A DNA stretch of 64,000 nt from Eledone cirrhosa (lineage: Eukaryota). Position 1 is the first letter of the stretch. Each line of letters opens with the position of its first letter. A program made the position numbers and the translations under genes. The stretch covers positions 8,308,001 through 8,372,000 of the forward strand of contig OZ024756.1 in the NCBI GenBank assembly GCA_964016885.1, given 5' to 3'. Below, piece after piece: positions 1 to 64,000 of this stretch. The notes under the pieces are model-generated. The model ran no database searches. It saw nothing but the letters and a program-made list of their open reading frames with translations, and had not been told where the DNA came from.

Positions 1-3000
1 TGCTATTTGTTGTCACCTACATGACCACTTTACAGTGTGGACTGGGTGCTACTTGTTGTCACCTACATGACCACTTTACAGTGTGGACTGGGTGCTATTT
101 GTTGTCACCTACATGACCAGTTTACAGTGTGGACTGGGTGCTATTTGTTGTCGCCTACATGACCAGTTTACAGTGTGGACTGGGTGCTATTTGTTGTCAC
201 CTACATGACCAGTTTACAGTGAGGACTGGGTGTTATTTGTTGTCACCTACACGACCACTTTACAGTGTGGACTGGGTGCTATTTGTTGTCACCTACATGA
301 CCAGTTTACAGTGAGGACTGGGTGCTATTTGTTGTCACCTACATGACCAGTTTACAGTGAGGACTGGGTGTTATTTGTTGTCACCTACACGACCACTTTA
401 CAGTGTGGACTGGGTGCTATTTGTTGTCACCTACATGACCAGTTTACAGTGAGGACTGGGTGCTATTTGTTGTCACCTACATGACCAGTTTACAGTGTGG
501 ACTGGGTGCTATTTGTTGTCACCTACATGACCAGTTTACAGTGAGGACTGGGTGCTATTTGTTGTCACCTACATGACCAGTTTACAGTGTGGACTGGGTG
601 CTATTTCTTGTCACCTACATGACCAGTTTACAGTGTGGACTGGGTGCTATTTCTTGTCACCTACATGACCACTTTACAGTGTGGACTGGGTGCTATTTCT
701 TGTCACCTACATGACCAGTTTACAGTGTGGACTGGGTGCTATTTCTTGTCACCTACATGACCAGTTTACAGTGTGGACTGGGTGCTATTTGTTGTCACCT
801 ACATGACCAGTTTACAGTGAGGACTGGGTGCTATTTGTTGTCACCTACATGACCAGTTTACAGTGTGGACAGGGTGCTATTTGTTGTCACCTACATGACT
901 CGTTTACAGTGAGGACTGGGTGCTATTTGTTGTCAGCTACATGACCACCTTACAGTGTGGACTGGGTGCTACTTGTTGTCACCTACATGACCACTTTACA
1001 GTGTGGACTCGGTGCTATTTGTTGTCACCTACATGACCACTTTACAGTGTGGACTGGGTGCTATTTGTTGTCACCTACATGACCAGTTTACAGTGAGGAC
1101 TGGGTGCTATTTGTTGTCACCTACACGACCAGTTTACTGTGAGGACTGAGTGCTATTTGTTGTTACCTACATGACCAGTTTACAGTGAGGACTGGGTGCT
1201 ATTTGTTGTCACCTATATGACTACTTTACAGTGAGGACTGGGTGCTATTTGTTGTCACCTACACGACCAGTTTACAGTGAGGACTGGGTGCTATTTCTTG
1301 TCACCTACATGACCTGTTACAGTGAGGACTGGGTGCTATTTCTTGTCACCTACATGACCCCTTTACAGTGTGGACTGGGTGCTATTTCTTGTCACCTACA
1401 TGACCAGTTTACAGTGAGGACTGGGTGCTATTTGTTGACACCTACACGACCAGTTTACAGTGAGGACTGGGTGCTATTTCTTGTCACCTACATGACCAGT
1501 TTACAGTGCGGACTGGGTGCTATTTGTTGTCACCTACATGACCAGTTTACAATGACGACTGGGTGCTATTTGTTGTCACCCACATGACCTGTTTACTGTG
1601 AGGACTGGGTGCTATTTGTTGTCACCTACATGACGAGTTTACAGTGAGGACTGGATGCTATTTGTTGTCACCTACACGACCAGTTTACAGTGAGGACTGG
1701 GTGCTATTTGTTGTCACCTACATGACTACTTTACAGTGAGGACTGGGTGCTATTTGTTGTCACCTACACGACCAGTTTACAGTGAGGACTGGGTACCATT
1801 TGTTGTCACCTACACGACCAGTTTACACTATGGACTGGGTGCTATTTCTTGTCACCTACATGACCAGTTTACAGTGTGGACTGGGTGCTATTTGTTGTCA
1901 CCTACACGACCAGTTTACAGTGTGGACTGGGTGCTATTTGTTGTCACCTACACGACCAGTTTACAGTGTTGACTGGGTGCTATTTCTTGTCACCTACATG
2001 ACCAGTTTACAGTGTGGACTGGGTGCTATTTGTTGTCACCTACATGACCAGTTTACAGAGAGGACTGGGTGCTATTTGTTGTCACCTACATGAACAGTTT
2101 ACAGTGAGGACTGGGTGCTATTTGTTGTCACCTACATGAACAGTTTACAGTGAGGACTGGGTGCTATTTCTTGTCACCTACATGACCAGTTTACAGTGAG
2201 GACTGGGTGCTATTTGTTGTCACCTACATGACCAGTTTACAGTGTGGACTGGGTGCTATTTCTTGTCACCTACACGACCAGTTTACAGTGAGGACTGGGT
2301 GCTATTTGTTGTCACCTACATGACCAGTTTACAATGAGGACTGGGTGCTATTTGTTGTCACCTACATGACCTGTTTACAGTGTGGACTGGGTGCTATTTG
2401 TTGTCACCTACACGACCAGTTTACAGTGTGGACTGGGTGCTATTTGTTGTCACCTACATGACCAGTTTACAGTGTAGACTGGGTGCTATTTGTTGTCACC
2501 TACATGACCAGTTTACAGTGAGGACTGGGTGCTATTTGTTGTCACCTACATGACCAGTTTACAGTGAGGACTGGGTGCTATTTGTTGTCACCTACATGAC
2601 CAGTTTACAGTGTGGACTGGGTGCTATTTGTTGTCACCTACATGACCAGTTTACACTGAGGACTGGGTGCTATTTGTTGTCACCTACATGACCACTTTAC
2701 AGTGTGGACTGGGTGCTACTTGTTGTCACCTACATGACCAGTTTACAGTGTGGACTGGGTGCTATTTCTTGTCACCTACATGACCACTTTACAGTGTGGA
2801 CTGGGTGCTATTTCTTGTCACCTACATGACCAGTTTACAGTGTGGACTGGGTGCTATTTCTTGTCACCTACATGACCAGTTTACAGTGTGGACTGGGTGC
2901 TATTTGTTGTCACCTACATGACCAGTTTACAGTGAGGACTGGGTGCTATTTGTTGTCACCTACATGACCAGTTTACAGTGTGGACAGGGTGCTATTTGTT

Positions 3001-6000
3001 GTCACCTACATGACTCGTTTACAGTGAGGACTGGGTGCTATTTGTTGTCAGCTACATGACCACCTTACAGTGTGGACTGGGTGCTACTTGTTGTCACCTA
3101 CATGACCACTTTACAGTGTGGACTGGGTGCTATTTGTTGTCACCTACATGACCACTTTACAGTGTGGACTGGGTGCTATTTGTTGTCACCTACATGACCA
3201 GTTTACAGTGAGGACTGGGTGCTATTTGTTGTCACCTACACGACCAGTTTACTGTGAGGACTGAGTGCTATTTGTTGTTACCTACATGACCAGTTTACAG
3301 TGAGGACTGGGTGCTATTTGTTGTCACCTATATGACTACTTTACAGTGAGGACTGGGTGCTATTTGTTGTCACCTACACGACCAGTTTACAGTGAGGACT
3401 GGGTGCTATTTCTTGTCACCTACATGACCTGTTACAGTGAGGACTGGGTGCTATTTCTTGTCACCTACATGACCCCTTTACAGTGTGGACTGGGTGCTAT
3501 TTCTTGTCACCTACATGACCAGTTTACAGTGAGGACTGGGTGCTATTTGTTGACACCTACACGACCAGTTTACAGTGAGGACTGGGTGCTATTTCTTGTC
3601 ACCTACATGACCAGTTTACAGTGCGGACTGGGTGCTATTTGTTGTCACCTACATGACCAGTTTACAATGACGACTGGGTGCTATTTGTTGTCACCCACAT
3701 GACCTGTTTACTGTGAGGACTGGGTGCTATTTGTTGTCACCTACATGACGAGTTTACAGTGAGGACTGGATGCTATTTGTTGTCACCTACACGACCAGTT
3801 TACAGTGAGGACTGGGTGCTATTTGTTGTCACCTACATGACTACTTTACAGTGAGGACTGGGTGCTATTTGTTGTCACCTACACGACCAGTTTACAGTGA
3901 GGACTGGGTACCATTTGTTGTCACCTACACGACCAGTTTACACTATGGACTGGGTGCTATTTCTTGTCACCTACATGACCAGTTTACAGTGTGGACTGGG
4001 TGCTATTTGTTGTCACCTACACGACCAGTTTACAGTGTGGACTGGGTGCTATTTGTTGTCACCTACACGACCAGTTTACAGTGTTGACTGGGTGCTATTT
4101 CTTGTCACCTACATGACCAGTTTACAGTGTGGACTGGGTGCTATTTGTTGTCACCTACATGACCAGTTTACAGAGAGGACTGGGTGCTATTTGTTGTCAC
4201 CTACATGAACAGTTTACAGTGAGGACTGGGTGCTATTTGTTGTCACCTACATGAACAGTTTACAGTGAGGACTGGGTGCTATTTCTTGTCACCTACATGA
4301 CCAGTTTACAGTGAGGACTGGGTGCTATTTGTTGTCACCTACATGACCAGTTTACAGTGTGGACTGGGTGCTATTTCTTGTCACCTACACGACCAGTTTA
4401 CAGTGAGGACTGGGTGCTATTTGTTGTCACCTACATGACCAGTTTACAATGAGGACTGGGTGCTATTTGTTGTCACCTACATGACCTGTTTACAGTGTGG
4501 ACTGGGTGCTATTTGTTGTCACCTACACGACCAGTTTACAGTGTGGACTGGGTGCTATTTGTTGTCACCTACATGACCAGTTTACAGTGTAGACTGGGTG
4601 CTATTTGTTGTCACCTACATGACCAGTTTACAGTGAGGACTGGGTGCTATTTGTTGTCACCTACATGACCAGTTTACAGTGAGGACTGGGTGCTATTTGT
4701 TGTCACCTACATGACCAGTTTACAGTGTGGACTGGGTGCTATTTGTTGTCACCTACATGACCAGTTTACACTGAGGACTGGGTGCTATTTGTTGTCACCT
4801 ACATGACCACTTTACAGTGTGGACTGGGTGCTACTTGTTGTCACCTACATGACCAGTTTACAGTGTGGACTGGGTGCTATTTCTTGTCACCTACATGACC
4901 AGTTTACAGTGTGGACTGGGTGCTATTTCTTGTCACCTACATGACCACTTTACAGTGTGGACTGGGTGCTATTTCTTGTCACCTACATGACCAGTTTACA
5001 GTGTGGACTGGGTGCTATTTGTTGTCACCTACATGACCAGTTTACAGTGAGGACTGGGTGCTATTTGTTGTCACCTACATGACCAGTTTACAGTGTGGAC
5101 AGGGTGCTATTTGTTGTCACCTACATGACTCGTTTACAGTGAGGACTGGGTGCTATTTGTTGTCAGCTACATGACCACCTTACAGTGTGGACTGGGTGCT
5201 ACTTGTTGTCACCTACATGACCACTTTACAGTGTGGACTGGGTGCTATTTGTTGTCACCTACATGACCAGTTTACAGTGAGGACTGGGTGCTATTTGTTG
5301 TCACCTACACGACCAGTTTACTGTGAGGACTGAGTGCTATTTGTTGTTACCTACATGACCAGTTTACAGTGAGGACTGGGTGCTATTTGTTGTCACCTAT
5401 ATGACTACTTTACAGTGAGGACTGGGTGCTATTTGTTGTCACCTACACGACCAGTTTACAGTGAGGACTGGGTGCTATTTCTTGTCACCTACATGACCTG
5501 TTACAGTGAGGACTGGGTGCTATTTCTTGTCACCTACATGACCCCTTTACAGTGTGGACTGGGTGCTATTTCTTGTCACCTACATGACCAGTTTACAGTG
5601 AGGACTGGGTGCTATTTGTTGACACCTACACGACCAGTTTACAGTGAGGACTGGGTGCTATTTCTTGTCACCTACATGACCAGTTTACAGTGCGGACTGG
5701 GTGCTATTTGTTGTCACCTACATGACCAGTTTACAATGACGACTGGGTGCTATTTGTTGTCACCCACATGACCTGTTTACTGTGAGGACTGGGTGCTATT
5801 TGTTGTCACCTACATGACGAGTTTACAGTGAGGACTGGATGCTATTTGTTGTCACCTACACGACCAGTTTACAGTGAGGACTGGGTGCTATTTGTTGTCA
5901 CCTACATGACTACTTTACAGTGAGGACTGGGTGCTATTTGTTGTCACCTACACGACCAGTTTACAGTGAGGACTGGGTACCATTTGTTGTCACCTACACG

Positions 6001-9000
6001 ACCAGTTTACAGTATGGACTGGGTGCTATTTCTTGTCACCTACATGACCAGTTTACAGTGTGGACTGGGTGCTATTTGTTGTCACCTACACGACCACTTT
6101 ACAGTGTGGACTGGGTGCTACTTGTTGTCACCTACATGACCACTTTACAGTGTGGACTGGGTGCTATTTGTTGTCACCTACATGACCACTTTACAGTGTG
6201 GACTGGGTGCTATTTCTTGTCACCTACATGACCAGTTTACAGTGAGGACTGGGTGCTATTTGTTGTCACCTACATGACCAGTTTACAGTGTGGACTGGGT
6301 GCTATTTCTTGTCACCTACATGACCAGTTTACAGTGAGGACTGGGTGCTATTTGTTGTCACCTACATGACCAGTTTACAGTGAGGACTGGGTGCTATTTC
6401 TTGTCACCTACATGACCAGTTTACAGTGTGGACTGGGTGCTATTTGTTGTCACCTACATGACCAGTTTTCAATGAGGACTGGGTGCTATTTGTTGTCACC
6501 TACATGACCTGTTTACAGTGTGGACTGGGTGCTATTTGTTGTCACCTACATGACCAGTTTACAGTGTGGACTGGGTGCTATTTGTTGTCACCTACATGAC
6601 CAGTTTACAGTGAGGACTGGGTGCTATTTGTTGTCACCTACATGACCAGTTTACAGTGTGGACTGGGTGCTATTTGTTGTCACCTACATGACCAGTTTAC
6701 ACTGAGGACTGGGTTCTATTTGTTGTCACCTACATGACCACTTTACAGTGTGGACTGGGTGCTACTTGTTGCCACCTACATGACCACTTTACAGTGTGGA
6801 CTGGGTGCTATTTGTTGTCACCTACATGACCACTTTACAGTGTGGACTGGGTGCTATTTGTTGTCACCTACACGACCAGTTTACAGTGAGGACTGGGTGC
6901 TATTTGTTGTCACCTACATGACCAGTTTACAGTGAGGACTGGGTGCTATTTGTTGTAACCTACACGACCAGTTTACAGTGTGGACTGGGTGCTATTTGTT
7001 GTCACCTACATGACCAGTTTACAGTGAGGACTGGGTGCTATTTGTTGTCACCTACATGACCAGTTTACAGTGTGGACTGGGTGCTATTTGTTGTCACCTA
7101 CATGACCAGTTTACAGTGTGGACTGGGTGCTATTTGTTGTCACCTACATGACCAGTTTACAGTGAGGACTGGGTGCTATTTGTTGTCACCTACATGACCA
7201 GTTTACAGTGAGGACTGGGTGCTATTTGTTGTCACCTACATGACCACTTTACAGTGTGGACTGGGTGCTACTTGTTGTCACCTACATGACCACTTTACAG
7301 TGTGGACTGGGTGCTATTTGTTGTCACCTACATGACCAGTTTACAGTAAGGACTGGGTGCTATTTGTTGTCACCTACATGACCACTTTACAGTGTGGACT
7401 GGGTGCTATTTGTTGTCACCTACATGACCAGTTTACAGTGAGGACTGGGTGCTATTTGTTGTCACCTACATGACCACTTTACAGTGTGGACTGGGTGCTA
7501 CTTGTTGTCACCTACATGACCACTTTACAGTGTGGACTGGGTGCTATTTGTTGTCTCCTACATGACCAGTTTACAGTGTGGACTGGGTGCTATTTGTTGT
7601 CACCTACATGACCACTTTACAGTGTGGACTGGGTGCTATTTGTTGTCACCTACATGACCAGTTTACAGTGAGGACTGGGTGCTATTTGTTGTCACCTACA
7701 TGACCACTTTACAGTGTGGACTGGGTGCTACTTGTTGTCACCTACATGACCACTTTACAGTGTGGACTGGGTGCTATTTGTTGTCACCTACATGACCAGT
7801 TTACAGTGAGGACTGGGTGTTATTTGTTGTCACCTACACGACCAGTTTACAGTGTGGACTGGGTGCTATTTCTTGTCACCTATATGACCAGTTTACAGTG
7901 TGGACTGGGTGCTATTTCTTGTCACCTACATGACCAGTTTACAGTGAGGACTGGGTGCTATTTGTCGTCACCTAGATGACCAGTTTACAGTGAGGACTGG
8001 GTGCTATTTGTTGTCACCTACATGACCAGTTTACAGTGAGGACTGGGTGCTATTTCTTGTCACCTACATGACCAGTTTACAGTGAGGACTGGGTGCTATT
8101 TGTTGTCACATACATGACCAGTTTACAGTGAGGACTGGGTGCTATTTGTTGTCACCTACATGACCAGTTTACTGTGTGGACTGGGTGCTATTTGTTGTCA
8201 CCTACATGACCAGTTTACAGTGAGGACTGGGTGCTATTTGTTGTCACCTACATGACCAGTTTACAGTGAGGACTGGGTGCTATTTGTTGTCACCTACATG
8301 ACCAGTTTACAGTGTGGACTGGGTGCTATTTGTTGTCACCTACATGACCAGTTTACAGTGAGGACTGGGTGCTATTTGTTGTCACCTACATGACCACTTT
8401 ACAGTGTGGACTGGGTGCTATTTGTTGTCACCTACATGACCAGTTTACAGTGAGGACTGGGTGCTATTTGTTGTCACCTACATGACCAGTTTACAGTGTG
8501 GACTGGGTGCTACTTGTTGTCACCTACACGACCAGTTTACAGTGTTGAGGACTGGGTGCTATTTGTTGTCACCTACATGACCACTTTACAGTGTGGACTG
8601 GGTGCTATTTGTTGTCACCTACATGACCACTTTACAGTGTGGACTGGGTGCTATTTGTTGTCACCTACACGACCACTTTACAGTAAGGACTGGGTGCTAT
8701 TTGTTGTCACCTACAGGACCACTTTACAGTAAGGACTGGGTGCTATTTGTTGTCACCTACATGACCGGTTTACAGTGAGGACTGAGTGCTATTTGTTGTC
8801 ACCTACACGACCAGTTTACAGTGAGGATTGGGTGCTATTTTTGTCACCTACATGACCAGTTTACAGTGAAGAATGGGTGCTATTTGTTGTCACCTACATG
8901 ACCACTTTACAGTGTGGACTGGGTGCTACTTGTTATCACCTACTTGACCACTTTACAGTGTGGACTGGGTGCTATTTGTTGTCACCTACATGACCACTTT

Positions 9001-12000
9001 ACAGTGTGGACTGGGTGCTTTTTGTTGTCACCTACACGACCAGTTTACAGTGAGGACTGGGTGCTATTTTTGCCACCTACATGACCAGTTTACAGTGAGG
9101 ACTGGGTGCTATTTGTTGTCACCTACACGACCAGTTTACTGTGAGGACTGAGTGCTATTTGTTGTTACCTACATGACCAGTTTACAGTGAGGACTGGGTG
9201 CTATTTGTTGTCACCTATATGACTACTTTACAGTGAGGACTGGGTGCTATTTGTTGTCACCTACACGACCAGTTTACAGTGAGGACTGGGTGCTATTTGT
9301 TGTCACCTACATGACCAGTTTACAGTGTGGACTGGGTGCTATTTGTTGTCACCTACACGACCAGTTTACAGTGAGGACTGGGTGCTATTTGTTGTCACCT
9401 ACACGACCAGTTTACAGTGAGGACTGGGTGCTATTTCTTGTCACCTACATGACCTGTTACAGTGAGGACTGGGTGCTATTTCTTGTCACCTACATGACCC
9501 CTTTACAGTGTGGACTGGGTGCTATTTGTTGTCACCTACATGACCAGTTTACAGTGAGGACTGAGTGCTATTTGTTGACACCTACACGACCAGTTTACAG
9601 TGAGGACTGGGTACTATTTCTTGTCACCTACATGACCAGTTTACAATGTGGACTGGGTGCTATTTGTTGTCACCTACATGACCAGTTTACAATGACGAGT
9701 GGGTGCTATTTGTTGTCACCCACATGACCTGTTTACTGTGAGGACTGGGTGCTATTTGTTGTCACCTACATGACGAGTTTACAGTGAGGACTGGATGCTA
9801 TTTGTTGTCACCTACACGACCAGTTTACAGTGGGGACTGGGTGCTATTTGTTGTCACCTACATGACTACTTTACAGTGAGGACTGGGTGCTATTTGTTGT
9901 CAACTACACGACCAGTTTACAGTGAGGACTGGGTGCTATTTGTTGTCACCTACACGACCAGTTTACAGTGTGGACTGGGTGCTATTTCTTGTCACCTACA
10001 TGACCAGTTTACAGTGTGGACTGGGTGCTATTTGTTGTCACCTACACGACCAGTTTACAGTGTGGACTGGGTGCTATTTGTTGTCACCTACACGACCAGT
10101 TTACAGTGTTGACTGGGTGCTATTTCTTGTCACCTACATGACCAGTTTACAGTGTGGACTGGGTGCTATTTGTTGTCACCTACATGACCAGTTTACAGAG
10201 AGGACTGGGTGCTATTTGTTGTCACCTACATGACCAGTTTACAGTGAGGACTGGGTGCTATTTGTTGTCACCTACATGAACAGTTTACAGTGAGGACTGG
10301 GTGCTATTTCTTGTCACCTACATGACCAGTTTACAGTGAGGACTGGGTGCTATTTGTTGTCACCTACATGACCAGTTTACAGTGTGGACTGGGTGCTATT
10401 TCTTGTCACCTACATGACCAGTTTACAGTGAGGACTGGGTGCTATTTGTTGTCACCTACATGACCAGTTTACAATGAGGACTGGGTGCTATTTGTTGTCA
10501 CCTACATGACCTGTTTACAGTGTGGACTGGGTGCTATTTGTTGTCACCTACACGACCAGTTTACAGTGTGGACTGGGTGCTATTTGTTGTCACCTACATG
10601 ACCAGTTTACAGTGTAGACTGGGTGCTATTTGTTGTCACCTACATGACCAGTTTACAGTGAGGACTGGGTGCTATTTGTTGTCACCTACATGACCAGTTT
10701 ACAGTGTGGACTGGGTGCTATTTGTTGTCACCTACATGACCAGTTTACACTGAGGACTGGGTGCTATTTGTTGTCACCTACATGACCACTTTACAGTGTG
10801 GACTGGGTGCTACTTGTTGTCACCTACATGACCACTTTACAGTGTGGACTGGGTGCTATTCGTTGTCACCTACATGACCAGTTTACAGTGTGGACTGGGT
10901 GCTATTTGTTGTCGCCTACATGACCAGTTTACAGTGTGGACTGGGTGCTATTTGTTGTCACCTACATGACCAGTTTACAGTGAGGACTGGGTGTTATTTG
11001 TTGTCACCTACACGACCACTTTACAGTGTGGACTGGGTGCTATTTGTTGTCACCTACATGACCAGTTTACAGTGAGGACTGGGTGCTATTTGTTGTCACC
11101 TACACGACCAGTTTACTGTGAGGACTGAGTGCTATTTGTTGTTACCTACATGACCAGTTTACAGTGAGGACTGGGTGCTATTTGTTGTCACCTATATGAC
11201 TACTTTACAGTGAGGACTGGGTGCTATTTGTTGTCACCTACACGACCAGTTTACAGTGAGGACTGGGTGCTATTTCTTGTCACCTACATGACCTGTTACA
11301 GTGAGGACTGGGTGCTATTTCTTGTCACCTACATGACCCCTTTACAGTGTGGACTGGGTGCTATTTCTTGTCACCTACATGACCAGTTTACAGTGAGGAC
11401 TGGGTGCTATTTGTTGACACCTACACGACCAGTTTACAGTGAGGACTGGGTGCTATTTCTTGTCACCTACATGACCAGTTTACAGTGCGGACTGGGTGCT
11501 ATTTGTTGTCACCTACATGACCAGTTTACAATGACGACTGGGTGCTATTTGTTGTCACCCACATGACCTGTTTACTGTGAGGACTGGGTGCTATTTGTTG
11601 TCACCTACATGACGAGTTTACAGTGAGGACTGGATGCTATTTGTTGTCACCTACACGACCAGTTTACAGTGAGGACTGGGTGCTATTTGTTGTCACCTAC
11701 ATGACTACTTTACAGTGAGGACTGGGTGCTATTTGTTGTCACCTACACGACCAGTTTACAGTGAGGACTGGGTACCATTTGTTGTCACCTACACGACCAG
11801 TTTACAGTATGGACTGGGTGCTATTTCTTGTCACCTACATGACCAGTTTACAGTGTGGACTGGGTGCTATTTGTTGTCACCTACACGACCACTTTACAGT
11901 GTGGACTGGGTGCTACTTGTTGTCACCTACATGACCACTTTACAGTGTGGACTGGGTGCTATTTGTTGTCACCTACATGACCACTTTACAGTGTGGACTG

Positions 12001-15000
12001 GGTGCTATTTCTTGTCACCTACATGACCAGTTTACAGTGAGGACTGGGTGCTATTTGTTGTCACCTACATGACCAGTTTACAGTGTGGACTGGGTGCTAT
12101 TTCTTGTCACCTACATGACCAGTTTACAGTGAGGACTGGGTGCTATTTGTTGTCACCTACATGACCAGTTTACAGTGAGGACTGGGTGCTATTTCTTGTC
12201 ACCTACATGACCAGTTTACAGTGTGGACTGGGTGCTATTTGTTGTCACCTACATGACCAGTTTTCAATGAGGACTGGGTGCTATTTGTTGTCACCTACAT
12301 GACCTGTTTACAGTGTGGACTGGGTGCTATTTGTTGTCACCTACATGACCAGTTTACAGTGTGGACTGGGTGCTATTTGTTGTCACCTACATGACCAGTT
12401 TACAGTGAGGACTGGGTGCTATTTGTTGTCACCTACATGACCAGTTTACAGTGTGGACTGGGTGCTATTTGTTGTCACCTACATGACCAGTTTACACTGA
12501 GGACTGGGTTCTATTTGTTGTCACCTACATGACCACTTTACAGTGTGGACTGGGTGCTACTTGTTGCCACCTACATGACCACTTTACAGTGTGGACTGGG
12601 TGCTATTTGTTGTCACCTACATGACCACTTTACAGTGTGGACTGGGTGCTATTTGTTGTCACCTACACGACCAGTTTACAGTGAGGACTGGGTGCTATTT
12701 GTTGTCACCTACATGACCAGTTTACAGTGAGGACTGGGTGCTATTTGTTGTAACCTACACGACCAGTTTACAGTGTGGACTGGGTGCTATTTGTTGTCAC
12801 CTACATGACCAGTTTACAGTGAGGACTGGGTGCTATTTGTTGTCACCTACATGACCAGTTTACAGTGTGGACTGGGTGCTATTTGTTGTCACCTACATGA
12901 CCAGTTTACAGTGTGGACTGGGTGCTATTTGTTGTCACCTACATGACCAGTTTACAGTGAGGACTGGGTGCTATTTGTTGTCACCTACATGACCAGTTTA
13001 CAGTGAGGACTGGGTGCTATTTGTTGTCACCTACATGACCACTTTACAGTGTGGACTGGGTGCTACTTGTTGTCACCTACATGACCACTTTACAGTGTGG
13101 ACTGGGTGCTATTTGTTGTCACCTACATGACCAGTTTACAGTAAGGACTGGGTGCTATTTGTTGTCACCTACATGACCACTTTACAGTGTGGACTGGGTG
13201 CTATTTGTTGTCACCTACATGACCAGTTTACAGTGAGGACTGGGTGCTATTTGTTGTCACCTACATGACCACTTTACAGTGTGGACTGGGTGCTACTTGT
13301 TGTCACCTACATGACCACTTTACAGTGTGGACTGGGTGCTATTTGTTGTCTCCTACATGACCAGTTTACAGTGTGGACTGGGTGCTATTTGTTGTCACCT
13401 ACATGACCACTTTACAGTGTGGACTGGGTGCTATTTGTTGTCACCTACATGACCAGTTTACAGTGAGGACTGGGTGCTATTTGTTGTCACCTACATGACC
13501 ACTTTACAGTGTGGACTGGGTGCTACTTGTTGTCACCTACATGACCACTTTACAGTGTGGACTGGGTGCTATTTGTTGTCACCTACATGACCAGTTTACA
13601 GTGAGGACTGGGTGTTATTTGTTGTCACCTACACGACCAGTTTACAGTGTGGACTGGGTGCTATTTCTTGTCACCTATATGACCAGTTTACAGTGTGGAC
13701 TGGGTGCTATTTCTTGTCACCTACATGACCAGTTTACAGTGAGGACTGGGTGCTATTTGTCGTCACCTACATGACCAGTTTACAGTGAGGACTGGGTGCT
13801 ATTTGTTGTCACCTACATGACCAGTTTACAGTGAGGACTGGGTGCTATTTCTTGTCACCTACATGACCAGTTTACAGTGAGGACTGGGTGCTATTTGTTG
13901 TCACATACATGACCAGTTTACAGTGAGGACTGGGTGCTATTTGTTGTCACCTACATGACCAGTTTACTGTGTGGACTGGGTGCTATTTGTTGTCACCTAC
14001 ATGACCAGTTTACAGTGAGGACTGGGTGCTATTTGTTGTCACCTACATGACCAGTTTACAGTGAGGACTGGGTGCTATTTGTTGTCACCTACATGACCAG
14101 TTTACAGTGTGGACTGGGTGCTATTTGTTGTCACCTACATGACCAGTTTACAGTGAGGACTGGGTGCTATTTGTTGTCACCTACATGACCACTTTACAGT
14201 GTGGACTGGGTGCTATTTGTTGTCACCTACATGACCAGTTTACAGTGAGGACTGGGTGCTATTTGTTGTCACCTACATGACCAGTTTACAGTGTGGACTG
14301 GGTGCTACTTGTTGTCACCTACACGACCAGTTTACAGTGTTGAGGACTGGGTGCTATTTGTTGTCACCTACATGACCACTTTACAGTGTGGACTGGGTGC
14401 TATTTGTTGTCACCTACATGACCACTTTACAGTGTGGACTGGGTGCTATTTGTTGTCACCTACACGACCACTTTACAGTAAGGACTGGGTGCTATTTGTT
14501 GTCACCTACAGGACCACTTTACAGTAAGGACTGGGTGCTATTTGTTGTCACCTACATGACCGGTTTACAGTGAGGACTGAGTGCTATTTGTTGTCACCTA
14601 CACGACCAGTTTACAGTGAGGATTGGGTGCTATTTTTGTCACCTACATGACCAGTTTACAGTGAAGAATGGGTGCTATTTGTTGTCACCTACATGACCAC
14701 TTTACAGTGTGGACTGGGTGCTACTTGTTATCACCTACTTGACCACTTTACAGTGTGGACTGGGTGCTATTTGTTGTCACCTACATGACCACTTTACAGT
14801 GTGGACTGGGTGCTATTTGTTGTCACCTACACGACCAGTTTACAGTGAGGACTGGGTGCTATTTTTGCCACCTACATGACCAGTTTACAGTGAGGACTGG
14901 GTGCTATTTGTTGTCACCTACACGACCAGTTTACTGTGAGGACTGAGTGCTATTTGTTGTTACCTACATGACCAGTTTACAGTGAGGACTGGGTGCTATT

Positions 15001-18000
15001 TGTTGTCACCTATATGACTACTTTACAGTGAGGACTGGGTGCTATTTGTTGTCACCTACACGACCAGTTTACAGTGAGGACTGGGTGCTATTTGTTGTCA
15101 CCTACATGACCAGTTTACAGTGTGGACTGGGTGCTATTTGTTGTCACCTACACGACCAGTTTACAGTGAGGACTGGGTGCTATTTGTTGTCACCTACACG
15201 ACCAGTTTACAGTGAGGACTGGGTGCTATTTCTTGTCACCTACATGACCTGTTACAGTGAGGACTGGGTGCTATTTCTTGTCACCTACATGACCCCTTTA
15301 CAGTGTGGACTGGGTGCTATTTGTTGTCACCTACATGACCAGTTTACAATGTGGACTGGGTGCTATTTGTTGTCACCTACATGACCAGTTTACAATGACG
15401 AGTGGGTGCTATTTGTTGTCACCCACATGACCTGTTTACTGTGAGGACTGGGTGCTATTTGTTGTCACCTACATGACGAGTTTACAGTGAGGACTGGATG
15501 CTATTTGTTGTCACCTACACGACCAGTTTACAGTGGGGACTGGGTGCTATTTGTTGTCACCTACATGACTACTTTACAGTGAGGACTGGGTGCTATTTGT
15601 TGTCAACTACACGACCAGTTTACAGTGAGGACTGGGTGCTATTTGTTGTCACCTACACGACCAGTTTACAGTGTGGACTGGGTGCTATTTCTTGTCACCT
15701 ACATGACCAGTTTACAGTGTGGACTGGGTGCTATTTGTTGTCACCTACACGACCAGTTTACAGTGTGGACTGGGTGCTATTTGTTGTCACCTACACGACC
15801 AGTTTACAGTGTTGACTGGGTGCTATTTCTTGTCACCTACATGACCAGTTTACAGTGTGGACTGGGTGCTATTTGTTGTCACCTACATGACCAGTTTACA
15901 GAGAGGACTGGGTGCTATTTGTTGTCACCTACATGACCAGTTTACAGTGAGGACTGGGTGCTATTTGTTGTCACCTACATGAACAGTTTACAGTGAGGAC
16001 TGGGTGCTATTTCTTGTCACCTACATGACCAGTTTACAGTGAGGACTGGGTGCTATTTGTTGTCACCTACATGACCAGTTTACAGTGTGGACTGGGTGCT
16101 ATTTCTTGTCACCTACATGACCAGTTTACAGTGAGGACTGGGTGCTATTTGTTGTCACCTACATGACCAGTTTACAATGAGGACTGGGTGCTATTTGTTG
16201 TCACCTACATGACCTGTTTACAGTGTGGACTGGGTGCTATTTGTTGTCACCTACACGACCAGTTTACAGTGTGGACTGGGTGCTATTTGTTGTCACCTAC
16301 ATGACCAGTTTACAGTGTAGACTGGGTGCTATTTGTTGTCACCTACATGACCAGTTTACAGTGAGGACTGGGTGCTATTTGTTGTCACCTACATGACCAG
16401 TTTACAGTGTGGACTGGGTGCTATTTGTTGTCACCTACATGACCAGTTTACACTGAGGACTGGGTGCTATTTGTTGTCACCTACATGACCACTTTACAGT
16501 GTGGACTGGGTGCTACTTGTTGTCACCTACATGACCACTTTACAGTGTGGACTGGGTGCTATTCGTTGTCACCTACATGACCAGTTTACAGTGTGGACTG
16601 GGTGCTATTTGTTGTCGCCTACATGACCAGTTTACAGTGTGGACTGGGTGCTATTTGTTGTCACCTACATGACCAGTTTACAGTGAGGACTGGGTGTTAT
16701 TTGTTGTCACCTACACGACCACTTTACAGTGTGGACTGGGTGCTATTTGTTGTCACCTACATGACCAGTTTACAGTGAGGACTGGGTGCTATTTGTTGTC
16801 ACCTACATGACCAGTTTACAGTGAGGACTGGGTGTTATTTGTTGTCACCTACACGACCACTTTACAGTGTGGACTGGGTGCTATTTGTTGTCACCTACAT
16901 GACCAGTTTACAGTGAGGACTGGGTGCTATTTGTTGTCACCTACATGACCAGTTTACAGTGTGGACTGGGTGCTATTTGTTGTCACCTACATGACCAGTT
17001 TACAGTGAGGACTGGGTGCTATTTGTTGTCACCTACATGACCAGTTTACAGTGTGGACTGGGTGCTATTTCTTGTCACCTACATGACCACTTTACAGTGT
17101 GGACTGGGTGCTATTTCTTGTCACCTACATGACCAGTTTACAGTGTGGACTGGGTGCTATTTCTTGTCACCTACATGACCAGTTTACAGTGTGGACTGGG
17201 TGCTATTTGTTGTCACCTACATGACCAGTTTACAGTGAGGACTGGGTGCTATTTGTTGTCACCTACATGACCAGTTTACAGTGTGGACAGGGTGCTATTT
17301 GTTGTCACCTACATGACTCGTTTACAGTGAGGACTGGGTGCTATTTGTTGTCAGCTACATGACCACCTTACAGTGTGGACTGGGTGCTACTTGTTGTCAC
17401 CTACATGACCACTTTACAGTGTGGACTGGGTGCTATTTGTTGTCACCTACATGACCACTTTACAGTGTGGACTGGGTGCTATTTGTTGTCACCTACATGA
17501 CCAGTTTACAGTGAGGACTGGGTGCTATTTGTTGTCACCTACACGACCAGTTTACTGTGAGGACTGAGTGCTATTTGTTGTTACCTACATGACCAGTTTA
17601 CAGTGAGGACTGGGTGCTATTTGTTGTCACCTATATGACTACTTTACAGTGAGGACTGGGTGCTATTTGTTGTCACCTACACGACCAGTTTACAGTGAGG
17701 ACTGGGTGCTATTTCTTGTCACCTACATGACCTGTTACAGTGAGGACTGGGTGCTATTTCTTGTCACCTACATGACCCCTTTACAGTGTGGACTGGGTGC
17801 TATTTCTTGTCACCTACATGACCAGTTTACAGTGAGGACTGGGTGCTATTTGTTGACACCTACATGACCAGTTTACAGTGAGGACTGGGTGCTATTTCTT
17901 GTCACCTACATGACCAGTTTACAGTGCGGACTGGGTGCTATTTGTTGTCACCTACATGACCAGTTTACAATGACGACTGGGTGCTATTTGTTGTCACCCA

Positions 18001-21000
18001 CATGACCTGTTTACTGTGAGGACTGGGTGCTATTTGTTGTCACCTACATGACGAGTTTACAGTGAGGACTGGATGCTATTTGTTGTCACCTACACGACCA
18101 GTTTACAGTGAGGACTGGGTGCTATTTGTTGTCACCTACATGACTACTTTACAGTGAGGACTGGGTGCTATTTGTTGTCACCTACACGACCAGTTTACAG
18201 TGAGGACTGGGTACCATTTGTTGTCACCTACACGACCAGTTTACAGTATGGACTGGGTGCTATTTCTTGTCACCTACATGACCAGTTTACAGTGTGGACT
18301 GGGTGCTATTTGTTGTCACCTACATGAACAGTTTACAGTGAGGACTGGGTGCTATTTCTTGTCACCTACATGACCAGTTTACAGTGAGGACTGGGTGCTA
18401 TTTGTTGTCACCTACATGACCAGTTTACAGTGTGGACTGGGTGCTATTTCTTGTCACCTACACGACCAGTTTACAGTGTGGACTGGGTGCTATTTGTTGT
18501 CACCTACACGACCAGTTTACAGTGTGGACTGGGTGCTATTTGTTGTCACCTACATGACCAGTTTACAGTGTAGACTGGGTGCTATTTGTTGTCACCTACA
18601 TGACCAGTTTACAGTGAGGACTGGGTGCTATTTGTTGTCACCTACATGACCAGTTTACAGTGTGGACTGGGTGCTATTTGTTGTCACCTACATGACCAGT
18701 TTACAGTGTGGACTGGGTGCTATTTGTTGTCACCTACATGACCAGTTTACACTGAGGACTGGGTGCTATTTGTTGTCACCTACATGACCACTTTACAGTG
18801 TGGACTGGGTGCTACTTGTTGTCACCTACATGACCACTTTACAGTGTGGACTGGGTGCTATTTGTTGTCACCTACATGACCACTTTACAGTGTGGACTGG
18901 GTGCTATTTGTTGTCACCTACACGACCAGTTTACAGTGAGGACTGGGTGCTATTTGTTGTCACCTACATGACCAGTTTACAGTGAGGACTGGGTGCTATT
19001 TGTTGTAACCTACACGACCAGTTTACAGTGTGGACTGGGTGCTATTTGTTGTCACCTACATGACTAGTTTACAGTGAGGACTGGGTGCTATTTGTTGTCA
19101 CCTACATGACCAGTTTACAGTGTGGACTGGGTGCTATTAGTTGTCACCTACATGACCAGTTTACAGTGTGGACTGGGTGCTATTTGTTGTCGCCTACATG
19201 ACCAGTTTACAGTGAGGACTGGGTGCTATTTGTTGTCACCTACATGACCAGTTTACAGTGAGGACTGGGTGCTACTTGTTGTCACCTACATGACCAATTT
19301 ACAGTGTGGACTGGGTGCTACTTGTTGTCACCTACATGTCCACTTTACAGTGTGGACTGGGTGCTATTTGTTGTCACCTACATGACCAGTTTACAGTAAG
19401 GACTGGGTGCTATTTGTTGTCACCTACATGACCACTTTACAGTGTGGACTGGGTGCTACTTGTTGTCACCTACATGACCACTTTACAGTGTGGACTGGGT
19501 GCTATTTGTTGTCTCCTACATGACCAGTTTACAGTGTGGACTGGGTGCTATTTGTTGTCACCTACATGACCACTTTACAGTGTGGACTGGGTGCTATTTG
19601 TTGTCACCTACATGACCAGTTTACAGTGAGGACTGGGTGCTATTTGTTGTCACCTACATGACCACTTTACAGTGTGGACTGGATGCTACTTGTTGTCATC
19701 TACATGACCACTTTACAGTGTGGACTGGGTGCTATTTGTTGTCACCTACATGACCAGTTTACAGTGAGGACTGGGTGTTATTTGTTGTCACCTACACGAC
19801 CACTTTACAGTGTGGACTGGGTGCTATTTGTTGTCACCTACATGACCAGTTTACAGTGAGGACTGGGTGCTATTTGTTGTCACCTACATGACCAGTTTAC
19901 AGTGTGGACTGGGTGCTATTTGTTGTCACCTACATGACCAGTTTACAGTGAGGACTGGGTGCTATTTGTTGTCACCTACATGACCAGTTTACAGTGTGGA
20001 CTGGGTGCTATTTCTTGTCACCTACATGACCAGTTTACAGTGTGGACTGGGTGCTATTTCTTGTCACCTACATGACCAGTTTACAGTGTGGACTGGGTGC
20101 TATTTCTTGTCACCTACATGACCAGTTTACAGTGTGGACTGGGTGCTATTTCTTGTCACCTACATGACCAGTTTACAGTGTGGACTGGGTGCTATTTGTT
20201 GTCACCTACATGACCAGTTTACAGTGAGGACTGGGTGCTATTTGTTGTCACCTACATGACCAGTTTACAGTGTGGACAGGGCGCTATTTGTTGTCACCTA
20301 CATGACCCGTTTACAGTGAGGACTGGGTGCTATTTGTTGTCAGCTACATGACCACCTTACAGTGTGGACTGGGTGCTACTTGTTGTCACCTACATGACCA
20401 CTTTACAGTGTGGACTGGGTGCTATTTGTTGTCACCTACATGACCACTTTACAGTGTGGACTGGGTGCTATTTGTTGTCACCTACATGACCAGTTTACAG
20501 TGAGGACTGGGTGCTATTTGTTGTCACCTACATGACCAGTTTACAGTGAGGACTGGGTGCTATTTGTTGTCACCTACATGACCAGTTTACAGTGTGGACT
20601 GGGTGCTATTTGTTGTCACCTACATGACCAGTTTACAGTGAGGACTGGGTGCTATTTGTTGTCACCTACATGACCAGTTTACAGTGTGGACTGGGTGCTA
20701 TTTGTTGTCACCTACATGACCAGTTTACAGTGAGGACTGGGTGCTATTTGTTGTCACCTACATGACCAGTTTACAGTGTGGACTGGGTGCTATTTCTTGT
20801 CACCTACATGACCAGTTTACAGTGAGGACTGGGTGCTATTTGTTGTCACCTACATGACCAGTTTACAATGAGGACTGGGTGCTATTTGTTGTCACCTACA
20901 TGACCTGTTTACAGTGTGGACTGGGTGCTATTTGTTGTCACCTACACGACCAGTTTACAGTGTGGACTGGGTGCTATTTGTTGTCACCTACATGACCAGT

Positions 21001-21364
21001 TTACAGTGTGGACTGCGTGCTATTTGTTGTCACCTACATGACCAGTTTACAGTGAGGACTGGGTGCTATTTGTTGTCACCTACATGACCAGTTTACAGTG
21101 TGGACTGGGTGCTATTTGTTGTCACCTACATGACCAGTTTACACTGAGGACTGGGTGCTATTTGTTGTCACATACATGACCACTTTACAGTGTGGACTGG
21201 GTGCTACTTGTTGTCACCTACATGACCACTTTACAGTGTGGACTGGGTGCTATTTGTTGTCACCTACATGACCACTTTACAGTGTGGACTGGGTGCTATT
21301 TGTTGTCACCTACATGACCAGTTTACAGTGTGGACTGGGTGCTATTTGTTGTCACCTACATGAC
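1..21364. repeat. 46-bp tandem satellite, left block (about 460 copies, runs off the window start); consensus TTTACAGTG(A/T)GGACTGGGTGCTATTTGTTGTCACCTACATGACCA(G/C)
   Basis: Direct 46-bp periodicity. The short ORFs in the track here are translations of the unit in rotating frames. Confidence 0.98.
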
Positions 21365-21475
21365 ATGGGAGAGAAAAATCTGGACGCTCAGAGCGAAAAT
21401 GCCAAAGTTAAAGTCAAATTCACCTCGTGGACGAGAATGCGAGCACTCCTCTTTGTTTCGTCCGCGGATGGCTAA
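21365..21475 (+). other. 36-aa upstream ORF (MGEKNLDAQ...SSADG*) overlapping the start of the main ORF in another frame
   Basis: ATG at the element's first base; its TAA (21473-21475) follows just after the ATG at 21468. A short overlapping upstream ORF is known in C. elegans RTE-1. Confidence 0.45.
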
Positions 21476-24400
21476 CATAACCCTATCTCCCCCCGCCCCC
21501 CACCACCCCCACCCTCCAAACGCAACCCAAAACTTCAGAGTTGGTACCATAAATGTAGGCACCCTAAAGGGTCGCGCTAACGAGGTTGTAGAAATGCTTG
21601 AACGTAAGGAGGTCGATGTTTGTTGTATTCAAGAGACCAGGTGGAGGGGTGGGTCTGCTAGATTCATTGAGGGTAAAAAACGATGTTATAAGCTTTTCTG
21701 GGTGGGAAACGACGATGGGCTGGGTGGAGTAGGAATCATGGTAGCAGAAAAGTGGGCAGATAAGATAATAGACGTAAATAGAGTGAACGACAGAATAATT
21801 AAAATAAGACTTGTCCTCAATAGAACTACGGTGACAGTAATATCTGCGTACGCACCCCAATCCGGACTGCCCGGCACTATAAAAGACAGATTCTATGAGA
21901 CACTGTTGCTAACTACCTCCCAAATATCTGACAGTGACTATATAATTATTGCAGGCGACCTAAATGGTCACGTTGGACAACATTGTGACGGCTACGACGA
22001 AATCCATGGAGGCTATGGGTTTGGTACTAGAAATGAGGAAGGCTCCAGAATCCTGGAATTCTGTGATGCAAATAACCTAACTATCTGTAACACTAACTTC
22101 AAAAAACGTGACAATCACCTGATCACCTATAGATCCGGGGAACACACAAGCCAGGTAGATTATATCCTTACCAGAAGACGTGACAGAGTGTCTGTTGTAA
22201 ACACTAAATCCCTCCCCCATGAAGAATGCACCTCCCAACATAGACTGATAATTAGCGACCTCATAGTCAGGACGAGACGTACTCGACAGCAGAAGAGGAC
22301 TATCCTCAGGAGGAAAATATGGAAACTAAAGGACCCCACAGCCAGAAATAAATTTCAAAGCATATTACTTGATGCTTTCGACAGTAAGGAAGAGCATCTA
22401 GAATCGGACAATATAGAGGGACAGTGGGAATTTCTGAAAGCAAACCTGCTGTTGGCGACAGACGAAGTCTGTGGCTGGAGCAGGCCTGTAGGTAGCAGGA
22501 GAGTAACATGGTGGTGGAACAGTAAGGTGGAGGGGTCAATTAAGGCCAAAAAGCAGGCTTGGAAAGTATGGCGGGATGGGGGAAGTAGAGAAGACTATCA
22601 AGTGGCCAGGAGGGAAGCTAGGAGAGAAGTGTACTTAGCAAGAAGGGAAGCTGAGGAAAGAAAGTTCAAGCATGTTCTACAACGCGATGACCAAAAACGT
22701 GAGGTGTTCAGGATTGCCAGGCAATGCGTCAAGGAAAACCGTGATATTGTCGGGGAGAAGTGTGTACTTAACGATGATGGCATACTTGCCATCACCGACA
22801 CTGATAAGAAGGTAGCTTGGAAGTGTCACTATGAAAGGCTACTAAATGAGGAGAATAAATGGGAGAAAGACAGTCTCCCCCATATCGACCCGATAGAGGG
22901 ACCAGCAGTGTTAGTCGAGGGGAGTATAATAAGTAAGGCAATCAAGGATATGAAGACGGGTAAGGCGGCTGGGCCTTCGGAAATAGTTGCTGAGATGCTG
23001 AAGGCATCTGGCACGGTGGGACACACCATGGTCACCCGCATAGTTAACCAAGTCGTACAGAATGGGGTTGTTCCGAAGGACTGGCATAGCAGCATCATCG
23101 TTAACTGTTATAAGGGTAAAGGAGACGCCCTAGATAGGAGTAACTATAGAGGCATTAAATTAATCGACCAGGTCATGAAGGTCACGGAAAAAGTAATAGC
23201 GCAACTAATCAGAGAGAGAATTGACCTAGATGAAATGCAGTTCGGGTTTGTGTCAGGCAAAAGCACCACAGACGCTCTTTTCATAGTACGACAACTACAG
23301 GAGAAGTACCTAGCTAAAGGTAAACCCCTCTACTTAGCTTTTGTCGACCTGGAGAAAGCCTTCGACAGAGTCCCCCGCTCCATTATCTGGTGGGCTCTTA
23401 GAAAACTAGGCGTTGACGAATGGCTTGTGAGGGCTATACAAGCCATGTATAAAGAAACAGTCAGCAAGGTTAGAATTAACAACGAATATAGTGAAGAGTT
23501 TAGCGTAAAAGTTGGCGTCCATCAGGGCTCTGTTCTCAGCCCCCTACTATTTATTATTGCCCTTCAGGCTATAACAGAGGAGTTCAAGACAGGCTGCCCA
23601 TGGGAACTCCTATACGCAGACGACCTGACACTCATAGCGGAATCAATGGCCGAGCTAGAGAAGAAATTCCAAACATGGAAGCACGGCCTAGAGTCAAAAG
23701 GACTTAAAATTAACCTGGCTAAGACCAAAGTTCTAGTTTGTAGGAAAGAAAACAAGGCGGCGGTCCCTTCTGGGAAATGGTCGTGCTCGGTATGTAGGAA
23801 AGGCGTAGGTAGAAACTCCATCTTATGTCCTAAATGCAAAGTATGGGTGCATAAAAGATGTAGTTGGATCACAGGTAAGCTAACTAAGAACATAGACTTT
23901 ACATGTGGCCGGTGTTCTGGTGCAATAAGTAGCAGCAAGTGCCCACAAAATACTAGCTCTTTCAATTGCGCAGAGGGTTCTATAGAAATAGTGGACAGCT
24001 TCCGTTACCTGGGCGATAAAATCAGCAGTGGGGGAGGGTGCTCTGAAAGTACTGTAGCTAGAGTCAGAACTGGTTGGAAAAAGTTCAGAGAGCTTATACC
24101 ACTATTAGCTGCTAAAGGGTTCTCCCTAAAAATGAAAGGCAGGTTGTACGATGCCTGCATACGAACAGCAATGTTGCATGGTAGTGAGACCTGGGCATTG
24201 TGTGCAGAGGATATACGCAGACTAGAGAGGAACGAAGCTTGCATGCTCCGCTGGATGTGTAACAGTAATATACGTGAACGGCAAAGCATAAACGAACTAA
24301 GGAAAAAATTAGAGATAAGAGGGATCAGATGTTGTTTACTCGAGAGAAGGTTGCGTTGGTATGGACACGTGATGCGCATGAAAGTCGATAGCTGTATTAC

Positions 24401-24581
24401 AAAGTGCAGGGCAATAAAGATAGACGGTAGCCACGGAATAGGCAGACCGAGAAAAACATGGGATGAGCTGATAAACTCCGACCTCACACACTTACACCTC
24501 TCCAAGACAATGTCACTGGACCGAGACCTTTGGCGGTACTCAGTAACAGAGAAGACCCGCCTTGCCAGTAGGCATCTCTAA
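21399..24581 (+). CDS. RTE LINE polyprotein: apurinic-like endonuclease, reverse transcriptase and internal C4HC3 zinc finger (first element-encoded in-frame ATG 21399; alternative ATG 21468)
   Basis: APE motifs GTINVGTL, CIQETRW, SAYAPQ, GDLNGH, VDYIL and SQHRL. RT motifs NYRGIKL, QFGF, FVDLEKAFDRV, GVHQGSVLSPLLF, LYADD and FRYLG. C-terminal RLRWYGHVMR and GRPRKTW are typical of RTE. Confidence 0.95.
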   Translation: MPKLKSNSPRGRECEHSSLFRPRMANITLSPPAPHHPHPPNATQNFRVGTINVGTLKGRANEVVEMLERKEVDVCCIQETRWRGGSARFIEGKKRCYKLFWVGNDDGLGGVGIMVAEKWADKIIDVNRVNDRIIKIRLVLNRTTVTVISAYAPQSGLPGTIKDRFYETLLLTTSQISDSDYIIIAGDLNGHVGQHCDGYDEIHGGYGFGTRNEEGSRILEFCDANNLTICNTNFKKRDNHLITYRSGEHTSQVDYILTRRRDRVSVVNTKSLPHEECTSQHRLIISDLIVRTRRTRQQKRTILRRKIWKLKDPTARNKFQSILLDAFDSKEEHLESDNIEGQWEFLKANLLLATDEVCGWSRPVGSRRVTWWWNSKVEGSIKAKKQAWKVWRDGGSREDYQVARREARREVYLARREAEERKFKHVLQRDDQKREVFRIARQCVKENRDIVGEKCVLNDDGILAITDTDKKVAWKCHYERLLNEENKWEKDSLPHIDPIEGPAVLVEGSIISKAIKDMKTGKAAGPSEIVAEMLKASGTVGHTMVTRIVNQVVQNGVVPKDWHSSIIVNCYKGKGDALDRSNYRGIKLIDQVMKVTEKVIAQLIRERIDLDEMQFGFVSGKSTTDALFIVRQLQEKYLAKGKPLYLAFVDLEKAFDRVPRSIIWWALRKLGVDEWLVRAIQAMYKETVSKVRINNEYSEEFSVKVGVHQGSVLSPLLFIIALQAITEEFKTGCPWELLYADDLTLIAESMAELEKKFQTWKHGLESKGLKINLAKTKVLVCRKENKAAVPSGKWSCSVCRKGVGRNSILCPKCKVWVHKRCSWITGKLTKNIDFTCGRCSGAISSSKCPQNTSSFNCAEGSIEIVDSFRYLGDKISSGGGCSESTVARVRTGWKKFRELIPLLAAKGFSLKMKGRLYDACIRTAMLHGSETWALCAEDIRRLERNEACMLRWMCNSNIRERQSINELRKKLEIRGIRCCLLERRLRWYGHVMRMKVDSCITKCRAIKIDGSHGIGRPRKTWDELINSDLTHLHLSKTMSLDRDLWRYSVTEKTRLASRHL

Positions 24582-24941
24582 CAAAATACACCCCGTCCCG
24601 CCACCACCCCCACCCCATCCACACCACCCCGTTCTATGTAAAGTTATGTTGGTGCCGCGCCATCCAGGCCGAAACAAATGAGATCGTGTAGGTGTCACGA
24701 CAAAAAAACACACAGTCCACGCTGTAATGTGGCCGTGTAGGCAACACGGTAAAAACCTCCCAGACCCACACTGTAAATGTGGTTGGTGTTAGGAAGGGCA
24801 TCCAACTGTAGAAAACCTGCCAGACAGTCCTATGCGAGCAAGACAATCACTCTTGCCTCAAGTGGGACTACCCCCGTCCAAACCCATGCAAGCGTGGAAC
24901 ACGGACGTTAAACGTTGATGATGATGATGATGATGATGATG

Positions 24942-27490
24942 ACCAGTTTACAGTGAGGACTGGGTGCTATTTGTTGTCACCTACATGACCACTTTACAGT
25001 GTGGACTGGGTGCTATTTGTTGTCACCTACATGACCACTTTACAGTGCGGACTGGGTGCTATTTGTTGTCACCTACATGACCAGTTTACAGTGTGGACTG
25101 GGTGCTATTTGTTGTCACCTACATGACCACTTTACAGTGTGGACTGGGTGCTACTTGTTGTCACCTACATGACCACTTTACAGTGTGGACTGGGTGCTAT
25201 TTGTTGTCACCTACATGACCAGTTTACAGTGAGGACTGGGTGCTATTTGTTGTCACCTACGTGACTACTTTACAGTGTGGACTGGGTGCTACTTGTTGTC
25301 ACCTACATGACCAGTTTACAGTGTGGACTGGGTGCTATTTGTTGTCACCTACATGACCAGTTTACAATGAGGACTGGGTGCTATTTGTTGTCACCTACAT
25401 GACCTGTTTACAGTGTGGACTGGGTGCTATTTGTTGTCACCTACACGACCAGTTTACAGTGAGGACTGGGTGCTATTTGTTGTCACCTACATGACCAGTT
25501 TACAGTGTGGACTGGGTGCTATTTGTTGTCACCTACATGACCAGTTTACAGCGTGGACTGGGTGCTATTTGTTGTCACCTACATGACCACTTTACAGTGT
25601 GGACTGGGTGCTATTTGTTGTCACCTACACGACCAGTTTACAGTGAGGACTGGGTGCTATTTGTTGTCACCTACATGACCAGTTTACAGTGAGGACTGGG
25701 TGCTATTTGTTGTCACCTACATGACCAGTTTACAGTGAGGACTGGGTGCTATTTGTTGTCACCTACATGACCACTTTACAGTGTGGACTGGGTGCTACTT
25801 GTTGTCACCTACATGACCACTTTACAGTGTGGACTGGGTGCTATTTGTTGTCACCTACATGACCAGTTTACAGTGAGGACTGGGTGCTATTTGTTGTCAC
25901 CTACATGACTACTTTACAGTGTGGACTGGGTGCTACTTGTTGTCACCTACATGACCACTTTACAGTGTGGACTGGGTGCTATTTGTTGTCACCTACATGA
26001 CCAGTTTACAGTGAGGACTGGGTGTTATTTGTTGTCACCTACATGACCACTTTACAGTGTGGACTGGGTGCTATTTGTTGTCACCTACACGACCAGTTTA
26101 CAGTGAGGACTGGGTGCTATTTGTTGTCACCTACATGACCAGTTTACAGTGTGGACTGGGTGCTATTTGTTGTCACCTACATGACCAGTTTACAGTGAGG
26201 ACTGGGTGCTATTTGTTGTCACCTACATGACTACTTTACAGTGAGGACTGGGTGCTATTTGTTGTTACCTACATGACCAGTTTACAGTGTGGACTGGGTG
26301 CTATTTGTTGTCACCTACACGACCAGTTTACAGTGAGGACTGGGTGCTATTTGTTGTCACCTACATGACCAGTTTACAGTGTGGACTGGGTGCTATTTGT
26401 TGCCACCTACACGACCAGTTTACAGTGAGGACTGGGTGCTATTTGTTGTCACCTACATGACCAGTTTACAGTGTGGACTGGGTGCTATTTGTTGTCACCT
26501 ACATGACCAGTTTACAGTGAGGACTGGGTGCTATTTGTTGTCACCTACATGACTACTTTACAGTGAGGACTGGGTGCTATTTGTTGTTACCTACATGACC
26601 AGTTTACAGTGTGGACTGGGTGCTACTTGTTGTCACCTACACGACCAGTTTACAGTGAGGACTGGGTGCTATTTGTTGTCACCTACATGACCAGTTTACA
26701 GTGTGGACTGGGTGCTATTTGTTGTCACCTACACGACCAGTTTACAGTGAGGACTGGGTGCTATTTGTTGTCACCTACACGACCAGTTTACAGTGAGGAC
26801 TGGGTGCTATTTGTTGTCACCTACATGACCAGTTTACAGTGTGGACTGGGTGCTATTTGTTGTCACCTACACGACCAGTTTACAGTGAGGACTGGGTGCT
26901 ATTTGTTGTCACCTACACGACCAGTTTACAGTGAGGACTGGGTGCTATTTGTTGTCACCTACATGACCAGTTTACAGTGAGGACTGGGTGCTATTTGCTG
27001 TCACCTACATGACCAGTTTACAGTGAGGACTGGGTGCTATTTGTTGTCACCTACATGACCAGTTTACAGTGTGGACTGGGTACTTTTTGTCATGACACCT
27101 ACATGACCACTTTACAGTGTGGACTGGGTGCTACTTGTTGTCACCTACACGACCACTTTACAGTGTGGACCGGGTGCTACTTGTTGTCACCTACATGACC
27201 ACTTTACAGTGTGGACTGGGTGCTATTTGTTGTCACCTACATGACCACTTTACAGTGTGGACTGGGTGCTATTTGTTGTCACCTACATGACCAGTTTACA
27301 GTGTGGACTGGGTGCTATTTGTTGTCACCTACATGACTACTTTACAGTGTGGACTGGGTGCTATTTGTTGTCACCTACATGACCAGTTTACAGTGTGGAC
27401 TGGGTGCTATTTGTTGTCACCTACATGACTACTTTACAGTGTGGACTGGGTGCTATTTGTTGTCACCTACATGACCAGTTTACAATGTTG
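24942..27490. repeat. 46-bp tandem satellite, right block (about 55 copies)
   Basis: The same unit resumes in register right after the LINE tail. Confidence 0.97.
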
Positions 27491-27720
27491 ATTCACAGGT
27501 CTATGTCGACTCTTTTCAGTATATTTCTTTTTACCAGAGACATTTCATCTTGATATGATTAACTTCAATAACAATCCGCAGGTTTGGTTTTGCACAAGTG
27601 CCACCACCACCACCACCACCACCATCATCATCACCATAATCATCATCATCACCATAATCATCATCATCATTTAACGCCCACTTTCCCTGCTAGGGTTGTA
27701 ATGATAATTTTGTGATATGA

Positions 27721-28144
27721 TAACTTAAGGTTTCATTAAATATGTCCTGAAGCAAGACCCCTAATCACATCAAACTTAAGGTTTCATTATAAATATGTCC
27801 TGAAGCAAGACCCCTAATCACATCAAACTTAAGGTTTCATTATAAATATGTCCTGAAGCAAGACCCCTAATCACATCAAACTTAAGGTTTCATTATAAAT
27901 ATGTCCTGAAGCAAGACCCCTAATCACACCAAACTTAAGGTTTCATTATAAATATGTCCTGAAGCAAGACCCCTAATCACATCAAACTTAAGGTTTCATT
28001 ATAAATATGTCCTGACGAAGACCCCTAATCACATCAAACTTAAGGTTTCATTATAAATATGTCTAGAAGCAAGACCCCTAATCACATCAAACTTAAGGTT
28101 TCATTATAAATATGTCTAGAAGCAAGACCCCTAATCACATCAAA
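27721..28144. repeat. 53-bp minisatellite, about 8 copies (AAACTTAAGGTTTCATTATAAATATGTCCTGAAGCAAGACCCCTAATCACATC)
   Basis: Direct periodicity. Confidence 0.92.
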
Positions 28145-28174
28145 TGGCCTTGAAAATTTTTGTTCTTTAGCTGC

Positions 28175-28460
28175 AAACCTAGTGGTAAGGGTGTTGGATT
28201 TAAGATCATAATGTCGTGAGTTCAATTCCTGGGCCGGGCTGTACATTGTGTTCTTGAGCAAAACACTTCATCACACTGCTCTAGTACACTCAGCTGAAAA
28301 TGAGTACCAGTAATAAGTGAGTGGAGGTTAGATTTGTGATGGACAGTTGCCCTGTGCAGTGGGGTATCTTGTACCCTCATTTTCTTAATGCTATTGAAAC
28401 TGGGATAAACACTGGCCTGCTGAACCTTTTGGATTACAACAGACGTTGACCCTGTAATGA
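28175..28460 (+). mobile_element. Degenerate tRNA-derived SINE, family 2 (CORE-like GTGTYCTTGRGCAARACACTT)
   Basis: A-box-like TAGTGGTAAG and B-box-like GAGTTCAATTCC. Related copies at 48170-48296 (-), 39600-39667 (-) and 42520-42600 (+). Confidence 0.6.
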
Positions 28461-28682
28461 ACTGGTATCCTGTCCAGGGGAGAGCCTCCAGACTTGGTAC
28501 AAACTATTACTTGCAGCCACTTAACGCTGGAATTGGAATGAGCACCAGCCTGAGGAGACCCTGGGCTTGCGACAGACTTATGGTTATCTGAATTAGAGGA
28601 ACAAAGCTGAGTAATTGTATTGCGTCCACTGAGTAGGGGACATAACTCTGCTTGCTATTACCTTGCTAAAAATTGTTTCATT

Positions 28683-29190
28683 AAATAATTGATTCTACTT
28701 TTGGCACAAGGCCAGCAATTATCCAGTGTATTACTGGTACTTTGAATAAATAATTGTTTCTACTTTTGGCACAAGGCCAGCAATTATCCAGTGTATTACT
28801 GGTACTTTGAATAAATAATTGTTTCTACTTTTGGCACAAGGCCACCAATTACTCCAGTGTATTACTGGTACTTTATTTATCAACCCCGTAAGGATGAAAG
28901 GCAAAGTTAACCTCGGCAGGATTTGAACTCAGATCATACAGGGAGGTAACTTTATGCTTCAAAGCATGGCGTCCGACCCTCTACCGATACTGCCAATTTG
29001 ACAATATGAAGGGAAAGGGAAAGTTGATTAAATCGACCCTAGTGTGTTACTGGTACTTTATCTTAGAGACCCCAGAAGGATGAAAGGCAAAGTTGACCAT
29101 GATGGGATTTGTATTCAGAACGTGAAGGGGAGTAACTAAATGACCCAAAGCCTTTTGTTCGATGCTCTAACGATTCTGTTAATCAGCTGC
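28683..29190 (-). mobile_element. Two tRNA-derived SINE copies, family 1; the 3' end of the first is triplicated (about 64-bp units, 28683-28870)
   Basis: Reverse complement of the element at 61883-62074, with B box GAGTTCAAATCC and body GCCTTTCATCCTTACGGGGT. Confidence 0.75.
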
Positions 29191-29338
29191 TAATTTTATC
29201 AGTTTTAATAATTAATCTTTAGTGTGTTCTAGGTGCCTTATGTCACCGATAGAGTAATCTCCTCTTGATACATAATACAGTGTCATGCGAAGCAATTCAT
29301 AAAATAATTCAGGAGGCTAAAGATTAATCTCTACTTAC

Positions 29339-29843
29339 GTTCAGTTTGTGAGACATCAACAGACTCTAGTTCAGCTTTCGTTGAGTCATCGATAGGACTT
29401 TGATTTTCTATAATCACTTCAGTGGTCACTGTCGTAGAATCCACAACATCATTGTTGGCCAAATCTTCATCAGTTGCTGCCGTCGTCTCTAGTTTCTCCT
29501 GCGACTGCGGTGGCTGGCTGTCATCAGCATCAGTGCTTGATTCAACATTATTCACCAGAACATCCTCTGACGTTTCTTCGTTTTCTCGTAACTCTTTGTT
29601 CTCACCATCAACTATGACAGTCTCAGCAAAACTGACAGAAACTTCACCACTTTTCTGTTTGGTATTTGTCACTTGTTCATCAGTAATGTCGTCCTGTGTG
29701 TCAGCTTCTTCTTTTGTTACAGGAATTTCCTGCAACTCCAGCTTCAACTCGTCTTCTTCGTGTACAGAAGCCACCCGTTTCTGTTGCTCAACCTCCTTCT
29801 TCCTCTTTTCAGCTGCTTCCATTGTTTTACGAGCAAATTTTAT
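29339..29843 (-). CDS. RALBP1: RALBP1 coding exon 10 (IKFARKTMEAAEKRKKE..., acidic low-complexity region)
   Basis: AG acceptor after a polypyrimidine tract at 29844-29845, phase 0 continuing from exon 9, open frame, GTAAGT donor at 29338-29333. Confidence 0.8.
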
Positions 29844-29961
29844 CTGAATAAAAAAAAAAATGGAGGTAAAAATAAATTCTTTTTAAATTAAATTTAGGAT
29901 TGTTGTTGTTGAGCTCAGCTCTGATCATGGAAATCTATGGACAAAAGTGTTTCAGTAAACT

Positions 29962-30077
29962 TGGTGCATTTTATCATGGCATCAGAACTACCACATTACT
30001 GCATGTGATGGGTGCATTTTATCATGGCATCAGAACTACCACATTACTGCATGTGATGGGTGCATTTTATCATGGCA
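29962..30077. repeat. Short 48-bp repeat (about 2.3 copies) related to the RTE 3' UTR-derived satellites
   Basis: GGGTGCATTTTATCATGGCA...ACCACATTAC resembles the units at 62140-62540 and 54228-58352. Confidence 0.65.
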
Positions 30078-30242
30078 CGTGTTGAATGGGACTTCTGCAC
30101 CCTCACAAGGTGTTTGTCAACTTGCCCAAAGTACCATATAGTAGGATCAAACCAGAAAGCATGTGGCTGTGAAGTGAACTCCTTAATTAAGCACATAGCC
30201 ATATTTACACCTGTAATTTGTCTAATATATGGACAAACTTAC

Positions 30243-30444
30243 CTTTCTCTTTAACTGTGTCACAACTCGCTGAACTTCCCACAACTGCTCGTTTTTCGAC
30301 GTATCTTCCACCCCAGCGTTTAACTCTTCATGTAGTTGGTTCAATAAAGATTCTTGTTTAGCAAGTTCTTCCTCTAAGGCCGAAAGGTTGTCGGGGAGTT
30401 CAAGAGACCATCGAGATGTGGCTGGTTTTAATGGTGGAATATAT
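30243..30444 (-). CDS. RALBP1: RALBP1 coding exon 9, Ral-binding helices (YIPPLKP...ELPDNLSALEEELAKQESLLNQLHEELNAG...QLWEVQRVVTQLKRK)
   Basis: Manual translation matches the RLIP76 Ral-binding motif LWEVQRxxTxLKRK. AG/GT boundaries, 202 nt, phase consistent. Confidence 0.93.
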
Positions 30445-30654
30445 CTGCAACAGAAAATATAATGTATCCACTCAAATATAAGCTGGCACCTCCTCGCCCC
30501 CGCCCCCTATTTATAAGCCGAGGCAGCAAATCAACACATTGTTTAGATAGCATAAACCCCCACCACCATCGATCCTTTAGTAACAGATTCGTTGGTATAC
30601 ATAACGATGATTTCTCAATCAAGAAAAAACAAGGCATTTGCTTATAATAGTGGG

Positions 30655-30975
30655 AGATGGGGAGGGTGGGAGTTTGGTTCCTCTGTGTTTGGAGCTGGGG
30701 TATTTGAGAAGTGGGGAGGGCAGAAGGGATGGAGGCAGGGGGAGTTTGGTTCCTCTGTGTTTGGAGCTGGGGTATTTGAGAGGTGCGGAGGGCAGAAGGG
30801 ATGGAGGCAGTGGGAGTTTGGTTCCTCTGTGTTTGGAGCTAGGGTTTTTGAGAGGTGGGGAGGGCAGAAGGGATGGAGGCAGTGGGAGTTTGGTTCCTCT
30901 GTGTTTGGAGCTGGGGTTTTTGAGAGGTGGGGAGGGCAGAAGGGATGGAGGCAGTGGGAGTTTGGTTCCTCTGTG
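30655..30975. repeat. 72-bp G-rich minisatellite, about 4 copies
   Basis: Direct periodicity (24-aa repeat in the ORF track). Confidence 0.9.
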
Positions 30976-31082
30976 GACCTAGTGTATATTGTGTGTGTAA
31001 TTTTACACTATTAAAATAAAGAAGATACCGTGAGAGTTGTATCATTGTAAGTTATAAGTGTTGTTAGAAACACCTGTTAAAA

Positions 31083-31290
31083 AGGCCAACAATTGGGGGG
31101 GGGGGGGGAGAGGCAAGTGAATTAAATCAACCCCAGTCCATTACTGGTACCTTATTTCATCAACCCCCATAAGGATGAAAGACAAAGCTAATCTTGGGGG
31201 TATTTGAACTCAGAACGTAAAGGGTTGTAACTCTATGCTGCAAAGCATGATGTCCGACACTCTACCAATCACTGGCAATCCACTGCCTTT
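31083..31290 (-). mobile_element. SINE family 1 copy
   Basis: Shares ACCCCAGT...ACTGGTAC and AAGGATGAAAG...TTTGAACTCAGAA with the other copies. Confidence 0.7.
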
Positions 31291-31328
31291 ATAACAGAAC
31301 AAGGTAAAAAAATGTGAGAAATTCTTAC

Positions 31329-31459
31329 TTTTTTATAGAAGTATCATTAAAAAGTTCCTTGACATTTGAGAAGAAGACATTGAGAACTCTATGGCTGATT
31401 TGCATGGTAGGACTCAACACAATGGAGACATTCTGAAGACTCATCTTGTTTTCGTTTTG
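31329..31459 (-). CDS. RALBP1: RALBP1 coding exon 8, end of RhoGAP (QNENKMSLQNVSIVLSPTMQISHRVLNVFFSNVKELFNDTSIK)
   Basis: Matches the NKMxxxNxSIVLSPT RhoGAP motif. AG/GT boundaries, 131 nt. Confidence 0.93.
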
Positions 31460-31959
31460 CTAACAAACAGAAAGTAGGAAGAAATAAAACTAAACAATCA
31501 AATATACAGGTATTCCATAAATAAAATACAATAAAAGAATATACAGGTAATTAGAATGTCTCAGAAAAGAATTGCTGGACAGATTTTACAGGCAAAACCA
31601 ACTGGCAGGAGACCCAGGGGTAGACCCTGAGCTAGATGGTTGGATAACATCCATGAGCTTGGCTGGTCATGCTTGAGGGTTCAGCCAGATCAGTTGGAGA
31701 CAGTTGCTTCTGACAGGACCCGCTGGAAGGAGTATTTGAGGGCTCTGTCTCCACGACCCTCTCAGGAATAAGTAGGCAAAGAAGAAGATACAATAAAATT
31801 GGGTGGATGTGGGGATAAACACCAAAACTTGCTACAACAGCAGGTAGTAAGATCACCTTGTCCTCATTCTTAGTGCAAGCTTTCAAAAGTGGAGTTTATT
31901 TTTATTTTTTTAAATAAAAAGCGTATAAAAAAACATTATTTATGGAATGTCCCAATATA

Positions 31960-32255
31960 TCATCATCATCATCAACACTTTTACATCCGTTAGGGTCTTT
32001 TCAGCATAGCATCTCGCCACTCACATTGACTCCAACACATAGCCCATCACCCCTGGTCATCTGTGACATTCAACATTCTTAGATCAGATCTTATCACCTC
32101 TACCCAAGACTTCCTCACCCCACCTCTGCCCAGGACTTCCTCACCCTACCTCTGCCCAGGACTTCCTCAACTCTCCTCTACCACATCTTCCTTCCACTGG
32201 ACACTTCTTCATCCAAAAATCATCATCCATACAAATCACATGTCCAAACCAACAC
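31960..32255 (-). pseudogene. Old RTE-like 3' remnant
   Basis: Minus-strand reading WFGHV..MDDDFWMKKC..EGRCGRG..RKSW, followed by an ATG/GAT-type tail. Confidence 0.6.
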
Positions 32256-32469
32256 AGAAGATTAAGATTGTTAAGTAATGTTCTAAACATCAACTTATTA
32301 ATGAGAAAGTTAGTTTATCAAATTTCTCCCAATTTATCTTTTTTACTATTTTCAAAATTAATTGAAAAAACATGTAGACAGTGTATTTCATTGGAAATAT
32401 GGCAACAAAACAGTTATATCGTTAGATAACTGGCTAACATATGGCCCAAGGGTTAGGTGTGTAAACAGT

Positions 32470-33108
32470 TTAACCTGTTGACTGCTGAGTATATTTTACA
32501 CAGCTACAGTTGCTGTGTACTCGGTTTTTTTTTCAGTAAAATGACTATTTTTTTAAACAAACATTTATTAACAACACTTATCTGAATGATTGACAAACAT
32601 CACATCAATAAACTAGTAACGCCATCTAGCTGTGAAGTTATAAGACGAGTTATCTCGTCTATGGTACTGAATAATGTCCCTGTTAGGACGAGTTATCTCA
32701 TCTATGGCACTGAATAATGTCCCTGTTAGGACGAGTTATCTCATCTATGGCACTGAATAATGTCTACTTTCCCTGTTAGGACAAGTTATCTCATCTATGG
32801 TACTGAATAATGTCTACTTTCCCTGTTAGGACGAGTTATCTCATCTATGGTACTGAATAATGTCTACTTTCCCTGTTAGGACAAGTTATCTCATCTATGG
32901 CACTGAATAATGTCTACTTTCCCTGTTAGGACAAGTTATCTCATCTATGGTACTGAATAATGTCTACTTTCCCTGTTAGGACAAGTTATCTCATCTATGG
33001 TACTGAATAATGTCTACTTTCCCTGTTAGGACGAGTTATCTCATCTATGGTACTGAATAATGTCCCTGTTAGGACGAGTTATCTCGTCTATGGTACTGAA
33101 GAGGTTAA
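32470..33108 (+). mobile_element. TTAA-flanked non-autonomous DNA element, family A (piggyBac-like), with an internal 42/50-bp tandem array at about 32645-33100
   Basis: TTAA-CCT...AGG-TTAA ends. Its left end is the reverse complement of 45430-45506. Confidence 0.7.
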
Positions 33109-33131
33109 AAGAAAGTTCCTGATATACATAC

Positions 33132-33250
33132 CCTTTTGATGATGTGGGTCATGTGAACTATCATCCAAGACAACAACAATCTATTACAGTTGGGTAATAA
33201 GTCGATCAACATCCGGAACTGATCAATACATTTACAGTGGGTTTTTATGG
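33132..33250 (-). CDS. RALBP1: RALBP1 coding exon 7 (TIKTHCKCIDQFRMLIDLLPNCNRLLLSWMIVHMTHIIKR)
   Basis: Matches LPxCNxLLxSWxIVHM of RLIP76. AG/GT boundaries, 119 nt. Confidence 0.93.
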
Positions 33251-33554
33251 CTGAAAATTAAATAAATATAATCTAAGTCAATCAATATCCAGAACTGATC
33301 AATACATTAGAGTAGGTTTTTATGGTCAAAATCAAAAGAATTTAATTAAAAATTTTAAATAGAAATAAAAATAAAAAGAAGAGGAAAAAACATGTTAATA
33401 CTATTTTAAAGGAAATCATCATCATGATCATGTTTAGAGGCAAAGTTTGAAATAAAAATATAAAGCTTTGTTATAACATTTGACTAAATAACATCTTAAT
33501 ATTTTATTGTTGGGTTATTGCAGTATTAACACTTGGGTACTTTATATTGTTGGG

Positions 33555-34560
33555 GGTGTTCAGGTGCAAGTGTCCACAGGATACTAGTTCCTTCTATTGC
33601 CCAGATGGCTCTATAGAAATAGTGGACACCTTCCGTTACCTGGGTGACAAAATCAGCAGTGGTGGAGGGTGCTCTGAAAGTACAGTAGCCAGAGTCAGAA
33701 CGGGATGGAAAAAGTTCAGAGAGCTTATACAACTATTGGCCGCTAAAGGTTTCTCTCTAAAAATGAAAGGCAGACTGTATGATGCCTGCATACGAACAGC
33801 AATGTTACATGACAGTGAGACATGGGCATTGTGTGCAGAGGATCTGCGCAGACTGGAGAGGAACGAAGCATGCATACTCCGTTGAATGTGTAATATATGT
33901 GAACAGCAAAGTATAAATGAAGTAAGTGGGAAATTAGGAATAAGAGGGATCAGATGTTGCTTACTCAAGAGAGGACTACGCTGGTATGGTCACGCGATGC
34001 GCATGAAAGACGACAGCGATATAAAACAATGCAGGGCGATCAAAATTGATGGAAGTTACGGAGTAGGTAGACCCAGGAAAACCTGGGACAATTTGATAAA
34101 TTCCGACCTTACACACTTACACCTCTCCAAGACAATGTCACTGGACAGAGAACTTTGGCGCTACACAGTAATACAGAAGACCAGACTTGCCTATGTACAA
34201 AGCGAAACCTACAGTCAGTAGGCACCTCTTAACCAAATATACACCCCAATACCACTACCCCCACCAACACCACCCTTTCTCTGTAAAGTTATGTTGGTAT
34301 CACAACATCCACTCCAAAATAAATGAGGTCATGTAGGTGTCACGACAAAAAAACATCCAGTAACACGGTAAAAAGCTCCCAGTCCACACTGTAAACGTGG
34401 TTGGTGTTAGGAAGGGCATCCAGCCGTAGAACACCTGCCAGACAGCCCTATACGAGCGAGACATGGTCACCCGACCAATCTTGCCTCACGTGGGACAATT
34501 CCCATCTAAACCCTTGCTAGCGTGGAAGATAGACGTTAAATGTTGATGATGATGATGAGG
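33555..34560 (+). mobile_element. 5'-truncated, decayed copy of the same RTE family (C-terminal ORF, 3' UTR, GAT tail)
   Basis: Peptide near-identical to the intact copy (IEIVDTFRYLGDKISSGGGCSESTVARVRTGWKKFREL), a TGG>TGA stop at 33883-33885, and a homologous 3' UTR. Confidence 0.92.
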
Positions 34561-35135
34561 TGGTGATGAAATTTTGGTATTATTTATTTTGAGAAAAATA
34601 CCTTAACATAAGTATGAGTGGCTAGTTACAGCTGGTTTGAACAGAAAAAGGTGAGAGAATCCTGGCCAGATACGGCTGGTTTAAATGCTAAAGGGTTAAT
34701 GATATTTGAAACTGATGACCAAGGACAGCAAGCTTTGAAACAATAGACAGCTATCATCATCACCATCATTAGTAGTAGTAATAGAAGCAAGCAACACTAA
34801 TTTCTTACACTAATACATCATCATCACATCTCTATTTTCCAATAGGTTAGACAAGTTGTCATGCTCTGAGACAGGGGAGAGAGAGAGAAGGAGTGAGACA
34901 GGGATACAGAGAAAGAATCACCCATCCACACCAATACAAGATTGATGATTTGTGTTTATTTATGGAACCATAACTCCTGATGGAGCGCCATAGCGACATA
35001 TGGCATTTCTTGGGTATTTTAAACCTAGCAGAGAATATTCCCTTTCCAGGTCTGAATATAGCCAATTTCTTCTAGGAGGAGAGAAAGAGGGGAAAAGACA
35101 GAGAGAGTGATAAAGAGGAAGTGAGAGTGGGATAT

Positions 35136-37382
35136 AAAGGAAGAATCAACTCCAGTACTCAACTGGTACTTTATTCTATCCATCTCGAAAGGAAGAATCA
35201 ACCCCAGTACTCGACTGGTACTTTATTCTATCAATCTCGAAAGGAAGAATCAACCCCAGTACTCAACTGGTACTTTATTCTATCCACCTCGAAAGGAAGA
35301 ATCAACCCCAGTACTCAACTGGTACTTTATTCTATCAACCTCGAAAGGAAGAATCAACCCCAGTACTCAACTGGTACTTTATTCTATCCACCTTGAAAGG
35401 AAGAATCAACCCCAGTACTCAACTGGTACTTTATTCTATCAACCTCGAAAGGAAGAATCAACCCCAGTACTCAACTGGTACTTTATTCTATCCACCTTGA
35501 AAGGAAGAATCAACCCCAGTACTCAACTGGTACTTTATTCTATCCATCTCGAAAGGAAGAATCAACCCCAGTACTCGACTGGTACTTTATTCTATCAACC
35601 TCGAAAGGAAGAATCGACCCCAGTACTCAACTGGTACTTTATTCTATCAACCTCGAAAGGAAGAATCAACCCCAGTACTCAACTGGTACTTTATTCTATC
35701 AACCTTGAAAGGAAGAATCAACCCCAGTACTCAACTGGTACTTTATTCTATCCATCTCGAAAGGAAGAATCAACCCCAGTACTCAACTGGTACTTTATTC
35801 TATCAACCTCGAAAGGAAGAATCAACCCCAGTACTCGACTGGTACTTTATTCTATCAACCACGAAAGGAAGAATCGACCCCAGTACTCGACTGGTACTTT
35901 ATTCTATCAACCACGAAAGGAAGAATCGACCCCAGTACTCAACTGGTACTTTATTCTATCAACCTCGAAAGGAAGAATCAACCCCAGTACTCAACTGGTA
36001 CTTTATTCTATCCATCTCGAAAGGAAGAATCGACCCCAGTACTCGACTGGTACTTTATTCTATCAACCTCAAAAGGAAGAATCAACCCCAGTACTCAACT
36101 GGTATTTTATTCTATCAACCTCGAAAGGAAGAATCAACCCCAGTACTCGACTGGTACTTTATTCTATCAACCACGAAAGGAAGAATCAACCCCAGTACTC
36201 AACTGGTACTTTATTCTATCAACCTCAAAAGGAAGAATCAACCCCAGTACTCAACTGGTACTTTATTCTATCAACCTCGAAAGGAAGAATCAACCCCAGT
36301 ACTCGACTGGTACTTTATTCTATCAACCACGAAAGGAAGAATCAACCCCAGTACTCAACTGGTACTTTATTCTATCAACCTCGAAAGGAAGAATCAACCC
36401 CAGTACTCAACTGGTACTTTATTCTATCCATCTCGAAAGGAAGAATCAACCCCAGTACTCAACTGGTACTTTATTCTATCCATCTCGAAAGGAAGAATCA
36501 ACCCCAGTACTCAACTGGTACTTTATTCTATCAACCTCGAAAGGAAGAATCAACCCCAGTACTCGACTGGTACTTTATTCTATCCACCTCGAAAGGAAGA
36601 ATCAACCCCAGTACTCGACTGGTACTTTATTCTATCCACCTTGAAAGGAAGAATCAACCCCAGTACTCAACTGGTACTTTATTCTATCAACCACGAAAGG
36701 AAGAATCAACCCCAGTACTCAACTGGTACTTTATTCTATCAACCTCGAAAGGAAGAATCGACCCCAGTACTCAACTGGTACTTTATTCTATCAACCTCGA
36801 AAGGAAGAATCAACCCCAGTACTCAACTGGTACTTTATTCTATCCATCTCGAAAGGAAGAATCAACCCCAGTACTCAACTGGTACTTTATTCTATCAACC
36901 TCGAAAGGAAGAATCGACCCCAGTACTCGACTGGTACTTTATTCTATCAACCTCGAAAGGAAGAATCAACCCCAGTACTCGACTGGTACTTTATTCTATC
37001 AACCACGAAAGGAAGAATCGACCCCAGTACTCGACTGGTACTTTATTCTATCAACCACGAAAGGAAGAATCGACCCCAGTACTCAACTGGTACTTTATTC
37101 TATCAACCTCGAAAGGAAGAATCAACCCCAGTACTCAACTGGTACTTTATTCTATCAACCTCAAAAGGAAGAATCAACCCCAGTACTCAACTGGTACTTT
37201 ATTCTATCAACCTCGAAAGGAAGAATCAACCCCAGTACTCAACTGGTACTTTATTCTATCAACCTCAAAAGGAAGAATCAACCCCAGTACTCAACTGGTA
37301 CTTTATTCTATCAATCTCGAAAGGAAGAATCGACCCCAGTACTCAACTGGTACTTTATTCTATCAACCTCGAAAGGAAGAAT
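35136..37382. repeat. 52-bp minisatellite (about 43 copies) derived from the body of SINE family 1
   Basis: Unit AAGGAAGAATCAACCCCAGTACTCAACTGGTACTTTATTCTATCAACCTCGA matches the SINE segment ATCAACCCCAGTCCATTACTGGTACCTTATTTCATCAACCCC at about 31126-31168. Confidence 0.93.
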
Positions 37383-37393
37383 AAGGTACTTAC

Positions 37394-37597
37394 TTGAAGC
37401 ATCTTCAAATTTTGGCATCAATGCCGTGGTTAAGACTGGTTCCGGTAGTTCTCGTAGAAACTGTTTCAACAGACTAGCAACCACGTTTGGTTCATGTTCA
37501 TATAAGTATGCAGGTACTCCATTATTGTAAGCTTCTTTTAGCATCTGTACTTTGGATTTTACACCAGATATTCGATAAATTCCTTCACATAGCAAAC
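37394..37597 (-). CDS. RALBP1: RALBP1 coding exon 6, RhoGAP catalytic region (GLLCEGIYRISGVKSKVQMLKEAY...VASLLKQFLRELPEPVLT)
   Basis: Arginine-finger motif EGIYRxSG and LLKxFLRELPEP. AG/GT boundaries, 204 nt. Confidence 0.96.
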
Positions 37598-37754
37598 CTG
37601 TCAAAATAGGGTAAAATCATTTATTTACATTAAAAAATTGCAAATTAATTTTCTGCATCTTTTTATCTTAGTTAAAAAAAAAAAAAAAAGACTGGCAAAG
37701 TGAAAAAATGTACTGTTTATATGAAATGTTTATATTTATACATTCTTGTGTACC

Positions 37755-39597
37755 TTAGTTTGTGTATATACACTGCCATGTACTTTCACTTGTGTATATA
37801 TGCTGTTATACACACCTTCACTTGTGTATATATACTGCTATATACCTTCACTTGTGTATGTACACTGCTACACACCTTCACTTGTGTATATATACTGTTA
37901 TACACCTTCACTTGTGTATATATACTGTTATACACCTTCACTTGTGTATATATACTGTTATACACCTTCACTTGTGTATATATACTGTTATACATCTTCA
38001 CTTGTGTATATAATAATAATAATGAAATTATTGTGTACAGTGCTCAGGTGCACTTCAGCCCGTCAAAGGTGTATGTATAGTACATAGAATAATATACAAA
38101 TGTCAGGGAAGTGACTAGTGTATGAGTCATGATATACATGTGTGTATGTGTATGGAGGGGGAACATTAGGTGGTAGTGTTGGCGAATCTCGGGAAGCATG
38201 GAGGCCTTAAAGGATGCAGTGTCTCGACAGCCAACAACCGATGCAGGTAGTTTGTTCCATGTTTCAGCAAAAATGTTTCCGAAAGTCATGGGAACTGTGC
38301 TGTTTCCTGACTTTGTGGGCATGTCCACGTGTGTTAGACACGTGGAAATCAAAAAGGTACTCAGGGTTGTTGTTGGCAAGATGGTTAACAATTTTGTGGG
38401 TGTTTACCAAGTCAGTTGCCAGGCGTCGGAGCTTCAATGTCTGCTTCAAATATACTGCTACACACCTTCACTTGTGTATATACACTGTTATACACCTTCA
38501 CTTGTGTATATATACTGCTACACACCTCCACTTGTGTATATACTGCTACACACCTTCACTTGTGTATATATACTGCTACACACCTTCACTTGTGTATATA
38601 TACTGTTATACACCTTCACTTGTGTATATATACTGCTACACACCTTCACTTGTGAATATACACTGCTACACACCTTCACTTGTGTATATATATTGCTACA
38701 CACCTTCACTTGTGTATATATATTGCTACACACCTTCACTTGTGATATACACTGCTACACACCTTCACTTGTGATATACACTGCTACACACCTTCACTTG
38801 TGTATATATACTGCTACACACCTTCACTTGTGTATATACACTGTTATACACCTTCACTTGTGTATATATACTGCTACACACCTTCACTTGTGAATATACA
38901 CTGCTACACACCTTCACTTGTGTATATATATTGCTACACACCTTCACTTGTGTATATATATTGCTACACACCTTCACTTGTGATATACACTGCTACACAC
39001 CTTCACTTGTGTATATATACTGTTATACATCTTCACTTGTGTATATAATAATAATAATGAAATTATTGTGTAGTGCTCAGGTGCACTACAGCTCGTCAAA
39101 GGTGTATGTATAGTACATAGAATAATATACACACCTGTTATACACACCTTCACTTGTGTATATATACTGCTATATACCTTCATTTGTGTATGTACACTGC
39201 TACACACCTTCACTTGTGTGTATATACTGTTATACACCTTCACTTGTGTATATACACTGCTACACACCTTCACTTGTGTATATATACTGTTATACACCTT
39301 CACTTGTGTATATACACTGTTATACACCTTCACTTGTGTATATACACTGTTATACACCTTCACTTGTGTATATACACTGTTATACACCTTCACTTGTGTA
39401 TATACACTGCTACACACCTTCACTTGTGTGTATACACTGCTACACACCTTCACTTGTGTATATATACTGTTATACACCTTCACTTGTGTATATATACTGT
39501 TATACACCTTCACTTGTGTATATACACTGTTATACACCGTCACTTGTGTATATACACTGTTATACACCTTCACTTGTGTATATATACTGCTACACAT
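37755..39597. repeat. 30-bp minisatellite (TACACACCTTCACTTGTGTATATATACTGY) in three blocks, interrupted by CR1-like pieces
   Basis: Direct periodicity. Confidence 0.92.
38011..38450 (-). mobile_element. 5'-truncated CR1/L2-group LINE 3' fragment with an (ATT)n tail; the terminal 85 bp or so recur at 39045-39130
   Basis: Minus-strand peptides LRRLATDL...NTRGHAHKV and WNKLPASVV...SFK are typical C-terminal motifs of CR1-group RTs; frameshifted. Confidence 0.75.
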
Positions 39598-40139
39598 CTC
39601 ATTTCTACAGCTGAGTAAACTGGAGCAATGTGAAATAAAGTGTCTTGCTCAAGGAAACAACACATCACCCTTGTATATATTTGTTATAAGAACAGATTAA
39701 ATTTAAGCAAAGATCGCTGCTTTCAACATTAACGGGATCTTCTGAAACTAAAAAATTTAATCTGTGAACGCAGAAGTAAATATTTCGAGATATGTTGCAA
39801 CCGAAGGAAAACAGGAAGACGATATTTTGGTTCGTGAAGACGTTCCCTGGCAATACACGGAAAAAAAGCGAGGATAATACGTCGTTATGTGGAGCGAGAA
39901 GAACAATTTCATGCAAAGACAAGACCAAGTTTATGGTATAAATGGAGTCGTTAGACTAATGTTCTATTTAAAATATCCGAATGATTTCCAGCCCCGAAGT
40001 TTAAGAATGATGTAAATAAAATTGAAAACGAAAATGACAGGTTATTAAAATAGTAAAAGTAAATAGTGAAGATTTAGGCCAGTACATACGTATACGCCGA
40101 CGGACATACACATACATATACATACGCGCACACAAATAC

Positions 40140-40598
40140 ATACACACAAACACACGCACGCACGTGTGTGTGTAAACCTTATGCATTTCTACAGTATTTT
40201 CACCAAACTTAAGACATAGGTTACTTATGTACTCCAGATGGTCATGAGCACTTTCATTTTTCCAGATTATAGGGCCTCCCGGCAGATAACCCCCTTTAAT
40301 CACTTCCTTGGAGTCGACTGAAGCACTGCAGTGCAATGCAACAAAACATCATAACTTCTGGAGTTCGCAACCGATTTTCACAAAACTTGACACATGGGCT
40401 ACATTTGTTCCACAGATGAATGTGAACTCTCAGAATTGGCACATATTGAGTAGGGGATCCCTGGGGGCAGGAACCCCCTTTTGGAAAAAGCTGATGATTT
40501 TGTAAAGGTATAGTTTTCGAAGCAGCACTGAAGTATTGATATAAATGGTATACATAACTGCTATTTAATACCTGAGCAATGCCAGGTACCTCTGCTAG
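40140..40598 (+). mobile_element. Helitron-like non-autonomous element (3' end defined, 5' end uncertain)
   Basis: Hairpin CCTGAGCAATGCCAGG then CTAG|T, the same layout as 53217-53244. Confidence 0.5.
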
Positions 40599-40912
40599 TT
40601 TTAAATAAAACCACCATCTCACATCTATTAGTATGGAAAATAGAAAACAGATATAAGACATTTGAGATAAAACAAAGTTCTATAAGAGTGTGTTGTAGTT
40701 TACTTGAAGTATTGTATAAAGCAACAATCGTAGTCCACGGACCACTGGTGGTCCAAGAGAAAATTTTGGTGGTCTGCAGAAAAATGTGGACATTATTTGC
40801 AATTTTTATGTTTTATTAATAATAAAACAAAAATAATATTTGGTTAAAATATATTTTATAAACACCCCTAAAAGATGTTTCTCCTCAGTAAAGAACTAAC
40901 ATCCATGAAAGA

Positions 40913-41223
40913 ATTTTACACCTATGTATCACCTATTGACAATATGACACAGGTACACTTCAGTATTGTTTAATAAAATGGAAGTTCTCTGATCATTATT
41001 TTACACCTATATATCACCTATTGACAATATGACACAGGTACACTTCAGTATTGTTTAATAAAATGGAAGTTCTCTGATCATTATTTTACACCTATATATC
41101 ACCTATTGACAATATGACACAGGTACACTTCAGTATTGTTTAATAAAATGGAAGTTCTCTGATCATTATTTTACACCTATATATCACCTATTGACAATAT
41201 GACACAGGTACACTTCAGTATTG
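40913..41223. repeat. 85-bp tandem repeat (about 3.6 copies) inside a possible hAT-like MITE (about 40730-41318)
   Basis: Direct periodicity; flanks carry repeated GTGGTC motifs and an AAAAGGTTGGCAAC end. Confidence 0.75.
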
Positions 41224-41455
41224 TCTCAAACATTGACCATTAATCCATATTAGTGGTCTGCGGGATTTAACACTATGAATTTAGTGGTCTGTGAAGCCCA
41301 AAAGGTTGGCAACTGATGGTGTAAAGTGTAGAGAAGAAGTGGGTTTTTCAGATTAGAAAATGGCAACATAAGTATAACACTAGATATCCTGCGCTGAATT
41401 AGTTTAAAATTTTTTCATTTGATAAAAGGATTTTATCCCAAGATATCAAAGACTA

Positions 41456-42463
41456 TTAACCCTTTAGCATTTAAACCAGCTGTATCCGGCCAGAATTCTT
41501 TCACCACTTTCTGTTCAAACCAGCTATAACTGGCTGCTCATACTGATCTTAAGGTATTGTTCTCAAAATAAATAATATCAAAATTTCATAGATTTGATAT
41601 TACTGTGAAAATACAATAGTATATATAGGGTAAAGTAAATAAATATTATGTGAGGTGTTATGTGAGGTAAAGCCTTTACTGTGAAAATACAATAGTATAT
41701 ATAGAGTAATGTAAATGTTATGTGAGGTATTATGTGAGGTAAAGCCTTTACTGTGAAAATACAAGAGTATATATAGAGTAAAGTAAATAAATGTTATGTG
41801 AGGTGTTATGTGAGGTAAAGCGTTTACTGTGAAAATACAATAGTATATATAGAGTAATGTAAATGTTATGTGAGATATTATGTGAGGTAAAGCCTTTACT
41901 GTGATAATACAATTGTATATATAGAGTAATGTAAATGTTATGTGAGATATTATGTAAGGTAAAGCCTTTACTTTGAAAATACAATAGTATATATAGAGTA
42001 AAGTAAATGTTATGTAAGATATTATGTGGGATAAAGCCTTTACTGTGAAAATACAATAGTATATATAGAGTAATGTAAATGTTATGTGAGATATTATGTG
42101 AGGTAAAGCCTTTACTGTGAAAATACAATAATATATATAGGGTAATGTTAATGTTATGTGAGATATTATGTGAGGTAAAGCCTTTACTGTGAAAATACAA
42201 TAGTATATATAGAGTAATGTAAATGTTATGTGAGATATTATGTGAGGTAAAGCCTTTACTGTGAAAATACAATAGTATATATAGAGTAATGTAAATATTA
42301 TGCGAGATATTATGTGAGGTAAAGCCTTTACTGTGAAAATACAATAGTATTTTCACAGTAAAGTCTTTGTTATCATTATGAGCAGCCGGTTACAGCCAGT
42401 TTGAACAGAAAGAGGTGAGAGAATTCTGTCCGGATACATCCGGTTTAAATACTAATGGATTAA
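41456..42463. mobile_element. TTAA MITE family B derivative with about 90-bp inverted ends and an internal 72-bp tandem array (about 10 copies, 41600-42350)
   Basis: Left end TTAACCCTTTAGCATTTAAACC; 42376-42463 is the approximate reverse complement of the left end; the 72-bp unit matches the interior of the monomer at 52081-52296. Confidence 0.75.
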
Positions 42464-42720
42464 ACGACTTTCCTCATCCTCCTAAATTGTGGGCTTATAT
42501 CTAAATCCGAAGCCACGACGTTGCTCCAGTATACTCAGCTGAAAATGAGTACCAGTAATAGCTGGAGGTTTAACCCTGCGATGGACTGGCGCCCTGTCCA
42601 GGAGTCTTCTGGCTTAAGACAGACTTTAGACTTAGACTGACCTATTTGCATTGCTGTCGCCTGCCAATAAAGTAAAAATACAATATTTTATTTTTAAAAA
42701 TCATATAATGGTAGACTAAC

Positions 42721-42870
42721 CATGTTCCTCTATATAATCAATACATTCTCTAAATATAGCAGGCAGTTCAATACCATCATGGCATTTACTTCTTTCCACA
42801 GCAACCGTTAAAGGAACTCCAAAAACAGGTTTCTCACATATGTTTCCTGATTGTTGTACAGCACCAGCTT
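42721..42870 (-). CDS. RALBP1: RALBP1 coding exon 5, start of RhoGAP (KPVFGVPLTVAVERSKCHDGIELPAIFRECIDYIEEH)
   Basis: Close match to RLIP76 KPIFGIPL..AVER...DGIRLPAVFRECIDY. AG/GT boundaries, 150 nt. Confidence 0.96.
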
Positions 42871-43300
42871 CTGAAAAGGAAAATGTCAGAATGAAGAAAA
42901 ATATTTTAATTCCAAGATGATAAATAACCAGGCAAAGTCTTAAATTTTTATGGCAATCACCATCATTATTATCATCATTTAATGTCCTCTAGCATCATCA
43001 TCGTTGTTTTAAAGTCTGCAAGCAAGTTTACATGATAAACACATCCAGTACACTCTGTAAAGTGGTTAGTGATAGGAAGGGAATCCAGCCATAGAAAGAC
43101 TGCCAAACAAAAGGTCAGGAGGAGTCTTGAGCTGTGTGGTAGACATAACAACCTCCTTAGTGACAGTACCATAATAAAATACATGTTTTGTAAGTGAGAA
43201 GCTGGCCCTTGGCCCATCTGAGCACTCAGTAGAGTGTGGTGTGAAATGTACAATGTTGCAGGGAAGTAAATGCAAAGGATATCTGATGGATGTTTCAATA

Positions 43301-45506
43301 TTAACCTCTCCAGTGCCACAGACGAGATAACTTATCCTAACATGAATGTATTCCAGTGCCACAGACAAGATAACTTGTCCTAACATGAATGTATTCCAGT
43401 GCCACAGACAAGATAACTTATCCTAACATGAATGTATTCCAGTGCCAGAGACGAGATAACTTATCCTAACATGAATGTATTCCAGTGCCACAGACAAGAT
43501 AACTTGTCCTAACATGAATGTATTTCAGTGCCACAGACGAGATAACTTGTCCTAACATGAATGTATTCCAGTGCCACAGACGAGATAACTTGTCCTAACA
43601 TGAATGTATTCCAGTGCCACAGACAAGATAACTTGTCCTAACATGAATGTATTCCAGTGCCACAGACGAGATAACTTGTCCTAACATGAATGTATTCCAG
43701 TGCCACAGACGAGATAACTTGTCCTAACATGAATGTATTCCAGTGCCACAGACGAGATAACTTGTCCTAACATGAATGTATTCCAGTGCCACAGACAAGA
43801 TAACTTGTCCTAACATGAATGTATTCCAGTGCCACAGACGAGATAACTTGTCCTAACATGAATGTATTCCAGTGCCACAGACGAGATAACTTGTCCTAAC
43901 ATGAATGTATTCCAGTGCCACAGACAAGATAACTTGTCCTAACATGAATGTATTCCAGTGCCACAGACAAGATAACTTGTCCTAACATGAATGTATTCCA
44001 GTGCCACAGATGAGATAACTTGTCCTAACATGAATGTATTCCAGTGCCACAGACAAGATAACTTGTCCTAACATGAATGTATTCCAGTGCCACAGACGAG
44101 ATAACTTGTCCTAACATGAATGTATTCCAGTGCCACAGACAAGATAACTTGTCCTAACAAGAATGTATTCCAGTGCCACAGACAAGATAACTTGTCCTAA
44201 CATGAATGTATTCCAGTGCCACAGACAAGATAACTTGTCCTAACATGAATGTATTCCAGTGCCACAGACAAGATAACTTGTCCTAACATGAATGTATTCC
44301 AGTGCCACAGACAAGATAACTTGTCCTAACATGAATGTATTCCAGTGCCACAGACAAGATAACTTGTCCTAACATGAATGTATTCCAGTGCCAGAGACGA
44401 GATAACTTGTCCTAACATGAATGTATTCCAGTGCCACAGACAAGATAACTTGTCCTAACATGAATGTATTCCAGTGCCACAGATGAGATAACTTGTCCTA
44501 ACATGAATGTATTCCAGTGCCACAGATGAGATAACTTGTCCTAACATGAATGTATTCCAGTGCCACAGACAAGATAACTTGTCCTAACATGAATGTATTC
44601 CAGTGCCACAGATGAGATAACTTGTCCTAACATGAATGTATTCCAGTGCCACAGACGAGATAACTTGTCCTAACATGAATGTATTCCAGTGCCACAGATG
44701 AGATAACTTGTCCTAACATGAATGTATTCCAGTGCCACAGACAAGATAACTTGTCCTAACATGAATGTATTCCAGTGCCACAGATGAGATAACTTGTCCT
44801 AACATGAATGTATTCCAGTGCCACAGATGAGATAACTTGTCCTAACATGAATGTATTCCAGTGCCACAGATGAGATAACTTGTCCTAACATGAATGTATT
44901 CCAGTGCCACAGACAAGATAACTTGTCCTAACATGAATGTATTCCAGTGCCACAGATGAGATAACTTGTCCTAACATGAATGTATTCCAGTGCCACAGAT
45001 GAGATAACTTGTCCTAACATGAATGTATTCCAGTGCCACAGACAAGATAACTTGTCCTAACATGAATGTATTCCAGTGCCACAGATGAGATAACTTGTCC
45101 TAACATGAATGTATTCCAGTGCCACAGACAAGATAACTTGTCCTAACATGAATGTATTCCAGTGCCACAGATGAGATAACTTGTCCTAACATGAATGTAT
45201 TCCAGTGCCACAGACAAGATAACTTGTCCTAACATGAATGTATTCCAGTGCCACAGACAAGATAACTTGTCCTAACATGAATGTATTCCAGTGCCAGAGA
45301 CGAGATAACTTGTCCTAACATGAATGTATTCCAGTGCCACAGACAAGATAACTTGTCCTAACATGTTTAAACTTGTTCATAACAAAGTTAGATGGGGTTA
45401 CTAGTCTATTGATGAGACGTTTGTCAATCGAAAATTTTTTACTGGAAAAAAACCCAGCACACCAACTGTAGCTGTGTAAAATATACGCGGCAGGCCAACA
45501 GGTTAA
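43301..45506 (-). mobile_element. TTAA element family A (piggyBac-like) with a 43-bp subterminal unit expanded to about 48 copies (43310-45365), inserted in an RTE remnant
   Basis: TTAA at both ends; unit CCAGTGCCACAGACRAGATAACTTGTCCTAACATGAATGTATT. Removing the element rejoins RTE C-terminal coding sequence. Confidence 0.8.
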
Positions 45507-45812
45507 TGTGTATCAACAACAAAGCATGGATGAGCTGAGAGAAAAACTGGGTATAATAGGAATCAGATGTAGTATCAGAAGAGAAAACTGAATTGGTATG
45601 GACATGTAATCCATATGGTTGATGATTACTGGGTAAAGAAAGTGGAAGGAAGCTGCAGTAGAGGAAGACTAAGGAAGATCTGGGTAGAGATGGTGAGAGC
45701 TGATCACTGAAGTTTACAGAGGAGACGACAAAGGAACGCAATGAGTAGAGGGAAGCTGTGAAGGAAAAGACCCGTCTAATCCATGCAAGGATGGAAAATG
45801 ATGATGATGATT
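45507..45812 (+). pseudogene. Decayed RTE-like 3' end
   Basis: Reads QQSMDELREKLGIIGIRC...WYGHV and ends CCATGCAAGGATGGAAA followed by (ATG)n. Confidence 0.7.
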
Positions 45813-46020
45813 TCTACTACCTTCTGGCTTAAGACACAAGGCCAGCAATTTGGGGAGAGGGGAAGTCAATTAAATCATCCCCAGTACATTACTGGTACTT
45901 TATTTTATTGACCCCGTAATGATGAAAGGCAAAGCTAACCTCTGTGGGATTTGAACTCAGAATGTAATGGGCCATAACACTATGCCATAAAACATTGACC
46001 CTGCCAATCCACCGCCCCTT

Positions 46021-46224
46021 TGATGACAATAATAATAATGGTGATGGTGATGATGGTGTTGATGGTAGTGATAGTGATGGTGATGATGGTGATGGTGGTG
46101 GTGATGATGATGATGGTGATGATGATGGTGATGATGGAGATGGTGTTGGTGGTAATGATTGTGATGGTGGTGGTAATGATGGTGGTGGTGGTGATGGTGA
46201 TGATGATGGTGGTGGTGGTGATGG

Positions 46225-46257
<33 letters not shown>

Positions 46258-46363
46258 TGGTGGTGATGGTGATGATGGTGGTGATCGTAATGGTTTTGGT
46301 GGTGGTGATGGTAATGATGATGGTCGTGATGGTAATGATGATGATGGTGATAATGATGGTGAT
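46021..46363. repeat. Compound (GAT/GGT)n trinucleotide tract next to the exon 4 splice donor
   Basis: Direct. Confidence 0.95.
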
Positions 46364-46371
46364 AGACTCAC

Positions 46372-46495
46372 CAGAAAATCCTATGTGAAAATCCTGACGT
46401 TTAGATTTCTTCTTGTCTTTCAATTTATATTTTACACGTTTCGTTTCTTTTTCGTCTTTCTTCTTCTCTTCTTTTCGTCCTTCTTTCTTTTCTTC
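46372..46495 (-). CDS. RALBP1: RALBP1 coding exon 4, Lys/Glu-rich (EEKKEGRKEEKKKDEKETKRVKYKLKDKKKSKRQDFHIGFS)
   Basis: AG acceptor and GTGAGT donor, 124 nt, phase links exons 3 and 5; composition fits the RLIP76 basic region. Confidence 0.85.
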
Positions 46496-46697
46496 CTGAA
46501 ACAGTTAACATATCAAACATTTATTCTCCACCAGAAAAGTACAATACTTTAATATTCCGAAAGTACGAAACTTTAATATTCCGGAAGTACAACGGGGAAA
46601 ACACTTAACATGAGCAAAATAAAAATATCTCTAAACTGTATGTATGAACGTACGTAATGTACCCCTAGGATTCGCGGAATTTTCCTTGGAACCTAAC

Positions 46698-47115
46698 TAA
46701 ATAATTGTTTCTACTTTTGGCACAAGGCCATCAATTACCCAGTACATTACTGGTACTTTATTTTATCGACCCCGTAAGGATGAAAGGCAAAGTTAACCTC
46801 GGTGGGATTTGAACTCAGATCGTAAAGGGACGTAACTATGCTGGAAAGCATGGCGTCCGACCCTCTACCGATACTGCCAATCCACCACCCTAACTAAAGT
46901 TAACCTCGGTGGGATTTGAGCTCAGACCGCAAAGGGACGTAACTATGCTGGAAAGCATGGCGTCCGACCCTCTACCGATACTGCCAATCCACCACCTATC
47001 CACCAACCTAACTAAAGTTAACCTCGGTGGGATTTGAACTCAGACCGCAGAGGGACGTTACTATGCTGGAAAGCATGGCGTCCGACCCTCTACCGATACT
47101 GCCAATCCACCACCC
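46698..47115 (-). mobile_element. SINE family 1 with a triplicated tRNA-like head and target-site duplication CCTAACTAAATAATTGTT
   Basis: Three tandem copies of AAAGTTAACCTCGGTGGGATTTGA...CCGATACTGCCAATCCACC; direct repeat at about 46692 and about 47114. Confidence 0.8.
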
Positions 47116-47953
47116 TAACTAAATAATTGTTCGTAGAAACCACCGCTTATTCCCGGAATTGTAAATATATTCCACAATTTTTTTATGGCTTTTTTTTGTG
47201 GCAATATATATTTTTTTAACACTAAATTATTAATAACAATATACCGTATTTGCCGGCCTGTTGGACGCTCCTTCGCATAAGACTCTCCCTCTTTTTTTTA
47301 TTATATTTCATATTTTATGTTATATTTTGAAGTTTATAGGCATTTTAATAGACCACGTCCAATATCCGCGTTTTTTTCACTCTTCACAGGTGCTCAAGGA
47401 ACGTAAACCCGCACAAATGCCAGGGGACTACTGCATATATGTGTGTATGTTCCAATAACTCCAGGTGGAGTTGTAAGTATGCCATAGTGACATACAGTGT
47501 TTCTTGGGCATTTTTAAGCCTGGTGGATCTCATCCCTCTCCAGGCTGAGTACAGCAGATTTCATCCAGTAAAGGATAGAAAATGAGATAGAATGGAAGTA
47601 AGAAATATAGAGGAATGTTTTTCAAGTAGCTGGCTCGTGTTTGTGTGTAATTGTATAGACGTACATTTATTTATTTATATGTTATTTTTGTTTATTACAT
47701 TTTTTTTCTTGTAATGCTCGGGATAAGTGCATCTGTTAAATTCTAGGCCAGTGTTTGGTCATTCAACAGGCTTGTTTGGGTCTGGCTGGTTTGACCACAG
47801 ATTTGATGTGATCTTTGTTGTGTTAACACTAGTCTAAGAATTAGGCTACTTGGGTGTCTGGTCTAGGGTGCCAACCCAGATCACGAGCCAGCTGCTTGAG
47901 AAACATTTGTAACCAGGACTGAGCAATAAAGATATGTAACACCTCCACTTTGT

Positions 47954-48010
<57 letters not shown>

Positions 48011-48169
48011 TTTAATGTATAATAACTTACATAGAGCACTCTTCATTTTTCAACGGAAACTTCAATATATTTTTTTTTTAATTGATCGACTTTCGTCAAA
48101 TCGGACCGAGGAAACAATGTTTCCGTCGGTCTTTCCAGTTGCTAGTACTATCTATCGGTCGCAACTCCA

Positions 48170-48296
48170 GGTAGAAGGAACAACGTGAAATAAAGTGTCT
48201 TGCCCAAGGACATAACGCATCGCCCGGTCCACGAATCGAACTCACAACCTCAAGATTGTGAATCCAATTCTCTAACCACTCAGCCACACGCCTTCA
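48170..48296 (-). mobile_element. tRNA-derived SINE family 2 head
   Basis: Minus strand TGGCTGAGTGG (A box), GAGTTCGATTC (B box), then TGTCCTTGGGCAAGACACTT. Confidence 0.7.
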
Positions 48297-48313
48297 CAAA
48301 CTTCAATATATAT

Positions 48314-48668
48314 ACAATATATTAATAAATGGAAACTATATTTATAAAACCATATTTATTTTCTTATACATATTTCAAGGGCAACCAAGGCAAATTATGG
48401 TGCGCTTTCATCAGATAAAATACAGATTTGTTTTAGAAATAAATATTGACATACCCGGAAAAAAAGACAACCTTAACGGTTGAAGCTTCCTGGAAGCTTC
48501 AACCGTTAAGGTTGTCTTTTTTTCCGGGTATGTCAATAATTATTTATAAAACAAATTTGTATTTTATCTGATGAAAGCGCACCATAATTTGCCTTGGTGG
48601 CCCTTGAAATATGTATAAGAAAATAAATATGGTTTTATAAATATAGTTTCCATTTATTAATATATTGT
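48314..48668. repeat. Near-perfect palindrome of about 355 bp centred at 48491
   Basis: ...CCTTAACGGTTGAAGCTTCC T GGAAGCTTCAACCGTTAAGG...; the arms match over about 177 bp with few mismatches. Confidence 0.93.
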
Positions 48669-48756
48669 GTATTTACTCCACTAATCTGTTGAGTGCTTTA
48701 TATCAGTTATAAACATTTTTAAGCTTGTTGAATCCCAACAAATTAAATATAACCTC

Positions 48757-48795
<39 letters not shown>

Positions 48796-49314
48796 GATGA
48801 AAAACTTAACAAAATTCTTATATTGAACAAAAAATCAAATCAAATGTGACAAAAATAAATTCATAAATAAAAATACATTTATACAAATAATTGTTTCTAC
48901 TTTAGGCACAAGGCCAGCAATTACCCAGTGCATTACTGGTACTTTATTTTATCGACCCCGTAAGGATGAAAGGCAAAGTCAACCTACATTTATACAAATA
49001 ATAAAATGTAGACAAAAAAAGGAGTGAAGGGAGTTTTAAACAACAAAAAAGAAAAAAAAAAGAATACAATGTTTATGACTACTACTAATATAACAGAGAA
49101 AGGTAGGAAGAAACATGCAACAACACATATTGATTTGAGTAAAATCTAAAATACATGGAGTGAAGGAATTGTCACAAAGATAATAACAGCAACAATGGAC
49201 ATGTTGGAGAAATAGGCTTGGAGCTAAATGATAAATGGTAATATTTAGGCTGCTAAAACTAGACAAGCTCAAGAGTTCATAAAACATAAATGGACACATA
49301 TGAACACATATATG

Positions 49315-49363
<49 letters not shown>

Positions 49364-49396
49364 ATAAATGTGCTGCGGAGTTGCAAATGGGTTACA

Positions 49397-49508
49397 TATG
49401 AATAAAGTGGTCCTTCATCAGTGATCTTCCAACCATCATCGGTATTTCTTCGCTTTCAAAAGCGAAGAAATACCGATGATGGTTGGAAGATCACTGATGA
49501 AGGACCAC

Positions 49509-49519
<11 letters not shown>
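49397..49519. repeat. Palindrome of about 120 bp centred at 49457-49458, between (TA)n tracts
   Basis: ATAAAGTGGTCCTTCATCAGTGATC...CGCTTT CA AAAGCG...GATCACTGATGAAGGACCACTTTAT. Confidence 0.92.
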
Positions 49520-49578
<59 letters not shown>

Positions 49579-49847
49579 GATATAGATATATATAAATGTG
49601 TGTGTGTGAATATATATATGTGCGTGTGTGTAGATATATATATATAAATGTGTGTGTGACTATATATATATGTGTGTGTGTGTGTGACTATATATATGTA
49701 TGTTCAAAGCATAAAGTACTCTTCGTTGGAGAGTGAAGGTTGATAGAACTGGTGCAGCTCAGTGCCAAAGTACTCACAGAAATAAGAGGGAGAAACATTA
49801 TCTGTCAATATAAGAAGGTAAATCATGCAAAATACCGATTGTTGGAG

Positions 49848-51620
49848 TACATACACAGTTCCTACTTTACATACACAGTACCTTCTTTACATACAGTACC
49901 TACTTTACATACACAGTACCTACTTTACATACACAGTACCTACTTTACATACAGTACCTACTTTACATACACAGTACCTTCTTTACATACAGTACCTACT
50001 TTACATACACAGTACCTTCTTTACACACAGTACCTTCTTTACATACAGTACCTACTTTACATACAGTACCTACTTTACATACACAGTACCTTCTTTACAT
50101 ACACAGTACCTACTTTACATACACAGTACCTACTTTACATACACAGTACCTTCTTTACACACAGTACCTTCTTTACATACACAGTACCTACTTTACATAC
50201 ACAGTACCTACTTTACATACACAGTACCTACTTTACATACACAGTACCTTCTTTACATACAGTACCTACTTTACATACACAGTACCTACTTTACATACAC
50301 AGTACCTACTTTACATACAGTACCTATTTTACATACACAGTACCTACTTTACATACACAGTACCTTCTTTACATACAGTACCTTCTTTACATACACAGTA
50401 CCTTCTTTACATACAGTACCTACTTTACATACACAGTACCTACTTTACATACACAGTACCTTCTTTACATACACAGTACCTACTTTACATACACAGTACC
50501 TTCTTTACATACAGTACCTATTTTACATACACAGTACCTACTTTACATACACAGTACCTTCTTTACACACAGTACCTACTTTACATACAGTACCTACTTT
50601 ACATACACAGTACCTACTTTACATACACAGTACCTTCTTTACATACAGTACCTACTTTACATACACAGTACCTTCTTTACATACACAGTACCTTCTTTAC
50701 ATACACAGTACCTTCTTTACATACACAGTACCTACTTTACATACACAGCACCTTCTTTACATACACAGTACCTTCTTTACATACAGTACCTACTTTACAT
50801 ACACAGTACCTTCTTTACATACAGTACCTACTTTACATACAGTACCTTCTTTACATACACAGTACCTTCTTTACATACACAGTACCTTCTTTACATACAC
50901 AGTACCTTTTTTACATACACAGTACCTTCTTTACATACAGTACCTTCGGTACACACACAGTACCTTCTTTACATACACAGTACCTACTTTACATACACAG
51001 TACCTTCTTTACATACAGTACCTTCTTTACATAGAGTACCTTCTTTACACACACAGTACCTTCTTTACATACACAGTAACTTCTTTACATACAGTACCTT
51101 CTTTACATACACAGTACCTTCTTTACATACACAGTACCTTCTTTACATAGAGTACCTTCTTTACACACACAGTACCTTCTTTACATACAGTACCTTCTTT
51201 ACATACACAGTACCTTCTTTACATACACAGTACCTTCTTTACATACAGTACCTTCTTTACATACAGTACCTTCTTTACATACAGTACCTTCTTTACATAC
51301 AGTACCTTCTTTACATACACAGTACCTTCTTTACATACAGTACCTTCTTTACATACAGTACCTTCTTTACATACACAGTACCTTCTTTACATACAGTACC
51401 TTCTTTACATACAGTACCTACTTTACATACACAGTACCTACTTTACATACAGTACCTACTTTACATACACAGTACCTTCTTTACACACACACTACCTTCT
51501 TTACACACACACTACCTTCTTTACACACACAGTACCTTCTTTACACACACAGTACCTTCTTTACACACAGTACCTTCTTTACACACACAGTACCTTCTTT
51601 ACACACAGTACCTTCTTTAT
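49848..51620. repeat. 18/20-bp minisatellite (AC)ACAGTACCT(A/T)CTTTACAT
   Basis: Direct periodicity. Confidence 0.95.
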
Positions 51621-52080
51621 ACAACAGTGATCACATTGGATGGTGGAAGGAGCCCTGTGAGGTGGAGTGGCTATTGTAATGGGTCGCTGGCCATTGTCTG
51701 TGGGGTGCAGCCCCTTTACCACCTCGCCCTGGGCCCAATCATCCTCCCCCTCCTGGAGCACAAGAGTCCTTGCCATTCCCTCCCTTTTCCAGTCTTTTTT
51801 CTTTATATTTTGCTATTTTACATTCCATTCTTTCTCCTCAATCTAAATTTTCTTTTTTTCTGTTTCTATTAAACTCTATTTACATGATATATTCCAGAAA
51901 TAAAGAATTTATTCTGTATACCTCAGAATAGGGAGGATTTCAGCTGAAATTCGTAAAAATAGGGAGTTCAGCTGCAATTCCTCAGAATAGGGGTCATGAG
52001 GTTAACCCTTTTGTTATGAACCTGGCTAAAACTGGCTCTGGTTCTCTGAAATAAAGCCAACTATTTTAAAGGTTTCCAAT

Positions 52081-52296
52081 TTAACCTTTTAGCATTTAAA
52101 CCGGCCGTATCCGGCTAGAATTCTCTCACCTCTCTCTGTTCAAACTGGCCATAACCAGCTGCTCATACTTATGTTAAGGTATTGTTCTCAAAATATATAG
52201 TATCAAAATCTCATAGATTCGATATTATGTAAGATAAAGTGTTTACCATGAAAATACAGGAGTAAATATAAAGTAATGTAAATGCTAAAGGGTTAA
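52081..52296 (+). mobile_element. TTAA MITE family B monomer (piggyBac-like, about 215 bp); partial copies at 34568-34699 and 62960-63084
   Basis: TTAA CCTTTTAGCATTTA ... TAAATGCTAAAGGG TTAA terminal inverted repeats. Confidence 0.8.
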
Positions 52297-52316
52297 ATTA
52301 AAATCTTCCAACATAA

Positions 52317-53244
52317 TCTATATATATAAAACTGAGGATGTCTGTCTGTGTGTGTGTGAGCTTGAATCCTTAAATTTGGAGAAGCACCCAACCAATTGTT
52401 TTCAAACTTTACACATGTAATACTTGTCTCAGGGAGTGTTTTGAGAAAAAGAAATTCAAATTTTCAATGCCCTAGGGACCGCATTAGGCGATTTAGCGAT
52501 CTCTCTCTATAACTCTTAGTCTTTCTCTTTTTAGATAGATACATACAAATAACGTCACGCCCTTATAATATCTGTCTGTATGTCTGGCTGTCTGCATTAC
52601 GTCACTTCCCTGAGGATGTCTATCTGTGTGTGTGTGTGTGTTTGTGAGTTTGAATCCCTAAAACTCGAGAAGTACCCAACCGACCTTTTTCAAACTTTAC
52701 ATGTGTATTACTTATGTTTCATGGAGCGTTATGCACATAAAAAATTCAACTTTTTGATTGCCTAGGACCTGCATTAGGTGAAAAACTGCGTTTTTTCAAG
52801 TTTTTAGGGTTTTTTTTAGGTGTTACGTCAGACTGATTTCCTTGAAATTGTAACTATGTATTAATCAGTCTCTTATTCATACCATGAGCAAAGAAAATCC
52901 AACTTTTTTATGGCCTAGGGCCTGCATTAGGTGAATAACTTCATTTTTTTCATCTCTTTAGGGCTTTTTTGAGGTGTTACGTCTAGCCGATTTTCCCGAA
53001 ATTTCAGGGCATATTATGCACATAAAAAAAATTCATTTTCTTGATCCCCTAGGGTCCGCATTAGGTGAAAACCTGCATTTTTCCTGCTTCATCGAGGAAA
53101 ATCTTAAAGATTATCCAGCCATCAGAGTATTCAGTTTATTTTCTTTACATATTGTCGAGGCATGCAGTTTTTCCATGATTAGGTCTGTTGGTGGCCCGCA
53201 TTCCAAAATACCTTATCCCGTGCAATGCCGGGTTCCACTGCTAG
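52317..53244 (+). mobile_element. Non-autonomous Helitron-like element
   Basis: A|TC 5' end, subterminal hairpin CCCGTGCAATGCCGGG, CTAG|T 3' end, internal repeats of CCTAGG...GCATTAGGTG. Confidence 0.72.
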
Positions 53245-53589
53245 TTTTATATAAGAACCTTGCATTAAGTTACTGTCTTCTCACTGCTTATTGTGAAGAC
53301 ATTGTAATCTATATTATGTAGAACCTCAATGATGAGGAAGTTAGTGCCAAATGATGTAACTGGTGAGAAAGTGTCTGAACAAGTATCCTCTACTTCCAAC
53401 TAACTGCCTTAGCTAAGCTTAGTATTGCCACAACCATGGCTGGCAAAGAAGTAAGGGTTTGGTGGTGTGTAAGTAAGCAACACTGTGGCTTAAAACGTGA
53501 GGAAGAAGTTGTGTGCACTTACCAACTGTTTGGGGAATGAGAGTGAGATTTGTCTTGAGCAAGGGTGGCAGAATAACCGGAGGCATCAG

Positions 53590-53944
53590 ACAGCCAGACA
53601 TACAGACAGATATTATAAGGGCGTGTTCTGGACGGAGAGGGAATTGTGGGAAGTGACGTAATACAGATAGCCAGACATACAGACAGATATTATAAGGGCA
53701 CGACGTTATATGTATGTATTTATCTAAAAAGAGAAAGACTAAGAATTATAGAGAGAGAGCGCTAAATTGCCTAATGCGGTCCCTAGGGCATTGAAAATTT
53801 GAATTTCTTTTTGCTCAGAACACTCCCTGAAACATAAGTATTACATCTGTAAAGTTTGAAAAAAGTCGGTTGGGTACTTCTCTAGTTTTATGGATTCAAA
53901 CTCACACACACACAGACAGACATCTTCAGTTTTATATATATAGA
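53590..53944 (-). mobile_element. Inverted 5' portion of the same Helitron-like family
   Basis: 53648-53944 is the approximate reverse complement of 52317-52610. Confidence 0.75.
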
Positions 53945-53957
53945 TTATTATACTTAC

Positions 53958-54030
53958 TTTTTCTTTGGATTTTGGAAATATATCTTTTTTGGGAAATCTG
54001 AAAGTTGGTCTTTTGATTTTGGAAGGACTC
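53958..54030 (-). CDS. RALBP1: RALBP1 coding exon 3 (KSPSKIKRPTFRFPKKDIFPKSKEK)
   Basis: Poly-T tract plus CAG acceptor, GTAAGT donor, 73 nt; SPSKxKR matches RLIP76. Confidence 0.88.
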
Positions 54031-54227
54031 CTGAAAAAAAAAAAAAAAGAAAACTTTACATCAGATTCATCATCATCACCATTTTATGTCCATTCTTCCA
54101 CATTTACATAGGTTAAACAAGTTGTATTGTTGTGGGCAATGCTAGGTCATGTGACCATGTCTTGTTCATACAGAACTGATTGTGGCTTGGTTTCTACAGA
54201 TGGATGCCCTCCCTAAAGCCAACCTAA

Positions 54228-57200
54228 TTTACAGTGAATATTGGGTGCTTTTTGTCATGACACCTACATGACCACTTTACAGTGTGGACTGGGTACTTTT
54301 TGTCATGACACCTACATGACCACTTTACAGCGTGGACTGGGTACTTTTTGTCATGACACCTACATAACCACTTTACAGTGTGGACTGGGTACTTTTTGTC
54401 ATGACACCTACATAACCACTTTGCAGTGTGGACTGGGTACTTTTTGTCATGACACCTACATAACCACTTTACAGTGTAGACTGGGTACTTTTTGTCATGA
54501 CACCTACATAACCACTTTACAGTGTGGACTGGGTACTTTTTGTCATGACACCTACATGACCACTTTACAGTGTGGACTGGGTACTTTTTGTCATGACACC
54601 TACATAACCACTTTACAGTGTGGACTGGGTACTTTTTGTCATGACACCTACATAACCACTTTACAGTGTGGACTGGGTACTTTTTGTCATGACACCTACA
54701 TGACCACTTTACAGTGTGGACTAGGTACTTTTTGTCATGACACCTACATGACCACTTTACAGTGTGGACTGGGTACTTTTTGTCATGACACCTACATAAC
54801 CACTTTACAGTGTGGACTGGGTACTTTTTGTCATGACACCTACATGACCACTTTACAGTGTGGACTGGGTACTTTTTGTCATGACACCTACATGACCACT
54901 TTACAGTGTGGACTGGGTACTTTTTGTCATGACACCTACATGACTACTTTACAGTGTGGACTGGGTACTTTTTGTCATGACACCTACATAACCACTTTAC
55001 AGTGTGGACTGGGTACTTTTTGTCATGACACCTACATGACCACTTTACAGTGTGGACTGGGTACTTTTTGTCATGACACCTACATGACCACTTTACAGTG
55101 TGGACTGGGTACTTTTTGTCATGACACCTACATGACCATTTTACAGTGTGGACTAGGTACTTTTTGTCATGACACCTACATGACCACTTTACAGTGTGGA
55201 CTGGGTACTTTTTGTCATGGCACCTACATGACCACTTTACAGTGTGGACTGGGTACTTTTTGTCATGACACCTACATGACCACTTTACAGTGTGGACTGG
55301 GTACTTTTTGTCATGACACCTACATGACCACTTTACAGTGTGGACTGGGTACTTTTTGTCATGACACCTACATGACCACTTTACAGTGTGGACTGGGTAC
55401 TTTTTGTCATGGCACCTACATGACCACTTTACAGTGTGGACTGGGTACTTTTTGTCATGACACCTACATAACCACTTTACAGTGTGGACTGGGTACTTTT
55501 TGTCATGGCACATACATGACCACTTTACAGTGTGGACTGGGTACTTTTTGTCATGACACCTACATAACCACTTTACAGTGTGGACTGGGTACTTTTTGTC
55601 ATGACACCTACATAACCACTTTACAGTGTGGACTGGGTACTTTTTGTCTTGACACCTACATGACCACTTTACAGTGTGGACTGGGTACTTTTTGTCATGA
55701 CACCTACATGACCACTTTACAGTGTGGACTGGGTACTTTTTGTCATGACACCTACATGACCACTTTACAGTGTGGACTGGGTACTTTTTGTCATGACACT
55801 TACATAACCACTTTACAGTGTGGACTGGGTACTTTTTGTCATGACACCTACATGACCACTTTACAGTGTGGACTGGGTACTTTTTGTCATGACACCTACA
55901 TGACCACTTTACAGTGTGGACTGGGTACTTTTTGTCATGACACCTACATGACCACTTTACAGTGTGGACTGGGTACTTTTTGTCATGACACCTACATAAC
56001 CACTTTACAGTGTGGACTGGGTACTTTTTGTCTTGACACCTACATGACCACTTTACAGTGTGGACTGGGTACTTTTTGTCATGACACCTACAAGACCACT
56101 TTACAGTGTGGACTGGGTACTTTTTGTCATGACACCTACATGACCACTTTACAGTGTGGACTGGGTACTTTTTGTCATGACACCTACATGACCACTTTAC
56201 AGTGTGGACTGGGTACTTTTTGTCATGACACCTACATGACCACTTTACAGTGTGGACTGGGTACTTTTTGTCATGACACTTACATAACCACTTTACAGTG
56301 TGGACGGGGTACTTTTTGTCATGACACCTACATGACCACTTTACAGTGTGGACTGGGTACTTTTTGTCATGACACCTACATGACCACTTTACAGTGAGGA
56401 CTGGGTACTTTTTGTCATGACACCTACATGACCACTTTACAGTGTGGACTGGGTACTTTTTGTCATGGCACCTACATGACCACTTTACAGTGTGGACTGG
56501 GTACTTTTTGTCATGACACCTACATAACCACTTTACAGTGTGGACTGGGTACTTTTTGTCATGGCACCTAAATGACCACTTTACAGTGTGGACTGGGTAC
56601 TTTTTGTCATGACACCTACATGACCACTTTACAGTGTGGACTGGGTACTTTTTGTCATGACACCTACATGACCACTTTACAGTGTGGACTGGGTACTTTT
56701 TGTCATGGCACCTACATGACCACTTTACAGTGTGGACTGGGTACTTTTTGTCATGACACCTACATGACCACTTTACAGTGTGGACTGGGTACTTTTTGTC
56801 ATGACACCTACATAACCACTTTACAGTGTGGACTGGGTACTTTTTGTCATGACACCTACATAACCACTTTACAGTGTGGACTGGGTACTTTTTGTCTTGA
56901 CACCTACATGACCACTTTACAGTGTGGACTGGGTACTTTTTGTCATGACACCTACATGACCACTTTACAGTGTGGACTGGGTACTTTTTGTCATGACACC
57001 TACATGACCACTTTACAGTGTGGACTGGGTACTTTTTGTCATGACACTTACATAACCACTTTACAGTGTGGACTGGGTACTTTTTGTCATGACACCTACA
57101 TGACCACTTTACAGTGTGGACTGGGTACTTTTTGTCATGACACCTACATGACCACTTTACAGTGTGGACTGGGTACTTTTTGTCATGACACCTACATGAC

Positions 57201-58352
57201 CACTTTACAGTGTGGACTGGGTACTTTTTGTCATGACACCTACATAACCACTTTACAGTGTGGACTGGGTACTTTTTGTCTTGACACCTACATGACCACT
57301 TTACAGTGTGGACTGGGTACTTTTTGTCATGACACCTACATGACCACTTTACAGTGTGGACTGGGTACTTTTTGTCATGACACCTACATGACCACTTTAC
57401 AGTGTGGACTGGGTACTTTTTGTCATGACACCTACATGACCACTTTACAGTGTGGACTGGGTACTTTTTGTCATGACACCTACATGACCACTTTACAGTG
57501 TGGACTGGGTACTTTTTGTCATGACACCTACATGACCACTTTACAGTGTGGACTGGGTACTTTTTGTCATGACACCTACATGACCACTTTACAGTGTGGA
57601 CTGGGTACTTTTTGTCATGACACCTACGTGACCACTTTACAGTGTGGACTGGGTACTTTTTGTCATGGCACCTACATGACCACTTTACAGTGTGGACTGG
57701 GTACTTTTTGTCATGACACCTACATAACCACTTTACAGTGTGGACTGGGTACTTTTTGTCATGGCACCTACATGACCACTTTACAGTGTGGACTGGGTAC
57801 TTTTTGTCATGACACCTACATGACCACTTTACAGTGTGGACTGGGTACTTTTTGTCATGACACCTACATAACCACTTTACAGTGTGGACTGGGTACTTTT
57901 TGTCATGACACCTACATAACCACTTTACAGTGTGGACTGGGTACTTTTTGTCATGACACCTACATGACCACTTTACAGTGTGGACTGGGTACTTTTTGTC
58001 ATGACACCTACATGACCACTTTACAGTGTGGACTGGGTACTTTTTGTCATGGCACCTACATGACCACTTTACAGTGTGGACTGGGTACTTTTTGTCATGA
58101 CACCTACATGACCACTTTACAGTGTGGACTGGGTACTTTTTGTCATGGCACCTACATGACCACTTTACAGTGTGGACTGGGTACTTTTTGTCATGACACC
58201 TACATAACCACTTTACAGTGTGGACTGGGTACTTTTTGTCATGGCACCTACATGACCACTTTACAGTGTGGACTGGGTACTTTTTGTCATGACACCTACA
58301 TGACCACTTTACAGTGTGGACTGGGTACTTTTTGTCATGACACTTACATGAC
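54228..58352. repeat. 48-bp tandem satellite (about 86 copies), TTACAGTGTGGACTGGGTACTTTTTGTCATGACACCTACATGACCACT, inside a minus-strand RTE 3' end
   Basis: Direct periodicity. The left flank 54067-54235 is a reverse-oriented RTE tail and 3' UTR: (CAT)n ... TTCTACAGATGGATGCCCTCCCTAA. Confidence 0.97.
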
Positions 58353-58849
58353 AAAACCTTCAGTGCACCAGAGAGACCTGCCTACATGTAAATAATATAC
58401 AATAAATAAAATCATTAATTTATATATAATAAATAATATAATATATACTATGTATAAATAAATAATTACATATTTTATATTTTACTATATTTATATATAT
58501 GTATCATTTGATATTTAATATACTATTATAAAATCTCTACCCCCCTACCTTAGGCTCCAGCACCCCCTGGACCTTCTCAACACCCCCTTTGGGGTGGTAG
58601 CACCTACTTTGAAAACCTCTGATCAACAGGGACCAGGTCAGTACTGAAGTGGTGGCTACTCATCTCCCAGACAAGCCAAAGATCTGTCTTCTCGCGTATG
58701 TAAAGTCTCACATTCTAACGAGTGCACAGGGAAGCTTGTCATGGACACAACTGGGGGTGCTTCCAAACCCTTTGTCAAGCTTTCTATGGCTGGGTGCCAT
58801 TCCTATCAACAACACTTTACATCTTACAACTGGGTACATTTATCGTGTA

Positions 58850-59645
58850 GACTGGAAAGGCAACTGGTCCATCGGGTATAGTTGCCGAGATGCTGAAGGC
58901 ATCTGGGTCGGTAGGTCACACCATAACCACAGGTATTGATAACCAGGTAATACTAGGTGTCATACCAAAGGATTGGTGCAGTAGCATCATTGTCAACTGC
59001 TACAAAGGTAAAGGTGATGCACTAGATAGCAGGTCGTGAAAGTAACAGAAAGAGTTATAGCACAGTTGATTAGGGACCAGGTGAAACTAGATGAGATGCA
59101 ATTTAGGTTTGTACCAGGAAGAGGCACCACTGATGCCCTCTTCCTTGTGAGGCAGTTACAGGAAAAGTACTTAGCTAAAAGTACGCCGCTCTACCTGGCA
59201 TTCGTCGACCTTGAGAAAGCCTTTGACAGAGTTCCACGTGCAGTAATCTGGTGGGCTCTTAGAAAACTAGGAGTAGATGAATGGCTTGTGAAAGCTGAAC
59301 AAGCCATGTATAGGGGAGCAGTCAGCAAAGTTAGGATTAGCAATGAGTATAGGGAGGAATTTACCGTACAGGTCGGTGTCCACCAGGGCTCTGTTCTTAG
59401 CCCTCTCCTGTTCATCATAGTTCTGCAGGCAATAACAGAGGAGTTTAAGACCGGATGCCCATGGGAACTCCTGTATGTTGATGACCTCGCACTTATAGCT
59501 GAATCTATGGTAGTACTAGAGAAGAAATTCCAAACTTGGAAGCAGGGACTAGAAAGAAAGGGTCTCAAAGTCAACCTGACAAAGACTAAGGTCCTTGTAA
59601 GTAGACGAGAAAACAGAACCCAGATCCCCTCAGGGAAATGGCGTT
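58850..59645 (+). pseudogene. Internal RT fragment of a related RTE element, decayed
   Basis: TGKATGPSGIVAEMLKA... then the 204-aa track ORF with FVDLEKAFDRV, GVHQGSVLSPLLF and YVDD; frameshift and deletion upstream; truncated at SGKW. Confidence 0.9.
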
Positions 59646-59646
59646 G

Positions 59647-60302
59647 CTAACACCTTACACCACCATACTAACACCTTACACCACCATATTAACACCTTAC
59701 ACCACCATATTAACACCTTACACCACCATACTAACACCTTACACTACCATACTAACACCATTTACTACCATAGTAATACTTTACACTACCATACTAACAC
59801 CATACACCACCATACTAACACCTGACACCACCACACTAACACCTTACACCACTATACTAACACCATACACTACCATACACCACCATACACCTTACACCAC
59901 CATACGCCACCATACACCACCACACTAACACTACCATACTAACACCGTACACCACCATACTAACACCATACGCCACCATACTAACACCATATGCCACCAT
60001 ACTAACACCTTACACTACCACACTAACACTACCATACTAACACCATACGCCACCATACGCCACCATACTAACACCTTACACTACCACACTAACACTACCA
60101 TACTAACACCACCATACACCACCATACTAACACCTTACACCACCACACTAACACTACCGTACTAACACCTAACACTACCATACTAACACCTTACACTACC
60201 ATACTAACACCTTACACTACCACACTAACACTACCATACTAACACCTTACACTACCACACTAACACTACCATACTAACACTTCAATACTAACACCATACA
60301 CT
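59647..60302. repeat. 21-bp-based C/A-rich minisatellite (CTAACACCTTACACCACCATA)
   Basis: Direct periodicity. Confidence 0.9.
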
Positions 60303-60335
60303 GCTATTCCTTACAAAACAACAAAAGTTATTTAC

Positions 60336-60486
60336 TTCATGTCTTCCATATTGACTAGCTGCTCCTCTTCAGAATCCTCCTCTTCAAACATCATATAACC
60401 TTTGTCTTTCTTTTCTTTACGACTCTCTTTCTTCTTCTTTTCTGAGTCCTTCTTCTTGCCTTGCCGTTCATTGTCATCTTCACCAA
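60336..60486 (-). CDS. RALBP1: RALBP1 coding exon 2 (IGEDDNERQGKKKDSEKKKKESRKEKKDKGYMMFEEEDSEEEQLVNMEDM)
   Basis: Corresponds to RLIP76 DDEKDHGKKK...EGYAAFQEDSS. AG/GT boundaries, 151 nt, phase consistent. Confidence 0.9.
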
Positions 60487-60883
60487 CTATAAACAAAATA
60501 ATCATAGCAAATGTGATAGTCCTAGACGAAGAAAATAACTAAATACAGTTGAAATATAATAGTAAATATATAGTAATGTAATTGTTAAAGGGTTAAATTG
60601 AAAATTGTGTAAAAAAAAGTTTTATGGATGGAAATACATCAACAGAGGTATTGCACCCAATTTTCCAAGCTATTATTTATAGCAATCAACTGTATTTACA
60701 GTTAGATTTGGACCATTTTCTAACTAGCCAGAGCTTCAGTAGTTTGATATTTTGCAAATAAAACATATTTTCAGTTATATTAGTATATTAATCTATTCTA
60801 AGTTGTTATGGACATCTGATGACAATCGCTGGGTGAAGAAGTGCCAGGAAATACCAGTGGTAGGAAGCTGCAGTAGAGGTAGA

Positions 60884-61110
60884 TTAACCCTTTAGCAGTT
60901 ACATTACTCTATATATATTATTATATTTTTGTGATAAAGGCTTTATCTCATTTAATTATCTCACATAATCTCGAATCTATGAGATTTTGATATTTTATTT
61001 TGAGAACAATACCTTAACATCAGTGTGAGTGGCAAGTTATGGCCATTTTGAACAGAAAGAGGTGAGAGAATTCTGGCTGGATATGGCCAGTTTAAATGCT
61101 AAAGGGTTAA
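60884..61110 (-). mobile_element. TTAA MITE family B inserted into an RTE remnant (about 60805-61240)
   Basis: Duplicated TTAA; removal restores GGTAGATTAAGGAAGACCTGG (GRLRKTW). Confidence 0.82.
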
Positions 61111-61882
61111 GGAAGACCTGGGAAGACTGAGACTCACAGAGGAGATGACGAAGGAATGTGGCAAGTGGAGAGAAGCTGTGCTGCAAAGGACATCCCATGC
61201 AAGCATGGAAAAATAGATGTAAAAATGATGATGATGATATCATCTACAGTTTTATGCTAGCATGGGTTAGATAAGTCTTTCTTAGGAAGAATTTAACAGC
61301 TAGATGCTCTTCCTAGCATTAACTCCTACATTTGTTTCATCTTGCTTGGGTGGGCAGGTTATTCTCCCCTAATATCACATTATCAATTCAATTCCAGCTC
61401 CACACCAAGGTTAAACTTCTTGGGGTCTGCCTTCACCACATCATACCATATTTTTCTAGCTCTTCCTAATCCCCTGCTTCCATCCTTGTACTGCGACCAG
61501 GCTGAAGCAATGTCTCTCTACAGAGTGTGGTACTTATTTTACCAACATCAGAAGAAGAAAAAGTAAAATGGAATGGAACAGCATTTATTTACACTAAAAA
61601 GATGAGAGGGTAGAACCGAATAATCTTATTTCGTCTGATGCTCTACCAATTCAAGCATCCACTCCCTCTATATCATCATCATTCATGCTTTGTAGCATAT
61701 AGTTACGACCCTTTACATTCTGAATTCAAATGTAGCTAAGGTTAGCTTAGTCTTTCATCCTTCTGGGGGTCAATAAAATAAACTACCAGTAACGCAATGG
61801 GGTCGATTTAATTGACTTTCCTCCCCCCCACAAATTGTTGGCTTTGTGCCTAAATTGGAAACCATTATTTCTATATCCAGTT

Positions 61883-62074
61883 GGTGGATTGGCAGTATCG
61901 GTAGAGGGTCGGCCGCTATGCTTTGACACACAGAGTTACGGCCCTTGCCATTCTGAGTTCGAATCCCGCCGAGGTTAACTTTGCCTTTCAATCCTTACGG
62001 GGTCGATAAAATAAAGTACTAGTAATGCACTGGGTAATTGCTGGCCTTGTGCCAAAAAGTAGAAACAATTATTT
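61883..62074 (+). mobile_element. Full-length SINE family 1 copy with target-site duplication CTATATCCAGTTG; further copies at 61685-61870, 62645-62817, 45832-46018 and 48885-48985
   Basis: A box TGGCAGTATCGG, B box GAGTTCGAATCC; direct repeat at 61871-61883 and 62075-62087. Confidence 0.85.
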
Positions 62075-62114
62075 CTATATCCAGTTGCCATGCTCATGTG
62101 TTTCATTTTTGGCA

Positions 62115-62610
62115 TAGTTTCTACAACTGGATGCTCTTCCTAACGTCAACCACTTTACAGAGCGTACTGGGTGTATTTTATCGTGGTACCAGCACCACCA
62201 CTTTACAAAGTGCACTGAGTGTGTCCTTTCGTGGCACCAGCACCATTCTATCATGGCACTACCATTTTACAGAGTGTATTGAGTACTTGTTATCATGGCA
62301 CTAGCGATACCACTTTACAGAGCAGACTGAGTGCATTTTATCATGGCACTAACACTACCACTTTACAGAGCGTACTGAGTGTGTTTTATCATGGCACTAA
62401 CACTACCACTTTACAGAGCGTACTGAGTGTGTTTTATCATGGCACTAACACTACCACTTTACAGAGCGTACTGGGTGTGTTTTATCATGGCACTAACACT
62501 ACCACTTTACAGAACATACTGGGTGTGTTTTATCATGGCAACAGCACTAAATGGTTTCAGTTTGCTTACTTTCCCTTTACAGAGTGTATTGAGTACTTGT
62601 TACATGGCAC
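62115..62610 (-). repeat. Minus-strand RTE 3' UTR remnant with a short 48-bp tandem expansion (about 8 diverged units)
   Basis: TTCTACAACTGGATGCTCTTCCTAACGTCAACCACTTTACAG, then repeats of CACTTTACAGAGCGTACTGAGTGTGTTTTATCATGGCACTAACACTAC. Confidence 0.8.
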
Positions 62611-63496
62611 CGGCATTAGTGAGCTTGCCTTAGAACTTATATACGGCAAGGGTCGTAACTCTGTGTGTCAAAGCATATCTGTTACGTCCCTTTACGATCT
62701 GAGTTCAAATCCCGCCGAGGTTGACTTTGCTTTTCATCCTTACGGGGTCGATAAAATAAAGTACCAGTAATGCACTGGGTAATTGCTGGCCTTGTGCCTA
62801 AAGTAGAAACAATTATTTAAATTAAAACCTTTCCTGATTATTTAATTAATCCTTTTGATCCTCACCCTACAAAGACCGTCACCAATGCCATGAAATAAAA
62901 CTTTTCATTTTAAACTATTATTATCTAAATCAGAGATTCTCAAAGTGGGTGGTAGACTTTGATGTTATTTATTTTGAGAACAATACCTTAACATCAGTAT
63001 GAGTGGCTAGTTACAGCCAGTTTGAACAAAAAGAGATGAGAGGATTCTGGCTGGATACAACTGGTTTAAATACTAAAGGGTTAAATATATGTAAAATTAA
63101 ATATGGCAATGATCAGAGTGGTAAGAGGAAAGTCAAAGAAAATCAAAGATTCAAGCATCATTAAATCTGGCTCGATGGGACTGGGGTCATCCTAGGACAG
63201 CGACCCCAATCATTGTGCTTAGAGACCAACAGTGACCCGTAACACATCGGCTTGCCACCAAAATGGCAGCTCCAACATCTGACTATTCTGTGGAGCGCCA
63301 ACAACCTGGCCAGAAGAACCCTCAACCTGTTCTGAAACCAACCACAAGAACCCTCAACTTGTTCTGAAACCAACCAGAAGTACCCTGACACCTGTCTGCT
63401 CCCTCCCACCAACACCGTCTTTACAATGTTCTAATTAATCAATTATTAAATCTGTAATTAAAAACAGAAAATGTTTAAAAGAGAAATGTTGTTTAC

Positions 63497-63578
63497 TTGA
63501 AGCAGAATCGAGTCCAGCAGAGGGCCGGTATAACCCAGGGAAATCTTTGTCATGGCCATCTGTGCTTTCATAACTCAT
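63497..63578 (-). CDS. RALBP1: RALBP1 first coding exon (MSYESTDGHDKDFPGLYRPSAGLDSAS); the exon including 5' UTR spans 63497-63658
   Basis: FPGLYR motif conserved in RLIP76; ATG preceded by GCCACCATC; AG acceptor at 63659-63660 implies an upstream non-coding exon; GT donor. Confidence 0.88.
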
Positions 63579-63936
63579 GATGGTGGCAGTTGGTGGCAGT
63601 GGAGGTAGATCCTTTAGGTCTTGAAGAGTGAAACCCTTCTTTCTACAAGCAGCTTCTCCTGAAAAATAGAAATTATTAAATTATTTTGAACTCTGAACTG
63701 TAGAAACATAACTAAATACTGTCAAATGTCCTGTTTGATGCTCAAATGATTCTTCTAATCTACCTACCTTTTTATTTTCTCAATAAGTAAGGAATATATC
63801 AGCTAAATACAGTTTAATAGAAAAAGAAAAAAATGATTGAGAAGGAAGAATGGAATGTAAAATATAAAGAAAACCAGAAAAAGGAGGGAATGGCAAGGAC
63901 TCTAGTGTCACAGGAGAATTATTTGGTCCTGGGCCT

Positions 63937-64000
63937 ACATACATCTAGGACCACATACAACACACCAGCAGGCAATACATACATCTAGGACCACATACAA
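63937..64000. repeat. Start of a tandem repeat of about 40 bp running off the window
   Basis: CATACATCTAGGACCACATACAA occurs twice, 40 bp apart. Confidence 0.6.

Follow-up and report, generated by a model that had tools for sequence, protein, structure and literature searches.

A giant minisatellite in a RALBP1 intron of Eledone cirrhosa, probably grown from a LINE 3′ UTR repeat, and the young LINE copy inside it

Introduction

In the octopod Eledone cirrhosa, a giant array of 46-bp units fills most of an intron of RALBP1 and encloses a LINE copy with an unbroken reading frame, which runs opposite to the repeat that its own 3′ UTR resembles. How did an element come to lie inside a satellite related to itself, and does the arrangement do anything to the element's family? 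Flamenco-type piRNA clusters likewise contain an antisense copy of an active element in a long host transcript, and they hold many elements with an antisense bias, whereas the array described here holds a single insertion in 94 kb. A sequence-only reading of the locus had suggested a trap or silencing locus. Here, we analyse the window, by which we mean the whole stretch of 64,000 nucleotides at positions 8,308,001 to 8,372,000 of contig OZ024756.1, together with the motif and the LINE family across the genome.

Results

The reverse complement of three array units aligns with the LINE 3′ UTR at 24684–24777 in 71 of 95 columns (75%, counted by hand). The alignment scores 63, against a maximum of 29 both in 2,000 shuffles compared with the UTR and in 300 shuffles compared with the whole LINE on both strands, and, read in sense, the unit scores 17. 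The similarity first seen by eye is thereby confirmed, and a second motif copy claimed for the window was found inside an older, 79%-identical copy of the family (Table 1). Also borne out was the count of more than 500 antisense motif copies around the LINE, with 464.5 copies in the left arm and 55.4 in the right. The array extends 69.7 kb to the left of the window with 1,516 further units, which gives ~93.6 kb and ~2,035 units in total, and it is the minus-strand reading of its units that matches the 3′ UTR repeat. The host is a 100-kb intron of RALBP1 on the minus strand, most of which is the 94-kb array; RALBP1 exons with a GT donor and an AG acceptor (~70,715 bases left of the window) lie on either side, as had been supposed. 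Given a minus-strand gene, sense units and a plus-strand LINE, the pre-mRNA would indeed carry sense motif copies together with an antisense LINE.

Table 1 Features of the window and their positions
Feature	Position	Strand	Remarks
46-bp minisatellite, left arm	1..21364	-	continues ~69,730 bases left of the window, to contig position ~8,238,270
Young RTE-type LINE copy, 5′-truncated	21367..24942	+	99.3–99.55% identity to 29 other copies
Unbroken ORF, 1060 aa from first remaining ATG	21399..24581	+	APE endonuclease, reverse transcriptase, PHD-like finger
Two degenerate 48–49-bp tandem units in LINE 3′ UTR	24684..24782	+	homologous to array unit
(GAT)n microsatellite tail	24916..24942	+	shares ATGA with target
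46-bp minisatellite, right arm	24939..27488	-	55 units
RALBP1 exon	29339..29843	-	GT donor at 29338 starts the 100-kb array-bearing intron
RALBP1 exon, Ral-binding region	30243..30444	-	99% identity to Octopus RALBP1
Older LINE-family copy, 79%	33566..34569	+	same 3′ UTR repeat at ~34327–34395
Separate 48-bp array, same motif, 86 units	54228..58352	-	in register into element tail at ~54070–54227
Separate 48-bp array, same motif, more diverged	62149..62547	-	in register with element tail

The motif is widespread in the genome. A 33-mer of the 48-bp unit form is matched 19,542 times, counting both strands. Across 69 sampled stretches of 10 kb (one of 60 drawn for sampling proved not to exist and was left out), the motif makes up 0.97% of the sequence, and seven of the 69 hold a cluster of at least four units. 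Array sizes are 2, 3, 4–33, 86 and ~2,035 units. Five of the seven clusters in this unbiased sample run in register into an element tail, as do arrays in the window. By contrast, the 46-bp form is confined to one place: a 29-mer specific to it matches the genome 1,020 times, always inside the RALBP1 array, and all 40 scored candidates of a BLAST search with four array units were this array (exact-pattern counts superseded BLAST for the genome-wide tally).

Retrotransposition itself might make or spread such arrays, either because the reverse transcriptase stutters on the 3′ UTR repeat or because RNA comprising array plus tail is mobilised, in which case the seed at RALBP1 arrived already expanded. 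A sister subfamily, ~92% identical, points in this direction with a 112-bp 3′ UTR duplication that is younger and fixed in that subfamily; its junction occurs 10,214 times, with two to four junctions at 4 of the 26 loci inspected and five at another (L260). So do the loci found by motif search, where 21 of 25 clusters of at least four units have no element body upstream. However, the contrast is gone in the unbiased sample, in which a body lies upstream of 3 of 7 clusters of at least four units and 8 of 34 clusters of one to three (overlapping loci from one place counted once, one cluster at a stretch edge excluded from body counts), and the 46-bp variant is restricted to the RALBP1 locus, which argues for giant expansion in place. 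We regard this route as rather unlikely; it bears on the seed only and is compatible with the preferred reading, local expansion of a LINE-derived repeat. A stricter form, in which stuttering leaves arrays systematically 5′-truncated inside the repeat, had been proposed from the motif-selected loci and was demoted to this alternative on the unbiased sample.

Within the left arm, unit variants are duplicated in multi-kb blocks; the giant array has lost its own tail, and its terminal unit is inverted. The recurrence of near-identical multi-kb blocks could also mean that an assembly error inflates the length, but this is very improbable given that 115 distinct variants of the 46-bp unit are interleaved, that the flanks are unique and carry the RALBP1 exons in the right order on both sides, and that the window contains no N.

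The LINE in the array is 99.3–99.55% identical to 29 other copies, and its family has at least 40 copies at 99% identity or more. We take it to be RTE-type from its architecture and C-terminal motifs: one long ORF encodes an APE endonuclease and a reverse transcriptase, and the element ends in a (GAT)n tail, found in all long copies read, which here overlaps the target by ATGA. Its closest relatives, nearly all unnamed, are at most 54% identical. Tails that overlap their targets are a published RTE feature (PMC6007223). The copy had been called intact, and its reading frame is indeed unbroken, but it is not full length: the 5′ UTR and first codons are gone, and the ORF is open from an internal ATG. 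The family frame has an ATG ~24 codons ahead of the MPKLK start, which gives an ORF of ~1084 aa. All 29 other long copies fetched reach further 5′, by 59–888 nt (approximate values, in part raised by TA runs), and 25 of the 29 have an open frame of at least 1060 aa, taking the longest frame per locus.

At its left junction the array reads ...ATGAC, followed by AT and the element, and at its right junction (GAT)n is followed by GACCAG, so that the target-site duplication is GAC or ATGAC (3–5 bp). The units flanking the LINE are not the same at a variable site, which favours such a short duplication over one that spans at least one entire unit. A small target deletion may also have occurred. No pre-insertion copy of the flanking unit string was found elsewhere in the array. 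Automatic target-site duplication calls in TA runs are unreliable and were not used, and among contigs of four runs aligned to 21300–25000 no listed piece bridges either LINE–array junction, which is uninformative for such repeats.

The LINE is the only insertion in 93.6 kb. With 12,512 exact young tails in the genome, 0.38 insertions are expected per 90 kb (0.39 for 93.6 kb, hand-scaled). Copies that extend to the same 5′ point number 249, so ~2.4 of them are expected in motif DNA genome-wide; the prior for a long copy in this particular array is only ~0.008, which counts against an ordinary insertion.

A fold-back of the LINE 3′ UTR onto neighbouring units had been claimed, and a duplex is predicted if the junction is transcribed: the minus strand of 24670–25070 folds at −152 kcal/mol, against −114 ± 5.6 in shuffles (z −6.9). 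Transcription driven by the LINE itself and reading through into the array, the other part of that claim, is unlikely, since this copy would have lost its promoter region with the 5′ UTR. More broadly, RALBP1 transcripts that run across the array and the antisense LINE could form double-stranded RNA that is edited or cut into small RNAs repressing the family. Beyond the fold, which ordinary insertion does not call for, the RNA of the intron would include 3.55 kb of sequence antisense to a young family in which most long copies keep the frame. But the predicted duplex is ~90–100 bp and imperfect, its longest exact complement being 15 nt and every 21-mer having at least two mismatches, and array units read from the host strand run in the same direction as LINE RNA and therefore cannot pair in trans with LINE transcripts. 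Neither dense elements nor antisense bias, the marks of a piRNA cluster or trap, are seen, with one insertion in the array and, over the 174-kb region around the gene, family tails on either strand (5 plus and 7 minus). None of 162 other young insertions lies in the motif and there is no antisense excess, so the trap or silencing reading fails as an account of where copies land, and as a function of this locus it is highly unlikely. The same low probability attaches to the wider scenario in which the 3′ UTR of an octopod RTE family seeds minisatellites amounting to ~1% of the genome, the RALBP1 array captured an active element in antisense, and the host-transcribed junction is a source of double-stranded or small RNA that restrains the family.

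The 162 insertions comprise 100 tails and 62 other long copies (7 of 40 long copies were dropped for want of a tail at the expected position), and neither set contains one in the motif. About 1.6 would be expected, because the motif covers ~1% of the genome. The uniform null gives no more than a rough guide, since this family favours TA runs and the true expectation in arrays may therefore be below 1%. All 100 tails were taken from a single contig, within its first 17 Mb, and one satellite accounts for 39. Site-specific LINEs of the R1/Tx1 type have most of their copies inside the target repeat, which is far from the pattern here. The base after the tail is a purine in 94 of the 100 tails, and 49 lie in TA/CA runs. 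The plus strand of the array unit has a single AT^purine site, and the LINE sits there, at the family's usual junction.

Junctions with the motif elsewhere in the genome run from tail to sense units in 48 places and from tail to antisense units in 7, in mirror-image patterns, and many of the sense junctions are probably 5′ ends of a downstream copy and not insertions into that copy. The suggested genome-wide test, for copies enriched in the arrays and opposed to them, thus fails. The junction GATGAT|GACCA[CG]TTTACAGTG is identical in three independent events, namely the window, L102 and L104/L105 (the last two being one duplicated event), so that at least two other insertions share exactly the antisense register of the array LINE; L110 is near it. 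This shared register, a point against ordinary insertion, fits the single AT^purine site and also fits mild targeting. Pairing of the 3′ UTR of LINE RNA with array DNA or nascent RNA, steering insertion in the opposite orientation, could account for these three events and for further antisense junctions at L110, L141, L149 and L151, but it is highly unlikely, because no sampled insertion adjoins the motif, sense junctions are commoner (although many are probably such downstream 5′ ends), a different LINE family with a GAT tail adjoins the same site at L106, and an unrelated 18-bp satellite shows all 39 of its tails in one orientation.

Discussion

Here, we find that the array is very probably a tandem repeat from the 3′ UTR of an RTE-type LINE, likely expanded in place in the RALBP1 intron, and that the LINE inside is a young, 5′-truncated later arrival, most likely by ordinary insertion. 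The proposed history starts from what the genome shows: family members carry two or three tandem 48–49-bp units just 5′ of the tail, and at many loci such units form arrays of 4–86 copies, most of them in register with a tail. The 46-bp variant, limited to the RALBP1 locus, would then have grown to 93.6 kb via slippage and unequal exchange, leaving the multi-kb block duplications. A member of the active subfamily would then have used target-primed reverse transcription to insert at CTACAT^GACC, the sole AT^purine site of that unit strand, at which ATGA is available for pairing with the (GAT)n tail. Its orientation and register would follow from target preference, with no requirement for array homology, and whatever duplex formed in the host pre-mRNA would be incidental.

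The closest parallel is in plants. Ogre satellites of Lathyrus sativus are described as grown from short tandem repeats in a retrotransposon 3′ UTR, with arrays from short to long and parent-family elements inserted in the expanded arrays in both orientations (PMC7004042). Here too, the 3′ UTR of the element holds the monomer in short tandem form, and short arrays keep a fixed place and orientation to the element while sizes range up to very long. Ogre is an LTR element whose arrays lie near centromeres, whereas ours is a non-LTR LINE of an octopod, and its long array is a single-locus variant within a gene intron. A 3′-UTR-derived minisatellite family with one giant intronic array is the LINE counterpart of the Ogre-derived satellites, and the nesting of a LINE in its own satellite is itself ordinary.

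Satellites from non-LTR 3′ ends include the common cetacean satellite (L1), chicken HinfI (CR1) and Drosophila 18HT (HeT-A/TART), according to a review in which no word starts with ‘RTE’ (PMC9659126); our monomer shares that source, although the seed here is a pre-existing 48-bp UTR tandem that expands separately at many loci. RTE-generated microsatellite families of Lepidoptera are likewise tandem repeats seeded from RTE 3′ ends genome-wide, but they are simple and come from the extreme tail, whereas here an internal 46–49-bp unit reaches 94 kb (PMC2887409). RTE-2_OV of Octopus vulgaris, an octopod RTE LINE, resembles our family by description, with a single ORF of 1109 aa (against ~1084 aa) and the same endonuclease, reverse transcriptase and zinc finger (PMC9115989). 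Its sequence is said by a later paper not to have been reported (PMC13282606), and the tail motif of our family is absent from the 8 of 12 supplementary files of PMC9115989 searched. Judged by titles and the starts of abstracts, in a search that most subscription papers fell outside, we found no published account of an octopod RTE 3′-UTR minisatellite.

The locus offers a clear example, in an animal LINE, of satellites that arose from a 3′ UTR repeat, with all stages in one genome: the two-unit seed, the 112-bp duplication of the sister subfamily, many short arrays and a locus-specific 94-kb array in a conserved gene. It also cautions that target-site preference alone can give the LINEs of a satellite a single orientation, and it provides a useful system for the study of satellite birth and intron inflation in cephalopods.

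Results

The array of 46-bp units is a real and unusually large feature of a RALBP1 intron. The sequence-only reading had raised this location as a possibility, and tblastn confirms it, with RALBP1 exons flanking the giant array on both sides and in order. The array-bearing intron covers ~100 kb: its GT donor is at 29338, and its AG acceptor lies ~70,715 bases beyond the left edge of the window. Beyond the part in the window, the array extends another 69.7 kb leftward, giving a total of about 93.6 kb and about 2,035 units; its 115 unit variants lie in multi-kb block duplications, and the mean difference from the commonest letters is 3.2%. All matches to a 29-mer specific to the 46-bp unit (1,020/1,020 in the 3.0-Gb Eledone cirrhosa genome) fall inside this one array, so the giant expansion is local. 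At its left end (L037, about 69,770-69,730 bases left of the window) one inverted unit lies beside a TA run and the expected element tail is absent, which suggests a local inversion or deletion. Most other RALBP1 introns bear minisatellites too, and the 52-bp unit of one resembles, by eye, a dispersed repeat at about 28860-28920 and 31130-31200.

Features of the RALBP1 locus (window coordinates unless stated)
Feature	Position	Strand	Remark
46-bp array, window part	1-21364 and 24939-27488		TRF
LINE left junction			...CCTACATGAC-AT-element
LINE right junction			(GAT)n-GACCAG
RALBP1 exon	30243-30444	minus	99% identity to Octopus RALBP1
Intron minisatellite	35136-37382		52-bp unit
Intron minisatellite	43309-45365		43-bp unit
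Intron minisatellite	38450-39596		30-bp unit
Intron minisatellite	41600-42350		72-bp unit
Intron minisatellite	49848-51628		20-58-bp units
Extra motif array	54228-58352
Extra motif array	62149-62547
Extra motif array	about 73 kb left of window
Extra motif array	about 17 kb right of window

The reverse complement of the array unit matches the LINE 3' UTR (24684-24777) in 71 of 95 columns by hand count, with a score of 63, which upholds the relationship first noticed by eye; shuffles reached at most 29, whether the UTR (2,000 shuffles) or the whole element (300) was the target. The UTR itself contains two degenerate 48-49-bp tandem units. The array unit scores 33-36 against the common 48-bp arrays and 27 against the young UTR. 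It therefore stems from a related and probably older subfamily, not from the window copy.

The motif is abundant. A 33-mer that spans the junction between 48-bp units matches the genome exactly at 19,542 places on both strands, and the motif makes up 0.97% of bases in 69 stretches of 10 kb, placed at analyst-chosen round coordinates with small chromosomes over-represented. Clusters of at least four units occur in 7 of the 69; five of these run in register into an element tail, two or three of them being the 112-bp duplication of a sister subfamily. The array polarity seen at motif-selected loci was not seen in this unbiased sample of 69. The sister subfamily (about 92% identical) carries the 112-bp duplication, which affects the same region of the UTR, at 10,214 junctions genome-wide; 4 of the 26 loci examined, and L260 as well, show further amplification. 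The duplication (L170, L175, L260, L262-L291) is joined at a short shared word, and some instances have reached 3-6 copies. Since separate loci share variants, expanded UTRs can apparently be retrotransposed.

The window LINE had been described as intact. It does have one ORF encoding an APE endonuclease, RT and a PHD-like finger, followed by a (GAT)n tail, but it is 5'-truncated, because all 29 other long copies fetched extend 59-888 nt farther 5' (rough estimates) and their frame starts at an ATG about 24 codons upstream of MPKLK. LINEs generally carry their promoter in the 5' UTR, the part that this copy lacks. At least 40 copies are ≥99% identical over its length; a 28-mer from the tail matches 12,512 places in the genome and one from its 5' end 249. 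The insertion has a 3-5-bp target duplication with an ATGA overlap, and its junction with the array is present once despite the block duplications, so it is likely later than the array expansion. The LINE group is also represented by an older RT fragment (58846-59641, 73% identical), which passes straight into a tandem repeat of 21-bp units at 59647. Words of the LINE (21280-24990) also occur in sequencing runs of 17 organisms from 16 studies, two with small shares, and contigs from two other organisms hold pieces 97-100% identical over 150-580 bases (depth only ~3-16 in one run), which may reflect close relatives, horizontal transfer or carry-over.

A test for enrichment of insertions in the arrays, and for an orientation opposite to them, had been proposed; the copies sampled show no enrichment, and the junctions counted show no antisense excess. 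Among young tails, the first 100 listed (contig 1, 0-17 Mb) include none next to the motif, whichever orientation is considered; their surroundings are TA/CA runs in 49 and an unrelated 18-bp satellite in 39. Nor does the motif border any of the 62 other long copies whose tail could be read (29 + 33; 7 of 40 lacked a tail at the expected place). Pooled, this is 0/162, where a uniform model would give about 1.6; the rule-of-three upper bound is about 1.9%, roughly double the genomic share. Uniform insertion would yield 0.38 young tails per 90 kb. For long copies it gives about 2.4 within motif DNA across the genome, but only about 0.008 in the RALBP1 array itself. Mirror-image patterns with a GAT tail within 30 bases of a unit core were counted by hand at 48 distinct sense places and 7 antisense ones. 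Many of the 48 probably mark the 5' end of another copy lying downstream, while L111 looks like an insertion within a sense array; its contig-1 junction is repeated on the small contig G000:C1794, possibly an uncollapsed haplotype.

In 94 of 100 young tails a purine follows the last GAT, and the plus strand of the unit offers only one AT^purine site, CTACAT^GACC, where the window LINE sits. The same antisense junction occurs in two other independent insertions, L104/L105 and L102 (copies 95% and 77-86% identical), and at L106 a different LINE with a GAT tail adjoins the same unit site. L104 and L105, 0.87 Mb apart on G000:C25, are near-identical loci resembling a segmental duplication. The shared junction is the best evidence for targeting, but one favoured site per unit would also produce it. 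As a control, all 39 tails in the 18-bp satellite have one orientation relative to it, with 35 distinct flanks, although some may be copies made along with the satellite. This 2-Mb satellite (G000:C1, about 7.34-9.58 Mb, L191-L230), which takes 39 of the first 100 tails in the same register, is a strong natural insertion hotspot. Overlap of RTE tails with their targets has been described (PMC6007223).

The proposed folding of the LINE 3' UTR onto the satellite is reproduced in prediction: either strand would fold back across the 3' junction, at -152.2 kcal/mol for minus-strand 24670-25070 against -113.9 +/- 5.6 in 100 shuffles. The UTR-array duplex reaches about -115 kcal/mol (perfect duplex -223), with a longest exact complement of 15 nt and 2 mismatches in the best 21-mers. 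Array units read on the RALBP1 strand match LINE RNA in sense, which leaves the embedded antisense copy as the only part that could act on the family in trans, as any antisense intronic copy could. LINE-family tails around RALBP1 lie in both orientations (5 plus, 7 minus). A trap or silencing function is not supported by the tests run (0/162 at the motif; 48 sense versus 7 antisense).

Discussion

We found no earlier report of an octopod RTE 3'-UTR repeat family in the literature searched, coverage of which is incomplete. Related cases have been published: LINE 3'-derived satellites in cetaceans, chicken and Drosophila (PMC9659126), microsatellites seeded by RTE elements in moths (PMC2887409) and active RTE families in Octopus (PMC9115989, PMC13282606). 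The RALBP1 arrangement, in which 3' UTR tandem repeats give rise to arrays and copies of the parent family insert into them, matches that of Ogre-derived satellites in grass pea, where most satellites stem from tandem repeats of the 3' UTR and expanded arrays receive Ogre insertions (PMC7004042). Satellites from retrotransposon 3' UTR repeats are a known kind, to which the RALBP1 array is an added case. The 112-bp duplication marks the birth of a second and younger minisatellite from the LINE 3' UTR.
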